DNA of 64,000 nt, taken from positions 64,001 to 128,000 of the forward strand of contig CAVVYR010000029.1 of NCBI GenBank assembly GCA_963752475.1, read 5' to 3'. A program made the translations under genes and the position numbers. The notes beneath the pieces were generated by a model. It made no database searches. It worked only from the letters and a program-made list of their open reading frames with translations, and was not told where the DNA came from. Origin of the DNA: an uncultured Chloroflexia bacterium (GTDB lineage Bacteria; Chloroflexota; Limnocylindria; Limnocylindrales; CSP1-4). Below are positions 1-64,000 of this stretch, piece by piece (the first letter of the stretch is position 1; each line of letters begins with the position of its first letter).

Positions 1-720
1 GTCGATCTCGGTGACCATCGTTCGGGTGCGGATGGTCACACCCAACTGCGCCAACTGTCGCGCGGCGGCCTTGGACAGTGACCGTGGGTAGGTCGGCAGC
101 ACACGGTCGGTGCCCTCGACCAGGTAGACCACCGCCTCCTCGGTGTTGATGGCCCGGAAGTCGCGGGGCAAGGCGTCGCGAGCGATCTCGCACAACGAGC
201 CAGCCAGCTCCACGCCCGTGGGGCCGGCACCGACGATGACGAAGGTCATCCAATCGTGCTGCCGAGCGCTGTCGGTCTCCAACTCCGCGTTCTCGAAGGC
301 ATCGAGGATGCGGGCGCGCATCTGCAGCGCGTCCTCGAGCGTCTTGATGCCCGGCGCATACTCCGACCACTCGTCGTTGCCGAAGTACGAGTGCTTGGTG
401 CCGGTGGCCACGATGAGAGAGTCGTACTCGAGGTCGGTGCCGTCATCGATACGCACGGTCCGCGCGTCCGGATCAAGGCTCATGGCCTCGGCTAGCAGCA
501 CCCGCACGTCCTGATGCTTGCGCAGGATGAGGCGCAGGGGCTGGGCGATGTCCGAGGGCGTCAGGGCGCCGGTCGCGACCTGGTAGAGCAGCGGGCTGAA
601 GAGATGGTGATTGCGCCGATCGACGAGCGTGATATCGACGTCGCGCTTGGCCAGGGCACGAGCTGCATACAGGCCGCCGTAGCCGCCGCCGATGATCAGG
701 ACGCGATGTCGTTCAGGCAT
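1..720 (-). CDS. ndh: Type II NADH dehydrogenase (NDH-2), runs off the left edge of the window
   Basis: Not in the ORF track; translated by hand from ATG 720: MPERHRVLIIGGGYGGLYAARAL...NHHLFSPLLYQVATG...FVIVGAGPTGVELAG, i.e. two Rossmann motifs typical of NDH-2. AGGAG RBS upstream. Confidence 0.93.
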   Translation of the reverse strand, partial: MPERHRVLIIGGGYGGLYAARALAKRDVDITLVDRRNHHLFSPLLYQVATGALTPSDIAQPLRLILRKHQDVRVLLAEAMSLDPDARTVRIDDGTDLEYDSLIVATGTKHSYFGNDEWSEYAPGIKTLEDALQMRARILDAFENAELETDSARQHDWMTFVIVGAGPTGVELAGSLCEIARDALPRDFRAINTEEAVVYLVEGTDRVLPTYPRSLSKAAARQLAQLGVTIRTRTMVTEID

Positions 721-818
721 CTGGGGACTCCTTCAGCTCGCGGACCCGTCTCCCCTCCCACGGGTGCTGCCGACAGGATGCCACGTCGCGCTTCCCCGCA
801 CGCTTGACGGGAAGCTTA

Positions 819-843
819 TACTTTGTGAGTGCAAAGTACTTTG
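819..843. promoter_or_regulatory. Putative operator of three alternating TACTTTG/CAAAGTA half-sites
   Basis: TACTTTG-N6-CAAAGTA inverted repeat (819-838) overlaps the perfect palindrome CAAAGTACTTTG (832-843). AT-rich patch directly before the membrane protein + wHTH operon. Confidence 0.6.
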
Positions 844-852
844 GGGGAAGCG

Positions 853-1447
853 ATGAGCAGCACCGGCCGACCTGACGGAGATGGAGCGAGAGACATACCG
901 CGCGTACTGGTCGGACGGGATCGTGGACATCTACCTCGGGGTCTCGATGCTGTTCATGGGCGCGATGTGGACCTTGGTCAGCGACCTCGCGGGCATCGCG
1001 GGCGTGCTGCCCGCGGTGTTCGTCACGCCGGTGCTCGCGGGACGGAAACGGTTCGTCGAGGCCCGGCTCGGACACGTGGAGTGGCGGCCGCCTCGCCGAG
1101 ACTGGGAGCGACGCAATCTGCTGCTGCTCCTGACCTCGGGGATCGCGCTCTTCGTCCTGGGCGGAGCCACGTTCCTGTTGGTGGACGGCGGCGATGGCCT
1201 CCGCCCGTTCGCGCCAGGCATCCTGGCCTGGCTGCTGGCTGCCATCGCGCTGGGGCTGGCGCTCGTGCTCGACGCCATGCGGATGCTGATCTACGCGGCG
1301 GTGCTGGCACTGAGTGGTGCGGCTGTCGTTGCCCTCGGAGCCAACCCGGGTTGGCCCATGCTCGCGTGCGGTGTGGTCGCGACGGTCGTCGGCCTGGTCA
1401 TGCTTCGCCGCTTCATCGAACGCCATCCGGTCATCGAACCGGCGTGA
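853..1447 (+). CDS. Multi-pass membrane protein of unknown function (probable +1 frameshift near 865)
   Basis: About 6 hydrophobic segments in ORF 881-1447. ATG 853 (MSST) joins ADLTEMERETY if one base near 865 is removed. Confidence 0.75.
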
Positions 1448-1752
1448 GCGACGACGCGCCCTCCCCTTTCGGGCTCGACCGCCTGATCCACGAACCGGCT
1501 CGCCTGGTGCTCGTATCCAACCTGGCCATCGTCGACGAGGCCGACTTCGTCTTCCTCTCCGCTCGAACGGGTCTCACGGCGGGCAACATCAGCTCGCACA
1601 TGTCACGACTCGAGAGCGCCGGCTACGTGCACATCGAGAAGTCGTTCGCCGGCAAGCGCCCGCGCACCACCTACGCCCTGACCCCGGTGGGCCGCGCGGC
1701 GTTCGAGCGCTACCGCGCCCAGGTCGATGGGTTGCTCAGGGCCGACCGCTAG
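1444..1752 (+). CDS. Winged-helix transcriptional regulator (ArsR/MarR-like, HTH_34 type)
   Basis: LDRLIHEPARL...TGLTAGNISSHMSRLESAGYV...KRPRTTYALT. GTGA overlap with the upstream stop. Confidence 0.88.
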   Translation: MSDDAPSPFGLDRLIHEPARLVLVSNLAIVDEADFVFLSARTGLTAGNISSHMSRLESAGYVHIEKSFAGKRPRTTYALTPVGRAAFERYRAQVDGLLRADR

Positions 1753-1984
1753 CCCGAGCCTGCTCGACGAGCCACATGGCCGCAGCGTCCCGGGTCATGT
1801 ACTGGCCCGACTTCCTGCGTCGCGGGGTGGTCGCCATCCAGCGGGAGCCGAACTGCCCGGCACCCAGGCGAAAGCGGCCCACGCGGCCGATGCGCGTGTC
1901 CTTGTAGAACACCTCGTACTGACCGGCGCCCGGCGGGGATGTCTTGCGGTACTTGATGTGCTTGGAATCCGGACTCGCGACCAT
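1736..1984 (-). CDS. Small basic hypothetical protein (82 aa)
   Basis: GC3-biased codons; TATCCT -10-like hexamer just upstream; fills the gap between neighbours. Confidence 0.55.
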   Translation of the reverse strand: MVASPDSKHIKYRKTSPPGAGQYEVFYKDTRIGRVGRFRLGAGQFGSRWMATTPRRRKSGQYMTRDAAAMWLVEQARASGRP

Positions 1985-2010
1985 GGCCTCTCGAGGATAG
2001 CGCCAGAGCT

Positions 2011-2925
2011 CTATGCGGACCGCGGCGGGTTCTCCGCTCGAGCCGCATCGATGAGCGAGTCAGCCACCGTCGATCGAGCGGGCCGTACGAGATCGTCAAG
2101 GTGCCCGTCCGCAGGTGCAAGCCTGATGTCGACCCGGCCGTCGCTGACCTCGTGCAGCCACAGCCCGGGCAGCCCGGAGCGATCGTCGACGAAGCGACCG
2201 TCACGCACCGAGCCCTCGCGTCCCTCGGGACGGACCACCCGATACCGACCACCATCGACGAGCAGCCCGGCCCAGTTGTCCAGGCCGAGCCCGGACTCGC
2301 CGGCGTGGCGCAGCATCATGGCTTCGAAGTCGCTGGCCCGAAGGACACCATTCGACTGCGTGGCCTCGTAGTGTGGGCAGAGCAACCCGGGCAGCAGGCC
2401 GAGACCGTCGACGCGGATGTAGCGCCAATCAGCCGCTCGCGGATCATCGGCCGGCAGGGGCTCGAGATACGAGGCGGGGTCCATCGAGTCGCTGTGGCCG
2501 CCGTCGAACCAGCAGATAGCGCCGGCGCTGCCACCACAGGCCACGAGCCCTCCATCGATGGCCGTGGACAGCCTCGCGTCGAGACCGAGTGAGGCCCAGC
2601 GATCCACGGCGTAGAGCGTGTTGCCGCCGCTCACGAACACGGCGTCGGCCCGCTCGAGGGCCTCGTCGATCTCCGGGGCCGACGGATCTCGTGTGGCCAG
2701 ATCGAGTGGGCGCACGCGGCAGCCGAGCTCGGCGAAACGGATGGTCTGCCGCTGGCGCGGCTCGGGCGCGTCGTATGTCGCGGTCCCAAGGTAGAGCAGT
2801 TCGAGCCCGGCGGCGTCCTTGCCGCTCAGCTCGATGACGAGCTCGGCCATGCCTGGCTCGGCCAGCCCGCCGCCGGAGCCCATGAAGAGGCCGCGGACGT
2901 TCGATGTCGAAGGTGCGTCGGTCAT
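2011..2925 (-). CDS. Peptidase E-like (S51, class I glutamine amidotransferase fold)
   Basis: LYLGTA, FVSGGNT, GGSAGAICWF nucleophile motif, LCPHY. Confidence 0.85.
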   Translation of the reverse strand: MTDAPSTSNVRGLFMGSGGGLAEPGMAELVIELSGKDAAGLELLYLGTATYDAPEPRQRQTIRFAELGCRVRPLDLATRDPSAPEIDEALERADAVFVSGGNTLYAVDRWASLGLDARLSTAIDGGLVACGGSAGAICWFDGGHSDSMDPASYLEPLPADDPRAADWRYIRVDGLGLLPGLLCPHYEATQSNGVLRASDFEAMMLRHAGESGLGLDNWAGLLVDGGRYRVVRPEGREGSVRDGRFVDDRSGLPGLWLHEVSDGRVDIRLAPADGHLDDLVRPARSTVADSLIDAARAENPPRSA

Positions 2926-2951
2926 GCCCCTGAGTGTGCCCGGACAGGAGA

Positions 2952-2985
2952 AGACCCGGGCCGGAGGGGGGACCGGCCCGGGTCT
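2952..2985 (-). terminator. Stem-loop, probable terminator of the F420-type reductase gene
   Basis: Perfect 13-bp stem AGACCCGGGCCGG/CCGGCCCGGGTCT, 8-nt loop, weak pyrimidine tail on the minus strand. Confidence 0.55.
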
Positions 2986-3008
2986 GAGGGGACTGGCAGG
3001 GGGCGCCG

Positions 3009-3431
3009 CTAGCGGGGCTCGAGCACGATCACCGGGATGTACGAGCGCTTGGTCTGCTTCTCGTATTCGGCGAAGTTGGGGAGGGCTGCCTTCTGCTTGT
3101 TCCAGATGCGGTCGTATTCCTGGCCCTTGGCCTCGCGCGCCCGGACCGCGATGGACTCGGCGCCGACCTCGACGGTGGTGTCGGGGTGGGTGAGGAGGTT
3201 GTAGTACCAGGCCGGATTGTCATCGGCACCGCCCTTGGACGCGAAGACCGCCCAGCCGGCCTCGAGCTTCTGGCTGGCCAGCGGGGCGATGCGCTCGACG
3301 CCGCTCTTGGCGCCCTTGTGGTGGACGAGCGCGATGGGTACGCCGGTGAAGTAGCCGCCCACGATGCCGTCGTTAGCGCGGAACTCCTCGATGACGGCCT
3401 TGTTCTGGTCAGCCCACTTGTTGTCGGACAC
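3009..3431 (-). CDS. Deazaflavin (F420H2)-dependent nitroreductase/quinone reductase, DDN family
   Basis: NKAVIEEFRANDG, GAKSG, ASKGG, NPAWYYNL, YEKQTKR..IPVIVL family motifs. Confidence 0.88.
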   Translation of the reverse strand: MSDNKWADQNKAVIEEFRANDGIVGGYFTGVPIALVHHKGAKSGVERIAPLASQKLEAGWAVFASKGGADDNPAWYYNLLTHPDTTVEVGAESIAVRAREAKGQEYDRIWNKQKAALPNFAEYEKQTKRSYIPVIVLEPR

Positions 3432-3463
3432 GGCGACTTCCTTTGTCGTTTCATTCGTAATCT

Positions 3464-3475
3464 TTGCGTATGCAA
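3464..3475. promoter_or_regulatory. Candidate MarR operator
   Basis: Near-palindrome TTGCGTATGCAA in the AT-rich spacer between the divergent reductase and MarR genes. Confidence 0.45.
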
Positions 3476-3546
3476 CAATATCGCACGACAGCGATGTTCG
3501 TCAAGGCCTACCATCAGCACACGGAGACGACGACGCAGGAGACGAC

Positions 3547-4044
3547 GTGACCGAGACCATCGAGAAGACGGCGCACCCCAAGACCGACCTCATCCCCCAC
3601 GATCGTCGAGCCACGACCGACGCCCTGCTCGACGCCAGCATGCTCGTGGGCGCCGCTATCGAGCGACTGGCCGTGGGCCCGGCGGGGCTCGATGCGGCCA
3701 CGGCCGATCTGCTGGTTCGGCTGACGCAGTCGCCTTCGTGCGGCATCCGCGGCGTGGACATCGGCGAGCAGTGCCAGATGACGGCTACGCGTGTCTCGCG
3801 GCTGCTGGACCGGGCGGAGGCCGAGGGACTGGTCCAGCGCACGCCGGACCCGACCGACCGACGGGCGCAGCACGTGGTGCTGACCGAGGAGGGCTACGAG
3901 GCCGCCGAGCGCCTGGCGCCGATGATGAACGACGTCCTCGACGAGCTCGTCTACGAGACCCTCACGGCGCAGGAGCGCGCTACCCTCATCAAGCTCCTGG
4001 GCAAGCTGACCGCCCGTGCCCGAGAGATGCTGAACGACCACTGA
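3547..4044 (+). CDS. MarR family regulator
   Basis: VSRLLDRAEAEGLVQRTPDPTDRRAQHVVLTEEG; GTG 3547 follows AGGAG. Confidence 0.9.
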   Translation: MTETIEKTAHPKTDLIPHDRRATTDALLDASMLVGAAIERLAVGPAGLDAATADLLVRLTQSPSCGIRGVDIGEQCQMTATRVSRLLDRAEAEGLVQRTPDPTDRRAQHVVLTEEGYEAAERLAPMMNDVLDELVYETLTAQERATLIKLLGKLTARAREMLNDH

Positions 4045-4057
4045 CGAGGAGACCCAG

Positions 4058-4486
4058 ATGCACCTGATCGCACGCTCGCTCGTGGCATCCATCGCCACCC
4101 TCGCGCTGGCCGTTCCGGCCGTGGCCCAGGAAGAGGAGGTAGCCAAGTCCACCATCTCCGCCATCGAGCGGGGTGAGGCCGAGTCCATGGTCTACCTCGA
4201 GGGAGCAGCCCTCGAACACACCGAAGACGATGACGAGTACCTCTTCAGCGACGGTACAGGCACGATCCGCATCGACGTCGACGAGAACGCCGGCGCGGGT
4301 GAGCTCCCGCTCTTCGAGCTTGTGGGCATCGAAGGCACGCTGGCCGCGGACGAGATCGATGTCTCGCGTTGGGCTGTCCTGCCCATCATCACCCCGGCGG
4401 TCATCGTGCCCGAAGAACAGGTCATCGAAGCCTTCTGGGGCTGGATCGTGGCCTACGGCAGCCAGGCACCTGAACCCACGGAGTAG
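4058..4486 (+). CDS. Secreted OB-fold protein (YgiW/YdeI-like)
   Basis: Signal peptide ending AVA-Q; DDEYLFSDGTGTIRIDVD and EIDV motifs of the bacterial OB-fold family. Confidence 0.75.
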   Translation: MHLIARSLVASIATLALAVPAVAQEEEVAKSTISAIERGEAESMVYLEGAALEHTEDDDEYLFSDGTGTIRIDVDENAGAGELPLFELVGIEGTLAADEIDVSRWAVLPIITPAVIVPEEQVIEAFWGWIVAYGSQAPEPTE

Positions 4487-4491
4487 CCTGC

Positions 4492-4707
4492 CTAGGCCTT
4501 TGGAGCGCGGCGAGACAGGCGGTCGAACCATTCCCGCGCACGGCGCGGAGGGGTGGTCGACTCGGTCATGTGCCTTCGCCGAAGGCGGTGGCGCAGCCAG
4601 ATGGGCGTGGGCTCCTTGCCCAGCGGGCGCGTGCGATCCTCCAGCGTCGAACTCGACATGATGGGGACACGTTGAGAGCCCAGGTGGGCCGGCGTGTGCT
4701 GTGCCAC
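4492..4707 (-). CDS. Small basic hypothetical protein (71 aa)
   Basis: AAGGGAG RBS before the GTG; no recognisable domain. Confidence 0.45.
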   Translation of the reverse strand: MAQHTPAHLGSQRVPIMSSSTLEDRTRPLGKEPTPIWLRHRLRRRHMTESTTPPRRAREWFDRLSRRAPKA

Positions 4708-4932
4708 GGTCTACTCCCTTCGCCAGGAACGGTCCTGATTGCCTGACCGGGCACATGGGCAGACGCCGCCGCGGAGGCGGCTCATCAAGGATACGGGGCT
4801 CTGCAAGAGGCCGGCGGTCACCTGGTCGAAGGCGCAGTCGGGGACGACGTCGGACGCGTACCGAAGCAGGTGCCGGATGGCATCTCCTGCTTCCTGCCGT
4901 GGGCGGCCCGTCGACAGAGACGGAGCCGTTCG

Positions 4933-7140
4933 CTACCCGTCGACCAGGGAGCGCAGGAGTCGGCGGACGTCGCGCGGACCAGCCAGACGGAAGCGAGCAG
5001 CCGTGGAGCCGCTGCCGACACGGATGGTCCAAGCGCTGCGCGACAGGCTGGCGAAGAGGTCCTCGTCGGTGCGGTCATCGCCGATGGCGAGCACGAACGA
5101 CTTGCGCCGGAAGCGGGAGGCCAGGAGCGCCGCGACCTCGCCCTTGTTGGCCCAGGCATAGCGCACCTCCACGACCTTGTTGCCATGGATCACGGCCAGC
5201 TCGGTCCCGGCCAGCTGGTTCTCGAGCGTAGCCACCAGTTCGTTGGCCAGCCAGGAACCGAACTCCGCATCCACGAGCCGGTAGTGCCAGGCCAGCGCGT
5301 ACTGCTTGTTCTCGACGAGCGATCCCGGCGCGCTGGCCGCGTACTGCTCGAGCATCGGCCGTACGTGGTCCTTCCACGAGAGGTCCATGCCGCCGCGCAG
5401 CATCTCCCAACCCTCGCGACCGGGCTCCCGCATGAGCGCGCCGTGCTCGACGGCCAGACCCAGGTTCGGGATGTCGCCGAACCAGCCTTCGATGTCGGCC
5501 TGTGAGCGCCCGCTGATGATGGCGGTGGTGGTGTCGGGCAGAGCAGCCAGGTCCCGCAGGAGCGTCATCAGCCTTGAGCTGGGCGCGGCATCCTGGGGGC
5601 GCGGCTTGATGTCCACGAGCGTGCCGTCGTAGTCGAGCAGCAACAGTCGTCGCTCGGCCTTGGCGAACGCGGCTCGGGCGGCTTCGGGGTCCGGCGTGGG
5701 CCGATCCTTGTGCATCGTCTGTCCGTCGCCAGTGGTCGCGGCACGCAAGCCTTCGATGAAGCGCTCGGCCCAGACCACCGCGTCGTTGCGGTGGACGCGT
5801 TCGTGCAGCGCGGCCATGCGTTCGGCTCGGTCCTCCGAGTCCATCTCAAGGGCCCGGACCATGACCTCGGCCGTCCCGACCTCGTCGTAGGGATTGATGC
5901 GCAGCGCTTCGCCCAGTTCGTGAGCGGCACCGGCGAACTCGCTCAACACGAGCACGCCGTCACCACCGTGCTGGCAGGCGACGTACTCCTTGGCCACGAG
6001 GTTCATGCCGTCACGCACAGGCCCCACCCAGGCCACGTCCGCGGCCGAGTAGAGCGCGGCCAGCTCCTGCTTGTTGACCGAGCGACGGAGGTACACCACG
6101 GGCTGCCACTCGGGCGTGCCGAAGTCACCGTTGACCTCACCCACGAGCTCGCTGACCTCGCTGCGGAGTTCGGCGTAGGCCGGCACGCGCTCCCGCGAGG
6201 GCACCGCTACCTGCACCAACGTGACCTTGCCTCGCCAGTTCGGTGATGAGCGAAGGAGCCGTCGGAAGGTGCGCAGACGCTCGGGGATGCCCTTGGTGTA
6301 GTCGAGTCGGTCGACCGAGATCATGAGCTTGCGCCCATGGTGGCGCTCGTTGAGCTCGGCGCGACGTCGAGCCACCTTGCGGTCGTCGCGGATGAGCTCC
6401 TCCCACTCGTCGGACTGGATGCCGATAGGCAGGGCCGAGAGATGGACCGTGCGGCCGTCGACCTGGACGCTGTCCATCTGGCTCTCGAGCCCGAGCACCT
6501 GCAGCAGCGAGCGGCGGAAGTTGTGCAGGTGGCCGTGGGTCTGGAAGGCCAACGAGTCGGCCCCCAGGAGGCCGCGCAGCAGCTCCTCTCGCTCGGGCAG
6601 GATGCGGAAGACCTCGGACGACGGGAACGGGATGTGCAGGAAGAAGCCGATGCGGGCGTTGGGAGCACCCTCGCGGATCATCTGTGGCACCAGCATCAGC
6701 TGGTAGTCGTGCGCCCAGATGAGGTCGTTCTTGCGGGTGCGCGAGAGCACGGCTTCGGCGAAGCGCTCGTTGGCCGCGCGATACGCGCCCCAGCTCTCGG
6801 GCGCGAAGACGACCCTCGTGGGGAACCCGTGCAGCAGGGGCCAGAGCGTGTCGTTGGCGTAGCCCTCGTAGAACGAGCGCGAGACCTTGGCCGGGATCTC
6901 CACGGCCACGTAGCCGTGCTCGTCCTCCCACTCGCGCATGAGCCGGGCCCGGCCCTCAGGCTCACCGGGGAGCGCATCACCGGGCCAGCCGAGCCAGAGA
7001 CCGTGTGTCTGCTGCATCAACGGCGCCATGGCCGCTACCAGCCCGCCAGAAGACCGCTCGCCGCGCCAGCGGCCTGATACTCGCTTCGCTGTCAATGGCA
7101 GCCGGTTCGAGACGACCAGCAACCGCTCTTTGGTAGTCAC
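4933..7140 (-). CDS. otsAB: Bifunctional trehalose-6-phosphate synthase/phosphatase
   Basis: GT20 motifs [46 protein letters not shown], fused to HAD motifs LDYDGTL and GDDRTDED. Confidence 0.95.
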
Positions 7141-7254
7141 CCCTTCAGCATAGGCCGAATGGCGTGACCGGGATGGACCGCCGTTCACTAGCCTTCACCA
7201 CACCATTCCCCTAACGTGAGTGCCAGCGTCGGTCGCCTGTCAGCGGAGGTCGGG

Positions 7255-9030
7255 ATGAAGCCACTCGAGGAGCCATTCGCGTCCATCGTCGCCGGACGCC
7301 CTGCCGAGATCGACCTGCGTGGCTTCAAACTGCTCGGCGCCCGCCTCTTCACCAAGGACCTCGCCTTCCGCGAGGAGGAGCGTGACGCCTTGGGGCTTCG
7401 CGGCATGCTGCCGGACCGCGTCCAGACCATCGAGGAGCAGGTCCAGCTGGAGTGGGAGCACGTCTCGCGCAAGGAAGACGCGCTGGAGAAGTACATCGGG
7501 CTGGCTGCCCTGCAGGACCGCAACGCAACCCTCTTCTATCGCCTCCTCGCCGACCACCTCGACGAGCTCATGCCAGTGGTCTACACGCCCACCGTGGGCC
7601 AGGCCTGCCAACAGTTCAGTCACATCCTGCGCCGCACGCGCGGGATCTGGATCACGCCGGACGACATCGACCGCATCCCCCAGCTGCTGCGCAACTCGCC
7701 CTACGGGGACGTGCGCCTCATCGTGGTCACGGACAACGAACGCATCCTCGGCCTCGGCGATCAGGGCGCCGGCGGCATGGGCATCCCCATCGGCAAGCTG
7801 GCGTTGTACTCGGCCGGCGGCGGGCTCCACCCCAGCCTGACCCTGCCGGTCTCGCTCGACGTGGGCACGGACAACAAGACCCTGCTGCGCGATCCGCTGT
7901 ACATGGGCTACCGCGCACGACGCCTGCGTGGCGCCGCGTATCGCGAGCTCATCGAGGCCTTCGTGCACGGCGTGGAGGAGGTCTGGCCCGGCTGCATCAT
8001 CCAGTGGGAGGACTTCAAGGGCCCCAACGCCCTGCGCATCCTGGAGCGGTTCCGCAACCACGTTCCCAGCTTCAACGACGACATCCAGGGCACGGCCGGC
8101 GTGACCGTGGCTGGGCTCTACGCCGCAGCCAAGCGCCTCGGCCGCCCGCTGACCGACCTGACGTTCGTGCTGGCCGGGGCCGGGGCCGCGGGCATCGGCA
8201 TCGCCCGCCTGCTGCGCCGGGCGCTCGAGGAGGAGGGCCTGACCGACGCCGAGATCGACCCGCGGCTGACGCTGCTCGACTCCCACGGCGTCGTCCACGC
8301 CGGACGTCACGACCTCGACGAGTTCAAGCAGGAGGTGGCCATCTCCGCCGAGCGCGTGGGCGAGCTGGAGCTGGCGCTCGAAGGCGACGACCATCAGCGG
8401 CTGTGCGAGATCATCAAGGCCGTCCGGCCGGACGTGCTCATCGGCACCACCGGTCAGCCGGGCTCGTTCGATCAGTGTGTCGTCTCGGCCATGGCCGAGG
8501 CTACCGAGGAGCCGGTGATCTTCGCCCTCTCGAACCCCTCGAGCAGGGTGGAGGCCACGCCGGCCGACATCCTCGCCTGGTCCGACGGCCGGGCGCTGGT
8601 CGCGACCGGCAGCCCCTTCGCCCCGGTCTCCTGGAAGGGCGTGCCACGGCCGGTCGGGCAGGCCAACAACGTCTTCATCTTCCCGGGCGTGGGCATGGGC
8701 GCCGTGGTCGCCGAGGCGTCGCGCATCACCGAGGAGATGTTCCTGACTGCGGCACGGGCGCTGTCGGACCATGTGTCCGAAGAGCGGCTTGCCGACGGCG
8801 CGCTCTACCCGCCGGTCGAGGCCCTCAACGAGATCTCGCACGCGGTGGCGCTGGCGGTCGCACGGGAGGCAGTCGACTCGGGGGTGGCCCAGGTCGACCC
8901 TGCCACAGACCTCGAGTTCGTCCTCGACGAGGCCATGTGGTGGCCGGCGTACGTGCCCTACATCAAGTCACGCGTGGCCGTCCATCGCGACGAGATCTAC
9001 GCCGCGCACGAGGCCTTGACCGGACGCTAG
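7255..9030 (+). CDS. maeA: NAD-dependent malic enzyme
   Basis: PVVYTPTVG, VTDNERILGLGDQG, QWEDF, FNDDIQGT, GAGAAG, LSNP, QANNVFIFPG; GGAGG RBS. Confidence 0.95.
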   Translation: MKPLEEPFASIVAGRPAEIDLRGFKLLGARLFTKDLAFREEERDALGLRGMLPDRVQTIEEQVQLEWEHVSRKEDALEKYIGLAALQDRNATLFYRLLADHLDELMPVVYTPTVGQACQQFSHILRRTRGIWITPDDIDRIPQLLRNSPYGDVRLIVVTDNERILGLGDQGAGGMGIPIGKLALYSAGGGLHPSLTLPVSLDVGTDNKTLLRDPLYMGYRARRLRGAAYRELIEAFVHGVEEVWPGCIIQWEDFKGPNALRILERFRNHVPSFNDDIQGTAGVTVAGLYAAAKRLGRPLTDLTFVLAGAGAAGIGIARLLRRALEEEGLTDAEIDPRLTLLDSHGVVHAGRHDLDEFKQEVAISAERVGELELALEGDDHQRLCEIIKAVRPDVLIGTTGQPGSFDQCVVSAMAEATEEPVIFALSNPSSRVEATPADILAWSDGRALVATGSPFAPVSWKGVPRPVGQANNVFIFPGVGMGAVVAEASRITEEMFLTAARALSDHVSEERLADGALYPPVEALNEISHAVALAVAREAVDSGVAQVDPATDLEFVLDEAMWWPAYVPYIKSRVAVHRDEIYAAHEALTGR

Positions 9031-9052
9031 ACGCCTCACCCCACTCGGCTGA

Positions 9053-9976
9053 TCAGCCCTTCACGCCACCCAGCGTCAGGCCGGAGACGAGGTACTTGGA
9101 GACATAGACGAAGAGGAAGACGATGGGCACGCTGACCATGATGGCCGCGGCCGAGAGGTCGGCCCACTGCGTCGAGAACTGCGCCTGGAAGCGAGCCATG
9201 CCCAGGGGCCAGGTCAGCAGCGCCTCGTTGCCGCCGACAAGGATGCGCGCGAAGAAGTACTCGCCCCAGGCGGCCAGGAAGTTGAGCAGGTACACGATGG
9301 CCAGCGCCGGCACCGACAGCGGCAGCAGCACGCGGTAGAAGGCCTGGAACTCGGTGCAGCCATCGATCTTGGCCGCCTCCTCGAGGTCGAAGGGGATGGT
9401 GTCGTAGTAACCCTTCAGGATCCAGATCGAGAACGGGATGGCCGTGACCGCGTAGGCCAGCATCAGGCCGGGGTAGGTGTTCACCAGGCCCGCCTGCACG
9501 TAGATGATGAAGATCGGGACCAGCAGCATGACGCCGGGGATGAGCTGGGTGGCGAAGAGGAAGGTCAGCCCGGAGTTGCGTCCGCGGAACCTGTAGCGGC
9601 TGAAGCCGTAGGCGGAGACGGCCGCGAACACGAGCCCCAGCGTGGCCACGCCGAAGGTCACCATCAGGCTGTTGAAGACCCAGTTGGTGAAGTTGCTATC
9701 GAAGAGCACCCGGGAGTAGGCGTCGATGGTGGCACCCTCGGGGATGAGCGCCAGCGACTTGTTGGTCACCGCCTGATCGGGTCGCAGCGAGGTGCTCACC
9801 ACGCGCGCCACCGGGTAGAGCACGATGATCGAGGCGATGATGAGCGCGAGATGGATGAGGGCGCGCTTCAGGGGCGAGTCCTCGCCGCGCCGCGGCGGCT
9901 GCGTCAGCCGTTGGCGCAGGCTGCGCTCGCCCCGTTGTGCGCTGACCTGGGTCATGGGTCGGGTCTGCAGGCTCAT
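9053..9976 (-). CDS. Sugar ABC permease (MalG-like)
   Basis: EAA loop IPFDLEEAAKIDG; C-terminal GLTLGGVKG. Confidence 0.93.
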   Translation of the reverse strand: MSLQTRPMTQVSAQRGERSLRQRLTQPPRRGEDSPLKRALIHLALIIASIIVLYPVARVVSTSLRPDQAVTNKSLALIPEGATIDAYSRVLFDSNFTNWVFNSLMVTFGVATLGLVFAAVSAYGFSRYRFRGRNSGLTFLFATQLIPGVMLLVPIFIIYVQAGLVNTYPGLMLAYAVTAIPFSIWILKGYYDTIPFDLEEAAKIDGCTEFQAFYRVLLPLSVPALAIVYLLNFLAAWGEYFFARILVGGNEALLTWPLGMARFQAQFSTQWADLSAAAIMVSVPIVFLFVYVSKYLVSGLTLGGVKG

Positions 9977-9989
9977 GCGATCACCTCGC

Positions 9990-11261
9990 TCATGACTCGT
10001 AGGCTCCCTTGAGGACGTTGGTGGCGCGCACGTACCAGAGCGTGAAGGCCAGCAGGATGAGGAAGATGACGAAGGCAAAGGCCGCCGAGAAGCCGAAGCG
10101 GTTGAACTCGAAGGCCGCGCGGTAGAGCGCCGTCACCAGGATGTCGCTGCTCTCCAGCGAGTTCTGGTTGATGAAGAACGGCACCATGATGTTGTTGAAG
10201 GTCAGGAACACGCCCAGCAGCACCGCCGGCAACAGGACCGGGCGCAGGAGCGGCAGCGTGATGCGGGTGAGCTGCTGGCGGCCGTTGGCGCCGTCGATCT
10301 CGGCAGCCTCGTAGTAGTCGCTGGAGATGGCCTGCAGGCCGCCGAGCGTGATGACCATCATGAAGGGCACGCCCAGCCAGACGTTGGCGATGATCATGGC
10401 CGTGAAGTTCCAGAACGGATCGATCATCCAGGGGATGGGATCGATGCCGACGAGGCCGAGGAGCTGGTTGACGGCCCCGAACTGGAAGTTGAACTCCGTG
10501 CGCCAGATCTGCAGGGAGATGAACACGGGGATGGCCCACGGCAGGATCAGCACGGCCCGGTAGAAGGTCCGGCCGCGCATCTGGCGATTGAGCATCAGCG
10601 CGAGGGCCACGCCCAGCGTGACGTGGAAGAAGATGCACACGACCGTCCACACGATGGTCTGGAGGAACAGCTGCCAGAAGCCGGTCTGCTGCAGGATCGG
10701 CTTGGTGAAGACGTTGACGTAGTTGTCGAGGCCGACGAAGATGTCGCGCTCCGCGCCGAAGGGCTCGAGGATGGTGCCTTCCCAGGTCAGGCCCAGCAGC
10801 CCGGGATCGATGAAGTTGCGCACGCTCATGCTCGTGAACGAGAGGTTCAGCTCGTAGAGCAGCGGGTAGACGTAGAGCACGCCCACACCCACGATGGCCG
10901 GTGCCAGCAGCATCGCCGGCAGAGCCAGCCGTGCGCTGTTGCTGCGACGACGCGTCCAGATGAGCCAGATGACGCCGGCCACGGCCAGCACCAAGCCGGC
11001 GATGACGGCCGTGGAGATCCACGAGTCGCCCGAAAGCGAGGTGATCCCGTCGAGCGAGAGGGTCTCGAGGCTGAGCAGCCAGTAGGCACCGGCCGCGGTC
11101 AGTGGCGCGACCACGAGGGCGACGATCGTGGCGCGTTCGCCACGCTTGCCCATCAGCGCCAGGTACAGCAGCGCCTCGAGGGCCACGATGGCCAGGATGA
11201 TGATGGCCAGCGATGAGACCACATCGCTGAACGCGATCCATGCCTGTTCGAGGTCGAACAT
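9990..11261 (-). CDS. Sugar ABC permease (MalF-like)
   Basis: ILPWAIP, WLGVPFMM, YEAAEIDGA; extra N-terminal transmembrane segments. Confidence 0.93.
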   Translation of the reverse strand: MFDLEQAWIAFSDVVSSLAIIILAIVALEALLYLALMGKRGERATIVALVVAPLTAAGAYWLLSLETLSLDGITSLSGDSWISTAVIAGLVLAVAGVIWLIWTRRRSNSARLALPAMLLAPAIVGVGVLYVYPLLYELNLSFTSMSVRNFIDPGLLGLTWEGTILEPFGAERDIFVGLDNYVNVFTKPILQQTGFWQLFLQTIVWTVVCIFFHVTLGVALALMLNRQMRGRTFYRAVLILPWAIPVFISLQIWRTEFNFQFGAVNQLLGLVGIDPIPWMIDPFWNFTAMIIANVWLGVPFMMVITLGGLQAISSDYYEAAEIDGANGRQQLTRITLPLLRPVLLPAVLLGVFLTFNNIMVPFFINQNSLESSDILVTALYRAAFEFNRFGFSAAFAFVIFLILLAFTLWYVRATNVLKGAYES

Positions 11262-11311
11262 CGTGTCGGTGTGTCCTCCTCACTTCCGACCGAAACGGGA
11301 CGCCATCATAA

Positions 11312-11343
11312 GCGAGGCCCCGACCTACTGGCCGGGGCCTCGC
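11312..11343 (-). other. Intercistronic stem-loop after the binding-protein gene (mRNA stabiliser or partial terminator)
   Basis: GCGAGGCCCCG...CGGGGCCTCGC 11-bp stem. Confidence 0.5.
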
Positions 11344-11363
11344 GCACTATCGGTGGTTAGGAA

Positions 11364-12596
11364 CTAGGCGGGGCCGCAGGCTCCGCCGGGTGCGACCGCG
11401 GCCTCCAGCGCCGACTGCATGCCGGCAGCCACTTCCGCGGGATCCGCGTCCGCACTCGCGTAGAGCGAGACGAGGCCATTGGTCATGGCGTCCCAGGCGC
11501 AGTTCATCTCGAGGTTGACCGGCTGTCCGGTGCCGTTGGCCGAAGCCGCGGCGACGCCGGCGATGAAGGGATCGTCCTGCACGACCGGGTCCGCGATGGC
11601 CTCGGCGTTGCCGGGGATGCGCGAGAGCTCGGCGGCCATGGCGACCTGGTTCTCGGTGTTGTTGAGGAAGTCGATGAAGTCAGCCACGACGGCGGCCTTC
11701 TCCTCGTCCTCGGCGACGGCGGACGGCAGCATCAGGTACTTGCCCGACAGCCAGGGGGCCGGCCAGTCACCACCGACGACCTCGGGGATGGGGGCGATGC
11801 CGAGGCTATCGCCGAAGGTGCCGGAGTAGTTGCTCAGCTCCCAGTCGCCGTTGATGATCATGCCTGCATCGCCACCCAGGAAGAGGGCGTTGGCCACGTC
11901 GTAGTCGCTGTCGATGGGCATCACGCCCTGCTCCCACTTGAGGTCCTGCAGGAAGGTGAGCGCGTTGACCATCTCCTCGCTATCGAGCGAGGGGATGCCC
12001 TCGGCGTCGAAGACGGAGGCGCCGAAGCCACCCAGCCAGGGGGTCAGCCAGAACGACTGGGTCTGGTCGTAGACCAGCCCGAACTGCTCGCCCTCGGTGT
12101 TGGCCACGGCCACCTCGATGAGCTCGTCGGTGTTGGCCGGTGCCTCACCGACGATATCCATGTTGTAGTAGAGCATCAGTGCGTTGCCGAAGGAGTTCGG
12201 CACGCCCCATACCTGGCCGTCGACGGTCGTGACCTCGACCGCGGCCGGCTCGTACACGCTGGTGTCGACGAGGCCGTCGAGCGGCACGATCTGGCCGGCA
12301 GCGGCGAGCGGACCCACATGGTCAGCCTGGGTCCAGAGCAGGTCGGGCGCCTGGCCACCGATGGCGGCGGTCAGCACGTCGTTGACCATGTTCTCCGGAG
12401 CGTGGAAGATCGTCGTGATGTTGACGTCGGGGTTAGCTTCGCTGTAAGCGGCCGCGAGCCCTTCGACGAACTCCAGCGGACCCGCTTCCTCGGTCGTCCA
12501 CAGCGTGATGTCGGTCTGCGCGGCGGCGGGGACCGCGGTCCCGGCGACCATCGCCAGCGACCCGGCGAGCGCCAGGGCCTTGAATCGGTTGGACAT
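11364..12596 (-). CDS. Maltose/maltodextrin-type ABC solute-binding protein
   Basis: Signal peptide; APDL, LYYN, MIINGDW motifs; very acidic; AGGAGGAGG RBS. Confidence 0.9.
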   Translation of the reverse strand: MSNRFKALALAGSLAMVAGTAVPAAAQTDITLWTTEEAGPLEFVEGLAAAYSEANPDVNITTIFHAPENMVNDVLTAAIGGQAPDLLWTQADHVGPLAAAGQIVPLDGLVDTSVYEPAAVEVTTVDGQVWGVPNSFGNALMLYYNMDIVGEAPANTDELIEVAVANTEGEQFGLVYDQTQSFWLTPWLGGFGASVFDAEGIPSLDSEEMVNALTFLQDLKWEQGVMPIDSDYDVANALFLGGDAGMIINGDWELSNYSGTFGDSLGIAPIPEVVGGDWPAPWLSGKYLMLPSAVAEDEEKAAVVADFIDFLNNTENQVAMAAELSRIPGNAEAIADPVVQDDPFIAGVAAASANGTGQPVNLEMNCAWDAMTNGLVSLYASADADPAEVAAGMQSALEAAVAPGGACGPA

Positions 12597-12773
12597 CGTT
12601 AGATGTGTCCTCCTCCTATGGCCACCGGAGGCGGTGGCTCTTCGGTACGCCAGTCGCGAGGGAACACCCCTTGGTGACCGGCCAGCGGATGATACGCCCG
12701 CTCCAAGGACTCGGCCAGGATGCGCGGACCGGCTGCGCGAGAGTCATCTGGCGGGTCTAGCATGTGCCGCGCC

Positions 12774-14948
12774 ATGACCGAACGCACCATCTCTCTCACC
12801 CTTGTCCTGCACAACCACCAACCCGTCGGCAACTTCGGGTTCGTCTTCGAGGAGTGCTACCAGCAGAGCTACGGACCCTTGCTCGACGCCCTCGAACGTC
12901 ACCCCGGCGTCCGCCTGGGCCTGCACTACACCGGACCGCTGCTGGACTGGTTCAAGACAGAGCGGCCGGACGTCATCGACCGGCTGCGGGCGCTGGTCGA
13001 GCGCGGCCAGGTCGAGGTCCTCGGCGGCGGCTACTACGAGCCGGTGCTGGCGTCGCTACGCGAGGACGACCGCGTGGGCCAGCTGACGAAGATGGCCGAC
13101 GAGATCGAGTCGCTCGTGGGGCAGCGCCCGGGTGGCGCCTGGCTGGCCGAGCGCGTGTGGGAGCCGGACATCCCCAAGGCCCTGGCCAAGGCCGGCTACG
13201 AGTTCACCATCGTGGACGATGCCCACTTCCGGGCCGCGGCCATCCCCGAGGAGCTGCACTGGGGCCCCTACTCCACCGACGACCAGGGCTACCGCGTCAT
13301 CGTCTATGGCTCCGAGCAGGGCCTGCGTTACCGCATCCCCTTCCGACCGGTCGAAGAGGTCATCGAGTACCTCCGCGAGCACGCCACAGAGGACGGCTCG
13401 CTCGTCGGGATGATGGGCGACGACGGCGAGAAGTTCGGCGTCTGGCCCGGCACCTGGGACCTCTGCTACGGCGAGCAGCAGTGGGTCGAACGCTTCTTCA
13501 CCGCGCTCGAGCAGAACGCTGAGTGGCTGAGCATGCTGAAGCCGGGCGAGGCGCTCGAGTCGCACCCACCGATCGGCCGGGTCTACCTGCCCACCGGCTC
13601 CTATGCCGAGATGGGCGAGTGGTCGCTGCCCTACAAGGCCCGCCGCGAGTTCGTCTCGCTGCATCACGCGGCGGTCGAGCGGGGCGCGCCCGAGGCCCGC
13701 TGGATGCGCGGCGGCTTCTGGCGGCAGTTCCAGGTCAACTACCGCGAGATCAACGACCTTCACAAGCAGATGCTGCGCACGTCACGCAAGGTCGAGGAGA
13801 CCGACGGGAGCGGGCTTGACGCCGGCAAGCTGGCGGCCGTCCGCGACCATCTCTTCCAGGGCCAATCGAACGACTGCTACTGGCATGGGCTCTTCGGCGG
13901 CATCTACATCTCGCACATGCGGCTGGCCACCCTCGAGCACCTCATCGCGGCGGAGGATGCGGCTGACCGCGCAGCCGGGGCGGAGGGTGTTCGGATCGAG
14001 ACCGCCGACCTCGATGTCGACGGCTTCGACGAGCTGCTCATCTCCGCACCGGGGCAGGTCGTAGCCATCAAGCCCAACGAGGGCGGTGGCATCGGCTCGT
14101 GGGACGCGCGCGCCACACGGCACGCCCTGACCTCGGTCATGCGCCGGCGCGAAGAGGCCTACCACGACACGCTGCGCGAGGCCGACAGCGGAGAGGTCGA
14201 GCAGCAGGAGGCCGGTGATGGCGCGGTCTCGATCCACGACCTGGTCAAGGTCAACGAGCCGGGCATCAGTCAGCGCCTGTGGTACGACCACTACGAGCGC
14301 CGCTCGGGGCTGGTGCACCTGATGGCACCCGGCACGACTGCCGAGGCCTTCAAGCAGGCCGACTACGAGGAGCTGGGCGACTTCGTCTCTGGCGAGTTCG
14401 CGGTCACCCAGGCGGAGGGTGACAAGGTCGTGCTCGAGCGCGAGGGTGGCATCCTGCGACCCGATGGCGCCTGCGCACCGCTGAAGGTGGTCAAGGAGCA
14501 CGTCTTCGGGGTCGACCGCCGCGTGCCGACGCTCGACCTGCGGGTCGAGGTCACCAACACCGGCGACCAGCCCATCGAGGCGCTGCTGGGTGTCGAGTTC
14601 AGCCTCAACATGCTCGGCGGTGGCGGCAACCCATCAGCCTGGTACAAGGTCAACGGCGAGACCGGCGGTTTCGACCGGGACAAGACCGTCGACTCCACCG
14701 ACCACGTGGGCCTGGGCAACGACTACATCGGGATCGAGGTCGAGTCACGTCCGTCGCCGCCCGCAGCCGCCTGGTGGTGGTCCATCGAGACGATGTCGCT
14801 GTCGGAGTCCGGCTTCGAGGCCAGCCACCAGGGAGGCTCGCTCACCTTCGTCTGGCCGCTTTCCCTGGCGCCCGGCGAGCAGATGACCGTCAGCCTGGCC
14901 AACCTCATCCGCTCGAGCCGCGACCGCGCCGAGGAAGAGGGCCTCTAG
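12774..14948 (+). CDS. GH57 alpha-amylase/4-alpha-glucanotransferase (DUF1925/DUF1926 type)
   Basis: HNHQPVGNF, WLAERVWEP, DDGEKFG, SYAEMGEW, QSNDCYWHGLFGGIY. Confidence 0.93.
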   Translation: MTERTISLTLVLHNHQPVGNFGFVFEECYQQSYGPLLDALERHPGVRLGLHYTGPLLDWFKTERPDVIDRLRALVERGQVEVLGGGYYEPVLASLREDDRVGQLTKMADEIESLVGQRPGGAWLAERVWEPDIPKALAKAGYEFTIVDDAHFRAAAIPEELHWGPYSTDDQGYRVIVYGSEQGLRYRIPFRPVEEVIEYLREHATEDGSLVGMMGDDGEKFGVWPGTWDLCYGEQQWVERFFTALEQNAEWLSMLKPGEALESHPPIGRVYLPTGSYAEMGEWSLPYKARREFVSLHHAAVERGAPEARWMRGGFWRQFQVNYREINDLHKQMLRTSRKVEETDGSGLDAGKLAAVRDHLFQGQSNDCYWHGLFGGIYISHMRLATLEHLIAAEDAADRAAGAEGVRIETADLDVDGFDELLISAPGQVVAIKPNEGGGIGSWDARATRHALTSVMRRREEAYHDTLREADSGEVEQQEAGDGAVSIHDLVKVNEPGISQRLWYDHYERRSGLVHLMAPGTTAEAFKQADYEELGDFVSGEFAVTQAEGDKVVLEREGGILRPDGACAPLKVVKEHVFGVDRRVPTLDLRVEVTNTGDQPIEALLGVEFSLNMLGGGGNPSAWYKVNGETGGFDRDKTVDSTDHVGLGNDYIGIEVESRPSPPAAAWWWSIETMSLSESGFEASHQGGSLTFVWPLSLAPGEQMTVSLANLIRSSRDRAEEEGL

Positions 14949-15172
14949 CCCTCGGCCCCACCCTCGAAGTGGGTCGGCGGGCATCCGCTCTCGACCACTA
15001 TCCGCCTGTGGCTGGACCTCGACGCGCCTGCGACCGGAGTGCGCGACCTCATGCTCGGCGGGACTCAAGTCGACGCCCCGAGCCTCCACGAGGCTGGGGA
15101 TCGACAGGCGTGGCGCAAACCCGTCGAGTTCAGCCACCAGAGGATGGCAGATGGGCCCCAGAGGACCCGCGG

Positions 15173-16673
15173 CTACACCTCAGCCAAGTCGGTGAAGGTG
15201 TCCTCGAGCTTGGGGTAGAGCGAGCGGTAGACCGCATAGGCCCCGTCGTAGGCGCCTGCGTGCTCGCCTGGTTCGGTGGTGTCGGTGACCTCGACCATGG
15301 CCTCGCAAGCCTCGCCGACGGTCTCGAACCAGCCGGCCGCGACCGCCGCCAGGATTGCACCACCGGTGGCGACGCCCTCGGCGGTGCGCGTAAGCGAAAG
15401 CGGCACACCCAGCACATCCGCGATGATCTGGCGCCACAGCGGCGAGTTGGTGCCACCACCCGAGGCACGCAGCTCACGCAGCGGATCGGGCGCGGTCTCC
15501 GACACGAGCTCGAAGACGTCCCGCAGCGAGAAGGCCACGCCCTCGAGCACGGCCCGCACCATGTGACCCAGCCCGTGGCGCACGGTCAGGCCCACGAAGG
15601 CGCCGCGCGCGCGGGGGTTGGCGTGGGGCGTGCGCTCGCCAGAGAGATAGGGCAGGAAGATGAGGCCCTCCGCGCCGGGTGGCACGTCTGCCGCCAGCGC
15701 GGTCAGCTCGTCCCAGCCGGTGTCCGGAGCCAGCTCATCGCGCAACCACAGGAGTGAGCCAGCGGCCGAAAGGGTCACGCCCATGAGGTGCCAGGTCCCG
15801 GGCACGGCATGGCAGAAGGCAGACAGCCGTCCGTCCCGCTCGACCGAAGGGCCCGACGTGGGCACGAAGACGACGCCGCTGGTGCCCACGGACATGGCCG
15901 CGATCCCAGGCGTGACAGCACCCAGGCCGACCGCGTTGGCGGCCTGGTCGCCGGCCCCGCCGACCACTGGCGTCCCGGCGCGCAAGCCGGTGGCCGCGGC
16001 GGCCTCGTCGGTCACGGTGCCCACGATCTCGGGGCCCTCGACGGTCCGGGGCAGCATCGACATGTCGAACCCGATGGCCTCTGCCACCTCCTGCGACCAT
16101 GTCCGCGCCTTGATGTCGAACAACACCGTGCCGGCACCGTCGTTGACGTCGAGCGCGTACTCGCCGCAGAGCTTGAAGCGGACGTAATCCTTGGGCAGCT
16201 GCAACACACGTGCCCGCTCCCAGTTCTCCGGCTCGTTGTTGCGCACCCACAGCATCTTGGTCGCGGTATAGCTCGTGAGCGCATCGTTGCCGGTGATCTC
16301 GATGAGCCGCTCAGGACCCACGGCCGCGCGGATCTGATCGCACTCGGCGGCGGTGCGGCCGTCGTTCCAGAGGATGGCCGGGCGGACGACCTCGCCGTCC
16401 TCGTCGAGCAGCACCATGCCGTGCATCTGGCCGCCGGCACCGACTGCGGCGATGTCATCCCCGGTCACCCCGGCTTCGGCCAGCACCCCCTTGATGCGTC
16501 TGCTGGGCCGCGTCCCACCACAGACCGGGATCCTGCTCCGCCCACAGCGGGAACGGCGTTTCGAAGGGGTATTCGGCAGCGGCAACGGCCAGGACCGTCC
16601 CGTCACGCTCGAGGAGGATGGCCTTCGTCGCGGTAGTCGAGACGTCGAGGCCGAGGACGAGTGAGGCGCTCAC
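15173..16673 (-). CDS. xylB: Xylulokinase (FGGY family), +1 frameshift near 16497
   Basis: N-terminal LGLDVSTTATKA..AEQDP (ORF 16455-16673) continues into GQMHG, ILWNDGR, GDQAA, FLPYLSGERTP (ORF 15173-16606). Confidence 0.85.
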
Positions 16674-16706
16674 GGTGTTCCTTTCGGATCGATACAGGGG
16701 ATCGGC

Positions 16707-17610
16707 TTAGCGGTCGAGCTGGTCGGAGAGCACGAGACGCTCGGCCTCGGCTTCGTCCACGAGGTGGACGGCCCAGTCCTCGTGGTGCTCAGCGGCATCG
16801 CCGGGGTCAAGGTCGGTCAGCGGGCCCAGCGACTCCAGCTCGGTGAAGTCGCCGTGCGAGTAGACCTGGCCGGAGGCACCCATGTCGGCGTACTCACGGG
16901 CCTCGTCGTGGCCGGCGTACTTCACCAGCAGCAGGCCCTCGCGGTAGTGCGCGGCCCAGCCCCGGCGCATGGTCGTGCCGATCTTGAAGGGCACATCGAG
17001 GGGCCGGTCGAGCCATGACCGCGGAGCGGATCTCGAGCGCACCGTCGTGGACCACGTAGCGCGGGTCGTCGTTGCGGGAGTAGGACCACAGGACGATGTT
17101 GCGCTGGCCCTGGAAGCCACCCTCATCGAAGTCACCGGTGAGTACCGGCAGGAACGCCCGGCCCAGCGGTTTCATCATCGTGATGGCCCAGGCCGCCAGG
17201 CGCTGCGGACGCGTCGCTCGATTGAGCACGCGGTAGTCGAAGGCGAAGCGCTCGGGACCGGTCACACGGATGTCGATCTCGCGGCTGGTCTCCGATACCG
17301 GATCGGGCCGGGTCACGAGGCGCACGCCGTCATCGATCTCCTCCACGCCCACCGCATCGTCGTCCGGACGGTAGGTGAAACGCGGGTCCTCCGGGGCCGC
17401 CCACAGGCGTGAACCGCCACGCAGGTGGATGACCCCCGAGCCCGGGCAGTCGAGCGTCATCTCGGGCAGCTCGGCGAAGTGATTGCGGTCGTCCTCGGTG
17501 AGCAGGCCGAGCACGCGTGGCCCGACCGAGGTCGTGACCACCAGCCGGATCTTCCCGGCGGTGATCTGGATGGCCTCGTGGCCGGCGAATCGGGTGGTCG
17601 TGATGGGCAT
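16707..17610 (-). CDS. Conserved hypothetical protein (DUF4380/aldose-epimerase-like), +1 frameshift near 17010
   Basis: VVTTSVGPRVLG and GGSRLWAAPE in one frame join PFKIG..ELESLGPL..HHEDW in a second frame. Confidence 0.65.
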
Positions 17611-17761
17611 CGGGCTGGGCGTCCTCTTCTCCGCTGGTACGACCGATGCTAGCGAACGATGACCCCACTCAGGTAGCGGCTGCGCGACTCGATATGGCGG
17701 GCCGTTCCGCCCACCGTGAGCGAAGCCTCCAGCGGCAGGTCCACCGAGGAGGTCCCGACCA

Positions 17762-18290
17762 TCAGCCGGAGCTCGCAGGTGCGCGCGAGCCATGCGAAGT
17801 CCGGCGGCACCGCCGACGGAACTTCGCCGCCACCGCCGTGGCCTCGTCGAGACCGCTGGCCTCGCTGCGGAAGAAGAAGCGCGTCGTGGGCTTGGCGCGC
17901 CCCGAGCACTCCTCCACGAAGTCGAGGTTGACTTCGCCCGGGAATGAGACCGGAACCAGCACAGCGCGCCCACCGAAGCGATCGATCGAGGCCTGCAGGT
18001 CGGTGGTGGGATGGGTGAAGTTCAGGTTGGCACGCATCGAAGGCCGTCAGTGTGTCGGTGATCTTGCGCAGCAAGCGATGGACGGCTTCTGGCTGCTCGT
18101 GCCACGCCATGAAGAAGGCCCCCTTCAGTCCCGGTCCACGCGTGGAGCCACAGAACACGGTCATCGCCGATGACCTCCAAGCTGCGCTGGTCCATCTCCA
18201 GCTGGCGCTTGCCAAGCTGAGCCCGGTCTTCGATGCTTCCGTGCACCAGGACTCGAACGTCAGCGTAACGATCGCCGAACGCATTGACTC
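17762..18290 (-). pseudogene. Possible degraded URO-D-family gene remnant
   Basis: Pieces in three frames: LEVIGDD..GTE / AFFMAWHEQPEAVHRLLRKITD / DLQASIDRFGGRAVL. They resemble segments of the intact URO-D proteins in this window but total far less than a full gene. Confidence 0.4.
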
Positions 18291-18415
18291 GAAACGCGTC
18301 GCGCGGAGCGTTCCGCAGCGTCTGCGATCCTTGCCGCTCAAAGCGGCTGCAGGAACCAGCAACGCACTTCCGCGACTGCTGGATGCGACCGGTCGCACAC
18401 GACCACGTACGTTTC

Positions 18416-18429
18416 TGAAACCGCTTACA
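18416..18429. promoter_or_regulatory. LacI-type operator TGAAACCGCTTACA
   Basis: Fits the LacI/cre-type pattern TGWAANCGNTNWCA and overlaps the LacI gene promoter. A second near-palindrome GCGGAGCGTTCCGC lies at 18303-18316. Confidence 0.65.
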
Positions 18430-18459
18430 TTCAGTTTCAGCTTTGGTACAGTCCCTGCC

Positions 18460-19509
18460 ATGCCCACGAGCAAGCGAGCGCGCAACGAAGAGCCGGTGAC
18501 CATCTACGAGGTCGCTCGCGAGGCCGGCGTGTCGACGGCCACGGTCTCGCGCGTCATCAACGGACAGCGGCACGTCCGCGAGTCCACACGCCTCAAGGTC
18601 GAGGAGGCGATGGACCGCCTCGGCTACGTCGCCAACCGCCAGGCCCGCGGCCTCGCTGGCGGCCGCTCACGCATGATCGGCCTGCTCGTGCACGAGGTCG
18701 GCTCGTCCTACTTCACCCAGATCATCCGAGGTATCGACCACGCCGTCGCCGACATCGGCTACGACCTCGTGCTCTACACCTCGCATGCGCGTGTCGAGGC
18801 TGAGGCGCAGCACGCGCTGCAGCTGGCGACAGGTCCGGTGGACGGCATCATCTTCGTGCTCGCGGTCGATCCGGCCAAGTACGTCGAGACGCTGCGCGGG
18901 CGGGGCATGCCCTTCGTGATGCTGGACCACTCGCACGAACTCAGCGGGACCACGTTCGTGACCGCCTCCAACCGCAGCGGCGCCAAAGACGCCATCGAGC
19001 ACCTCATCGGCCTGGGGCATCAGCGCATCGGCTTCATCACCGGCAAGTCCGGGGTCAGCTCGACGAGCGAGCGGCTGGCCGGTTATCGCGATGCAATGCA
19101 GGACGCGGACATCCGTCACGACGACGAGCTGGTGGTGACCGGCGACTTTCTGGAAGGACGGGGCTATCGGGCCACTGAGCAGCTGCTGGAGCTGGAGCGG
19201 CCGCCGACGGCCATCTTCACCTCGGCCGACATGGCGGCGTTCGGTGCGATCAAGGCGTGCCGGGCAGCAGGCCTGCGCGTGCCCGAGGATATCTCCATCG
19301 TCGGCTTCGACGACATCCCTGAGGCCTCCCTGGTGATGCCACCGCTGACGACCGTGCGCCAGCCGCTGATGGAGATGGGCACCACGGCCGTACGCTTGCT
19401 GCAGCGGCTGATGGACGAGCCCGAGCTCACCCCAAGCAAGACGGAACTCGTGACCGAGCTGGTGGTGCGCGACTCCACGGCCCCGCCACCGAAGGCGCCC
19501 GGGCGCTAG
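18460..19509 (+). CDS. LacI family regulator
   Basis: TIYEVAREAGVSTATVSRVIN HTH; VPEDISIVGFDD, PPLTTVRQP. Confidence 0.95.
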   Translation: MPTSKRARNEEPVTIYEVAREAGVSTATVSRVINGQRHVRESTRLKVEEAMDRLGYVANRQARGLAGGRSRMIGLLVHEVGSSYFTQIIRGIDHAVADIGYDLVLYTSHARVEAEAQHALQLATGPVDGIIFVLAVDPAKYVETLRGRGMPFVMLDHSHELSGTTFVTASNRSGAKDAIEHLIGLGHQRIGFITGKSGVSSTSERLAGYRDAMQDADIRHDDELVVTGDFLEGRGYRATEQLLELERPPTAIFTSADMAAFGAIKACRAAGLRVPEDISIVGFDDIPEASLVMPPLTTVRQPLMEMGTTAVRLLQRLMDEPELTPSKTELVTELVVRDSTAPPPKAPGR

Positions 19510-20900
19510 GGCGACCGGGACGACAGCGGCTCCAGTCCGTTGCGGGCGATGACCTCGCGATACCAGTACGCGCTGTCCTTGGGCGTGCGCACCAGCGTGT
19601 CGTAGTCGACGTGGACGATGCCGAAGCGCTTGTGGTAGCCGTGTGACCACTCGAAGTTGTCCATCAGCGACCACCCGAAGTAGCCGCGCACGTCGGCTCC
19701 TTCTTCGATGGCGCGATGCACGGCCCTCAGATGCGCATCGAGGTAGGCGATGCGCCGCGGATCATGGCAGCGGCCATCGACCACGGGATCGTCGTAGGCA
19801 CAGCCGTTCTCGGTGACGTACAGGGGCGGCAGGTTCGGGTAGGCCTTCGCGAGGCCCACCAGGAGGGCGCGGAGGCCGTCGGGCGTGATGGGCCAACCCA
19901 TATCGGTGCGCTCGCCTTCGGGCGCGAAGGGCACGGCATCCTTCATGCCCGGGGTGGCCAGCCAGCTGCCGCCAGGCTGGGCGCGCACGTGATCATCGTT
20001 GTAGTAGTTGACGCCCAGCCAGTCGAGCGGCTGCGCGATGGCCTCGAGGTCTCCCTCGTCGATCGGCAGACCACCGAAGGCCGCCAGGTCCGCCATGGCA
20101 TCCTCGGGATAGCGGCCCAGCAACATCGGCTCCATCCAGACACGGTTGCGCAGCGCGTCGTACCGACGCACGCCATCGGCTGCGGCGCCATCGGGGTCGT
20201 CGCCCACGACGTGCATGGGCATGAGGTTGATGACCACGCCCTGCTGAGGTTCAGGGTCGATGGCACGCATGGTCTCGACCGCCAGGCCATGCGAGAGGTT
20301 GATGTGATGGACGGCCCTGGTCGCAGCGACCGGATCGGTGCGACCCGGGGCATGTGACGGATCCGCGTAGCCCAGCATCGAGGAGCACCAGGGCTCGTTG
20401 TGCGTGGCCCAGAGGTCGACCCGGTCGTGCAGCGCCTCGAACATGATGCCGGCGTACTCGGCGAAGCGGTAGGCGGTATCGCGCGCGGGCCAGCCGCCAG
20501 CGTCCTCCAGCGCCTGCGGCAGATCCCAGTGGTAGAGCGTCAGCGCCGGTGTGATGTCATCGGCCAGCAGTTCATCCACGAGGCGCGAATAGAAGTCGAG
20601 CCCTGGCTGGTTGACAGGGCCGGAGCCGGTGGGCTGGATGCGCGGCCAGGCCACGCTGAAGCGGTAGGCCCGCAGGCCCAGCCGAGCCATCATCTCGACG
20701 TCCTGCGGCATGCGGTTGTAGTGGTCTACCGACACGTCTCCGGTGTGACCGTCCTTGATCAGGTCGGTGTGGTGGCACTGCGTGTCCCAGATGCTGGGTC
20801 CGCGTCCGTCCTGGTAGACGGCGCCCTCGATCTGATAGGCGCTGGTGGCGGCGCCCCAGAGGAAGCCCTCTGGGAAGCGGAGTACGTCGGTGTCGGTCAT
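19506..20900 (-). CDS. GH1 beta-glucosidase
   Basis: FLWGAATSAYQIEG, THNEP (acid/base), VTENG (nucleophile), WSLMDNFEW. Alternative start at 20915. Confidence 0.95.
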   Translation of the reverse strand: MTDTDVLRFPEGFLWGAATSAYQIEGAVYQDGRGPSIWDTQCHHTDLIKDGHTGDVSVDHYNRMPQDVEMMARLGLRAYRFSVAWPRIQPTGSGPVNQPGLDFYSRLVDELLADDITPALTLYHWDLPQALEDAGGWPARDTAYRFAEYAGIMFEALHDRVDLWATHNEPWCSSMLGYADPSHAPGRTDPVAATRAVHHINLSHGLAVETMRAIDPEPQQGVVINLMPMHVVGDDPDGAAADGVRRYDALRNRVWMEPMLLGRYPEDAMADLAAFGGLPIDEGDLEAIAQPLDWLGVNYYNDDHVRAQPGGSWLATPGMKDAVPFAPEGERTDMGWPITPDGLRALLVGLAKAYPNLPPLYVTENGCAYDDPVVDGRCHDPRRIAYLDAHLRAVHRAIEEGADVRGYFGWSLMDNFEWSHGYHKRFGIVHVDYDTLVRTPKDSAYWYREVIARNGLEPLSSRSP

Positions 20901-20930
20901 GGGTGGATCACTCACTGTCTCAACCTTCGC

Positions 20931-21932
20931 CTATCCGGTCGGGACGGTCGAGCCCCGGATGAGCAGCTCCGTGGGGAGGATCACGCGCTGGGGCACGGTG
21001 TGGCGGTCCGAAAGCAGTCGGAAGAGCGTGCGCGCCGCTTCCTTGCCCAGCAAGCGCTCGTCCTGCCGCATCGTCGTGAGCGGCGGACCCGCCGTCGGTG
21101 CCTCGGCCACGTCGTCGAACCCGGCGACGGCGACTTCCTGAGGCACGCGCACACCACGACGTCGCAACTCGTCGAGCGCACCCAGGGCCATGGAGTCACT
21201 GGCCGCGAAGATCGCGTCGACGCCAGTCTCGAGGAGCGCGACCGCACCGTCGGTGCCCGACCGTCTAAGGTAGTCACCGCGATACACGAGCCCATCGGTA
21301 GGCAGCCCGGCACGGGCCATGGCTCGGTGATAGCCGGTGAGGCGCTCAGCGGCCGAGGTCCCGCCCTGACGACCAGCGATGTGACCGATGCGTGTCCGCC
21401 CGATCGACAGCAGATGGTCGACCACCTGCTCGGCAGCCCGTTCGTTGTGGATGTCGATGTAGCTGGCCGAGCGATCCTGGTGTCGGTGACCGATGAGCAC
21501 GGTCGGAAGCTCTGACGCCACCAGCCCGTCAACCAGCGGGTCGTCGAGCGTGTCGGCCGTGACCAGCAGGCCGTCGAACAGACGCATGCCCAGGATGCGC
21601 TCGAGCGTCTGCTCCTTCGACAGGTTCGCGAGCCAGAGCATCATGCCCGCATCCTTCTCCGCGAGGCCTTCGGTGATGCCGTGGAAGAGGCCGGAGAAGA
21701 AGGGGTCCTGGAAGAGCGTGTCCGGGTTGACGTGGATGACCACACCCACGACGCCCGACCGGCCGGAGGCCAACGTGCGGGCGACGAGGTTGGGCCGATA
21801 GCCGGTCTCCTCCATGGCCTCGAGCACGCGCTGGCGAGTAGCTTGCGAGACCGAGCCGCCGTTGAGCACGCGCGAGACCGTCGATCGCGAGACGCCACTG
21901 ACGGCCGCGACGTCCTCCAGCTTCCCGCTCAT
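20931..21932 (-). CDS. LacI family regulator
   Basis: LEDVAAVSGVSRSTVSRVLN; VPQEVAVAGFDD, PPLTT. Confidence 0.95.
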   Translation of the reverse strand: MSGKLEDVAAVSGVSRSTVSRVLNGGSVSQATRQRVLEAMEETGYRPNLVARTLASGRSGVVGVVIHVNPDTLFQDPFFSGLFHGITEGLAEKDAGMMLWLANLSKEQTLERILGMRLFDGLLVTADTLDDPLVDGLVASELPTVLIGHRHQDRSASYIDIHNERAAEQVVDHLLSIGRTRIGHIAGRQGGTSAAERLTGYHRAMARAGLPTDGLVYRGDYLRRSGTDGAVALLETGVDAIFAASDSMALGALDELRRRGVRVPQEVAVAGFDDVAEAPTAGPPLTTMRQDERLLGKEAARTLFRLLSDRHTVPQRVILPTELLIRGSTVPTG

Positions 21933-22090
21933 GCTGATCCTCTCTCCATGCTGGCCATACCTGCCTCCGGCGCGCTCCACACGACGGCTCACTATGCACC
22001 GTGCGCCAAGGTGCGGTCAGCGTGGCCCTGCATCGAGGGCCATGGGGTGTTCTCGGTGCATTCGTTTGCTACGATGGAAGCATCCGCCGC

Positions 22091-22154
22091 GCAGGCGTAC
22101 GGGGCTCGTCCAGCCGACCAGATCGGTCAGCAGATGCAAGAGCCCGCGACCTGT
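22091..22154 (+). ncRNA. Candidate cis-regulatory leader hairpin upstream of the sugar ABC ATPase
   Basis: Nested stems GCAGG/CCTGT, GGGCTC/GAGCCC and GCCGACC/GGTCAGC lie between an extended -10 (TGcTACGAT, 22067-22075) and the GGAGGAGGAGG RBS. Confidence 0.45.
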
Positions 22155-22175
22155 CGGAGGAGGAGGTATGCCGGT

Positions 22176-23342
<1,167 letters not shown>

Positions 23343-23381
23343 ACCGACCCCAAGCCGGCATCACCGGCTCCACACACGACG

Positions 23382-23417
23382 AGGCGCCTCACCCGGAGGG
23401 TGGGGTGCCTTTCTATT
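23382..23417 (+). terminator. Intrinsic terminator
   Basis: AGGCGCCTCACCC-GGA-GGGTGGGGTGCCT stem followed by TTCTATT. Confidence 0.7.
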
Positions 23418-23503
23418 CGCGTCGACCGGATCGCGGAGAGGCTCTAGCAGGTCGGCCGCGTAGAATCGGGTCTGTCCGGCCATCGACGAGGGAGGAGTAC
23501 CGA

Positions 23504-24373
23504 GTGGCAGACCTGCCGTTCATCGACACGCACGTCCATTTCTACGACCTCGAGAACCCGAGACTGCGCTACGACCTGCTCAGGCCGGGTGCCAAACACG
23601 AGATCATCGAGGACATCCGCGCCATCAAGGCCTCCCGCTACTGGGCTGACGACTGGCTGGCCGAGACGCGTTTCGCCAATGTCGCCAAGTCGATCCACGT
23701 GCAGTGTGCCGGCGGGATCGTGGACCCGGTCGAGGAGACAAGGTGGATCCAGGCCTTCGCTGACCGACTGGGCCATCCGCATGGCATCGTGGCCGAGGTC
23801 CACCTTGCAGAGCCGGATGCTGAAGCGGTCATCGAACGCCACCTGGAGTTCGCCAATGTCCGCGGCGTCCGTGAGTACCGCGATGACGACTACCTCCTGG
23901 ATCCGGCTTGGCAGCGCGGCTTCTCATCCCTCGACAAGCACGGCCTCCTCAGCTGCGTGCACGCCAAGCCCGAGACCTACGCAGACGTCAAGGCGCTCGC
24001 GACCAAGCATTCCAACATGATCGTGTGCCTGGACCACGCCGGCTTTCCTCGCGGGCGCGACCCCGAGTACTTCGCGTTGTGGAGGCGGGAGATCCTGAAC
24101 CTCGCCGAAGCGCCCAATGTCATCGTCAAGGTCTCGGGCCTCGACATCTGCGACCCTCGCTGGACGATCGACTCGGTCCGCCCATGGGTCTCGACCTGCA
24201 TCGAAGCCTTTGGGCCCGCGCGCACGATCTTCGCCTCGAACTGGCCCTTCGGGCGTCTGTTCGCCTCTTACCCCGATGTGGTCGACACCTGGGCGGCGCT
24301 GATCAGCGAGTACTCCGATGGCGAGCAAGCGGCCATGTTCAGTGGCAACGCGGAGCGCTACTTCCGCATCTGA
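23504..24373 (+). CDS. Amidohydrolase-2 family, sugar-lactonase-like (L-fuconolactonase type)
   Basis: IDTHVHFYD, CLDHAG, NVIVKVSG, FGPARTIFASNWP, NAERYF; GGAGGAG RBS; TAGAAT -10 at 23461. Confidence 0.8.
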   Translation: MADLPFIDTHVHFYDLENPRLRYDLLRPGAKHEIIEDIRAIKASRYWADDWLAETRFANVAKSIHVQCAGGIVDPVEETRWIQAFADRLGHPHGIVAEVHLAEPDAEAVIERHLEFANVRGVREYRDDDYLLDPAWQRGFSSLDKHGLLSCVHAKPETYADVKALATKHSNMIVCLDHAGFPRGRDPEYFALWRREILNLAEAPNVIVKVSGLDICDPRWTIDSVRPWVSTCIEAFGPARTIFASNWPFGRLFASYPDVVDTWAALISEYSDGEQAAMFSGNAERYFRI

Positions 24374-24420
24374 CCACGGAAGGCTTGCCTGCACCAGCGC
24401 CCCGCGCTAGGCTGAACGAG

Positions 24421-24438
24421 GCGTGTATGCACACCTGC
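24421..24438. promoter_or_regulatory. Island operator site 1 (dhaKL)
   Basis: GCGTGTATGCACACCTGC just downstream of a TAGGCT -10 (24408). Confidence 0.55.
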
Positions 24439-24478
24439 ATGCGAGTCGGGCTCAGACAGGCAGATCGAGGAGTGAAAC

Positions 24479-25483
24479 ATGCAGCGCATCATCGATGACC
24501 CGACACTGGTCGTGGAGGACATGCTGCGCGGCTTCCTGCGCGCCCATCCCGGCCTCGTAGCCCCGACCGATGATCCGCGCGTCGTGCGCTACGTAGGCGC
24601 ACCGGTCGACGGCAAGGTCGGCATCGTCACCGGTGGTGGCTCCGGGCACAAGCCCGCCTTCATCGGCTATCTCGGGCGCAACATGGTCGATGCCGTGGCC
24701 GTCGGTGAGATCTTCAGCTCCCCTTCGGCATCGGCGTTCCTGAACGCCTTCAAGGCGGCTGACGCTGGCGCCGGGGTGGCCTGCCTCTACGGCAACTATG
24801 CGGGCGACAACATGAACGTCAAGCTGGCGCGCAGGAAGGCCGAGAAGGCGGGCATCCGCGTCGAGACCGTCATCGCCAACGATGACGTGCCCTCTGCGCC
24901 ACCCGACGAGCGTGAGAAGCGCCGTGGCGTCGCGGGCGAAGTCCTGCTGTGGAAGGTCGGCGGCGCCAAGGCCGCCCTCGGAGGAACGCTCGACGAGGTC
25001 ATCGCAGCGGCACAGAAGGCCATCGACAACACGCGCAGCATCGGCGTGGGCCTGACCCCCTGCACCATCCCGGCCCTGGGCAAGCCCAACTTCAGCATCG
25101 AGCCCGGGATGATGGAGGTCGGTATCGGCCACCACGGCGAACCGGGCGTCTCGGTCGAGTCGCTCAAACCCGCGAAGGACATCGCCCGCGGGATGATGGA
25201 CGTCATCCTGCCGGACCTGCCCTTCGAGCGCGGCGATGAGGTCACCATCCTGGTCTCCGGGCTCGGCGCCACGCCGGTGATGGAGCTGTACATCCTCTTC
25301 GACCACATCGCGGCCATGGCCGAGGAGGTCGGCTTGTCCATCCACCGGCCGTACGTCGGCAACTACTTCACCTCCCTCGAGATGATGGGTGCGACCGTCA
25401 CGCTCATGCGGCTCGACCAAGAACTCAAGACCTGCCTCGACCTCGAGGCTGACAGCGTCGGCCTACGCCAGTTCCCCGCATGA
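24479..25483 (+). CDS. dhaK: Dihydroxyacetone/erythrulose kinase, DhaK subunit
   Basis: GGGSGHKP, GNYAGD, RRGVAG, GIGHHGEPG, FTSLEM. Confidence 0.9.
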   Translation: MQRIIDDPTLVVEDMLRGFLRAHPGLVAPTDDPRVVRYVGAPVDGKVGIVTGGGSGHKPAFIGYLGRNMVDAVAVGEIFSSPSASAFLNAFKAADAGAGVACLYGNYAGDNMNVKLARRKAEKAGIRVETVIANDDVPSAPPDEREKRRGVAGEVLLWKVGGAKAALGGTLDEVIAAAQKAIDNTRSIGVGLTPCTIPALGKPNFSIEPGMMEVGIGHHGEPGVSVESLKPAKDIARGMMDVILPDLPFERGDEVTILVSGLGATPVMELYILFDHIAAMAEEVGLSIHRPYVGNYFTSLEMMGATVTLMRLDQELKTCLDLEADSVGLRQFPA

Positions 25484-26136
25484 CCAGCGAACGATCCTTC
25501 GCCAACCGCGATGGCCGGGTCATCATCGACGCGCTCATCGCCGCCATCGAGGACAACGCCGAGAGCCTCAGCCAGATCGACGGTGCCATCGGCGACGGTG
25601 ACCACGGCATCAACATGCGCAAGGGCTTCCTCATGGTCCGCGACGAGCTCGATGGCGAGATCGAGCTCTCGGCCGGCCTGACGCTCATCGGCGACACCCT
25701 CATGATCCGCATCGGCGGCGCGATGGGGCCGCTCTACGGCAGCTTCTTCAGCGAGATGGGGGATGCCTGTGAGGGCCTCGAGCGGATCGACGCGGCCAGC
25801 TTCGGCCGCATGCTCGATGCCGGACGCGAGGCAGTCGAGGACATCGGCGAGGCCCAGGTGGGCGACAAGACGCTGCTCGACACGCTCGTGCCTGCGATGG
25901 AGGCCTATCACGCGTCGATCGCCGCCGGCGACTCGTTCGCGGACGCGCTGGCGGCCTTGAGCAAGGCCGCTGAGAGCGGGAAGGACTCGACGCGGGACCT
26001 GGTCGCCAAGGTTGGCCGGGCTAGCCGCCTTGGCGAACGCTCAAGAGGGGTGCTGGACGCTGGGGCCACCTCCTGTTGGCTCCTGCTCGCCGCCATGGCC
26101 ACGTCGATGCGACAGCTGTTGACTGCGGCCGACTGA
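25480..26136 (+). CDS. dhaL: Dihydroxyacetone/erythrulose kinase, DhaL subunit
   Basis: GDGDHG, GGAMGPLYG, GDKTLLD, GRASRLGERS, DAGA; ATGA overlap with dhaK. Confidence 0.92.
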   Translation: MTSERSFANRDGRVIIDALIAAIEDNAESLSQIDGAIGDGDHGINMRKGFLMVRDELDGEIELSAGLTLIGDTLMIRIGGAMGPLYGSFFSEMGDACEGLERIDAASFGRMLDAGREAVEDIGEAQVGDKTLLDTLVPAMEAYHASIAAGDSFADALAALSKAAESGKDSTRDLVAKVGRASRLGERSRGVLDAGATSCWLLLAAMATSMRQLLTAAD

Positions 26137-26171
26137 TCGACGGGAGCCGGGTCTGGACCCGCTCGCAGCCG

Positions 26172-27191
26172 TCAGGGGCGGATGACCGTCTTGACGATGT
26201 CGGCGTCACGGGCAGTGCGGTGGAAGGCCTCCACGGCCTCTTCGAGCCGGACGTCGAGCGTGAGGATGTTCGTCACCGGGACCGAGCCCTCCGCGATGAG
26301 TTCGATGGCACGCTCGACGGCAGCACGCGTGACGCCGACGCTGGCGTGGATGGTCAGATTGTTCCAGACGACTTTGAACTCGTCGATCTCCACGACACGA
26401 CCGACGTTGCCGAGCCAGACGATCTGGCCGCCGCCAGCGGTAGCATCCACCGCGCTCGCGACCGAGGCCGTGGTGCCCACCGCTTCGACCGTCAGGTCCA
26501 CACCGCGGCCATCGGTGGCGGCCGCCAGTCGGTCGGCAGCATCGGCGGCGGTCGGGTCGAGCACGTGCGTCGCACCCATCTCCTGCGCGATCTGGCGCCG
26601 CTTCTCGAGCGGCTCGAGGACGATGAGTCGGCGAGGCCGGTGCAACGCCAGGACGGCGGCGGCGATGAGCCCGATCGGTCCCCCGCCCACCACCGCGACG
26701 CTGTCGCCGGCATCGACCTTGGCGCGTGAGAGGCCCTTGACCACGACGGCCAGTGGTTCGATCAGGGCCGCTTGCTTGAAGCTGACCTCATCCGGGATGG
26801 GGATGGCCGTGCGCTCACGGATGCGAAAGAGCTCTGCGAACGCGCCCGGGAGGTCGCCTCCATACACCTTGCGATGGGGGCACAGGTCGAAGGCGCCGCG
26901 CCGACACTGGTCACAATCCGCGCACCACTCCATGGGCATGCTGAAGACACGATCTCCGGGCGAGACGGCCCGCACTCCAGTGCCAACGGCGACCACCTCG
27001 CCGCAGGCCTCATGGCCCATGACGAGCGGTGCGACCCGACGGCCATTCTTGCCGTCGTAGCCGTGCGTGTCCGATCCACACACGCTGGCGGCTCGGACGC
27101 GCACCAGCACATCGTCTTCTCGCTCGATGATGGGGTCGGGTTGATCGACGATCTCCAGCGTCGAAGGGGCGCTGAGCAGCATCGCTCTCAT
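26172..27191 (-). CDS. Zn-dependent polyol/sugar-acid dehydrogenase (MDR family)
   Basis: CGSD, GHE, CxxCxxCx7C, GGGPIG. Confidence 0.9.
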   Translation of the reverse strand: MRAMLLSAPSTLEIVDQPDPIIEREDDVLVRVRAASVCGSDTHGYDGKNGRRVAPLVMGHEACGEVVAVGTGVRAVSPGDRVFSMPMEWCADCDQCRRGAFDLCPHRKVYGGDLPGAFAELFRIRERTAIPIPDEVSFKQAALIEPLAVVVKGLSRAKVDAGDSVAVVGGGPIGLIAAAVLALHRPRRLIVLEPLEKRRQIAQEMGATHVLDPTAADAADRLAAATDGRGVDLTVEAVGTTASVASAVDATAGGGQIVWLGNVGRVVEIDEFKVVWNNLTIHASVGVTRAAVERAIELIAEGSVPVTNILTLDVRLEEAVEAFHRTARDADIVKTVIRP

Positions 27192-27239
27192 GTCGTCAGT
27201 CCTTATGTCGGAGGCTGCGGCAGCGGGTCGGTACCTACC

Positions 27240-27989
27240 CTAGGCCCGAACGGCCTTCACTCGCTGCACGTACTCCCTGAGCATCGGTTCCGCCTCAGGC
27301 CCAAGCAGGTAGGGGTGGCCGATGAGGACGATGTCTGCGCCAGCCGCCACGGCCGCCTCGCCGCCAGCCGGATCGAAGGTAACCACCCCCACCGGGACGT
27401 CGACGGCCGCCTTGGTGCGGGTGAGCATATCGATCGTATCGTCAGCGTCCGGATCCTCCAAGCGCGCATCGCCACCGTAGTGGACGAGCACAACCTGGGC
27501 CCCCATGTCCACGACCTCGCGGGCTCTTGCCACCGGGTCTGGCGCAGCGTAAAGATCGACGACGACGGTGATACCGGTTTCCGCCTGACCCTCGAGCGCT
27601 TGGCGGATGCTGGCATCGTGGGCGACCCCGCAGATGGTCACGAAGTCGGCACCCATCGAGGCCGCCGAGACGACGTACTTCTTGGCACCATCGACGATCT
27701 TGACGTCGGCCAGGACCGGATCATCGGGGAACGCCTGCTTGAACGGCTCCATCACCGACAGTCCCTGGTAGAGCACCAGGGGCGTACCGAACTCCAGCAG
27801 GTCGACCCCGGCACGCTTGGCCATGTGCCCGATCTCGATAGCCTGATCGACCGTGGGGACGTCGATCGACACCTGCACGATGGGGGCCGGCGTGGCCATG
27901 AGCGCGTCGAGTGCGGCAGAACGGGCCAGGGTCCGGGCCGCTGCCGCGCTGGCGCCCGCCGGAGGTTTGGGTCGTGTCGGAGTCGTCAT
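27240..27989 (-). CDS. 3-hexulose-6-phosphate synthase/KGPDC-like protein (OMPDC superfamily)
   Basis: VQVSID, EFGTPL, LADVKIVD, VHYGGD (HxGxD as in HPS). Confidence 0.8.
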   Translation of the reverse strand: MTTPTRPKPPAGASAAAARTLARSAALDALMATPAPIVQVSIDVPTVDQAIEIGHMAKRAGVDLLEFGTPLVLYQGLSVMEPFKQAFPDDPVLADVKIVDGAKKYVVSAASMGADFVTICGVAHDASIRQALEGQAETGITVVVDLYAAPDPVARAREVVDMGAQVVLVHYGGDARLEDPDADDTIDMLTRTKAAVDVPVGVVTFDPAGGEAAVAAGADIVLIGHPYLLGPEAEPMLREYVQRVKAVRA

Positions 27990-28055
27990 TCCATCGCTCC
28001 CTCGTGTCCGGGCGCTGGTGCGCGATCTCGGCAAGTTGAGGCTTGCCTGCGGGAC

Positions 28056-28073
28056 GTGTGCATGCAAGCATAT
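28056..28073. promoter_or_regulatory. Island operator site 2 (divergent HPS-like / aldolase promoters)
   Basis: GTGTGCATGCAAGCATAT. Confidence 0.65.
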
Positions 28074-28128
28074 CAGGGTACACAGGCGAGAATCAACGCA
28101 GAGCAACCAGGAAGCCACCAGGAGCCGC

Positions 28129-29172
28129 ATGAGCGAGACGTATTTCGAATGGCTACGCCACCAGACACCGAGCCGTGTCTGGATCAACAACCCCACCGCT
28201 GCGGAGATCGAGCTCTCGCTCGCGCAGGGCGCGGTCGCATGCACCACCAACCCCGCCTACGGGGGCAACCTGCTTGGCCGAGCCCCTGCCGAGATCCGAC
28301 CGGACATCGTGGAAGTCGCCGCTGGAGGAGCCAGAGGCGACGTGGCCGTGGCGCTCGTGCAGGAGCGTCTGATCGCTCGCATCCTGCCGCACTTCGCCGC
28401 CATCCATGAGCGCAGCGGTGGCCGCGAGGGCTGGGTCTCGATGCAGGGTGCGCCGGAGCTGGACACCTCGCTCGATCCCATCCTTGACGCTGCGCGCGCG
28501 GCCCGCTCGCTGGCGGACAACTGCATCCCCAAGATCCCCGCCACCGTGCCCGGCCTAGCCGCGCTCGATGTGCTGGTGCGGGAAGACGAGCCCGTGCTGA
28601 TGACGGAGGTCTTCAGCCTGGCCCAGGTCGTTCAGACCTGCGAGCGCTACCAGCGGGCCTCGGCGGAGAGCGGCAACGAGCCAGTCTTCATCATGGCGCC
28701 CATCACAGGCATCTTCGGCGATCACCTCAAGAAGGTCGCGGCTCGAGAAGGCACGACCATCGCGGCCGAGGCCGTGATGTGGGCGGGCGTCATCTGGGCT
28801 CGGGCTGCCAAGCGACTGGTCGACGAGCGCCACTACCCGGTGCAGCTGCTGTATGGGGGAGCCAGGAACACGGCCGACCTGACCGGGCTGGTGGGCGGGC
28901 CCCATGCGGCTACGGTCAACTGGTCGACCTACGTGGAGGTCCTTGAAGCGGATCCCGAGCGACGCCAGACCGTGAACGAGCCGGCGCCGGCGGACATCGA
29001 AGAGCAGCTGCTCGAGACGTTCGAGGACTTCCGCCTAGCGATGGATGAGCAGGGCTTGAGAGCCGACGAGTTCGAGGACTTCGGACCGGTGCAGCACTTC
29101 CGCGATGCATTCATCGCGGGCTGGGCGGCGGTTCGCGACGCCATCGACGAAGAGGTAGCCGCAGGAACCTGA
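28129..29172 (+). CDS. Divergent transaldolase-family (class I aldolase) protein
   Basis: CTTNP and Schiff-base KIPAT are present; many other active-site residues are substituted. AGGAG RBS. Confidence 0.8.
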   Translation: MSETYFEWLRHQTPSRVWINNPTAAEIELSLAQGAVACTTNPAYGGNLLGRAPAEIRPDIVEVAAGGARGDVAVALVQERLIARILPHFAAIHERSGGREGWVSMQGAPELDTSLDPILDAARAARSLADNCIPKIPATVPGLAALDVLVREDEPVLMTEVFSLAQVVQTCERYQRASAESGNEPVFIMAPITGIFGDHLKKVAAREGTTIAAEAVMWAGVIWARAAKRLVDERHYPVQLLYGGARNTADLTGLVGGPHAATVNWSTYVEVLEADPERRQTVNEPAPADIEEQLLETFEDFRLAMDEQGLRADEFEDFGPVQHFRDAFIAGWAAVRDAIDEEVAAGT

Positions 29173-29219
29173 GCCGGCGGCGGCCAGCGGCTCGATGAGC
29201 CACAGCCCCCGGGCGCCCG

Positions 29220-30374
29220 CTAGCGGTAGACGCCGGCCTCTCGGAATGCCTCCACCATGGCCACGATGTTCTCGGGCGGTACATCCGCCTGGATGTTGTG
29301 GACCGTGGCGAAGATGTAGCCGCCGCCGGGCATAAGCGTCTCGACGTTCCGTAGCACCTGCTCGCGGACCTCGAGCGGCGTCCCGCGCGGCAGCACCTTC
29401 TGCGTGTCGACGCCGCCGCCCCAGAAGGCGATCTCGCGCCCGTACTCACGCTTGAGTTCCGGCAGGTCCATGCCTTCGGCTGTGAACTGCACCGGGTTGA
29501 GCCCGTCCACGCCGGCCTCGATGAGATCGGGGATGAGCGACTTGATGGCGCCATCCGAGTGCAGGAAGACCTTGGCCCGGCTGTTGGCATGGACGAAGGC
29601 GTACAGCTCCGAGATGCGCGGCTTGATCATCTTGCGCCACAGGTCCGGAGCGATGAGCGGAGCCATCTGGCTGCCGTAGTCGTCGGCATCGTAGATGACA
29701 TCGAGGATGTCCCCGATCTCCCCGAAGACGGTCTCCCAGAAGCGCAGCTTGATCTCAAGGGCCTGGTCGAGGATGGCACCGGCCAGCGCCTGGTCCTGGA
29801 CCAGGTCCATGAAGAAGCGCTCGAAACCCCGCATCCACAGCGAAACCTCCAGCGTCCCGGGGATGATGCCCTTGCAGGCAGAGGCTCGATGCTCTTCGAA
29901 GACGACGCGCTCGCAGTCAGCTCGGATGTTGCTGAAGCGATGTGGGTCGGTGGGGTCGGGCCAGGGATACGCGGCCACCTCTGCCGGAGTCGTCACATCC
30001 GCCAGTGGACTGTCGTAGAGATCGTAGTAGAGGCCACCGTCCTTGGGCTGGCGCCAACCCATCCCGTACTCGTCGGTGAGCTCACGGTACTCCCCTGCTT
30101 CCCTGACCTCCAGATGCCAGCTGGCCGGATCGGGCGGACCCGTGGCCACGATCCCCACGTCAGCGCCCAGCAGGTCCTGGACGTCACGGTCGGTCCAGGC
30201 CAGCCCAAGACGGATATCCGCGACGTTGACCTCCGGGGAGAGCCCCAAGTACTCGCGCAATCGGCGGTAGGCGATGTGGTGGCTGCTGGTGACGAACGTG
30301 CCCCCGAAGTCATAGGGCACACGGTCAGGCTCGCGGTGGTCGAGCGCGGCGAGGACGCGTTCGCGCGAGGTCAT
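29220..30374 (-). CDS. Uroporphyrinogen decarboxylase (URO-D)-fold protein 1
   Basis: MTSRERV..EPDRVP, DEYG, RGFERFFMDL, DDYG, HSDG, NPVQ, FWGGGVDTQ, GGYIFATVHNIQ. Confidence 0.88.
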   Translation of the reverse strand: MTSRERVLAALDHREPDRVPYDFGGTFVTSSHHIAYRRLREYLGLSPEVNVADIRLGLAWTDRDVQDLLGADVGIVATGPPDPASWHLEVREAGEYRELTDEYGMGWRQPKDGGLYYDLYDSPLADVTTPAEVAAYPWPDPTDPHRFSNIRADCERVVFEEHRASACKGIIPGTLEVSLWMRGFERFFMDLVQDQALAGAILDQALEIKLRFWETVFGEIGDILDVIYDADDYGSQMAPLIAPDLWRKMIKPRISELYAFVHANSRAKVFLHSDGAIKSLIPDLIEAGVDGLNPVQFTAEGMDLPELKREYGREIAFWGGGVDTQKVLPRGTPLEVREQVLRNVETLMPGGGYIFATVHNIQADVPPENIVAMVEAFREAGVYR

Positions 30375-30394
30375 GTCACCTCTGGAGGCGGCTG

Positions 30395-30412
30395 GTATGC
30401 GTGTATACACAC
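30395..30412. promoter_or_regulatory. Island operator site 3 (URO-D 1)
   Basis: Minus strand GTGTGTATACACGCATAC, just downstream of a TATACT -10 (30417-30422). Confidence 0.7.
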
Positions 30413-30467
30413 TAACAGTATAGTGGCTCGGGCCGACGCCGGCCAGTCGGGTCGCGGCTGACGCGAG

Positions 30468-31664
30468 CTACTCGATGGGGGCGGTCGACTCGCGCACGAT
30501 GAGCTCGACGGAGATGTCCTGCACGGTAGGCACTTCGTCGCCGTCGAGCACCCGGAACAGGGTGGCGGCGGCGGCGCGGCCGAGGTCATAGTAGGAGAGA
30601 CGCACCGTGGTCAGCGGCGGCTGCAGGTGCTGGGCGAACTCCATGTCGTCGAAGCTGACCACGGACAGATCCTGCGGGATGCGCAAGCCCAGTTCTGCGG
30701 CAACTTCGTAGACATCGAGCGCCAGGAAGTCGGCGCCACAGACGATGGCGGTGGGTCGCTCTTCCAGCTCCAGCAGTCGACCCGCGGCTAGCTTGCGGTC
30801 GTCGTCGAAGACGCTGTTCACGGCCGAGACCAACTCCCTCCCGACACGGATGCCATGGCCGTCGAGAGCTTCGATGAACCCAGCCTTGTGATCGCGGTAG
30901 GTATCGGTCGAGGCCGTCGCCGAGAGCAGCCCGATGCGACGATGCCCAAGGGCGACGAGGTGTTCCACGGCCATCGAACCAGCTGTGCGGGCGTCCACCA
31001 GAACCGCCGGCACGCCTGAGGCAGGATGCGTGCGTTTGATCAGGACGGCGCCCAGCTCCTGCTCGGCAGGGATGTCCACCACGCGCCAATCGACATCGCC
31101 CGCCACGCGGAACAACAGCCCATCGACGGGCTGATCGTGCAGCAGCTGGCGCAATGCCGTCGCGGCGGTCAGGGGATCGTTCACTGGCAGCACCGTCAGC
31201 AATGCGTCGCGCTCCCACATCGAAGACGCGATGCCCCCGACCAATTGACCGAAGGATCCACTGTTCTGCCGCCAGGCACTCTCGTTGTAGCCGATGATGA
31301 CGACCGCGATCCGTGCTCGTCGTCTCAGGCCGGTGACGAACGCACCGAGGCCGCCGCGTCGCTCGACGATGCCTTCATTGAGCAGATCGAGCAGAGCACG
31401 GCGAGCGGTTATCGATGACACGCTGAACTCATCACACATCTCACGCAGCGACGGGATGCGATCGCCCTGCTGGAGTTCGCCGGCTTCGATACGGCGGGTG
31501 ATCTCGTCACGGATACGCACGTACCGCGGGACATATGCGTTTTCCCTGCGGCGCGATCGTGACACGCTGGCAAGCATAGCGGTGGAGGGTGAGCCAGGCG
31601 AGGCTGTTCCGCCGTTGCCGCCGCGCGTCGCGGCCGCCGGTTCGACTCGCCGATCACTCGTCAA
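30468..31664 (-). CDS. GntR-HTH + LacI-type sensor chimeric regulator (AraR-like architecture)
   Basis: PRYVRIRDEI..GDRIPS..SVSSITARRAL GntR domain fused to IPQDLSVVSFDD..PPLTTV; TTG start after GGAGG. Confidence 0.9.
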   Translation of the reverse strand: MTSDRRVEPAAATRGGNGGTASPGSPSTAMLASVSRSRRRENAYVPRYVRIRDEITRRIEAGELQQGDRIPSLREMCDEFSVSSITARRALLDLLNEGIVERRGGLGAFVTGLRRRARIAVVIIGYNESAWRQNSGSFGQLVGGIASSMWERDALLTVLPVNDPLTAATALRQLLHDQPVDGLLFRVAGDVDWRVVDIPAEQELGAVLIKRTHPASGVPAVLVDARTAGSMAVEHLVALGHRRIGLLSATASTDTYRDHKAGFIEALDGHGIRVGRELVSAVNSVFDDDRKLAAGRLLELEERPTAIVCGADFLALDVYEVAAELGLRIPQDLSVVSFDDMEFAQHLQPPLTTVRLSYYDLGRAAAATLFRVLDGDEVPTVQDISVELIVRESTAPIE

Positions 31665-31675
31665 GGGGCCACCTC

Positions 31676-32470
31676 CTAGGCCTTGTGGACACCCATCTCG
31701 TCCATCCAGGCGAAGGCATCGACACCGGCTGCACTGGGCCGATACTCACAGCCCACGGGCCGCTGGTAGCCGGTCTCGGCGATGGTCTGGAGGACGTTGC
31801 CGAAGTTGATCTCACCGCTACCCGGTTCGTTGCGGTCCGGGGCATCCGCGATCTGGTAGTGACCAGTCACGGGCGCCATCTCGCGGATGGTGGGGATGAG
31901 CTCACCCTGCGTGCGCTGCAGGTGATAGACGTCCAGCTGGAAGTCAACCCGACCGTCGAGCTGCACCAGGACCGACTTCGTTCGCGCGAGCGACGAGAGC
32001 AGGAAGCGCGGCGTCTCGACGGGGTTTAGCATCTCCGCCATGAGGCGCACCCCACCCTCGGCGAAGCGGTCAGCAGCGAAGGCCAGCTGCTCAACCAGAC
32101 AGTCGTATTGGGCGGACTCGAGCTCCGCGTCAATGCGCTCTCCGGCGAGCGCATTGACCCTGGGCGTGCCCAGGCGTTCGGCGATCACCACGGCCGCTTC
32201 GACGCCGTCGCGGAACTCGTCCCGCCGTCGTGGGTCGCCTGCGAATCCGCGCTCCCCCGCTGCGAAGTCGCCCATGGGCAGGTTGAACAGGTCGAGCGTG
32301 AGCCCACGACGCTCGAGAGCTCGCGCCAGATCGTCGAGCTCGACGCTGTAGGGATCGAGGAGCTCGATGGTCCGGAAACCCGCCTCGACAGCGCCATCGA
32401 GAGCAGCGGCGAGCGGTCGTCCCGGGAAATGGAACGTGACGTTGAGCGAGCACCGAAGGGGCTCAGACAT
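31676..32470 (-). CDS. Hydroxypyruvate/2-oxo-tetronate isomerase family (Hyi/OtnI-like)
   Basis: LFNLPMGDFAAGERG, EMLN, DVYHLQ, HYQIADAPDRNEPGSGEIN, GCEY. Confidence 0.88.
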   Translation of the reverse strand: MSEPLRCSLNVTFHFPGRPLAAALDGAVEAGFRTIELLDPYSVELDDLARALERRGLTLDLFNLPMGDFAAGERGFAGDPRRRDEFRDGVEAAVVIAERLGTPRVNALAGERIDAELESAQYDCLVEQLAFAADRFAEGGVRLMAEMLNPVETPRFLLSSLARTKSVLVQLDGRVDFQLDVYHLQRTQGELIPTIREMAPVTGHYQIADAPDRNEPGSGEINFGNVLQTIAETGYQRPVGCEYRPSAAGVDAFAWMDEMGVHKA

Positions 32471-33776
32471 CGAACGCGACCGGTAGCGACTCGAGGCCAC
32501 GATGGGTGATGCTGGGAGTCCAATCCACGTCATCGGGGGTGAGCTGGAGCTGCGGCAACGACAGCAGTGCCGGGAACGCGATCATGGCCTCCAGTCGCGA
32601 CAGCGGAGCCCCTACGCAGAAGTGGACACCCAGGCCGAAGGCGACGTGTCGATTGGGCTTGCGCTCCATGCGGAAGTCGTCCGGCGCGTCGAACAGCCTG
32701 GGGTCGCGGTTGGCCGCGCCCAGCATCACGTACAGCAGCTGGCCTTCGCGCAGTCGCTGTCCGTGAAGCTCCGTATCCCCTGCGACGCGACGCCATCCCC
32801 GCTGGATGGGGCTCTCGTAGCGGAGCATCTCCTCGATGGCTGAGGACAGCAAGGCCTCATCCGCCCCCTGCAGGCGTCGCAGGTCATCGGGCCTGCGCAG
32901 GAGGGTGAGCATGCCGTTGGCGATCAGGTTTCGGGTAGTCTCGTGTCCGGCGATCATGAGCGTCGTGCACATCGAGATGAGTTCGGGCTCGTCAAGCCGG
33001 TCGCCGGCCTCTTCAGCTTCCACGAGGGCGGTGATGAGGTCGTCGCCCGGATGCGCCTTGCGCTCGCGACAGAGGTCGCGGAAGTAGTCCTCCATAGCCA
33101 CGATCGACTCGGCGGAGCGCACGAGATGGTCGTCCACCGCAGCCTTGCCGGAGCGCTGGATGCCGACGACACCATCGGAGAGGTCGATGAGCAGGTCGCG
33201 GTCAGCAATCGGAACACCCATCAGCTCGGCGATGACGATGGCCGGCAGCGGGTAGGCGAACTCTCGCTGGAGATCGGCGCTGCCACGATCCCGGAACTCG
33301 GCGATGAGACCTTCGATGATGGCGGCGATGCGGTCACGTGAGCCTTCGACGACGCGCGGTGTGAAAGCCTTGTTGATGAGGGGCCGCAAACGCGTGTGCG
33401 CGGGAGGGTCGGATTGCAGCATGCCCGAGGCATAGTGGCGTCGCAGCGGCTCGACATAGGGAGCCGCTGCTACTGGCAGCTGATCGAGGTAGGCGCTGAA
33501 ACGACCGGCATTCGAGAAGCGCTGCGGTTCCTTCAGGATGGCCACCACATCCTCGTGGCGCGTGACGATCCAGACACCCCAAGCCTCACTCCAGTACACG
33601 GGTGTCGCCTCGCGGATCTCAGCGAGCGCTGGGTAGGGGTCCTGGAAGTAGGCCGGATCCGTCAGGAGCCTGTCGAAGGCACCCGCGTCCATCGGTTCCA
33701 TGATCACACCCGAACCGGTTGGCGGGTCGGGGGCATCGCTGAAGCCTGGGGCAACGTCATGAGTCGCGGTACCCAT
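32463..33776 (-). CDS. Cytochrome P450 (paralog 1)
   Basis: DPPAHTRLR, AGHETT, EEMLR (ExxR), AANRDP, HVAFGLGVHFCVG heme motif; overlaps both neighbouring genes. Confidence 0.96.
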   Translation of the reverse strand: MGTATHDVAPGFSDAPDPPTGSGVIMEPMDAGAFDRLLTDPAYFQDPYPALAEIREATPVYWSEAWGVWIVTRHEDVVAILKEPQRFSNAGRFSAYLDQLPVAAAPYVEPLRRHYASGMLQSDPPAHTRLRPLINKAFTPRVVEGSRDRIAAIIEGLIAEFRDRGSADLQREFAYPLPAIVIAELMGVPIADRDLLIDLSDGVVGIQRSGKAAVDDHLVRSAESIVAMEDYFRDLCRERKAHPGDDLITALVEAEEAGDRLDEPELISMCTTLMIAGHETTRNLIANGMLTLLRRPDDLRRLQGADEALLSSAIEEMLRYESPIQRGWRRVAGDTELHGQRLREGQLLYVMLGAANRDPRLFDAPDDFRMERKPNRHVAFGLGVHFCVGAPLSRLEAMIAFPALLSLPQLQLTPDDVDWTPSITHRGLESLPVAFDV

Positions 33777-34536
33777 GGCTCTCCGGGCCTCTGAAGTCGA
33801 AGGATGTCGAAAGGCCCGCGTCGACCGTTACGACGGCGCCGGTGATGCCTGAGGACTCGTCGCAGGCGAGGAACCAGGCCGTACTCGCGACCTCGTCGGC
33901 AGACAGGATACGACCAAGCGGATTGCGCTCCGCTCGTTCCTCGATCCATGCGTCGGGATCATCGGCGGTCCCCATGGCACGCCGAAACGCCGGCGTGTCT
34001 GTGGTGCCGGGGGCCACGACGTTGGCCCGGATGCCGTCACGGGCGTGGTCGACGGCCAGGTTGCGGGCGAAAGCGATGAGCGTGGCCTTGGTGCAGGCGT
34101 AGGCGATGAGCCCTTGTTCGGCCAACCAGCCATCGACCGACGAGACCACGACGATCGCGCCGCCGCCACCCGTGATCATGTCAGGCAGACACGATTTGGC
34201 GCCCAGGACTGCACCGAAGAAGTTGCCCTCGAAGAGGGCCCTCCATTGGTCCAGCTCCAGCGACACGACGGTACCGACCATGGGTCGCGCGGCATTGAGC
34301 ACGAGCGTGGTCGGCGAGATGCCCAGGCCGCGATAGGTGTCTGTGACCTGCGCCCACGCAGCCGGATCTGCGACGTCACCGACGACCGGATGGAAGTTGA
34401 GGTGCGAGGCGATCGGCTCATCAGGTGGTGAGGTCGAGATGCCGACGACGGTCACGCCCTCGGACAGGAAGCGTCTGGCGCAGGCCTCTCCGATGCCCTT
34501 GGACGAGCCAGTGATGACTGCGAGTCGTGGTTCCAT
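33757..34536 (-). CDS. Short-chain dehydrogenase/reductase
   Basis: TGSSKGIG, VSSV, YACTK, GIRANVVAPG. Confidence 0.93.
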   Translation of the reverse strand: MEPRLAVITGSSKGIGEACARRFLSEGVTVVGISTSPPDEPIASHLNFHPVVGDVADPAAWAQVTDTYRGLGISPTTLVLNAARPMVGTVVSLELDQWRALFEGNFFGAVLGAKSCLPDMITGGGGAIVVVSSVDGWLAEQGLIAYACTKATLIAFARNLAVDHARDGIRANVVAPGTTDTPAFRRAMGTADDPDAWIEERAERNPLGRILSADEVASTAWFLACDESSGITGAVVTVDAGLSTSFDFRGPESHGYRDS

Positions 34537-34565
34537 GGACGGTGCCTCGAGTCGATGCAAGACGA

Positions 34566-34653
34566 CCAAGGACGAAGTGGCCGGAGGATGACGCCAGTTC
34601 GTCCTTGGCCCGGATGTGGCTGACGATGGCTTCGCACGAAGCCATCGTCAGCC
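34566..34653 (-). other. Tandem intercistronic hairpins after the binding-protein gene
   Basis: Perfect 17-bp inverted repeat at 34618-34653 and an 11-bp stem at 34566-34608; no U-tract. Confidence 0.55.
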
Positions 34654-34664
34654 TTGGGTCGTGG

Positions 34665-35627
34665 TTAGTAGGCCGGCTCGTACTCGGACATGTTGTCCGG
34701 GGTGATGACCGGCGAGTCGATCGGCGTGCGGTCGGGAATCTCCTCGCCCGCGAGCACCTTCAGCAGGGTATCCACGGCCAGGGTGCCGTCGATGACCGGC
34801 GACTGGTAGACCGTGGCTGCCATGGCGTTCTCACCCATCAGGTTGAAGCCATCGACGTTGCCGCCGACACCGACGAGGATGACGTCCGAGGCGTCGGCCT
34901 GGGCCAGACCTTCGGCCACGCCCGCGGCCATGGTGTCGTCCTCGGCATAGATCATGTCGAGGTCATCGCCGTGCTTGGTGACGAGGTCGCGGGCGACCTC
35001 GAGAGATCGCTGCTGCGACCAGTCGCCGGGCTGCTGGTCGATGATCATCACCTGGTCGGGACACATCTCGGCGATGCGGTTGACGTAGCCATCGGTCCGC
35101 TCGATCGTTGCCGAGTAGCCGAGAGCACCGGTCACGATGGCGACATTGCCGCCGTCCGGCAACAGCGTCTCGCAGGTGTAGTCAGCGAGGATCTGGGCCT
35201 GCAGGGTGTAGTCCGGGCCGGTGAAGCCGGCGGTCAGTTCCTGGAGGCTGGCGTCCACGCCGGAGTTGACGGCAAGGACGGGCACGCCCGCGTCAGAGGC
35301 TTCCTGCAGCACCGGGCCGATGCCTAGGGCATCTACAGCGATGAGCAGGATGGCGTCGACCGGCTTGGCCAGGCAGTCGCGGAACTGGTCGACCTGCGCC
35401 TGCAGATCGCCCTCGGCGGAGAGCACGGTCACATCGATGCCGTTCTCAGCGCCATAGTCCCTGATCTGCGCGTTGATCTGTGATGAATAGGGGGTATCGG
35501 CAGCGGGTGCCAGCAGGCACGCGCTCGAGCTCATCTCGTCCTGCGCGGCCACCGGGATGGCGAATGCCGTAGCAGCGATGGCCAGGCTTGCCGCCATCGT
35601 GACGAGCTTCAGACCGGTTCGGTTCAT
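34665..35627 (-). CDS. Monosaccharide ABC solute-binding protein (RbsB-like)
   Basis: Signal peptide; Peripla_BP-type segments (GVPVLAVN, ERTDG, GDW, IYAEDDTMA, TVYQSP). Confidence 0.92.
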   Translation of the reverse strand: MNRTGLKLVTMAASLAIAATAFAIPVAAQDEMSSSACLLAPAADTPYSSQINAQIRDYGAENGIDVTVLSAEGDLQAQVDQFRDCLAKPVDAILLIAVDALGIGPVLQEASDAGVPVLAVNSGVDASLQELTAGFTGPDYTLQAQILADYTCETLLPDGGNVAIVTGALGYSATIERTDGYVNRIAEMCPDQVMIIDQQPGDWSQQRSLEVARDLVTKHGDDLDMIYAEDDTMAAGVAEGLAQADASDVILVGVGGNVDGFNLMGENAMAATVYQSPVIDGTLAVDTLLKVLAGEEIPDRTPIDSPVITPDNMSEYEPAY

Positions 35628-35745
35628 ATCAGGATCTCCTTCTTCTGCCCCTTGTGAACGGTGCTCGCGACTCCTCCGATCACGAGCTGGTGAGCTTCGT
35701 CTTCCGGGTCAGTAGTCCTCCTTGCTCGACCGTGATATCGCCGGC

Positions 35746-36759
35746 TCACGCATCTCGCGTCGATCCGAGCTGCGTGGCGGTGACGAGGCGCGAACGCCAC
35801 GAGGTGTAGACAGCGTCGATGAGCACCACGATGACCAGGATCACACCCAGGACCAGGTTCTGGACGTAGATCTCGAGGCCTGCGAGGTTCATGCCCGTCT
35901 TGATGAGGGCCAGGAAGAGCACGCCCATGAGGGTCTTCATCATGGAACCCGAGCCACCCGTCAGGACCGTCCCGCCGATGACTACAGCGGCGATGACCGG
36001 CAGCACGCTGAAGGTGCCCACGATGGGCGACCCGGTATTCAGACTCAGCGCTAGCACTACGCCGGCAAGACCGGCCATCAGGCCGCTGAACACGAAGGCT
36101 CCGAACGTGTAGCGCGATACGTTCACGCCAGACAGCCGCGCCGCCTCGGCGTTGCCACCGATGGCGTAGATGTTGCGGCCCTGGCGGACGCGCAAGAGCA
36201 CGAAGTGGGCAATGAGCAATGCGCCGATGAAGATGACGATGCGCGGCGTGATGAACGTGCCCAGCTGCTCCCACAAGGGGCCGAAGATGGCGCGGTCGAT
36301 GGAGGCGCCGAAGAACGGGTCGATGCCACGAACCGGTGCGGCTCCGGTCAGGGTCATCGCGACCCCGCGTATCCCGATCATGGCCGCAAGGGTCACGATG
36401 AACGAGTTGACACCAGCCTTGACGACGAGGAACCCGTTCAAGGCCCCCACCAGTCCGCCGGCGGCGACCCCGACCACCGCGGCCGGGTACGGGCCCAGTG
36501 GTTCCTGCAGGCCGATGGCCACGACACCAGCGAGAGCGAGGACCGCTCCCACCGACAGGTCCAATTGTCCTGACAGGATGACCACGGTCACGCCGATGGC
36601 CATGAGGCCGTCGATGGACGCTCGCACGAGCAGGTTCTTGAGCGCTGGCGCACTGCGCAGGTCCGGCACGAACAGCAGGAACAGGAGCAGCGCGATGGCC
36701 AGGATGAAGTAGATGCGGTTGTCCGCCAGGAAGCGGATCGTCCGAGGGTTCACACTCAC
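35746..36759 (-). CDS. Monosaccharide ABC permease (RbsC-like)
   Basis: DLSVG, SFIVTL, GGNAEAARLSG, IAAVVIGG. Confidence 0.93.
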   Translation of the reverse strand: MSVNPRTIRFLADNRIYFILAIALLLFLLFVPDLRSAPALKNLLVRASIDGLMAIGVTVVILSGQLDLSVGAVLALAGVVAIGLQEPLGPYPAAVVGVAAGGLVGALNGFLVVKAGVNSFIVTLAAMIGIRGVAMTLTGAAPVRGIDPFFGASIDRAIFGPLWEQLGTFITPRIVIFIGALLIAHFVLLRVRQGRNIYAIGGNAEAARLSGVNVSRYTFGAFVFSGLMAGLAGVVLALSLNTGSPIVGTFSVLPVIAAVVIGGTVLTGGSGSMMKTLMGVLFLALIKTGMNLAGLEIYVQNLVLGVILVIVVLIDAVYTSWRSRLVTATQLGSTRDA

Positions 36760-37745
36760 CGGCGCAACCTCAGGTCAAGCCAGACAGCGACGACGATGAG
36801 GGCGCCCTTCACGATGGTCTGCGACTCGGCCGGGACACCGAGCAGGATCATGAGGTTGTTCAGGACACCGACGATCAGGATGCCCATGATCGTGCGTGGC
36901 ACCGTGCCGGCGCCACCGAAGATGCTGTTGCCGCCGATGGCGACTGCGGCGATGGCGTTGAACTCCATGCCCACACCAGCGTTGGCGCGCGCGCTCTCAA
37001 GCTCGGAAGCCAGCAGGACACCGCCGATGGCCGTGAACGTGGCGCAGATGACGAAGACGCTGATCATCACGCGCTTGACCGGAACACCCGCCGCACGCGC
37101 CGCGTTGTAGTTGCCACCGGTCGGGTAGATCCACCGACCCAGGACGGTGTTGCTCAGCGTCAAGTGGGCGATGAGCGCCACGATGGCCAGGATCAGCAAC
37201 GTGTTGGGGACGAAGGGGATGAGCTCGCCCTGGGCGATGAGTGCGTAGGTCTCACTCTCGTTATAGACGATCCGCCCTTCGACGAAGAGCTGTGCGATGC
37301 CCAGCGCGGCGAACTGGGTTCCCAGCGTCGTGATCACGGGGTTCGTCCGGAAGACACCGATGAGGATGCCGTTGAAGAGCCCGATGACGACGCCCGCACC
37401 GATGCCCGCGATCAGCCCGCCGACGGGGCCGAGGACCGGCACCACCGCGAGAGCGATGATGCCCGAACCAGCCATGGTGGCGGGGATGGACAGGTCAACG
37501 AAGCCACCGCTGGTCGTCACCATGAGCATCCCGAAGGCCGCGAATCCCGTCCACGCTACCGAGCGCAGGATGTTCTCGAAGTTGTCGATGGACAGGAAGT
37601 CGCTCGAGACCACGGCGCCAGCGGCGATGAGCGCGCCGAAGACGAGCAGGATGGCGTAGTTGGAGACGAGAGTCCGCAACCGAGCCGAGCCCGTCACTGG
37701 GACCGTCGTGGTCGACTCCACGCCGGGCTGTGAAGACAGGATCAT
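36756..37745 (-). CDS. Monosaccharide ABC permease (RbsC-like)
   Basis: VDLS, GGNYNAARAAG, IAAVAIGG; coupled to both neighbours. Confidence 0.93.
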   Translation of the reverse strand: MILSSQPGVESTTTVPVTGSARLRTLVSNYAILLVFGALIAAGAVVSSDFLSIDNFENILRSVAWTGFAAFGMLMVTTSGGFVDLSIPATMAGSGIIALAVVPVLGPVGGLIAGIGAGVVIGLFNGILIGVFRTNPVITTLGTQFAALGIAQLFVEGRIVYNESETYALIAQGELIPFVPNTLLILAIVALIAHLTLSNTVLGRWIYPTGGNYNAARAAGVPVKRVMISVFVICATFTAIGGVLLASELESARANAGVGMEFNAIAAVAIGGNSIFGGAGTVPRTIMGILIVGVLNNLMILLGVPAESQTIVKGALIVVAVWLDLRLRR

Positions 37746-39319
37746 GGTGTAGCCGGCCCGTCGACAGCGGTCTGGCCGGTCGCGGCCATCATGATTCGCT
37801 CTTCGGTAGCGTCTTCGCGACTGAACTCCGCGCCGATGCGACCCTCATGGATGACGAGGATGCGATCGCTCGCAGAGAGCACCTCGACGAGTTCAGACGA
37901 GATCATGACGATCGCGATGCCGTGGCTGGCAAGCTCACCCATGAGCGCATGGATCTCTGCCTTGGCGCCAACGTCCACGCCCCTCGTGGGCTCATCAAGG
38001 AAGAGGACGCGAGGGGTGGCTGCCGTCCAGCGACCCATGACCACCTTCTGCTGGTTGCCACCGGAGAACGTGGCCACCATTCGCTCAGGGTCGGGTGGCG
38101 TCAGGCTGAAGCGCTCCATCATCGTCTCGACCGTGGGCAGTTCTGCGCGCCTCGTGATCCAGCCGGTACGCGACAACTCGGAGAGGATGCTGATGACGGT
38201 GTTGCTGCGGACGCTCAAGCCAAGGATCAGTCCTTCGCGTTTGCGGTCCTCAGGGACGTATCCCATCTTGGCCTTGATGGCGTCTCGCGGGCTACCGATC
38301 TTGACCAGCTCGCCATCGATATGGACCTCGCCGCGATCGTATGGATCGAGTCCGAAGATGGAACGGGCGATCTCGGTGCGTCCGGCACCCACGAGCCCCG
38401 CCAGGCCCACGATCTCGCCGGCCCGGACCTCAAAGGAGATGTCCGCAAAGACGCCCGTGCGAGCGAAGTCTTCGACCTGCAGGACGACATCGCCGACCTC
38501 GACCGTACGCTTGGGGAAGAGGTCGCCCACATCGCGACCGACCATCATCCTGACGATATCGCCAGGGGTGAGTTCGCCGATGGGCTGAGAGTCGACCAGG
38601 GCTCCGTCCCGTAGCACGGTCACGCGGTCGGCGATCTCCATCACCTCCTTGAGCCGATGCGAGATGAAGATCACGGCGATGCCCTCGGCACGCAGCTTGC
38701 GCAAGGTCTCGAAGAGGATCTGCGTCTCGTGCTCGGTCAGCGCCGAGGTTGGCTCGTCCAGCACGAGGATCCGTGGGTCCTGACTGTAGACCTTGGCGAT
38801 CTCCACCATCTGGGACTGCCCCACCGACAGATCGCGAATCAGCGTGTCGGCATCGACCGGTGCCGAGAGGCTGGTGAGCAACGCGTTCGCATCTTCTCGA
38901 AGCCTGCGGCGATCGATGATGCCGAAACGCCCCGTGGGCTGCCGGTCCAGGTAGATGTTCTCGGCAACCGAGAGATCTGGTACCAGGATCAGCTCCTGGT
39001 AGACCATCCCGATACCACGAGCCTGGGCCTCGTGGGGCGTCGCCAGCGCGACCTCGACCCCGTCGATACGGATCGTTCCGGCGTCGGCGGTGTAGGCGCC
39101 GGAGAGGATCTTCATCAGCGTCGACTTGCCGGCGCCGTTCTCACCCACGATGGCGTGGATCTCACCCGGCAGGCACGTCAGGCTGACCCCGTCGAGCGCT
39201 TGCACGCCGGGAAAGCCCTTGCTGATGCCCAGCATCTCAAGGACGGGCGGGCTCTCGCTGGCAGAAGAGGGTCCCCCGGCCGCAGGCGAGGCCGTCTCCT
39301 CGGGGAGGCCTGTATGCAT
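37742..39319 (-). CDS. Monosaccharide ABC ATPase with two NBDs (RbsA-like)
   Basis: GENGAGKST, LDEPT, SGGNQQKV, DEPTRGVDVGAK; probable leaderless ATG 39319, 7 nt after TATGGT. Confidence 0.94.
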   Translation of the reverse strand: MHTGLPEETASPAAGGPSSASESPPVLEMLGISKGFPGVQALDGVSLTCLPGEIHAIVGENGAGKSTLMKILSGAYTADAGTIRIDGVEVALATPHEAQARGIGMVYQELILVPDLSVAENIYLDRQPTGRFGIIDRRRLREDANALLTSLSAPVDADTLIRDLSVGQSQMVEIAKVYSQDPRILVLDEPTSALTEHETQILFETLRKLRAEGIAVIFISHRLKEVMEIADRVTVLRDGALVDSQPIGELTPGDIVRMMVGRDVGDLFPKRTVEVGDVVLQVEDFARTGVFADISFEVRAGEIVGLAGLVGAGRTEIARSIFGLDPYDRGEVHIDGELVKIGSPRDAIKAKMGYVPEDRKREGLILGLSVRSNTVISILSELSRTGWITRRAELPTVETMMERFSLTPPDPERMVATFSGGNQQKVVMGRWTAATPRVLFLDEPTRGVDVGAKAEIHALMGELASHGIAIVMISSELVEVLSASDRILVIHEGRIGAEFSREDATEERIMMAATGQTAVDGPATP

Positions 39320-39325
39320 GCGTGC
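39308..39325. promoter_or_regulatory. Island operator site 4 (ABC operon / mutarotase)
   Basis: GCCTGTATGCATGCGTGC overlapping the predicted start of the transporter operon. Confidence 0.6.
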
Positions 39326-39435
39326 TACCATACCGGCCCGAAGCCACCCGCACAAGCCGAGCGTGCAATCGAGCCGGCCAGCCGTAGAGGGCGACCCCGC
39401 GGGCAGGGTGGCTGCTGATCCGGAGGTGGCGCGCC

Positions 39436-39750
39436 ATGCAGCACTCGCTGTTCTCGATCCGGCTGGTGCCCGGCACCGAGGAGGAGTACGACCGACGGCA
39501 CGCGCAGGTGTGGCCGGAGATGGTGGAGGCCATGCACGAGTGCGGCATCACCAACTCCACGGGGTTCCGGCGCGGGACTGAGGTCTTCTACTATGCCGAG
39601 TGTGACCCCGACCCCGTGACCTGCTACGGCCGACTGGAGCCGATGGAGGTAAACCAGCGGTGGTCGGAGCACTTCAAGGGCATCGTCAGCGACCGGCTCA
39701 CCGAGGACGGACACTTCCCGTTCCTGCGAGTCGTCTCTCACGTCGACTGA
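39436..39750 (+). CDS. rhaM: L-rhamnose mutarotase family protein
   Basis: EEYDRRHAQVWPEM..GITN..VNQRW; GGAGG RBS. Exact substrate uncertain. Confidence 0.82.
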   Translation: MQHSLFSIRLVPGTEEEYDRRHAQVWPEMVEAMHECGITNSTGFRRGTEVFYYAECDPDPVTCYGRLEPMEVNQRWSEHFKGIVSDRLTEDGHFPFLRVVSHVD

Positions 39751-39807
39751 ACCCTCCCCCTGCCCGGCGGGCTTGCCCGGGTCTGCCACTGATCCGGCCG
39801 GCAACGA

Positions 39808-40917
39808 CTAGAACGCCACCACCGTGCGGATGACATGGCCACGCTCGACGTCCGCGAAGGCGGCATCGATGTCATCGAGCGCGACCTCGCGATCGACCAG
39901 CACATCGAGCAGCAGGTGCCCATCGAGATAGGCACGCGCCACCGCCGGGAAATCGCGCTGGGGATGGGCGCCGCCGTAGGCCAGTCGACTGATCGTCTTG
40001 TTGCCCATCATCGTGCCGAAGCGCACTGGCAAGTCATCATCGAGCGGGATCTTCCCGAGCATCGTCAACTCACCTCCAGCTCGTACCAGCTCGAAGGCGG
40101 TGCGCATGGCGGTCGCGTTGCCGGCGGCCTCGAAGACGTGGTCGGCGCCGCGTCCACCGGTCAAGGCTGCGACGACCGACAACGGGTCCTCGTGGCTGAC
40201 ATCGACGCCCACATCCGCACCCAGTCGGCCAGCCAGCTCGAGCCGTTGAGGCGACCGATCGATGGCCACGATCCTTGAGGCGCCCGCCAGGCGGGCGCCC
40301 ATGACCACCGACAGGCCCACGATGCCACAGCCCACGACCGCCACGACGGCACCCGGCGTGCTCGTAGCCGGCGACCGGAGGGCAGGGATCAACCCGGTCG
40401 TGATACCGCAGCCGATGGCAGCGCCGATCCCGAAGGGGAGGTCATTCGGAACCCGCACGGCCGCAGCCTCCGTGATCAACGCATGGTCGGCGTGTGAGCC
40501 CATGAACATGAACTGCTGCACGAGCCCCGAGGTGTCGCTGAGCGGTGTGCGGCCGTCCGGCAGGGTGCCGGCGCCCGCGGCTCGTCCACAGCGCTCACAG
40601 AGCAGTGGCTGACCGCGACTGCAGTAGAAGCACAGCCCGCAGGCGGGGTTCCAGGAGCACACGACGTGGTCGCCCGGAGCGACGTTCTCGACCGTCTCCC
40701 CCACCGCCTCCACGACGCCTGCGCCCTCGTGGCCGAGAACCATGGGTAGCGGCATGGCGATCGCGCCACGCATGACCTCGAGGTCCGTGTGACATAGTCC
40801 AGCTGCGCCCATCCGGACGAGCACATCGCGCGGCCCGGGGTCAGCCAGTTCGAGCCGCTCCACGCTGAGCGGATCGTTGACGGCCCGCAGCACCGCAGCG
40901 GAGACCTGCATCGTCAT
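39808..40917 (-). CDS. Zn-dependent alcohol dehydrogenase, class III/formaldehyde-dehydrogenase-like
   Basis: GLCHTD, LGHEGAGVV, CGLCFYC..C, GCGITTG, GCGIVG. Confidence 0.85.
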   Translation of the reverse strand: MTMQVSAAVLRAVNDPLSVERLELADPGPRDVLVRMGAAGLCHTDLEVMRGAIAMPLPMVLGHEGAGVVEAVGETVENVAPGDHVVCSWNPACGLCFYCSRGQPLLCERCGRAAGAGTLPDGRTPLSDTSGLVQQFMFMGSHADHALITEAAAVRVPNDLPFGIGAAIGCGITTGLIPALRSPATSTPGAVVAVVGCGIVGLSVVMGARLAGASRIVAIDRSPQRLELAGRLGADVGVDVSHEDPLSVVAALTGGRGADHVFEAAGNATAMRTAFELVRAGGELTMLGKIPLDDDLPVRFGTMMGNKTISRLAYGGAHPQRDFPAVARAYLDGHLLLDVLVDREVALDDIDAAFADVERGHVIRTVVAF

Positions 40918-40942
40918 GAAACGCTCCCCTTCAGGTTGGTGG

Positions 40943-41635
40943 TCAAGCGCGCTCTCCTTGCATCATGGGACCGTTCGTCAACGCCCCCCACGCCGGCCAT
41001 CGGCGCACCAGCTCCGCCATCGCCTCGTACCCCTCGTCGGTCGGGTGGATGCCATCGCCGCCTCGCGTGGCCCGCAGCCAGCGTTCGTCGGCACTGAGTG
41101 GATCGAAGACCGACAGGTACGCCACACCGACATCGCGCGCCACCGATCCGAGCCGAACGTCGAGCGCACGGATGTCGTCGTTGGCCGTGATCTGGAGCAC
41201 GCCGGGGACGAGCTGTGGTCCGGGTCGTGAGTCATCGATGGGTGCCGGCCCGATGAATAGCGTGGGCTGCAGGGTGTGGGCCTCCGTGAGCAGCGTACGT
41301 GTGTTCGCCAGGGTCACCTCGGCCTCGACGCGGCGCTCTGCACGCCCATCCTGGTACGTCCGCACGGTGCAGTCGTTGAGCCCATACTGGAAGACGATGC
41401 CCCCGGGGAAGAGCTGTGGCAGCCGTGCGTCCGTCTCTGCGTGCCACCGGCGAGCTACATCCACGGACGTGTCGCCTCGCACGCCGAGATCATAGATGGT
41501 GAGGTCGGCGCCCTCCGCCAAGGCCTCGGCCGCGATGCGTCCTGGCCATCCCAGGGCCCGCTGATCGCCGGTCCCAGCGGCGATGGAGTCACCGACCACG
41601 CAGACTCGCAGCGAGCGAGATGTGGCCTCAGCCAC
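40943..41635 (-). CDS. SGNH/GDSL esterase
   Basis: VGDSI, LGVRG, GLND, DGIHP blocks. Confidence 0.9.
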   Translation of the reverse strand: MAEATSRSLRVCVVGDSIAAGTGDQRALGWPGRIAAEALAEGADLTIYDLGVRGDTSVDVARRWHAETDARLPQLFPGGIVFQYGLNDCTVRTYQDGRAERRVEAEVTLANTRTLLTEAHTLQPTLFIGPAPIDDSRPGPQLVPGVLQITANDDIRALDVRLGSVARDVGVAYLSVFDPLSADERWLRATRGGDGIHPTDEGYEAMAELVRRWPAWGALTNGPMMQGERA

Positions 41636-41671
41636 TGGCCGAAGACCAGCCGAGAGGTGGCCTCTTTGTTG

Positions 41672-41689
41672 GTGTGTATGCTCGCATCC
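41672..41689. promoter_or_regulatory. Island operator site 5 (divergent esterase / URO-D 2)
   Basis: GTGTGTATGCTCGCATCC next to a TACGAT -10 (41694). Confidence 0.7.
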
Positions 41690-41767
41690 TAGGTACGATA
41701 CACTGGTCCCACAAGGGTCGACTCAGCACCCGACAGGACATCCAGGGAGGGTGGAGCGATGGGGGCA

Positions 41768-42907
41768 ATGACCTCTCGGGAGCGAGCGCTCGCGGCGCTG
41801 AACCACAAGGAACCGGACCGGGTCCCCATCGACCTCGGCTCGCATGGAGCCAGCCTTATCCGCCACGAGCCGTACGATGGTGCGCGCGACCTGTGGGGCC
41901 TCCCGGAAGAGGATGACAAGGGCACCTTCACGGCCTCTGGCCTGATCGTCCCGGGCGAGCGCTTCCGCCAGCGGGTCGGCGCCGACTTCGTCGATATCGG
42001 CCTCGTCTCCCTCGAGGCTTGGGAGCGCAACGACGATGGATCGTTCCTCGACGAGTGGGGTGTGACCTGGATGCGCTCGGGAGACGGCGAGCCGGCGGCG
42101 TTGGCCGGTCCGCTGGAGCGCGACGACATCACGGCCAGGGACATCCTCGATTGGGATGGTTACCCCACCGCCGACGATCCACGACGCTATCCCGGCATGG
42201 CCGAGCGTGTGGCCAGGATCCGGGCGGAGACCGACTACGCCATCGTCTTCGACTTCCATTACGGCGTCGTGCGCGAATGCCAGCGCCTCCGTGGGTTCGC
42301 ACCGTGGCTGATGGACCTCATCGGCGATCCCGAGCGGGCCGAGGCCATCATGACCAAGGTCGTGGACACGATCTCTGCCATCGCCGAGAACGCACTCGAT
42401 GAAGTAGGCGACGAGATCGACGTCTTCTGGTTCGCGGACGACATGGGCTTCCAGGACCGGCCCTACATGAAGCCCGAGATGTATCGCGAGCTGGTCAAGC
42501 CCTACCACGCCCGCTTCATCGAGCGCGTTCGCGCCAAGACCGAGGCCGTCATCATGATGCACAACGACGGCGCGATCCACGAGATGCTGGGTGACTACAT
42601 CGACATTGGCGTGCAGGCGTTGAACCCGGTGCAGGTCTCCGCCGACGGCATGGGTGACACTGCTGCACTCAAGGCCGAGTTCGGAGACGACCTCGTCTTC
42701 TGGGGCGCCATCGACACGCAGCACGTCCTGCCCTTCGGGTCACCGCAAGAAGTGCGGGACGAGGTCAAGCGCCGCATCGAGACGCTCGGCCCTGGGGGCG
42801 GCTACGTCCTCGCTCCCGGTCACAACATCCAGTCGGAGGTGCCCCCGGAGAACGTCGTCGCCATGTTCGACGCGGCCCTCGAGCTGGGCGGCTACCCACG
42901 CTCCTAA
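41768..42907 (+). CDS. URO-D-fold protein 2
   Basis: MTSRERA..EPDRVP, DEWG, DDMG, HNDG, NPVQ, FWGAIDTQ, GGGYVLAPGHNIQ. Confidence 0.88.
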   Translation: MTSRERALAALNHKEPDRVPIDLGSHGASLIRHEPYDGARDLWGLPEEDDKGTFTASGLIVPGERFRQRVGADFVDIGLVSLEAWERNDDGSFLDEWGVTWMRSGDGEPAALAGPLERDDITARDILDWDGYPTADDPRRYPGMAERVARIRAETDYAIVFDFHYGVVRECQRLRGFAPWLMDLIGDPERAEAIMTKVVDTISAIAENALDEVGDEIDVFWFADDMGFQDRPYMKPEMYRELVKPYHARFIERVRAKTEAVIMMHNDGAIHEMLGDYIDIGVQALNPVQVSADGMGDTAALKAEFGDDLVFWGAIDTQHVLPFGSPQEVRDEVKRRIETLGPGGGYVLAPGHNIQSEVPPENVVAMFDAALELGGYPRS

Positions 42908-42979
42908 GGTCCGAGACATGGCCATCGCGTGCCCGGCGGCCGGTGCCGGCGAAGTCCGTGCTGGGCGGTAGTGGAACTG

Positions 42980-42997
42980 GTCTGTATATTGGCATCA
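42980..42997. promoter_or_regulatory. Island operator site 6 (weak; P450 2)
   Basis: GTCTGTATATTGGCATCA, a degenerate match. Confidence 0.4.
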
Positions 42998-43035
42998 ACA
43001 CTGCGGCGTCCGGGCGCGACGGCCGCTGACGACCT

Positions 43036-44307
43036 ATGGCGAAGCCAGGCGAGGCGAGAAGGATGGCCGAGCAGCCGAATGACACGCTGCTGACACACCC
43101 GAGCTTCAGCGCGAACCCCTTTCCAGCCTATCGAGAGCTGCGTGAGCGTGCCCCTGTGTACCGGAGCGCCGCCTGGGACGCCTGGGTCATGACCGGGTAC
43201 GACGACATCGTCTCGGCACTACGCGACCACGAGCGGTTCTCGAGCCGCGGGCGCCTGGTCGAGATGATCGACGCCTTGCCGGAGGAAGCGCAGGGGCAAG
43301 CAGGACCGCTGCGGAACCACTTCTCGACATCGGGACTGATCCACTCGGATCCCCCCGACCACACCCGAATGCGTGGGCTCATCAAGCAGGCCTTCTCACC
43401 ACGCGTGATAGCGACCATCGAGCCGCGCATCGAGCGCATCATCGAGCGCTTGCTGGACCGGGTCGACGCGGCCCAGGGCTTCGACGTCGTCGAGCGCCTG
43501 GCCTATCCGCTCCCGGCTATCGTCATCGCCGAGCTGCTGGGCGCGCTGCCCGAGGATCGAGACCGCTTCAAGGGCTGGTCCGACGGCATCGTCGCGTTCC
43601 AAGGACAGGGTCGAGCGATCGCGGACGCCGTGCCCATGTCAGCCGAGGCCATCACTGAGATGCGGGCCTATATCGGCGAACTGATGGCCGCGCGTCGCCG
43701 GGACCACCACGACGATCTGCTCGCCGGCCTCGTCGATGTGGAACAGGCCGGCGTCGAACTCAGCGAGGACGAGATCTACTCCACGTGCGTGACGTTCCTC
43801 ATCGGCGGCCACGAGACCACCACCAGCCTTATCGCCAACTGTCTGTATACCCTGCTTCGGCGCCCCGAACAGCTCGAGCAGGCACGGACGGATCCGGTTG
43901 CCCTCGCCGGCGCCCTCGAGGAGAGCCTGCGCTTCGACAGTCCGATCCAACGGACGTTCCGCCGTGTCACACGGGACACGGAGGTCGGGGGACAGGAACT
44001 GCGTGAAGGTCAGATCGTCATCCAACTGCTGGGTGCCGCCAACCGCGACCCAGCTCACTTCGCCGATCCCGAGACGTTCGACCTCGCGCGCAAGCCGAAC
44101 CGCCATATCGCGTTCGGTAGTGGCGTTCATTTCTGTATCGGTGCCCCGCTGGCACGACTGGAGGCCCGGCTTGCGCTGCGTGCCATCCTCGAACGGTGGC
44201 CCGATCTGGAGCTAGCCGTCGAAGAGATCGAGTGGCAGAGCGAGAAGGCGCTGTTCCGATGCGTCCGCAGCCTGCCGGTCAGGTCCCGCAGGGAGAGCGG
44301 CCTTTGA
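43036..44307 (+). CDS. Cytochrome P450 (paralog 2)
   Basis: DPPDHTRMR, GGHETT, EESLR, AANRDP, HIAFGSGVHFCIG. Alternative start at 43063. Confidence 0.96.
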   Translation: MAKPGEARRMAEQPNDTLLTHPSFSANPFPAYRELRERAPVYRSAAWDAWVMTGYDDIVSALRDHERFSSRGRLVEMIDALPEEAQGQAGPLRNHFSTSGLIHSDPPDHTRMRGLIKQAFSPRVIATIEPRIERIIERLLDRVDAAQGFDVVERLAYPLPAIVIAELLGALPEDRDRFKGWSDGIVAFQGQGRAIADAVPMSAEAITEMRAYIGELMAARRRDHHDDLLAGLVDVEQAGVELSEDEIYSTCVTFLIGGHETTTSLIANCLYTLLRRPEQLEQARTDPVALAGALEESLRFDSPIQRTFRRVTRDTEVGGQELREGQIVIQLLGAANRDPAHFADPETFDLARKPNRHIAFGSGVHFCIGAPLARLEARLALRAILERWPDLELAVEEIEWQSEKALFRCVRSLPVRSRRESGL

Positions 44308-47300
44308 GGTCACGCATCCGCAGGTCGATCGCCTTCGCGCTCGTGCTGTCGCTGGCCACAGGGGGCGCTGTCGTCTCAGCTGACGCCGACGAGGCCACGG
44401 AGGCCGGCCTGGACGTTCCGACCTTCGTCGACGAGACCCTGGCCTCAGGGATCGACCACGTGAACAGCTACGTGGCCACGCCAGAGAGCCCTGACGGGGG
44501 CTGGGAGTTCATCGTCGGCGGCGGCCTGGCCGTCCTCGACTGCGACCGTGACGACCTGCCCGACCTGTACCTTGCCGGCGGCAGCAGCCCGGCGAGCCTC
44601 TATCGCAACGTGAGCGACCTGGGCGGGCCACTCAAGTTCAAGCGTCTGAACTCCGACGAGACGGACCTCATCCATGTCACCGGCGCCTATCCCGTCGACA
44701 TCGACAGCGACGATCTGCTCGACCTGGTCGTGCTCCGCCGCGGCCCCAACGCGGTGCTCCGCGGGCTGGGCGACTGCCGTTTCGAGCCGGCTAACTCGCG
44801 GCTCGGTGTGGATGGCGGCGACGACTGGACGACCGCTTTCAGTGCCAAGTGGGAAGGCGAAGCTGCTTTGCCGACGTTGGCATTCGGCAACTACCAAGCG
44901 CTCGATGCGGCCGGTGAGTTGGTCCCGGGCACGTGCGCCGATCAACAGCTCTACCGCCCGCGACCCGGCGCCGTGCGCTACGGGCCACCGGTCCCGCTGT
45001 CACCCGGCTGGTGCACGCTTTCGATGCTCTTCAGCGACTGGGACCGGTCGGGGCGTCGCGACTTGCGCGTGAGCAACGACCGTCAGTACTACGTCTCAGC
45101 GGGCGAGGAGCAACTGTGGCAGATGGACGACGAACCCCGGCTGTACACCGACGCCGACGGCTGGGAGCGAACCCTGATCTTCGGCATGGGCATCGCCAGC
45201 GCCGACATCACTCGCGACGGCTACCCCGAGGTCTTCCTGACCACGATGAGCCACAACAAGCTGCTGACCCTGTCTGACGGGCCTGAGCGGCCAAGCTACG
45301 ACGACGTGGCTCGAGAGCTGGGTGCATCCACGGGCCGCCCGGTCACCGGCGACGACACGCGACCGTCGACGGCGTGGCACCCCGAGTTCGCAGATGTCAA
45401 CAACGACGGACGCCTCGATCTCTACGTCTCGAAGGGCAACCTCGATGCGCTACCTGACCAGGCCAACCACGACCCCAGCAGCTTGATGCTGCAGCGAACT
45501 GACGGGACCTTCGTGGAGATGGCACCTGCCGCCGGCCTCGCCAATGACGCCCGCGCGCGCGGCGCCGCCCTGGTGGACCTCAACCTCGACGGCCTGCTCG
45601 ACCTCGTCGAGGTCAACCTGGGCGATGAGGCAGAGGTCTGGCGCAACGCCGGCGTCGGGACCGCCACCGAGCCTGCACCGATGGGGCACTGGCTGGCCGT
45701 CGAGTTGCACGAGGACGGGCCGAACGCCGACGCGATCGGCGCCTGGATCGAGATCAAAGCCGAAGGCGGGATCCAGCGGCGCGAGGTCACCGTGGGCGGC
45801 GGCCACATCTCGGGCCAGCTGGGCCCGACCCACTTCGGCCTGGGCCCGGCCGAGCAGGCCGAGGTGCGCGTGACCTGGCCCGACGGCGAGGTCGGACCAT
45901 GGACCCCGGTCAGCGCCGACCAGCGCATCCGCATCGAGCGTGGCGGGATGAGCCCGGTGGCCCTGACGGTCGCGACCGAGATGACCGGTGCGCTACCCCT
46001 GGTGCGCGAGAGCGAAGCCGGGCCCGAGCTGCCGCCGGTCCCGTCGGTGGACCCGTCCACCTGCGTGCCGAGCGCTGACCGCGAGCACTCGGTCGCCCGC
46101 CTCTGGGACGAGGCCCTGCTCGACGCCATCCGCCGTGACTTCCCGGCCCCCACCGTGCACGCGCGCAACCTCTACCACGCGTCGGCCGCGATGTGGGATG
46201 CCTGGGCCGCCTACGACTCGACCGCCGATGGTGTCTTCTATCGGCGGCAAGGCCACCGCCGACGACGTCGCGGCCGCGCGCGACGAGGCCGTCAGCTACG
46301 CCGCCTACCGCGTCCTGTCGCACCGCTACCGCGACAGCGCCGGAGGTGCGCAGTCCCTGCGCCGGTTCGACCAGCTCATGGCCGAGCTCTGCTACCCGTG
46401 GGAGATCGAGGCCGCCGACGATGCGACCCCGGCCACGCTGGGCAACCGCATCGCGGCCACGGTCATCGAGGCCACCATGGACGACGGCGCGCTGGAGCAG
46501 CAGGGCTACACCACGCGCGACTACGTCGCGGTGAACGAGCCGATGATCGTGCAGGAGCCGGGCACGGTCATGACCGACCCCAACCGCTGGCAGCCGCTGG
46601 CGCTCGAGATCAGCTACACCCAGAACGGCCAGCTGCTGCCGATCGGGCCGCAGGAGTTCATCGGGCCGCACTGGGGCGAGGTCACCTCCTTCGCCCTGCC
46701 CGAGCCGCTCGAGCACGGCATGCCCATCGACCCCGGCGGCCCGCCCCATCTCGGTGACCCCGCCACCGATGCCGAGTTCAAGGCCAAGGCCGTGGAGGTC
46801 GTCGCGTACAGCGCGCTGCTGGACCCGCGCGACGGCGTGACCGTCGACATCGGCCCGGCCACCTGGGGCAACGCGCCGCTGGGGACGAACGATCGGGCCG
46901 GCCACGCGTTCAACCCCTGGACCAGCCTGCCGTATGCGCCGGTCGAGGTACCGCGCGCGGACTTCGGGCGCGTGCTGGCCGAGTTCTGGGCCGACGGTCC
47001 CGACTCGGAGACCCCGCCGGGCCACTGGAACACGCTCGCCAACAGCGTCGTCGACCACCCCGCGTTCGAACGCCGCATCGCCGGCCGCGGCCCCGTGCTC
47101 GACCCGCTCGAATGGGATGTGAAGCTGTACCTCGCGCTCAACGGCGCGGTGCACGATGCGGCCGTGGCCGCCTGGGGCGCCAAGGGCCACTACGACTACG
47201 TGCGGCCGATCAGCATGATCCGCTACATGGGCGGCCTCGGCCAGTCGAGCGACCCGGGGCTGCCCGCGTACCACCCCGACGGGCTGCCGCTCATCGAGGG

Positions 47301-47826
47301 CCAGGTCGAGCTCATCACCGCGGCCTCGGCCGCCGCCGGCGAGCGCCACGAGCACCTCGATGACTTCGTCGGGGAGATCGCGGTGCGGGCCTGGAGCGGG
47401 AACCCCCGCGAGACCGAGTCGGAGCTCGGCGGGGTCGACTGGATCCGGGCGGTCGAGTGGGTGCCCTACCAGCTCTCGACCTTCGTGACGCCCAGCTTCG
47501 CAGGCTACGTCAGCGGCCACTCCACCTTCAGCCGAGCGGCCGCGGAGGTGCTCACCGAGATGACCGGCTCGGCGTACTTCCCCGGTGGGCTCGGCACCTG
47601 GACGGTGCCGGCGGGTTCGCTCGAGTTCGAGCTCGGGCCCAGCGTCGACGTGCCGCTGGCTTGGGCCACGTACTACGACGCGGCCGATCAGGCCGGGCTC
47701 TCACGGCTCTACGGCGGCATCCACGTCGAGGCCGACGACCTGCGCGGTCGGGTCATGGGCGCGCAGTGCGGCCGGGACGCGTGGGCCCTGGCGCAGACCT
47801 ACTGGGACGGGACGGCGCGCGGCTAG
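44304..47826 (+). CDS. Secreted CRTAC1/FG-GAP-ASPIC/UnbV + vanadium-dependent haloperoxidase-like fusion (+1 frameshift near 46242)
   Basis: TTG start overlaps the P450 stop; signal peptide; repeated DxDxDGxxDL motifs; NADAIGA..HFGLG (ASPIC/UnbV); then SVARLWDEALLDAIR, KGHYDYVRP, GYVSGHS, SRLYGGIH (VHPO/PAP2 active-site motifs). Confidence 0.8.
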
Positions 47827-47832
47827 CCGGGG

Positions 47833-48288
47833 CTAGCGTCCAGCGCGCTCACGATCGTCGAGCTGCTTGATCTTCGCGACCTTGCGCTCGGACCGCCCGC
47901 CTGCGAAATCCCCGGAGATCCAGTGGTCGACCAGAAGCGGCGCCACGTTCCGTCCCACCACAAGACTGCCGAGACACAGCACGCGCGCATCGTTCGACTT
48001 GATGGCGCGCTCTGCGGAGTATGGGTCGGTGACGGGCGCCGCGCGGACGCCGTGAACCTTGTTTGCGACGATGGCCATCCCGAGCCCAGTGCCACAACAC
48101 AACACAGCCCGTTCGACCTCGCCTGTGGCGACAGCGCGAGCGACGGGCTCAGCAACATCCGGGTAGTCCTCGTCTTGTCCCGGCTGCAGCCCGTAGTCGA
48201 TGACCTCGTGTCCCTGCTCGGCGAGATGATCACGTACGAGGTCCTTGAGTTCGACGGCGTTGGCGTCGGCACCTACGGCGATGCGCAT
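47833..48288 (-). CDS. RpiB/LacA/LacB sugar-phosphate isomerase, DerI-like
   Basis: DYPDVA, CGTGLG, ANKVHGVRAA, YSAERAIKSNDA; lacks the His of the usual DHAG motif. Confidence 0.85.
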   Translation of the reverse strand: MRIAVGADANAVELKDLVRDHLAEQGHEVIDYGLQPGQDEDYPDVAEPVARAVATGEVERAVLCCGTGLGMAIVANKVHGVRAAPVTDPYSAERAIKSNDARVLCLGSLVVGRNVAPLLVDHWISGDFAGGRSERKVAKIKQLDDRERAGR

Positions 48289-48372
48289 GGCGGTGGCTCC
48301 TGCGGGTTGGAGAGAGTGCCAGTATGACCGGAGTCTTGCGCGCGATGAAGCGCATGGGGTAGTGGCCCTACG

Positions 48373-49278
48373 TCAGCCCAGGGGCGGCAGGCTCTTCCAG
48401 AGTGAGAGGTCGAGGTCGGGCATGACCTTGCGTAGCCTGCGCACGTCGTCGGCGTAGTACTGGCCCAACCACTCGCGCGCGGAGTCAGGCAGGGTGACGT
48501 GCTCCGTGGCCTTCTTGCGCGCCCGCCGGATCTCCTGCACCGATGCGTTCTGGTCGCGCAGCCCGAGGAACGAGTACGTCCGGTTCAACTGCGTCTGAGC
48601 ATCCTCGACGCACTGCTCGTACTGCAGCAGCAGGAACTGCTCACGCGGGAAGTGCTCGAACCACCACGACAGCTGCGTCCCGTAGCGACTGCGCTCCATG
48701 GCCTCGACGACGCGGTGCTCGCGGGAGCCGAGCTCACCTGCACCGACCTCACCCTTGAGCGCACCCGCTCGCTTGAGCAGGCCCAGGTTCGAGACGTAGC
48801 GCTCGACGGGGTCGCGCATGAGCACGATGAGCTTCGCGTCCGGGGCCACGTGCTTGAGCATCGGCGCGACCCACGGCTGGTACAGGTAGCCGGGTGTCTT
48901 CTCGCCCACGAGGCTGCCCTGCGGCCGCGGGAAGTATCGCTGGTACTGCCCGAATTGCTCCTCGCTGGGCCAGCGGTCCCAGAAGTGATCGAAGAAGTGC
49001 AGCTCTCGCCGCTGGCGGTGCGGCCGATGGATCTCCAGGTGGCCCTCCATCAGGCCCTGCCACCAGGTCGTGCCCGACTTCTGGGCGCCGATGATGACGA
49101 AGTCCGGCGGACCGGACGGCCAGTCGGGCGGCGCGTCGGGCGGCGGCTGCAGCTGGTCGTAACGGGAGCGGACGGCGCCACCCTTGGGCTTGTCGGAGGC
49201 ACCGAATGGCGTCGCGCGCACGCCCTTGACGATGGCGCGCTTCCACGCCGGAGGTCGCTTCTTGTTCTTCGAGCTCAT
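48373..49278 (-). CDS. PAPS-dependent sulfotransferase
   Basis: PDFVIIGAQKSGTT (5'-PSB), ELHFF, EKTPGY, RDPVERYVS (3'-PB). Confidence 0.9.
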   Translation of the reverse strand: MSSKNKKRPPAWKRAIVKGVRATPFGASDKPKGGAVRSRYDQLQPPPDAPPDWPSGPPDFVIIGAQKSGTTWWQGLMEGHLEIHRPHRQRRELHFFDHFWDRWPSEEQFGQYQRYFPRPQGSLVGEKTPGYLYQPWVAPMLKHVAPDAKLIVLMRDPVERYVSNLGLLKRAGALKGEVGAGELGSREHRVVEAMERSRYGTQLSWWFEHFPREQFLLLQYEQCVEDAQTQLNRTYSFLGLRDQNASVQEIRRARKKATEHVTLPDSAREWLGQYYADDVRRLRKVMPDLDLSLWKSLPPLG

Positions 49279-50687
49279 GGTCGGTTCCAGCCTAGCCGAC
49301 GTGGCGTGGTCGGCGTCTCGGCCACGCTCATCTCGGCCGACGAACCCGCCGGCGTCTCCTTCTGCGCGATGGTACGCATGGCGATCTGGTTGCCGACGTC
49401 GTGCCCGGCATTCTCCGACAGCAGCCAGCGCACCTCGAGCAGGTCGCAGTAGGCCTGCACCGGATCGATGTCCTCTCCCGTGAGCTCGATCAGCTGACCC
49501 ACGACCGGCTCGAAGATCTCGAGCATCCAGCGAGCGCCATCGCTGCGAGTCAACCGGCGGCCACTCTCGCCCTCCTTGAGGTCCCAGTCACCGGCCCAGC
49601 CCAGCCCGGCCGAGGCGGTGAGGTCGTTGAGCAGGATGGCCGACTGCCCCTCGCCGGCCTCGATACCGGTCAGCTGGCGCAGCCGTCGGGAGTGGTAGTC
49701 GCGACCAGCCACGGCCACGCGCAGCGTTAGCTCGCCGGTGCCATCCTCGCCAGGTTCCAGGATGACCTCGTCGACGACGTAGCCCAGCTCGTTGATGTCG
49801 TGCAAACGCCTGGCCACGCGATGCTGCTTGTCCGGCCGGATGGTCACGTTTCCGTGGAGCACGTCCCACAGCCGTTCGTAGCGCTCGCGGATGCTCAGGG
49901 CTGCCTCGAAGTCGTCGTCCATCTCCTCCATCGACTTGCCGTTCATGACCCCCATGTCGGCAAGGTCACCGGCCACGTTCTCGATGGCGATCTCGATGTC
50001 GGCCTCGCGCTGACCGTCGGAGATGTGCTCGTAGAGCTCGCTCGTCTCGCCGTCCACGAGGTAGGCCTGCAGGCGCTGGCCGTCACGCATGAGCAGTGTG
50101 TTGGCCAGCGAGCAGTCGCCCCAGAACATGCCCATGCGGTGGATCTCCACGAGTAGGCCGGCCATCGAGTCGAGCAGCTTGTCGCGATAGCGCACCTCCC
50201 CCTCCGGCAGGCGCATGAAGAGGCGACGGAACTGGAACGATCGCGACAGGTAGCGCGTGAGGATGATCGATGACTCGTCACCCGTACGCGTGACCAGGCC
50301 GAAGGCCTTGACCGAGGGTGCGCCCCTCGCCTCCAGCTCGCGCAGCACGTCGTACTCCTGCTGGCCCACGAGCAGCGGCAGCTCCTTGAGCGCGATGATG
50401 TGGCCGTCGACCATGGCGAAGCGGACCGTGTGCCGGCTGGCGCCGACGGGCAGGTCGACGAACTCGAGGTCAGGCCCGGACCAGTGGGCCAGCGGCTTGT
50501 CCCAGGGCATCGCGACGAGCGCCTGGTTCGACTCGCGGAAGCGCATCGTGATGCGACCGGGTTCGAACGGTTCGATCTCGCTGGTGGGGATGGCGTCGGG
50601 GTCCGGCTCGTCCGGACCGCGCATGGGCTCGCCGTCCCACGCCAGGGTCGCGTCACTGAACGGCTCGTGGCCGATGTGTTCGTCCAT
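49275..50687 (-). CDS. DUF4032 / kinase-like (Kdo-type) protein
   Basis: LVAMPWDKPLAHW, GASRHTVRF, FWGDCSLANTL, YLVDGET, RWLLSE..GHDVG. Confidence 0.8.
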   Translation of the reverse strand: MDEHIGHEPFSDATLAWDGEPMRGPDEPDPDAIPTSEIEPFEPGRITMRFRESNQALVAMPWDKPLAHWSGPDLEFVDLPVGASRHTVRFAMVDGHIIALKELPLLVGQQEYDVLRELEARGAPSVKAFGLVTRTGDESSIILTRYLSRSFQFRRLFMRLPEGEVRYRDKLLDSMAGLLVEIHRMGMFWGDCSLANTLLMRDGQRLQAYLVDGETSELYEHISDGQREADIEIAIENVAGDLADMGVMNGKSMEEMDDDFEAALSIRERYERLWDVLHGNVTIRPDKQHRVARRLHDINELGYVVDEVILEPGEDGTGELTLRVAVAGRDYHSRRLRQLTGIEAGEGQSAILLNDLTASAGLGWAGDWDLKEGESGRRLTRSDGARWMLEIFEPVVGQLIELTGEDIDPVQAYCDLLEVRWLLSENAGHDVGNQIAMRTIAQKETPAGSSAEMSVAETPTTPRRLGWNRP

Positions 50688-50747
50688 CGGCGGCAAGTCT
50701 AGGGCGTCCTGCGGCGACCGACCGGCATCACCGATACGATGGGGTCC

Positions 50748-51407
50748 ATGTCGTCCACCGCGACCTCGCCACCTGTCTCGCTGCCCGGCCCCTGGAAGGC
50801 CGTGGTCTTCGACATGGACGGGCTGTTGGTCCACACCGAGCGCCAGTGGCTGGCAGCCAAGCTCGAGCTCTGCCGCCGCCATGACCACGTCCTGAGCGAG
50901 GCTGACAAGGCAGCGGTCTTCGGCCTGGCCGATCTGGAGTCGGCCACGTACTTCGCGCACGTCTTCGGCCTGGACGGGGAGCACGTCGAGGACCTCCGGC
51001 AGGAGTACCTCGACATCGTGGGCGAGCTCATCGACTCGGGCGTGGAACTGACCGACGGCGCGGCCGAGCTCATCCATCGGCTGCGCACACAGGTGCCCAT
51101 CGGACTGGCCTCGAACACGCGCCGCTCGCTCGTGAACCGGGTCCTTGCGCAAACGCCGTTCGCCGGGTCGTTCGTGGCCATCACCACCGGTGACGAGGTG
51201 CCCCCGAAACCTGCGCCTGATGTGTACCTGACCGCCTGCGCGCGGATCGGTGCCGACCCGGCCAGGGCCGTCGCGGTCGAGGACTCGCCGACCGGCGTGA
51301 ATGCAGCCCATGCCGCGGGCCTCACATGCATCGGAGTACCCAGCGACCCCGACCATCCGCTGACCGAGGCCGACCATCAGGTGGCGGCGCTGACGGAGCT
51401 GCTCTAG
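50748..51407 (+). CDS. HAD-superfamily phosphatase (beta-PGM-like)
   Basis: FDMDGLL, ASN, KPAPDVY, VEDSPTG. Confidence 0.92.
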   Translation: MSSTATSPPVSLPGPWKAVVFDMDGLLVHTERQWLAAKLELCRRHDHVLSEADKAAVFGLADLESATYFAHVFGLDGEHVEDLRQEYLDIVGELIDSGVELTDGAAELIHRLRTQVPIGLASNTRRSLVNRVLAQTPFAGSFVAITTGDEVPPKPAPDVYLTACARIGADPARAVAVEDSPTGVNAAHAAGLTCIGVPSDPDHPLTEADHQVAALTELL

Positions 51408-51416
51408 GTCCGGGAC

Positions 51417-51824
51417 GTGACGGCTCAGCTCATCCGTGTCGCGATCATCGCGGTCGCGCTGCTGGTCACGGCGCTACTGGTCCCCGACATCGTCGTCGAG
51501 TGGTCCGAGGAGGCGGAGGGCATCGCCATCACGCTGCTCATCCTCGCGCTCGTCTTCGGGCTGGTCAACGGCTTCATCCGGCCCATCGCGCGGCTGGTCT
51601 CGATCCCGCTCAACATCGCCACGCTGGGGCTCTTCTCGGTCGTGCTCAACGCGGCGCTGCTGCTGCTCGTGGCCCTCGCTGTCGATGTCGTCTTCGGCCC
51701 GCTCATCGTCATCGGTGGCTTCCCGCCCGACCTGACCCTCGAAGCCATCGGCGCCGCGGCGGTAGGCTCGTTCATCATCAGCGCCATCAGCGCCGCACTC
51801 ACAGTCCTCATCCCGGACGCCTGA
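51417..51824 (+). CDS. YvlD/DUF360-like 4-TM membrane protein
   Basis: GLVNGFIRP..SIPLNIATLGLF..LNA motif. Confidence 0.82.
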   Translation: MTAQLIRVAIIAVALLVTALLVPDIVVEWSEEAEGIAITLLILALVFGLVNGFIRPIARLVSIPLNIATLGLFSVVLNAALLLLVALAVDVVFGPLIVIGGFPPDLTLEAIGAAAVGSFIISAISAALTVLIPDA

Positions 51825-51834
51825 GGAGGACCCG

Positions 51835-52257
51835 ATGACCCACCGCAAGGATCGCCAGCTCGTGACCTCCGGCTCACCCTACGAGTCGATGGTCGGCTTC
51901 AGCCGGGCCGTACGCGTGGAAGACCGCGTGATGGTCGCCGGCACCGCACCGGTCTGGCCAGACGGGCATGTCGACCCCGACCCGGAAGCACAGGCGCGCC
52001 GCTGCCTGGAGATCATGCTGGAGGCACTCCAGAAGGCCGGCGCCCGCCCGGCTGACGTCGTGCGTACCCGCAGCTTCATCACCGACGCCGTGATCCAGGA
52101 CGCCGTGGGCCGAGCGCACGGTTCGATCTTCGGCGAGATCCGTCCCGCCTCGACGATGGTGGTCGTGGCCGGGCTCGTCGACGACCGCTGGGTCGTGGAG
52201 ATGGAGGCAGAGGCCATCATCGGCTCCGCGGCCGACCCCTCGCCCGATGGCGGCTGA
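51835..52257 (+). CDS. RidA/YjgF family protein
   Basis: SGSPYESMVGFSRAVR, VVRTR, RPASTMV, VEMEAEA. Confidence 0.9.
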   Translation: MTHRKDRQLVTSGSPYESMVGFSRAVRVEDRVMVAGTAPVWPDGHVDPDPEAQARRCLEIMLEALQKAGARPADVVRTRSFITDAVIQDAVGRAHGSIFGEIRPASTMVVVAGLVDDRWVVEMEAEAIIGSAADPSPDGG

Positions 52258-52275
52258 GCCGCTAGCATTCTGCGC

Positions 52276-52866
52276 ATGACGCGGCGCATCATCGACCTTG
52301 CGACGCCCGAGCGCTTCGCCACCGGCACAGCCGGTGAAGCCGGCGAGCGCACGTTCTTCCTGCAGGCGGTGCAGGCCGGGCAGGTGACCACCGTGATGCT
52401 CGAGAAGGAGCAGGTGGCCGTCCTGGCCGATCGCGTGCTCGCGGTCATCGACGAGGTGGAGCGGCGCGGACTGGCTGCCGTCGACGCGGGGCCCGCCGGT
52501 GTCCTCGACGAGCGACCATTGGAGCAACCGCTCCACGAGGAGTTCCGCGTGGGCACCATGGTCATCGCCTGGGACGACGACGTCGACCAGCTGGTGGTGG
52601 AGGCACGCTCGATGACGTTCGACGCCGGCGCAGGCGACGTGGCCCTGCGTGACGACGATGAGCTCGAAGAGGATGACATCCCCGACGATGCGCCCATCGG
52701 GCCGGACGTCCTGCGCGTCCATCTCACGCCGATCATGGCCCAGCAGTTCGCCCGACGTGCCAATAGCGTCGTGGCCGGCGGGCAGCCGACCTGTCCGTAC
52801 TGTGGGGCCGTACTGGAACGCAGCGGACACTTCTGCGCCCGGCGGTTCGACGATCTCGTGCACTGA
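52276..52866 (+). CDS. DUF3090 family protein
   Basis: GEAGERTFFLQA, LEKEQV, EFRVG, C-terminal CPYCG..GHFC. Confidence 0.85.
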   Translation: MTRRIIDLATPERFATGTAGEAGERTFFLQAVQAGQVTTVMLEKEQVAVLADRVLAVIDEVERRGLAAVDAGPAGVLDERPLEQPLHEEFRVGTMVIAWDDDVDQLVVEARSMTFDAGAGDVALRDDDELEEDDIPDDAPIGPDVLRVHLTPIMAQQFARRANSVVAGGQPTCPYCGAVLERSGHFCARRFDDLVH

Positions 52867-52922
52867 GGGAGGGCGATACCGACGGATCGAGGAGGTCATC
52901 GAGCAACGTAGTGGAGTGGGTC

Positions 52923-54128
52923 ATGCACCGAACGTCCAGGGCCATCGCGGTCCTCATCGCCGTCGCGCTGATGGGGACGGCCTTGGCCGTGCCTGCAAGC
53001 GCCGCCAACAGCGACCTCAAGCTCACGCGCATCCTCGGCGGCTACTCCAAGCCAGTCCTCGTGACGCACTCACCCCGCGGCGGGCGCGAAATCTATGTCG
53101 TCGAGCAGACGGGCAAGATCCACCGAGCCACGTTCTCCGGCGGCAAATGGCGCAAGCTGGGCGTCTTCCTCGACCTGACGTCGAAGGTCAACGACCCTGG
53201 CAGCTCCGGTGCCGAACGAGGCCTGCTCGGTCTCGCCTTCCACCCGAACTACCGGAAGAACGGCCGCTTCTACGTCAACTACACGCGCCGCGGTGCCGGC
53301 AGCAAGAGCGGCGACACCGTCATCGCCGAGTTCCGTCGTGCCAGCGCGGCGAAGGCGAACCCCAGGTCGGGCCGCGTGCTGATGATCATCAACCAGCCCT
53401 ACTCCAACCACAACGGTGGCCACCTCGCGTTCGGGCCTGACGGCATGCTCTATATCGGCACCGGCGATGGCGGCAGCGCCGGCGACCCCGGGAACCGTAG
53501 CCAAAGGCTCTCGAATCGCCTGGGCAAGCTGCTGCGCATCGACCCCATCGACCCCGACGGTTCGGGGCCGCGCCGCTATCGCACCCCCTCGGGCAACCCG
53601 CGCATCGGCAAGGGTGGCCTCAACGACATCTGGGCCTGGGGCCTGCGCAACCCCTGGCGCTTCTCGTTCGATCGCGCCAACGGTGACCTCTGGATCGGCG
53701 ACGTCGGCCAGAGCGCGCGCGAGGAGATCGACCGGGCCAGGTCGAACCGCGCGGGCAAGGCCGCGGGCAAGGGTCGCAACTTCGGCTGGAACCGCTGCGA
53801 GGGCAAGCGACGCTATCCCAACACCGGAGCGGTCTGCGGCTTCGGGACGCGCCCGGTGTTCGACTACGCCCACGGTGCCGGCCGGTGCTCGGTCACCGGT
53901 GGCTACGTTCATCGGGGACCATCGGCCGCTTCCTGGCGCGGGCTCTACATCGGCGGCGACTACTGTGGTCGCCTCTTCGTGCTCGACGGCCGCGGCAAGG
54001 TCCGGCTGGCCAGGAACACGGATCGGCGCATCTCGTCCTTCGGCGAGGACGCCGCAGGCCGCATCTTCATGACGGACCTGGCGAACGGCAACGTCTACCT
54101 CGTCAGGATGACCGGCCCCCGTCCGTAG
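52923..54128 (+). CDS. Secreted PQQ-dependent sugar dehydrogenase family (GSDH beta-propeller)
   Basis: ERGLLGLAFHP, NHNGG, FGPDGMLYIGTGDGG, GLRNPWRFSFD, DVGQ, SVTGG, SSFGED. Confidence 0.9.
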   Translation: MHRTSRAIAVLIAVALMGTALAVPASAANSDLKLTRILGGYSKPVLVTHSPRGGREIYVVEQTGKIHRATFSGGKWRKLGVFLDLTSKVNDPGSSGAERGLLGLAFHPNYRKNGRFYVNYTRRGAGSKSGDTVIAEFRRASAAKANPRSGRVLMIINQPYSNHNGGHLAFGPDGMLYIGTGDGGSAGDPGNRSQRLSNRLGKLLRIDPIDPDGSGPRRYRTPSGNPRIGKGGLNDIWAWGLRNPWRFSFDRANGDLWIGDVGQSAREEIDRARSNRAGKAAGKGRNFGWNRCEGKRRYPNTGAVCGFGTRPVFDYAHGAGRCSVTGGYVHRGPSAASWRGLYIGGDYCGRLFVLDGRGKVRLARNTDRRISSFGEDAAGRIFMTDLANGNVYLVRMTGPRP

Positions 54129-54167
54129 CTGGATAGCATCGACGTGATGCTATTCGCGTCCGGTCGT

Positions 54168-54187
54168 TATTGCGAAGACTTGCGATA
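54168..54187. promoter_or_regulatory. Candidate Fur-family autoregulatory box
   Basis: Imperfect inverted repeat TATTGCGA-N4-TTGCGATA upstream of the TATGAT -10 of the Fur gene. Confidence 0.4.
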
Positions 54188-54223
54188 GGTGCGTCGCGGG
54201 CCGAAGGGACTATGATTCTGGCG

Positions 54224-54688
54224 ATGGCCAACGAGACCTATGCGCACGCACCCCAGGTCACCTGGGACGAGGTCCGAGAGCGCCTCCACGAACGTGGGTT
54301 GCGCTGGACGCCCCAGCGTCGACTGCTGGTGGACGCGCTAGCCGGGACGGACGGTCACATCACCGGCGCCGAGCTCGTCGAGCGCTGCCGAGAGCAGGAC
54401 CCGGAGGTGACGCCCTCGACGGTCTATCGCACGCTCGATGTGCTCGAGGACATCGGCCTGATCCGGCACGCACACGGACTCGATGGCCGCGAAGAGTTCC
54501 ACGTCCGGCCCGCTCGAGAGCACGGGCATCTCCACTGCTCCGTCTGTCACCGCGCCTGGGAGATCGGCGCTGAGGACGTGGCCGATCTCGGCGCCGACCT
54601 CGAGTCGACACGTGGCTTCCGCATGGACCTTGGTCATCTCAGCATCGTCGGCGTCTGCGCCGACTGCCAGGAGGCCTCGGAGATCTAG
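54224..54688 (+). CDS. Fur family metalloregulator
   Basis: GLRWTPQR, STVYRTL, HGHLHCSVC, GVCADC. Confidence 0.92.
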   Translation: MANETYAHAPQVTWDEVRERLHERGLRWTPQRRLLVDALAGTDGHITGAELVERCREQDPEVTPSTVYRTLDVLEDIGLIRHAHGLDGREEFHVRPAREHGHLHCSVCHRAWEIGAEDVADLGADLESTRGFRMDLGHLSIVGVCADCQEASEI

Positions 54689-54691
54689 CCT

Positions 54692-56263
54692 CTAGAAGCC
54701 GACGGCGAGGTCCCGGATGTCACCGAGGAGGATGTCGAGGTCGGCCTCGGTAGCGGTGTGGTTGAGGATCCCGGCGCGCAGCCACGTCCGGCCTCGCAGG
54801 CGCGTGGTCGTGAGGAACGACCGTCCGCTCAGCTGCAGGGCCGACTGCAGCGCGTCCTGGTGGACGTCGAGCGCGTCACGGCCGGCGGCGTCGTCCGCGG
54901 TCAGGCCCGCGGGCAGGTGGCGGAAGCACACGACCGAGAGGTTCGACTCCTCGGCCAGCTCGAAGTCGGCGGCCTCTCGTAGCCTGGCCTTGAGCGCTTC
55001 GGCCAGGTCGACGGTCTTCTCGACGAGCACCCCCAACCCCGGCGTCCCCAGGTGCTTCCACGACATCCACAGCTTGAGGGCCCGCTGGCGCCGCGTACCC
55101 TCGATGCTCAGGCGGTAGAAGTCGAGCTCGTCCGAGTGCGCGTCGGGCGCTCGCGAGGGGTCGCCCGAGCCACGGTAGTACTCCGGCCGATACGAGAACA
55201 CCTGCTCCAACAGCGACCCGTCGCGGATGAGCATGCCGCCGATGTCGTAGGCCTGGAAGAACCACTTCTGGGGGTCGATGGTGATGGAGTCCGCACGATC
55301 GAGGCCATCCAGCACAGGCGCGAGGCGCGCGGACAGCTTGGCCGCCCCGCCGTAGGCCGCGTCGACGTGGAACCAGAGCTCCTCGCGCTCGGCCAGGTCG
55401 GCAAGATCGGGCAGGACATCGACCGCGCCGGTGTTGGTGGTACCGGCCGTGGCCACGATAGCGAACGGCGTCAGGCCGACCGCACGGTCACGCTCGATAG
55501 CCTCCGCCACGGGTGCGGCCTGTAGGCGCAGCAACTCGTCGGCCGCCACCTTCACCAGGGTGCCCTCGGGGAACCCCAGCGTGTCGAGGCTGCGCTTGAT
55601 GGAGAAGTGCGCCTGATCACTGACGTAGATGCGGGCGTCAGCCAGATCGGCCCCGCGAGGCGGCCCGTCGAGCCCTTTGACACGCCGCAGGTGGACATCG
55701 CGCGCCACGATCATCGACATGATGTTGGCCATCACCCCGCCGGAGGTGAAGAGCCCGAACGAGCCCTCGCCATAGCCCACGAGATCGCACAGCCAGCGCA
55801 CGACCTCCTCCTCCACGAAGGTGGCCGAAGGACTGCAATGCCAGACATCGACGCCCTGGTGCACGACCTGGCTGAAGAGCTCGCCGGTGATCGAGGCCCA
55901 CAGTGGGATGGGTGTGAAGTAGGCGTAGGCTCGCGGATGCCAGGCGTTGGCCTGATGCGGGGCGAGGCGAGAGCGGAACTCCTCGATCAGCTCGGCCGAG
56001 GTGGACGGCTCGACGGGGGCGGCAGCCGGCACACCGGACGGCCCGAAGAAGACCTTGCGCAGCTCCTCGTAGTCACCGGGCTCACCGATGGCCCGCTCCA
56101 TGCCGTGGTCGTAGACGTAGTCGAGCACGGCCGACCAGGCCCCCTCCCCCAGCGCCTCGAGCGCCGGGCGCGAGGCGTCCTCGTCACGGATGTCCAGTAG
56201 CTCGGGCTCGGGATGCCAACCCTCGCCGGTCCGACCGGTCAGTCGGCCGTCAGCCCCTGCCAT
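54692..56263 (-). CDS. Group II PLP-dependent (aromatic amino acid-type) decarboxylase
   Basis: TSGG..AN, AHFS, TAGTTNTGAVD, HVDAAYGG, DSITIDPQKW. Confidence 0.9.
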   Translation of the reverse strand: MAGADGRLTGRTGEGWHPEPELLDIRDEDASRPALEALGEGAWSAVLDYVYDHGMERAIGEPGDYEELRKVFFGPSGVPAAAPVEPSTSAELIEEFRSRLAPHQANAWHPRAYAYFTPIPLWASITGELFSQVVHQGVDVWHCSPSATFVEEEVVRWLCDLVGYGEGSFGLFTSGGVMANIMSMIVARDVHLRRVKGLDGPPRGADLADARIYVSDQAHFSIKRSLDTLGFPEGTLVKVAADELLRLQAAPVAEAIERDRAVGLTPFAIVATAGTTNTGAVDVLPDLADLAEREELWFHVDAAYGGAAKLSARLAPVLDGLDRADSITIDPQKWFFQAYDIGGMLIRDGSLLEQVFSYRPEYYRGSGDPSRAPDAHSDELDFYRLSIEGTRRQRALKLWMSWKHLGTPGLGVLVEKTVDLAEALKARLREAADFELAEESNLSVVCFRHLPAGLTADDAAGRDALDVHQDALQSALQLSGRSFLTTTRLRGRTWLRAGILNHTATEADLDILLGDIRDLAVGF

Positions 56264-56265
56264 CG

Positions 56266-57826
56266 CTACTCGATCACGCCGGCGCGTTCGACGAACCAGT
56301 CCACGACGGTCTCGACGAAGCCGTCGATGAACTCGGGCTCGAGCTGGCCGTACTCGGCGAACGCGCCGGTCACGGCCTCCTGGAAGAGGTGGTTGGCGTC
56401 GTCGAAGGTCATCGTCGTGACGTCCTCGTTGCCGGCCGCTTCGAGCGTCTCGCGCAGGGCCGTCTCGTTCGACTCGGCGACGACCTGCACGTCCTTGCCG
56501 CCGAAGATGCCCAGCACGGGCACGTCGACCTGCGCCCAGTCGGCGGTGGGGTCGTAGCCCAGGAACGAGCGGTACCAGTCAGACGCGTAGATCGGCATCT
56601 CCAAGTCGACCCGAGCCCGTGCGAAGTCGCTACGCTCTCCGGCGAGCTCCCGCTCCTCGGGCGTCAGCTCGTCCCACAGGCGCCCGTAGAACTCGAGCGA
56701 GATCCGCTCGACCTCCTCGAAGTCCTCCTCCAGCACCTTGGGCATGACCTGCGCGGTGTACTCCCCGACGGCCTCCACCTGTTCCTCGGGACTGCCTGCC
56801 GGAACGCGCGTCATGGCGATGTTCTGCTCGACGATGAGTTCGATGCCGTCGATGACCGCGGGCGCCATCATGCCGATGTACGCGACGCGCGGGTCGGACG
56901 CTCCGAGCATGGCCGCGTAGAGCCCACCCTCGCTGTGGCCGAAGAGCCCGATGCGCTCCGGATCCACGTCGTCGCGGGTCTCGACGAAGTCGATGGCGGC
57001 ACGGGCGTCCTCCGCCAGCTCCCCGACGGTGGCCGCGTTGTAGTCACCGGTCGAGCCGCCGACACCGCGATCGTCGTAGCGCAGCACGCCCACGCCGGCA
57101 CTCGTGAGTGCGTCGGCGATGACCGCGAACGGCTCCAGCAGCGTGATGGGCTTGAGCGACTCGTTGCGATCCTGCGGGCCGGAGCCGGTCATCGTGATGA
57201 CCACCGGGTGCGGGCCGGGTGCGTCGGGCAGCGTGAGCGTGCCGGCCAGCTCGACACCTTCGGAGCCGCCGGGGAAGGTCACTTCCTCGACGTGGTAGGC
57301 GAGACCTGAGGGATCGGGTGTGGGCTCGGGCGCAAGCGGCGCGAAGGCGTCGATAGCGGGCTTGAGCGCCTGCTCGCGCAGGGCGTCGTACTCGTCGGGA
57401 GCTCGACTGCATCAGCACCAGGTTGGTGCTGCCGTCCTCCTCCGCCAGGGCCAGTCCGAAGGCCAGCGTCATCTCGCCGAGCTCCACGGTGAACTCGTAG
57501 ACCGTCCAGTCGTAGAGGTCGGTGTCGTACTCGAACGACGGCGCCGGAGGTTCCGTGAGCGCGAGCGACGGCAGGAGGCTTGGCCAGAGCTGTTCGATGC
57601 TTGCTGCCGCCGACTGGATGGCCATGCCCACGCGGTCCTCCGGGCCCAGACTGCGCGCGTACTGGCCGCCGCCCACGTCCTGCCACTCGCTAGGTACCAC
57701 GGAGGTGATGCCGAAGAGCGGATCCTCGATGGTGCGGTAGTCGTCATCCTGTGCGGCGACCGCGGCCACGCTGACGAGGATGAGCGCGAGCGAGATGAAG
57801 ATGGCCAGGGTTCGACGCATGATCAC
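56266..57826 (-). CDS. Secreted alpha/beta hydrolase (+1 frameshift near 57405)
   Basis: Signal peptide in ORF 57044-57826 joins LAGTLTLP, GSGPQDR, YDDRGVG, GHSEGG, GGKDVQV, NHLF in ORF 56266-57282. Confidence 0.8.
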
Positions 57827-57909
57827 GACTGCAGGACTCCTTCAAAGTGTGGGGTGTTCTGGGCGAGCGGCTTGCAGCCGCTGTAGTGGTTGCTGATCAG
57901 GCCCGCGGA

Positions 57910-58254
57910 TCATTCGGAGGACTGGGGAGAACGATAGGCGATGACCTCGACGTGCTCGAGCGTGATGAGGCCACCGTCGACCATGGCGTCGATCTCCGGC
58001 AACACCGAGCGGAGGCGATCCTCGCGGTCGACGACCTCGATGAGGATGGGCAGGTCTTCGGACAGGCGCAGGATATGGGCGGTATGGACGCGTGCGGCCC
58101 GGCCGTAGCCCTCGATACCTCGCAGCACGGTTGCGCCGGCGACACCGGACGCGCGCAGCTTCTGCACGATGGCCTCGTACAGTGGTTTCCCTTCCCAGCG
58201 GTCGGACTCGCCGATGTAGATACGCGCCAGCAGTGCGGGTCCGTCGATCTTCAT
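57910..58254 (-). CDS. DUF190 (PII-like) protein
   Basis: RIYIGESD, GATVLRGIEGYG, LSEDLPILIEVVD; typical partner of crcB. Confidence 0.9.
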   Translation of the reverse strand: MKIDGPALLARIYIGESDRWEGKPLYEAIVQKLRASGVAGATVLRGIEGYGRAARVHTAHILRLSEDLPILIEVVDREDRLRSVLPEIDAMVDGGLITLEHVEVIAYRSPQSSE

Positions 58255-58625
58255 GGCAGCAGCCTCCCGACAGCGAGCCCGGCCACGACGGCGATCATGC
58301 CGATGGCGACCGAGCCCACGAGATTGAAGAGCATGTGGGCGATGTCACCCTCCTCCACCAGGGTCCACGACTCCAGCATCAACGTGGAGAAGGTGGTGTA
58401 CGAGCCGATGAATCCCACCATCAGCGGCACCCGGATCTCGGGCGAGAGGACGGCCCGATCCATGGCCAGGGCGAAGACGAGTCCGAGTGCGAACGAGCCC
58501 GAGATGTTGACCGCGAACGTGCCCCACGGAAAGCGTCCACCGGCGAGATCCTGCACCCAGCCCTGCACGAGATACCGCGAGACGGCACCGAACGCGCCGC
58601 CGACGGCGAGGAAGAGCAGGGTCAT
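58251..58625 (-). CDS. crcB: Fluoride channel Fluc/CrcB
   Basis: GGAFGAVSRY, FPWGTFAVN, GFIGSYTTFST. Confidence 0.95.
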   Translation of the reverse strand: MTLLFLAVGGAFGAVSRYLVQGWVQDLAGGRFPWGTFAVNISGSFALGLVFALAMDRAVLSPEIRVPLMVGFIGSYTTFSTLMLESWTLVEEGDIAHMLFNLVGSVAIGMIAVVAGLAVGRLLP

Positions 58626-58707
58626 ATCCGTATCGTCGCACGAGCGGGGCAGAGCTTGACGTGCCGACGGTCATCGAGTCGTTACCCGTCGGGCGTAGGC
58701 TTGCGCC

Positions 58708-59124
58708 ATGACCGACGAGAAGACCCCCGACCGACTGCCGACCACCGAGGACGGGTGGCGCCAACACCTCACGCCCGACCAGTACCGGATCCTCCGCGAG
58801 AAAGGCACCGAACGAGCCTTCACCGGCGAGTACGTCGACGAGAAGCGCTCGGGCACGTACCGCTGCGCGGGTTGCGGCGCGGAGCTCTTCGCGTCGGACA
58901 CCAAGTACGACTCTGGCTCCGGCTGGCCCAGCTTCTGGCAGCCGGCAGCCGAAGGTGCCATCGCCTTCGAGTCGGACTCGTCCTTCGGGATGGTCCGCAC
59001 CGAGGCCATGTGCGCCAAGTGCGGCGGCCACCTGGGCCACGTCTTCGACGATGGCCCCAACCCCACCGGTCAGCGCTACTGCATCAACTCCGTCTCGATC
59101 GAGCTCGACCCCGACGAGGACTAG
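58708..59124 (+). CDS. msrB: Methionine-R-sulfoxide reductase
   Basis: [30 protein letters not shown]; two CxxC motifs. Confidence 0.97.
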
Positions 59125-59128
59125 CCGC

Positions 59129-59776
59129 CTAGTCCTCGTGGTAGATCTCGGTGGCGGTGAGGTTGCGGCCGTCGGGCCCGGTGAAGGTGGTGATGACGTC
59201 CCTGAAAGCCTCGCCCCAGCGGGCGGCCACGTCGGTGGCATTGATGCGATCGATGACCGTCTCGAAGTCGGGGTAGTAGCGGCCCACGTAGACCACGTGA
59301 GGACCGCGTCGGAAGCCGGTGTAGTCGCGATAGCCGGCCTCGGCGATGGCCTCGATCATCTCGGGCCAGGGATCGGCGTGGAGGTTGTCGTAGTACGTCG
59401 CCGAGCGTGGGTCGATGACGAGACTGAAGCAGCCCCGCTCCCAGGGGCCATCGGGCTCAGGGGCGTCGGTGTGGAAGACCTCGTCGTACCAGATGAGGCC
59501 GCCCTTGGGTGCCTCGACCTCAGCGATGATGTCGCGGAACTGCTTGCCCCACTTGCGGTTCGCCTGCCCGCGGGCATAGTCCCGAAAGGCCGTCTTGCGG
59601 TCGGGCTCGCAGCGGGCGTACCACCACACGTCGGTGCCACGCCGATAGCCGGTCACATCATGGAGACCGGCCTCGCGCATCTCGGCCGCGACCTCATCAG
59701 GGGTCTCAGCGTGGATCCGGTCGTACCGCTCCTCTGTGCCGGGGAAGAGTCGGACGTAGTAGAGGCTTCGTTCCAT
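59129..59776 (-). CDS. Tandem-domain L-rhamnose mutarotase-like protein
   Basis: Two repeats: EERYDRIHAE..TGYRRG..NRKW and YYDNLHADPWPEM..TGFRRG..ARW. Confidence 0.75.
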   Translation of the reverse strand: MERSLYYVRLFPGTEERYDRIHAETPDEVAAEMREAGLHDVTGYRRGTDVWWYARCEPDRKTAFRDYARGQANRKWGKQFRDIIAEVEAPKGGLIWYDEVFHTDAPEPDGPWERGCFSLVIDPRSATYYDNLHADPWPEMIEAIAEAGYRDYTGFRRGPHVVYVGRYYPDFETVIDRINATDVAARWGEAFRDVITTFTGPDGRNLTATEIYHED

Positions 59777-60003
59777 CGTGCCCTCATCGTATCCGGTAGC
59801 GCGACCGAGGTTCGGCTGCCGCGTGTAGCGGCAGCAAGGCCGATCGAACGCCGAGGAAGCAGGCTCTGCCCGGCAGGGTCTGCCCAGCAGGGCCGCCTTG
59901 CGCCTGGAGCAAGAGTCGGGCTGGAGTCCCGAACGACGACGCGGAGCACGATAGGGCGGGCGCCGCCGAGACACCCAAGGCGGGCGCCGCCGGACACGAG
60001 AAA

Positions 60004-60029
60004 GCGGGCGCCGGTGGTCCGGCGCCCGC
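60004..60029 (-). terminator. Intrinsic terminator of hppA
   Basis: GCGGGCGCCGG-4 nt-CCGGCGCCCGC followed by TTTCT on the minus strand. Confidence 0.7.
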
Positions 60030-60054
60030 ATTGGGTGCGAAGTGAGATCGGCGT

Positions 60055-62139
60055 CTAGATGAAGAGCGGGCCGAAGATGAGCGCCACGATCGACATCAGC
60101 TTGAGCAGGATGTTGATCGAGGGGCCGGAGGTGTCCTTGAAGGGATCGCCGATGGTGTCGCCGACGACGGTGGCCGCGTGGGCATCGCTGCCCTTGCCAC
60201 CCATCTCGCCGGACTCGACCCACTTCTTGGCGTTGTCCCAGGCACCGCCGGTGTTGGCCATGAAGAGGGCCAGCAGGAAGCCCGCGGCGATCGAGCCGGC
60301 GAGCAGGCCACCGAGGGACTCCGCGCCGAGTACGACGCCGACGATGATGGGCGTGAGCACCGCGATGGCGCCCGGCAGGATCATCGAGCGCAGAGCGCCC
60401 CGGGTGGAGATGTCCACCGCGCGAGCAGCATCAGGCTCGACGCCTTCCTTACCCTCACGCAGGCCCGGGATCTCCCGGAACTGGCGACGGACCTCTTCGA
60501 TCATCGCGCCGGCTGCCTCGCCGACCGCGTACATCGTCAGTCCGGCGAAGAGGAACGGCAGCATCGCGCCCAGCAGGATGCCGATGAGCACGCTGCTATC
60601 GGTCAACTGCAACTCGGTGATGCCGGTGACCTCGACGTAGGCGACCAGCAGCGCCAGCGCGGTCAGGACCGCGGAGCCGATGGCGAAGCCCTTGCCGGTA
60701 GCGGCAGTGGTGTTGCCCAGGGAGTCGAGCGCATCGGTGCGTTCGCGGACCTCAGGCGGGAGGTGACCCTGCTCGGCCAGACCGCCGGCGTTGTCGGCGA
60801 CCGGGCCGTAGGCGTCGGTCGCGAGTGTGACGCCGAGGGTGGAGAGCATGCCGACAGCGGCGACGGCGACGCCGTAGAGGCCGGCGAAGTGGTTGGCTAC
60901 GAAGATGCCGGCGACCACCGCGATGGTCGGGATGACCACGCTCACGAGGCCGACAGCGATGCCGCCGATGACGACCGAGGCCGGACCGGTGGCCGCCTGC
61001 TTGGCGATCCACTGGGTGGGTCGGTACTCGTAGGAGGTGAAGAACTCGGTGGTGTTGCCGATGACCTGGCCCACGATGAGGCCGGTCAGGACGACCCAGA
61101 ACAGCTCGAAGGGAAGGTCGAGGATGAGCAGCAGCGCCGCGGTAGCGACGAGGACAAGCGCGGCCGCTCCGAAGACGCCGTACCGCAGCGCCCACAGGAG
61201 CTGGTTCATCTTGGCGTCGTCCTTGGTGCGGACGAGGAAGGTGCCTGCGATCGAGCAGAAGATGCCGATGCCGGCGATGACCAGCGGCAGGACCGCGAGG
61301 GCCGCGTCCCAGTCACCGCTGAGATCGGCGCCCTGGGTGGCGAAGAAGGCCACGCCCACCGCGACGAGCGTCAGGGCGGACACGATGCTGCCCACGTACG
61401 ACTCGAAGAGGTCGGCACCCATGCCGGCGACGTCGCCGACGTTGTCACCGACGTTGTCGGCGATGGTGGCGGGGTTGCGGGGGTCATCCTCGGGGATGCC
61501 CGCCTCGACCTTGCCGACCAAGTCAGCGCCGACGTCGGCGGCCTTGGTGTAGATGCCGCCGCCGACGCGAGCGAACAACGCGATCGACGAGGCGCCGAAG
61601 GCGAAGCCGGCCACGATGGAGGCTTCCTGGAAGATGAACCAGAGGACGGTCACGCCGAGCAGGCCGATGCCCACCACGGTCATGCCCATGACGGTGCCGG
61701 TTCGGAAGGCCACGCGGAGGGCCGGGTTCAGGCCGTCCATGGCCGCTGCAGCGGTGCGGGTGTTGCCTTGGGTGGCGATGCGCATACCTACGAATCCGGC
61801 AGCACCGGAGCCGATGGCGCCGAGCACATAGGCCAGGGCGGTCCATGGGCCTTCGCCGATCGCGTTCTCGGCGTTCGACGCGGCGATGGTCGCGTTGTCG
61901 GTGATGTTGAAGTCGATCAACGCCCCGATGATGACGGCGACGGCGACGACGAAGACCGCGAGGATCGTGTACTCGCGCCGCAGGAACGCCATGGCGCCCT
62001 GCTGGATGAGTCGCCCGACTTTCTGGATGAGCTCGGGGCCAGCGTCCTGGGCCAAGACCCAGCGAGCCAAGTAGGCCGCGAAGCCGAGGCCGACGATGGC
62101 GGCGCCGGCCGAAAGGATGAATGCAGGTGTCCCAGCCAT
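60055..62139 (-). CDS. hppA: Membrane pyrophosphatase, K+-dependent, probably Na+-translocating
   Basis: DVGADLVGKVE, DNVGDNVGD, DAYGPVADNAGG, GNTTAA (Ala = K+-dependent), GDTIGDPFKD. Confidence 0.95.
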   Translation of the reverse strand: MAGTPAFILSAGAAIVGLGFAAYLARWVLAQDAGPELIQKVGRLIQQGAMAFLRREYTILAVFVVAVAVIIGALIDFNITDNATIAASNAENAIGEGPWTALAYVLGAIGSGAAGFVGMRIATQGNTRTAAAAMDGLNPALRVAFRTGTVMGMTVVGIGLLGVTVLWFIFQEASIVAGFAFGASSIALFARVGGGIYTKAADVGADLVGKVEAGIPEDDPRNPATIADNVGDNVGDVAGMGADLFESYVGSIVSALTLVAVGVAFFATQGADLSGDWDAALAVLPLVIAGIGIFCSIAGTFLVRTKDDAKMNQLLWALRYGVFGAAALVLVATAALLLILDLPFELFWVVLTGLIVGQVIGNTTEFFTSYEYRPTQWIAKQAATGPASVVIGGIAVGLVSVVIPTIAVVAGIFVANHFAGLYGVAVAAVGMLSTLGVTLATDAYGPVADNAGGLAEQGHLPPEVRERTDALDSLGNTTAATGKGFAIGSAVLTALALLVAYVEVTGITELQLTDSSVLIGILLGAMLPFLFAGLTMYAVGEAAGAMIEEVRRQFREIPGLREGKEGVEPDAARAVDISTRGALRSMILPGAIAVLTPIIVGVVLGAESLGGLLAGSIAAGFLLALFMANTGGAWDNAKKWVESGEMGGKGSDAHAATVVGDTIGDPFKDTSGPSINILLKLMSIVALIFGPLFI

Positions 62140-62370
62140 CAGCAGGGGTACCTCGATGCGAGCACGGGCGTTAGCCTCCCTCTCGTGTGTCTTGGGGCAT
62201 AGGTAGGCACAGATGAGTGCGGGTCAACGATACGGTCTGTGTCGGAAGGGCACGCGTGCCATGTTTCCCCCGCATGCGCACCATCCGGCCCCCGAGTGCA
62301 CGAACAGTCTACCGGCATGGAACAGCCCCGCCGGATCGACGGGGCCGTTGCGGGGCGAGAGCGTGGAGCG

Positions 62371-63489
62371 CTAGGCCTCGGGGCTCTCCTCGGCCGTCGA
62401 CTCCTCTGACTCGGCCAGCATCGCCTCCGCTTCCGCGGCCTGGGCCACGACGTCGATGACCGGGACCTCCACGCCATCGATGGGCGCGTCGTCGGTGATC
62501 ACCAGGATCGATGTGTCGTTGGTGAACAGGAGGTCACCGTCGATATCGGTCACGCGCGCGCTCACGGTGTAGGTGTTGCGTCTCCTCGATGATCGAAGGA
62601 TCGAACGGAGCACTGAACGCGATCTCGATAGCCGTCTCGTCCCCGACCGTGCCGGCATCGCTGCCGATGACCGTGGCGGGTGCGTCGGCGAGCGAGGTGT
62701 CCTGGACTTCCAGCGTCCAATCCGTCGCGCCCTCGAGCGTCGAACCCTCGGGCAGGATGATGAAGCCGGACACGGCCGGTTCGGAGATGGCCGGCTCGTC
62801 GGTCGGCATCGGCTCCTCGGACTCCATCGGCTCGGCGCTCTCGACCGGCTCCTCGGTCGGCTCGGGCGTGGGCTCGGGCGTCGGCTCGGGTGTCGGCTCG
62901 GGTGTCGGCTCGGGCGTGGGCTCGGGCGTGGGCTCGGGTGTCGGCTCCGGGCGTCGGCTCGGGTGTCGGCTCGGGCGTCGGCTCGGGCGTCGGCTCGGGT
63001 GTCGGCTCGGGCGTCGGCTCGGGCGTGGGCTCGGGTGTCGGCTCGGGCGTCGGCTCGGGTGTCGGCTCGGGTGTCGGCTCGGGTGTGGGCTCGGGTGTCG
63101 GCTCGGGCGTCGGCTCGGGTGTCGGCTCGGGCGTCGGCTCGGGTGTGGGCTCGGGCGTGGGCTCGGGTGTCGGCTCGGGCGTGGGCTCGGGTGTGGGCTC
63201 GGGCGTGGGCTCGGGTGTCGGCTCGGGCGTGGGCTCGGGCGTCGGCTCCGGGCGTGGGCTCGGGTGTCGGCTCGGGCGTCGGTTCCGGGGTGGGCTCGGG
63301 TGTCGGCTCCGGCGTGGGCTCTTCGATGGGCTCGATCGTGGCGACGACAGGCGCGGTGGAAGGCTCCTCGCTGGGCACCTCGGTGGGCGCGGGCGTCGGG
63401 TCCTCCGGACGGCAGGCCATGACGACCAGGGCGCCAGCAGCGATGAGTGCTGACCACTTCGTCAGGCGTGTGATTCCGGTCTTGTCCAA
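62371..63489 (-). CDS. Lipoprotein with a long (PTPE)n stalk and C-terminal YbaY/YscW-like domain (three +1 frameshifts)
   Basis: Lipobox VMAC; EPTP repeats; [27 protein letters not shown] is reassembled across frames. Confidence 0.75.
62857..63320 (-). repeat. 12-bp coding tandem repeat (Glu-Pro-Thr-Pro), about 38 units by length
   Basis: Plus-strand unit GGCTCGGG(C/T)GT(C/G), varying mainly at wobble positions. Confidence 0.95.
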
Positions 63490-63594
63490 GGCTGTTGCCC
63501 TCCTGCCCTGCCATGTGGGTATAGCCGGCCCAGCCCCCTCTCGGCCTGACCGGCGCTCGGTTTGCGTGGCGCTACCTTACCTGAGGCCGCTCTC

Positions 63595-64000
63595 CTAGGT
63601 GTCGCAGGCCGGGGTGTCAGGGAAGAGCTCCCGGACGTTCTCAGCGGTGACCAGTTCCAGCTCCGCCTGCAGCAGCGGCGACACGGCTTGGCCGGCGACG
63701 GCATCGACGACCGCCGGCACCACCGTGGCCCCGAACCGCTCGGGGAACTGCGCGACAGATGCGACGTAGTGCTTGTCGCACGCGATCGTCTGGCGGATGG
63801 CCGCGTCGGCCAGCTGGCCGCTATACCAGACATGGTTGGTGCGCTCACGCCGCTCGGCCGCACTGATGGCCCCGAGGATCGCGTCCTCTGTCACACCGGC
63901 CACCATGATCGGCTTGCCCTTGACCTCGTCGAGCACCTCGACGAACTGGTTCTGGGCGGTGATCAGGTGCTGGGCGTCGTTGAGCTCGAAGGTCTGCTTG
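63595..64000 (-). CDS. C-terminal part of a periplasmic-binding-protein-I type sugar-binding protein (starts beyond the window)
   Basis: Open to the right edge; AGVTEDAILGA..ASVAQFPERFG..VTAENV. Confidence 0.65.
   Translation of the reverse strand, partial: KQTFELNDAQHLITAQNQFVEVLDEVKGKPIMVAGVTEDAILGAISAAERRERTNHVWYSGQLADAAIRQTIACDKHYVASVAQFPERFGATVVPAVVDAVAGQAVSPLLQAELELVTAENVRELFPDTPACDT

Follow-up and report, generated by a model that had tools for sequence, protein, structure and literature searches.

The locus occupies 23.4-48.3 kb of the window (the whole 64,000-nucleotide stretch of DNA that was analyzed) in the 4.25-Mb genome of an uncultured Chloroflexota bacterium. Pfam and NCBIfam searches recovered every gene listed in the original prediction, each at or near its predicted position. 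Just upstream of the island lie a GH1 beta-glucosidase and a LacI regulator. The island opens with a sugar-lactonase-like Amidohydro_2 protein (23405-24373, forward strand; PF04909, 119.8 bits), whose top NCBIfam match is L-fucono-1,5-lactonase (93.5 bits; cutoff, 400) and whose sole solved relative is 4dlf/4dnm. It is followed on the same strand by dhaK (24479-25483; Dak1, 363 bits) and dhaL (25480-26136; Dak2, 173.6 bits), which overlap by 4 nucleotides and encode a two-subunit dihydroxyacetone/ketose kinase; no second copy was found in the genome. ZnADH1, a Zn-dependent polyol/secondary-alcohol dehydrogenase (26172-27191, reverse; ADH_N and ADH_zinc_N), matches IolM best in NCBIfam (240 bits; cutoff, 450) and has xylitol, threonine, and sorbitol dehydrogenases as solved relatives. 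Next to it is a 3-hexulose-6-phosphate-synthase-like (HPS-like) protein of the OMPdecase/HUMPS family (27240-27989, reverse), and then a divergent member of the transaldolase/FSA family, TAL_FSA-like (28129-29172, forward; PF00923, 57.6 bits), which had no match in the NCBIfam search, matches solved transaldolases weakly, and has two paralogues elsewhere in the genome at 51-52% identity.

The central part of the island is encoded on the reverse strand. It comprises URO-D-like protein 1 of the UroD/MtaA superfamily (29220-30410; PF01208, 76.5 bits), a regulator of AraR-type architecture in which a GntR winged helix is combined with a sugar-binding domain of LacI type (30468-31664; GntR and Peripla_BP_3/1), a Hyi/OtnI-family isomerase (AP_endonuc_2; 31676-32470, longest ORF to 32533), cytochrome P450-1 (32463-33776, likely start at 33701; PF00067), an SDR that is a candidate aldose 1-dehydrogenase (33757-34569; adh_short_C2, 153.6 bits), and a CUT2-type monosaccharide ABC importer (34665-39355; Peripla_BP_4, two BPD_transp_2, and a double ABC_tran) made up of a substrate-binding protein (SBP; 34665-35627), two permeases (35746-36759 and 36756-37745), and an ATPase (37742 to ~39250). 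In NCBIfam, the isomerase scores 239.6 bits as OH-pyruvate isomerase and 211.9 bits as 2-oxo-tetronate isomerase, each below the cutoff, and its solved relatives are 3ngf and 1k77 (YgbM); for the SDR, the sole hits are models of generic SDRs and of glucose/aldose dehydrogenases, none reaching its cutoff. The closest named models for the importer are ribose, allose, arabinose, and xylose systems, again all below cutoff, and the SBP shows just 25-30%-type similarity to ribose, allose, and galactofuranose binders. P450-1 had been described as overlapping both of its neighbors. The overlap with the isomerase was found (8 nucleotides with the likeliest isomerase start, 71 with the longest ORF), while that with the SDR amounts to 20 nucleotides with the longest ORF only and gives way to a 55-nucleotide gap when the start of a 94%-identical homologue is used.

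Beyond the importer lie a RhaM-family mutarotase-like protein (39436-39750, forward; PF05336, 60.1 bits), the class-III-like Zn-dependent alcohol dehydrogenase ZnADH2 (39808-40917, reverse), which scores 250-264 bits with NDMA-, mycothiol-, and glutathione-dependent ADH models, below their respective NCBIfam cutoffs, and a GDSL/SGNH esterase (40943-41635, reverse; Lipase_GDSL_2, 80.6 bits). URO-D-like protein 2 (41759-42907, forward; PF01208, 101.7 bits) and cytochrome P450-2 (43036-44307, forward; PF00067, 126.3 bits, with an invariant heme-binding motif) follow, and the island closes with an RpiB/LacAB-family sugar-phosphate isomerase (47833-48288, reverse; PF02502, 162.8 bits) that exceeds the cutoff of the RpiB subfamily model (159.4 bits; cutoff, 135) and falls below that of DerI (135.8 bits; cutoff, 240). 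Between these two lies an FG-GAP/ASPIC-UnbV protein followed by a DUF6851/VCPO-like domain (44196-47826, forward; Pfam). The predicted haloperoxidase fusion is absent from the window as such, where the two parts are ORFs in different frames, yet they share a single frame in a related genome (L272) and in a paralogue on contig C4. The coding signal (GC3) changes frame around position 46243, a 1-nucleotide frame change, and one contig of the public run X1 lacks one base at 46242. FG-GAP/ASPIC genes also adjoin P450s in loci L010 and L218.

A 16-bp operator, ATGCGTGTATRCACAC, is found in six promoter regions of the island with 11-16 of 16 matching positions, four strong and two weak, bearing out the shared operator first proposed; four other intergenic regions of the island reach just 8-9 of 16. 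The strong sites lie upstream of dhaK (AGGCGTGTATGCACAC; 24419-24434, forward, 1 mismatch), between the divergent HPS-like and TAL-like genes (28056-28071, reverse, 2 mismatches), upstream of the URO-D-like 1 gene (ATGCGTGTATACACAC; 30397-30412, forward, 0 mismatches), and between the divergent GDSL and URO-D-like 2 genes (41672-41687, reverse, 2 mismatches). The weak sites are located between the ABC operon and the RhaM-like gene (39306-39321, forward, 11/16, with a TGTATGCA core) and upstream of P450-2 (42980-42995, reverse, 12/16). No operator was seen upstream of the RpiB-like gene. Genome-wide, only the four strong sites match with up to 2 mismatches, where 0.6 would be expected; four were reached in 1 of 100 shuffles, the pattern having been derived from these same sites.

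Strong sites also occupy orthologous intergenic positions in four related loci, L001, L190, L191, and L246. In L001, the sites upstream of dhaK, between the HPS-like and TAL-like genes, and between the GDSL and URO-D-like 2 genes are kept at 19337, 15670, and 1938, respectively; the second is also kept in L191 at 5602, and the site between the regulator and URO-D genes is kept in L001, L190, and L191. The operator and its conservation support co-regulation, and the island would form one regulon under its own AraR-type repressor. The island itself, as had been anticipated, recurs in these four loci. Whole gene order is kept in L001 (37-79% protein identity), the core Perm-SBP-SDR-P450-Hyi-AraR-UROD1-TAL in L190 and L191, and P450-Hyi-AraR-HPS in L246, with the regulator 76-83% identical in all four. 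It is nevertheless rare: in a sample of 150 other genomes of the family, no P450 exceeds 48% identity to P450-1.

The two P450s are 48% identical to each other, and the heme-binding Cys and AGHETT motif of P450-1 are invariant. They do not belong to CYP236A, the family cited in the original prediction: the best-ranking solved relatives are PksS, CYP107/109, and BioI, which is also the name given to several homologues in one source, and the best 60 of 290 entries include none from CYP236A. In contrast, the proposed tie of the P450s and URO-D-like proteins to sugar uptake is a real one, as their pairing is repeated inside sugar loci. Each of the four P450s in this genome has a URO-D-like gene 0.1 to 8 kb away within a sugar cluster, and a URO-D gene is adjacent in 6 of 29 loci of the P450 family and in L198, L208, and L229. 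Among 16 dereplicated loci of the P450 clade, contexts of sugar uptake, sugar catabolism, or glycoside hydrolases number nine (neighbors include three GH59, GH97 and RhaT, two GH2, a fucosidase, and RhaM), four are ambiguous, and three are unrelated (secondary metabolite or housekeeping). Unrelated contexts of P450 homologues, which the original prediction had named as counting against it, thus do not dominate this family-level annotation; they prevail only for distant P450s of at most 46% identity, where 78 of 80 species-level loci share no island-specific gene.

The three unrelated contexts, the GH1 and LacI genes upstream, and the preference of the closest solved P450s for hydrophobic substrates could suggest a mosaic, in which an ordinary polyol/pentose/aldonate cluster sits beside unrelated P450 and URO-D genes whose substrate, for instance an aglycone or a small aromatic methyl ether, is no sugar and is imported separately. 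The published ADHs likewise favor hydrophobic or aromatic substrates, and the known UroD-type O-demethylases act on phenolic ethers, according to the parts of the reports available (PMC10033563, PMC10418091). However, P450-1 is part of the transporter operon, with the SDR on one side and the isomerase, which overlaps it, on the other; one operator is common to the sugar and the P450/URO-D genes, and unrelated lineages again show such genes paired with sugar transporters and glycoside hydrolases. We therefore consider a mosaic very unlikely.

The URO-D-like proteins, to which the original prediction gave no role, are a large uncharacterized branch of the UroD/MtaA methyltransferase superfamily. 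Their MtaA/CmuA scores of 49-67 bits lie far below the cutoffs of 235-400 (URO-D-like 1, 48.8 bits against 235). URO-D-like 2 (AF2 model, pLDDT 92.6) has MtaA (4ay7) as its best solved fold, with a TM score of 0.67-0.75 at 21% identity. In an alignment with a classical MtaA-like paralogue, its H-x-C-G corresponds to an H-x-[D/C]-G motif (HSDG in URO-D-like 1, HNDG in URO-D-like 2) and its Cys to a later His. The URO-D-like proteins lack the Cys/Cys zinc ligands. P450-linked members fall in at least six places on a quick URO-D tree. Genes for corrinoid proteins are adjacent to members in G235 (which the tree places as sister of UROD2), G077, and G079. About 3 of 30 URO-D-like loci have such a neighbor; most have none. 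By hand count, at least three PF02607 matches occur in 20 of 29 genomes with the URO-D-like family versus 34 of 272 without it. The window carries no gene for a ferredoxin, a reductase, or a corrinoid protein. The genome encodes six small corrinoid proteins and a Pterin_bind-MTHFR/FolD/FTHFS module, and its ferredoxin and ferredoxin reductase genes for the P450s lie solely next to a P450 paralogue on contig C32. Because the superfamily holds known O-demethylases, among them the corrinoid enzymes OdmB and VdmB in the available part of the report (PMC10418091), this placement strengthens the O-methyl reading.

The predicted formaldehyde link is also supported. No HPS homologue other than the HPS-like gene was found in the genome, and the product of this gene is closer to solved HPS (9lj9, 104.6 bits) than to KGPDC (~40 bits), although it scores 118.7 bits with RuMP_HxlA against a cutoff of 200; a PHI-like gene on contig C26 reaches 140.7 bits against 160. 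ZnADH2 is not closer to ZoADH (8H2B, 192 bits) than to class III ADH (193 bits), with FoADH (8H2A) at 186 bits. Alternatively, the P450s may not demethylate at all and may instead act on a deoxy or otherwise reduced sugar by hydroxylating one of its C-H bonds, such as at the C6 methyl of a 6-deoxyhexose, or carry out an oxidative vicinal-diol cleavage like that of BioI, the HPS-like enzyme then interconverting hexulose and pentose phosphates rather than capturing formaldehyde. This would suit the BioI relatives and the deoxyhexose markers that abound in P450-clade contexts, namely RhaM (window and L003), RhaT (L198, L010, and L011), fucosidase and fuconate-type enzymes (L006 and L020), and the fuconolactonase-like Amidohydro_2 protein. 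Yet, to our knowledge, ordinary rhamnose and fucose pathways work without an oxygenase, and a shared methyl-ether substrate is the simpler account of the pairing of P450s with a methyltransferase superfamily. The known demethylation cluster, as far as the available part of the report describes it (PMC10033563), is also a better fit for the accompanying esterase and ADH and for an HPS homologue present once in the genome, making non-demethylating P450s improbable.

The predicted passage through a lactone to a C3/C4 ketose, and from there into pentose phosphate metabolism, agrees with published 2-oxo/3-oxo-aldonate pathways, in which an aldonate becomes a 2-oxo acid, is isomerized to a 3-oxo acid, and is decarboxylated to D-erythrulose or DHA for a kinase; in the parts of these reports available, the decarboxylation is ascribed to an unidentified enzyme or occurs spontaneously (PMC13753588, PMC12994016). 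Nothing specific favors a branched sugar such as apiose. Since neither a dehydratase nor an aldolase gene is present, the proposed route beyond the aldonate is drawn by analogy. The founder of the UroD superfamily is a decarboxylase that needs no cofactor. This precedent, and a His/Asp/His metal site that would suit beta-keto-acid decarboxylation, could point to URO-D-like proteins that remove CO2 from a 3-oxo-aldonate to give a ketose for DhaK/L, the P450s serving in separate preprocessing. Such enzymes would supply the missing decarboxylase of the D-ribonate route, whose clusters contain no decarboxylase gene in the portions of the reports available (PMC13753588, PMC12994016), and a module of Zn-ADH, SDR, AP_endonuc_2 isomerase, URO-D-like protein, and DhaK/L occurs both in the island and in another family (L111 and L112). 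On the other hand, most URO-D-like loci have neither the isomerase nor DhaK/L and look like a transporter plus one enzyme (L122, L121, L130, and L113), corrinoid proteins adjoin some members, and MtaA, not HemE, is the closest fold. Furthermore, 3-oxo acids partly decarboxylate spontaneously, as the same partial sources state (PMC13753588, PMC12994016). We regard a decarboxylase role as unlikely.

Collectively, the observations in the original prediction hold for gene content and operator, while its interpretation is partly supported and can now be put more sharply. From the gene families, the conserved operator, the recurrence of the island, and the pairing of P450-clade and URO-D-like genes in sugar loci, all read at the level of sequence, we infer, with about an even chance of being right, that the island serves catabolism of an O-methylated monosaccharide through two demethylation systems. 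The substrate would be a modified monosaccharide, most likely O-methylated and possibly of a deoxyhexose or pentose kind, taken up by the CUT2 system, its anomers equilibrated by the RhaM-like protein. The two class-I P450s would hydroxylate the methyl group of methyl ethers, releasing formaldehyde. The two URO-D-like proteins may be methyltransferases of the UroD/MtaA type that use a His/Asp(Cys)/His metal site and transfer methyl groups first to a corrinoid protein, whose gene lies elsewhere in the genome, and then to tetrahydrofolate. Formaldehyde would be captured by the HPS-like enzyme and perhaps also by the class-III-like ADH with the GDSL esterase. The freed aldose would be oxidized to a lactone by the SDR and opened to an aldonate by the Amidohydro_2 lactonase; a dehydrogenase would then yield a 2-oxo acid and the Hyi/OtnI-like isomerase a 3-oxo acid, whose decarboxylation would leave a ketose one carbon shorter, which DhaK/L would phosphorylate; entry into the pentose phosphate pathway would then be through the RpiB-like and TAL-like enzymes.

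By joining the uptake and degradation of a sugar to two kinds of enzyme known chiefly as demethylases, the island points to an undescribed route for methylated sugars. Compared with the 6-O-methyl-galactose clusters, whose ADHs have no formaldehyde activity in the available part of the report (PMC10033563), the island and locus L002, where a P450-GDSL-ZnADH2-like string is likewise found, mirror the published trio of CYP, esterase, and Zn-ADH.

The island, at about 23.4 to 48.3 kb of the window, is best understood as a regulon serving the use of a methylated sugar, and it carries two protein families from known demethylase superfamilies; each step proposed for the pathway is assigned at the level of the protein family. 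In Pfam and NCBIfam profile searches, every gene that the original prediction had listed for the island was found where it had been placed, with gene starts adjusted to 28129 (TAL-like), 27989 (HPS-like) and 32470 (isomerase). The host genome is a 4.25-Mb assembly of 38 contigs (88.8% complete, 5.8% contaminated), and the window, positions 64001-128000 of its contig C29, has a G+C content of ~67%. The closest homologues of the island P450s are named after Candidatus Limnocylindrales and Chloroflexota MAGs, and a Chloroflexia MAG supplies the best related genome locus. The upstream flank holds trehalose synthase, malic enzyme, a CUT1 ABC system, GH57, an FGGY kinase, LacI, GH1, LacI and a MalK-type ATPase, of which the GH1 beta-glucosidase, a LacI regulator and the MalK-type ATPase (19506-23342) lie directly upstream of the island, while a sulfotransferase, DUF4032, HAD and other genes lie downstream; since these flanks are unrelated, the borders of the island are reasonable as drawn. 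The MalK-type gene has no operator site, and it also adjoins the island in the related genome locus L001 (70% identity). Outside the island, a second RhaM-family gene (59465-59776, minus strand), which shares 38% identity with the island copy, is surrounded by unrelated genes.

The shared operator that had been proposed for the island was recovered as a 16-mer, which six promoter regions match at 11 to 16 of 16 positions (strong sites at 24419, 28056, 30397 and 41672; weak sites at 39306 and 42980), and four other island intergenic regions at only 8 or 9. Its core, (C/G)TGTAT(A/G)(C/T), occurs eight times in the 64 kb, five of them in island promoter regions, and extends to ATGCGTGTATRCACAC, half of an imperfect palindrome. 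When up to three mismatches were allowed, the window contained four matches versus 0.6 expected, a count reached in 1 of 100 shuffles and partly circular, because the pattern was derived from these same sites. The genome-wide uniqueness and orthologous recurrence of the 16-mer are free of this circularity: with up to two mismatches, the whole genome contains these four sites only (15 sites with up to three), and the 16-mer is present at orthologous intergenic positions in L001 (four places) and in the metagenome contigs L190, L191 (two places) and L246, where the proteins are only 53 to 83% identical. The binder is likely the island's own regulator, in which Pfam searches found a GntR winged helix (PF00392) joined to a LacI-type sugar-binding domain (PF13377/PF00532), the architecture of the AraR-type subfamily, in which a GntR domain is combined with a LacI/GalR-type sugar-binding domain. 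In the scan of island intergenic regions, no operator site was found upstream of the Amidohydro_2 gene or RpiB, and these two are placed in the regulon only by conserved synteny.

The recurrence of the gene set, on which the original prediction depended, was seen as the whole order in L001 and as partial strings in L190, L191 and L246, and was rare otherwise. Among 80 species-level genome loci collected with the P450 profile, L001 alone shares the island; it keeps the complete gene order from P450-2 through the MalK-type gene, with many frame breaks of the kind typical of long-read assembly. L190 and L191 (P450 79 to 81% identical) retain the string Perm-SBP-SDR-P450-Hyi-AraR-UROD1-TAL, and L246 retains P450-Hyi-AraR-HPS. 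The genome locus L002 has a P450-GDSL-ZnADH2-like string followed by an AP_endonuc_2 gene, beside a CUT2 importer. A sample of 150 other genomes of the same family, which takes in five of the same genus and one flagged as unpublished (G369, adding to denominators only), contained 51 genomes with a P450 match and none above 48% identity to P450-1. The island is rare. Contigs from two public sequencing runs of other studies (X3 and X7; salt marsh and sediment metagenomes) contained pieces 88 to 95% alike to window 38300-48290, covering parts of the ATPase, ZnADH2, GDSL, URO-D-like 2 and P450-2 genes, and relatives of this stretch therefore occur beyond the best-matching sample.

P450-1 (32463-33776, minus strand) and P450-2 (43036-44307, plus strand) are paralogues, 48% identical, with intact heme-binding and oxygen-activation motifs. 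As candidate class I heme-thiolate monooxygenases, both match PF00067 and possess the P450 fold, the heme-binding Cys of FxxGxHxCxG and the acid-alcohol pair of the I helix. Alignments of 12 and 37 sequences showed little or no variation in the heme Cys and the G-H-E-T-T motif. A CYP family is defined by at least 40% identity to its members. The nearest solved structures are PksS, CYP107/109-type enzymes, CYP125 and BioI; no CYP236A was present among the best 60 of 290 solved-structure matches, so that the island P450s are not members of that family. No ferredoxin or reductase gene was found in the window. One Fer4_15 ferredoxin gene and one reductase gene lie beside a paralogous P450 on contig C32 of the same genome, and no others of this kind were found in the assembly.

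The sugar context of this P450 clade was assessed in a census of 16 loci, with P450s 39 to 52% identical to P450-1 and at least 4.5 kb on each side, dereplicated by clustering at 70% identity. Nine of the 16 are clear sugar-uptake, sugar-catabolism or glycoside-hydrolase contexts, four are ambiguous (L201, L218, L007 and L013) and three are unrelated (L238, L019 and L245). Besides L002, the sugar loci include the metagenome contig L192 (6895-11206), in which an AraR-type regulator and a CUT1 importer precede three tandem clade P450s that are followed by Amidohydro_1, Zn-ADH, a DUF1537-type (OtnK-like) kinase and a ZnADH2-like gene. RhaT, GH97 and three GH59 genes surround P450-UROD in L198; L003 has a P450 followed by RhaM, with an RraA aldolase and a CUT2 importer; L195 has a CUT2 importer, two AP_endonuc_2 genes and Zn-ADH; and L006 has an SDR, an enolase-type dehydratase, an RraA aldolase and an alpha-L-fucosidase. 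RhaT adjoins the P450 in L010 and L011, and L020 carries a KDPG aldolase, an FAH hydrolase and an SDR. A 17th locus outside the census set, L229, reads UROD-ZnADH-FGGY-P450-DHDPS-DHDPS-UROD-GH2-GH2-LacI. When loci were scored more crudely, by whether they contain island genes, 78 of the 80 genome loci had nothing specific in common with the island, so the census result depends on gene families rather than orthologues. These contexts suggest that a second P450 clade, unrelated to CYP236A, may serve sugar demethylation in Chloroflexota and other soil and freshwater bacteria.

The partners of these P450s, URO-D-like 1 (29220-30410, minus strand) and URO-D-like 2 (41759-42907, plus strand), had no hemE match at an E value of <1e-10 in NCBIfam, and in the genome search an island URO-D-like gene reached 33.2 bits on the hemE model (cut-off, 302.95). 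These scores below the cut-off rule out HemE, and a role in supplying heme for the P450s was dropped on the same ground. In the genome itself, no hemE above the curated cut-off was found despite four P450s (best match, 83 bits versus 303); the gene may be unassembled, the genome being 88.8% complete, or heme may be made by another route. Scores against the NCBIfam subfamilies of the MtaA/CmuA type were likewise below all cut-offs (48.8 and 62.7 bits versus 235.4; 67.4 versus 244). The AF2 model of URO-D-like 2 (pLDDT, 92.6; pTM, 0.92) has a UroD-type TIM barrel, and its best solved match is the corrinoid:CoM methyltransferase MtaA (4ay7; E value, 2e-14; 21% identity; TM, 0.67/0.75). An H-x-C...C site was not found in 37 family members, which possess no conserved Cys column and whose invariant residues are His, Asp, Asn and Gln. 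The metal site was aligned with that of a classical MtaA-like paralogue from the same genome, which scores 203.7 bits on PF01208 and lies beside a corrinoid protein gene. The H-x-D-G of the family (H-S-C-G in two of eight members) aligns with the paralogue's H-M-C-G, and a conserved His (seven of eight members) aligns with its later Cys; these positions are presumably the zinc ligands in MtaA. From this alignment, the metal site looks retained with harder ligands (Asp/His), which would favour oxygen over thiolate as a ligand.

The URO-D-like family is large, with ~2,800 clusters at 50% identity and an E value of ≤1e-30, and 10,169 representative clusters at 1e-10. It is present in 29 of 301 sampled genomes of the phylum, often in several copies, nine of them in the host genome. 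Matches in the ESM Atlas were to unnamed Chloroflexota clusters only, and the literature searched contained nothing relevant that links URO-D with sugar clusters or with P450. The contexts of the family are overwhelmingly sugar loci, often with a transporter and the URO-D-like enzyme alone, as in GntR-SBP-perm-perm-UROD (L122), UROD-MFS (L121) and SBP-perm-ATPase-perm-UROD-FGGY (L130). Other companions are Zn-ADH, SDR, DhaK/L, FGGY kinases and DHDPS- or KDPG-type aldolases. This large branch of the UroD/MtaA superfamily may take part in sugar catabolism.

All four P450s of the host genome, two of them in the island, lie beside URO-D-like genes in sugar clusters. The cluster on contig C27 reads SBP-perm-perm-PBP-SDR-P450-UROD-KDPG aldolase-ZnADH2-like-PfkB kinase, and that on C32 reads SBP-AKR-split transketolase-SDR-SDR-ferredoxin-ferredoxin reductase-P450-AKR...Amidohydro_2-ABC-SBP-UROD. 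Of 29 other P450 loci within the family, 6 have a URO-D-like gene directly beside the P450, one example being SBP-ATPase-perm-perm-P450-UROD (L113), and the pairing is also seen on the metagenome contigs L198, L208 and L229. When 50 URO-D-like proteins were placed in a quick maximum-likelihood tree, those linked to a P450 occupied at least six positions (shuffled mean, 13.1; none of 500 shuffles as low), where rows labelled as having no P450 include loci with 1.5-kb flanks only and may miss some links. The pairing is therefore not a single inherited arrangement but has arisen, or been retained, on several occasions.

The UroD superfamily has corrinoid-dependent O-, S- and halogen-demethylases among its members, including OdmB and VdmB, which are O-demethylases of the phenolic type (PMC10418091). 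No corrinoid gene was found in the window; the host genome encodes six small corrinoid proteins, all outside it. One corrinoid gene belongs to a module that also encodes a Pterin_bind-MTHFR fusion, FolD and formate-THF ligase and that occurs twice (starts of contigs C19 and C27). Another is flanked by two UroD-superfamily genes, ~10 kb upstream of the P450-UROD cluster on C27, and a third is part of a sugar-acid cluster. The two contig starts (C19:1-13000 and C27:1-13000) carry what is seemingly the same gene string, consisting of 2-oxoacid dehydrogenase E2, a fused E1, DeoR, a 526-aa protein, the corrinoid protein, formate-THF ligase, FolD and the Pterin_bind-MTHFR fusion, with identical ORF lengths offset by ~122 nt and equal B12-domain scores; the repeat may be genuine, or it may be a duplicate created by assembly or binning. 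Corrinoid genes directly adjoin URO-D-like family members in three genomes: as TctC-UROD-CP in G235, whose URO-D is the tree sister of URO-D-like 2, as UROD-CP-UROD-CP in G077, and on contig C31 of G079. At least three B12-binding_2 matches were present in 20 of the 29 genomes with the family versus 34 of the 272 without it (a hand count over related genomes that are not independent; the 272 include three flagged as unpublished, G227, G173 and G272). The lack of a corrinoid gene in the window and the adjacency of one in only ~3 of 30 family loci count against a corrinoid reading. We regard it as possible, though doubtful, that the URO-D-like proteins are a large family of His/Asp/His metal-dependent methyltransferases that cleave O-methyl sugar ethers, use corrinoid proteins encoded elsewhere as methyl acceptors on the way to tetrahydrofolate, and, in bacteria of soil and freshwater, work alongside a P450 clade specific to sugars.

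For the oxygen-dependent side, the known precedent is the oxidative demethylation of 6-O-methyl-D-galactose in marine Flavobacteriia, whose cluster encodes CYP236A with ferredoxin, reductase, esterase and Zn-ADH (PMC10033563, PMC6292453, PMC9400963), and this was the only methylated-sugar demethylation route found in the literature searched. According to PMC10033563, deletion of the ADH cripples growth on 6-O-methyl-galactose, and the ADHs are described as having no formaldehyde-related activity. In the island, GDSL (40943-41635, minus strand) and ZnADH2 (39808-40917, minus strand) form a pair divergent from UROD2-P450-2, and ZnADH2 scores 192 bits with solved ZoADH and 186 bits with FoADH, about the same as with class III ADH. 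This pair with P450-2, like the L002 and C27 strings, mirrors the published CYP/esterase/ADH trio. The HPS-like gene (27240-27989, minus strand), the only HPS homologue found in the genome, has its operator in common with the TAL-like gene. It scores 118.7 bits on RuMP_HxlA (cut-off, 200) and 104.6 and 75 bits with solved HPS versus ~40 bits with KGPDC; a PHI-like gene on contig C26 scores 140.7 bits against a cut-off of 160.

The haloperoxidase fusion noted earlier was seen in one frame in relatives, and the window copy is split by a frame switch at ~46243. The FG-GAP and VCPO parts share one frame in L272 (the syntenic copy in the L001 genome) and in a paralogue on contig C4, and one contig of the best-matching public run, possibly the source sample, has one base absent at 46242; thus the fused form exists, and the split in the window copy represents a variant or else an error of assembly. 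The C4 paralogue (C4:158761-162336) and the window copy (44500-47830) are 64% identical in the FG-GAP part and 99 to 100% identical in the VCPO part at the protein level, and 88% identical over 3382 nt of DNA with 88 gap openings, a pattern for which gene conversion, mixed strains in the bin or noise in the assembly could account. FG-GAP/ASPIC genes adjoin clade P450s in L010 and L218 as well.

Downstream of demethylation, the SDR, the fuconolactonase-like Amidohydro_2 protein and the RhaM-like protein fit a conversion of aldose to lactone to aldonate. The middle steps would be carried out by a polyol-type Zn-ADH and then the Hyi/OtnI-family isomerase (31676-32470, minus strand), and the final steps by DhaK/L, the genome's only copy, and an extra RpiB paralogue. 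The isomerase is placed in its family by a Pfam match and the solved relatives 1k77 and 3ngf, with scores below the equivalog cut-offs (239.6 versus 353; 211.9 versus 325). In published routes, an aldonate is converted to a 2-oxo acid and by an isomerase to a 3-oxo acid, which yields D-erythrulose or dihydroxyacetone by decarboxylation (by an unidentified enzyme, or spontaneously), and a kinase and then an RpiB-type isomerase lead to erythrose-4-phosphate; such routes serve D-ribonate (Rib2D, OrnI, DerK), tetronates (OtnI, OtnK, OtnC) and tetritols (DerI) (PMC13753588 and PMC12994016, citing Luo & Huang 2018 and Huang 2015). Taken as a set, the enzymes of the upstream, middle and final steps in the island match this 2-oxo/3-oxo aldonate logic. 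An alternative, which we consider improbable, is that the URO-D-like proteins fill the missing decarboxylase step of the aldonate route. It stays open because the D-ribonate clusters, according to PMC13753588 and PMC12994016, are without a decarboxylase gene, and it is supported by the Zn-ADH/SDR/AP_endonuc_2/UROD/DhaKL modules of L111 and L112; MtaA, for its part, ranks ahead of true decarboxylases and MetE when the URO-D-like 2 model is compared with solved folds. A Thermotoga-type inositol route (IolM/IolN/IolO) was rejected, as the Amidohydro_2 protein matches the fuconolactonase model only and IolM and IolO are far below cut-offs. D-Apiose pathways were also rejected, with no ApnO, RLP or apulose kinase signature and with the split transketolase on C32, outside the island.

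Within 1.5 kb of TAL-like homologues at 24 other loci, no island genes were found. Two TAL-like paralogues of the host genome (51 to 52% identical) lie in near-identical contexts at C6:353000-372999 and C16:4000-14548, with a metallo-beta-lactamase-fold protein, 2-oxoacid dehydrogenase E1 alpha/beta, an FCD-type GntR, SDR and TAL-like, to which the C16 string adds Zn-ADH. This suggests that the divergent TAL-like aldolase family serves a distinct function in sugar or polyol clusters.

Taken together, the observation behind the original prediction is confirmed, and its interpretation is partly supported and has grown more specific. Read in this way, the island adds a variant of P450-assisted methoxy-sugar use and, possibly, an enzyme function not described before for a large branch of the UroD superfamily. 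Glycans of plants, algae, mosses and bacteria commonly contain methylated sugars, which block ordinary sugar pathways. If either the P450 clade or the URO-D-like branch has the suggested role, thousands of annotations as 'uroporphyrinogen decarboxylase family' would gain a function, unassigned steps of oxidative aldonate pathways would gain candidate enzymes, and glycan turnover would be tied to C1 metabolism via formaldehyde and methyl-THF. If the corrinoid-dependent methyltransferase reading is true, methylated sugars would be a widespread substrate class with two dedicated demethylation systems, one oxygen-needing and one not, and corrinoid-dependent O-demethylation would reach past aromatic ethers and anaerobes.

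Compared with known systems, the island resembles AraR-type regulons in the domain architecture of its regulator and in its palindrome-like operators before sugar catabolic and transport operons. It shares with the 2-oxo/3-oxo aldonate routes a dehydrogenase, a Hyi/OtnI-family isomerase, a DhaK-type kinase for the decarboxylated ketose and an RpiB-type isomerase; unlike them, it has no DUF1537 kinase or class II aldolase-type decarboxylase, its matches are all below equivalog cut-offs, and it adds aldose uptake, a lactonase, P450s and URO-D-like proteins ahead. As in the CYP236A cluster, the P450s are embedded in carbohydrate-utilization genes with esterase and Zn-dependent ADH companions, ZnADH2 matches ZoADH/FoADH, and there is a putative link to ribulose-monophosphate formaldehyde fixation. 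In contrast to that cluster, the best relatives of the island P450s are CYP107/109-like, the phylum is different, uptake is by an ABC transporter (SBP, 34665-35627, minus strand) rather than SusC/D, no redox partners lie in the island, and URO-D-like partners, none of which are reported for that cluster, are present. The URO-D-like family is like the corrinoid methyltransferases of the UroD superfamily in that its nearest TIM-barrel fold is MtaA, metal-site positions are kept, some members lie beside corrinoid proteins, and the host genome has corrinoid proteins and a methyl-THF module. It differs from the MtaA/CmuA/OdmB type in having Asp (Cys in two of eight) and His (seven of eight) for the Cys ligands, in scoring far below cut-offs, in that a corrinoid protein is not encoded next to most members (both window proteins among these), and in a context of sugar catabolism rather than aromatic ethers or methanogenesis.
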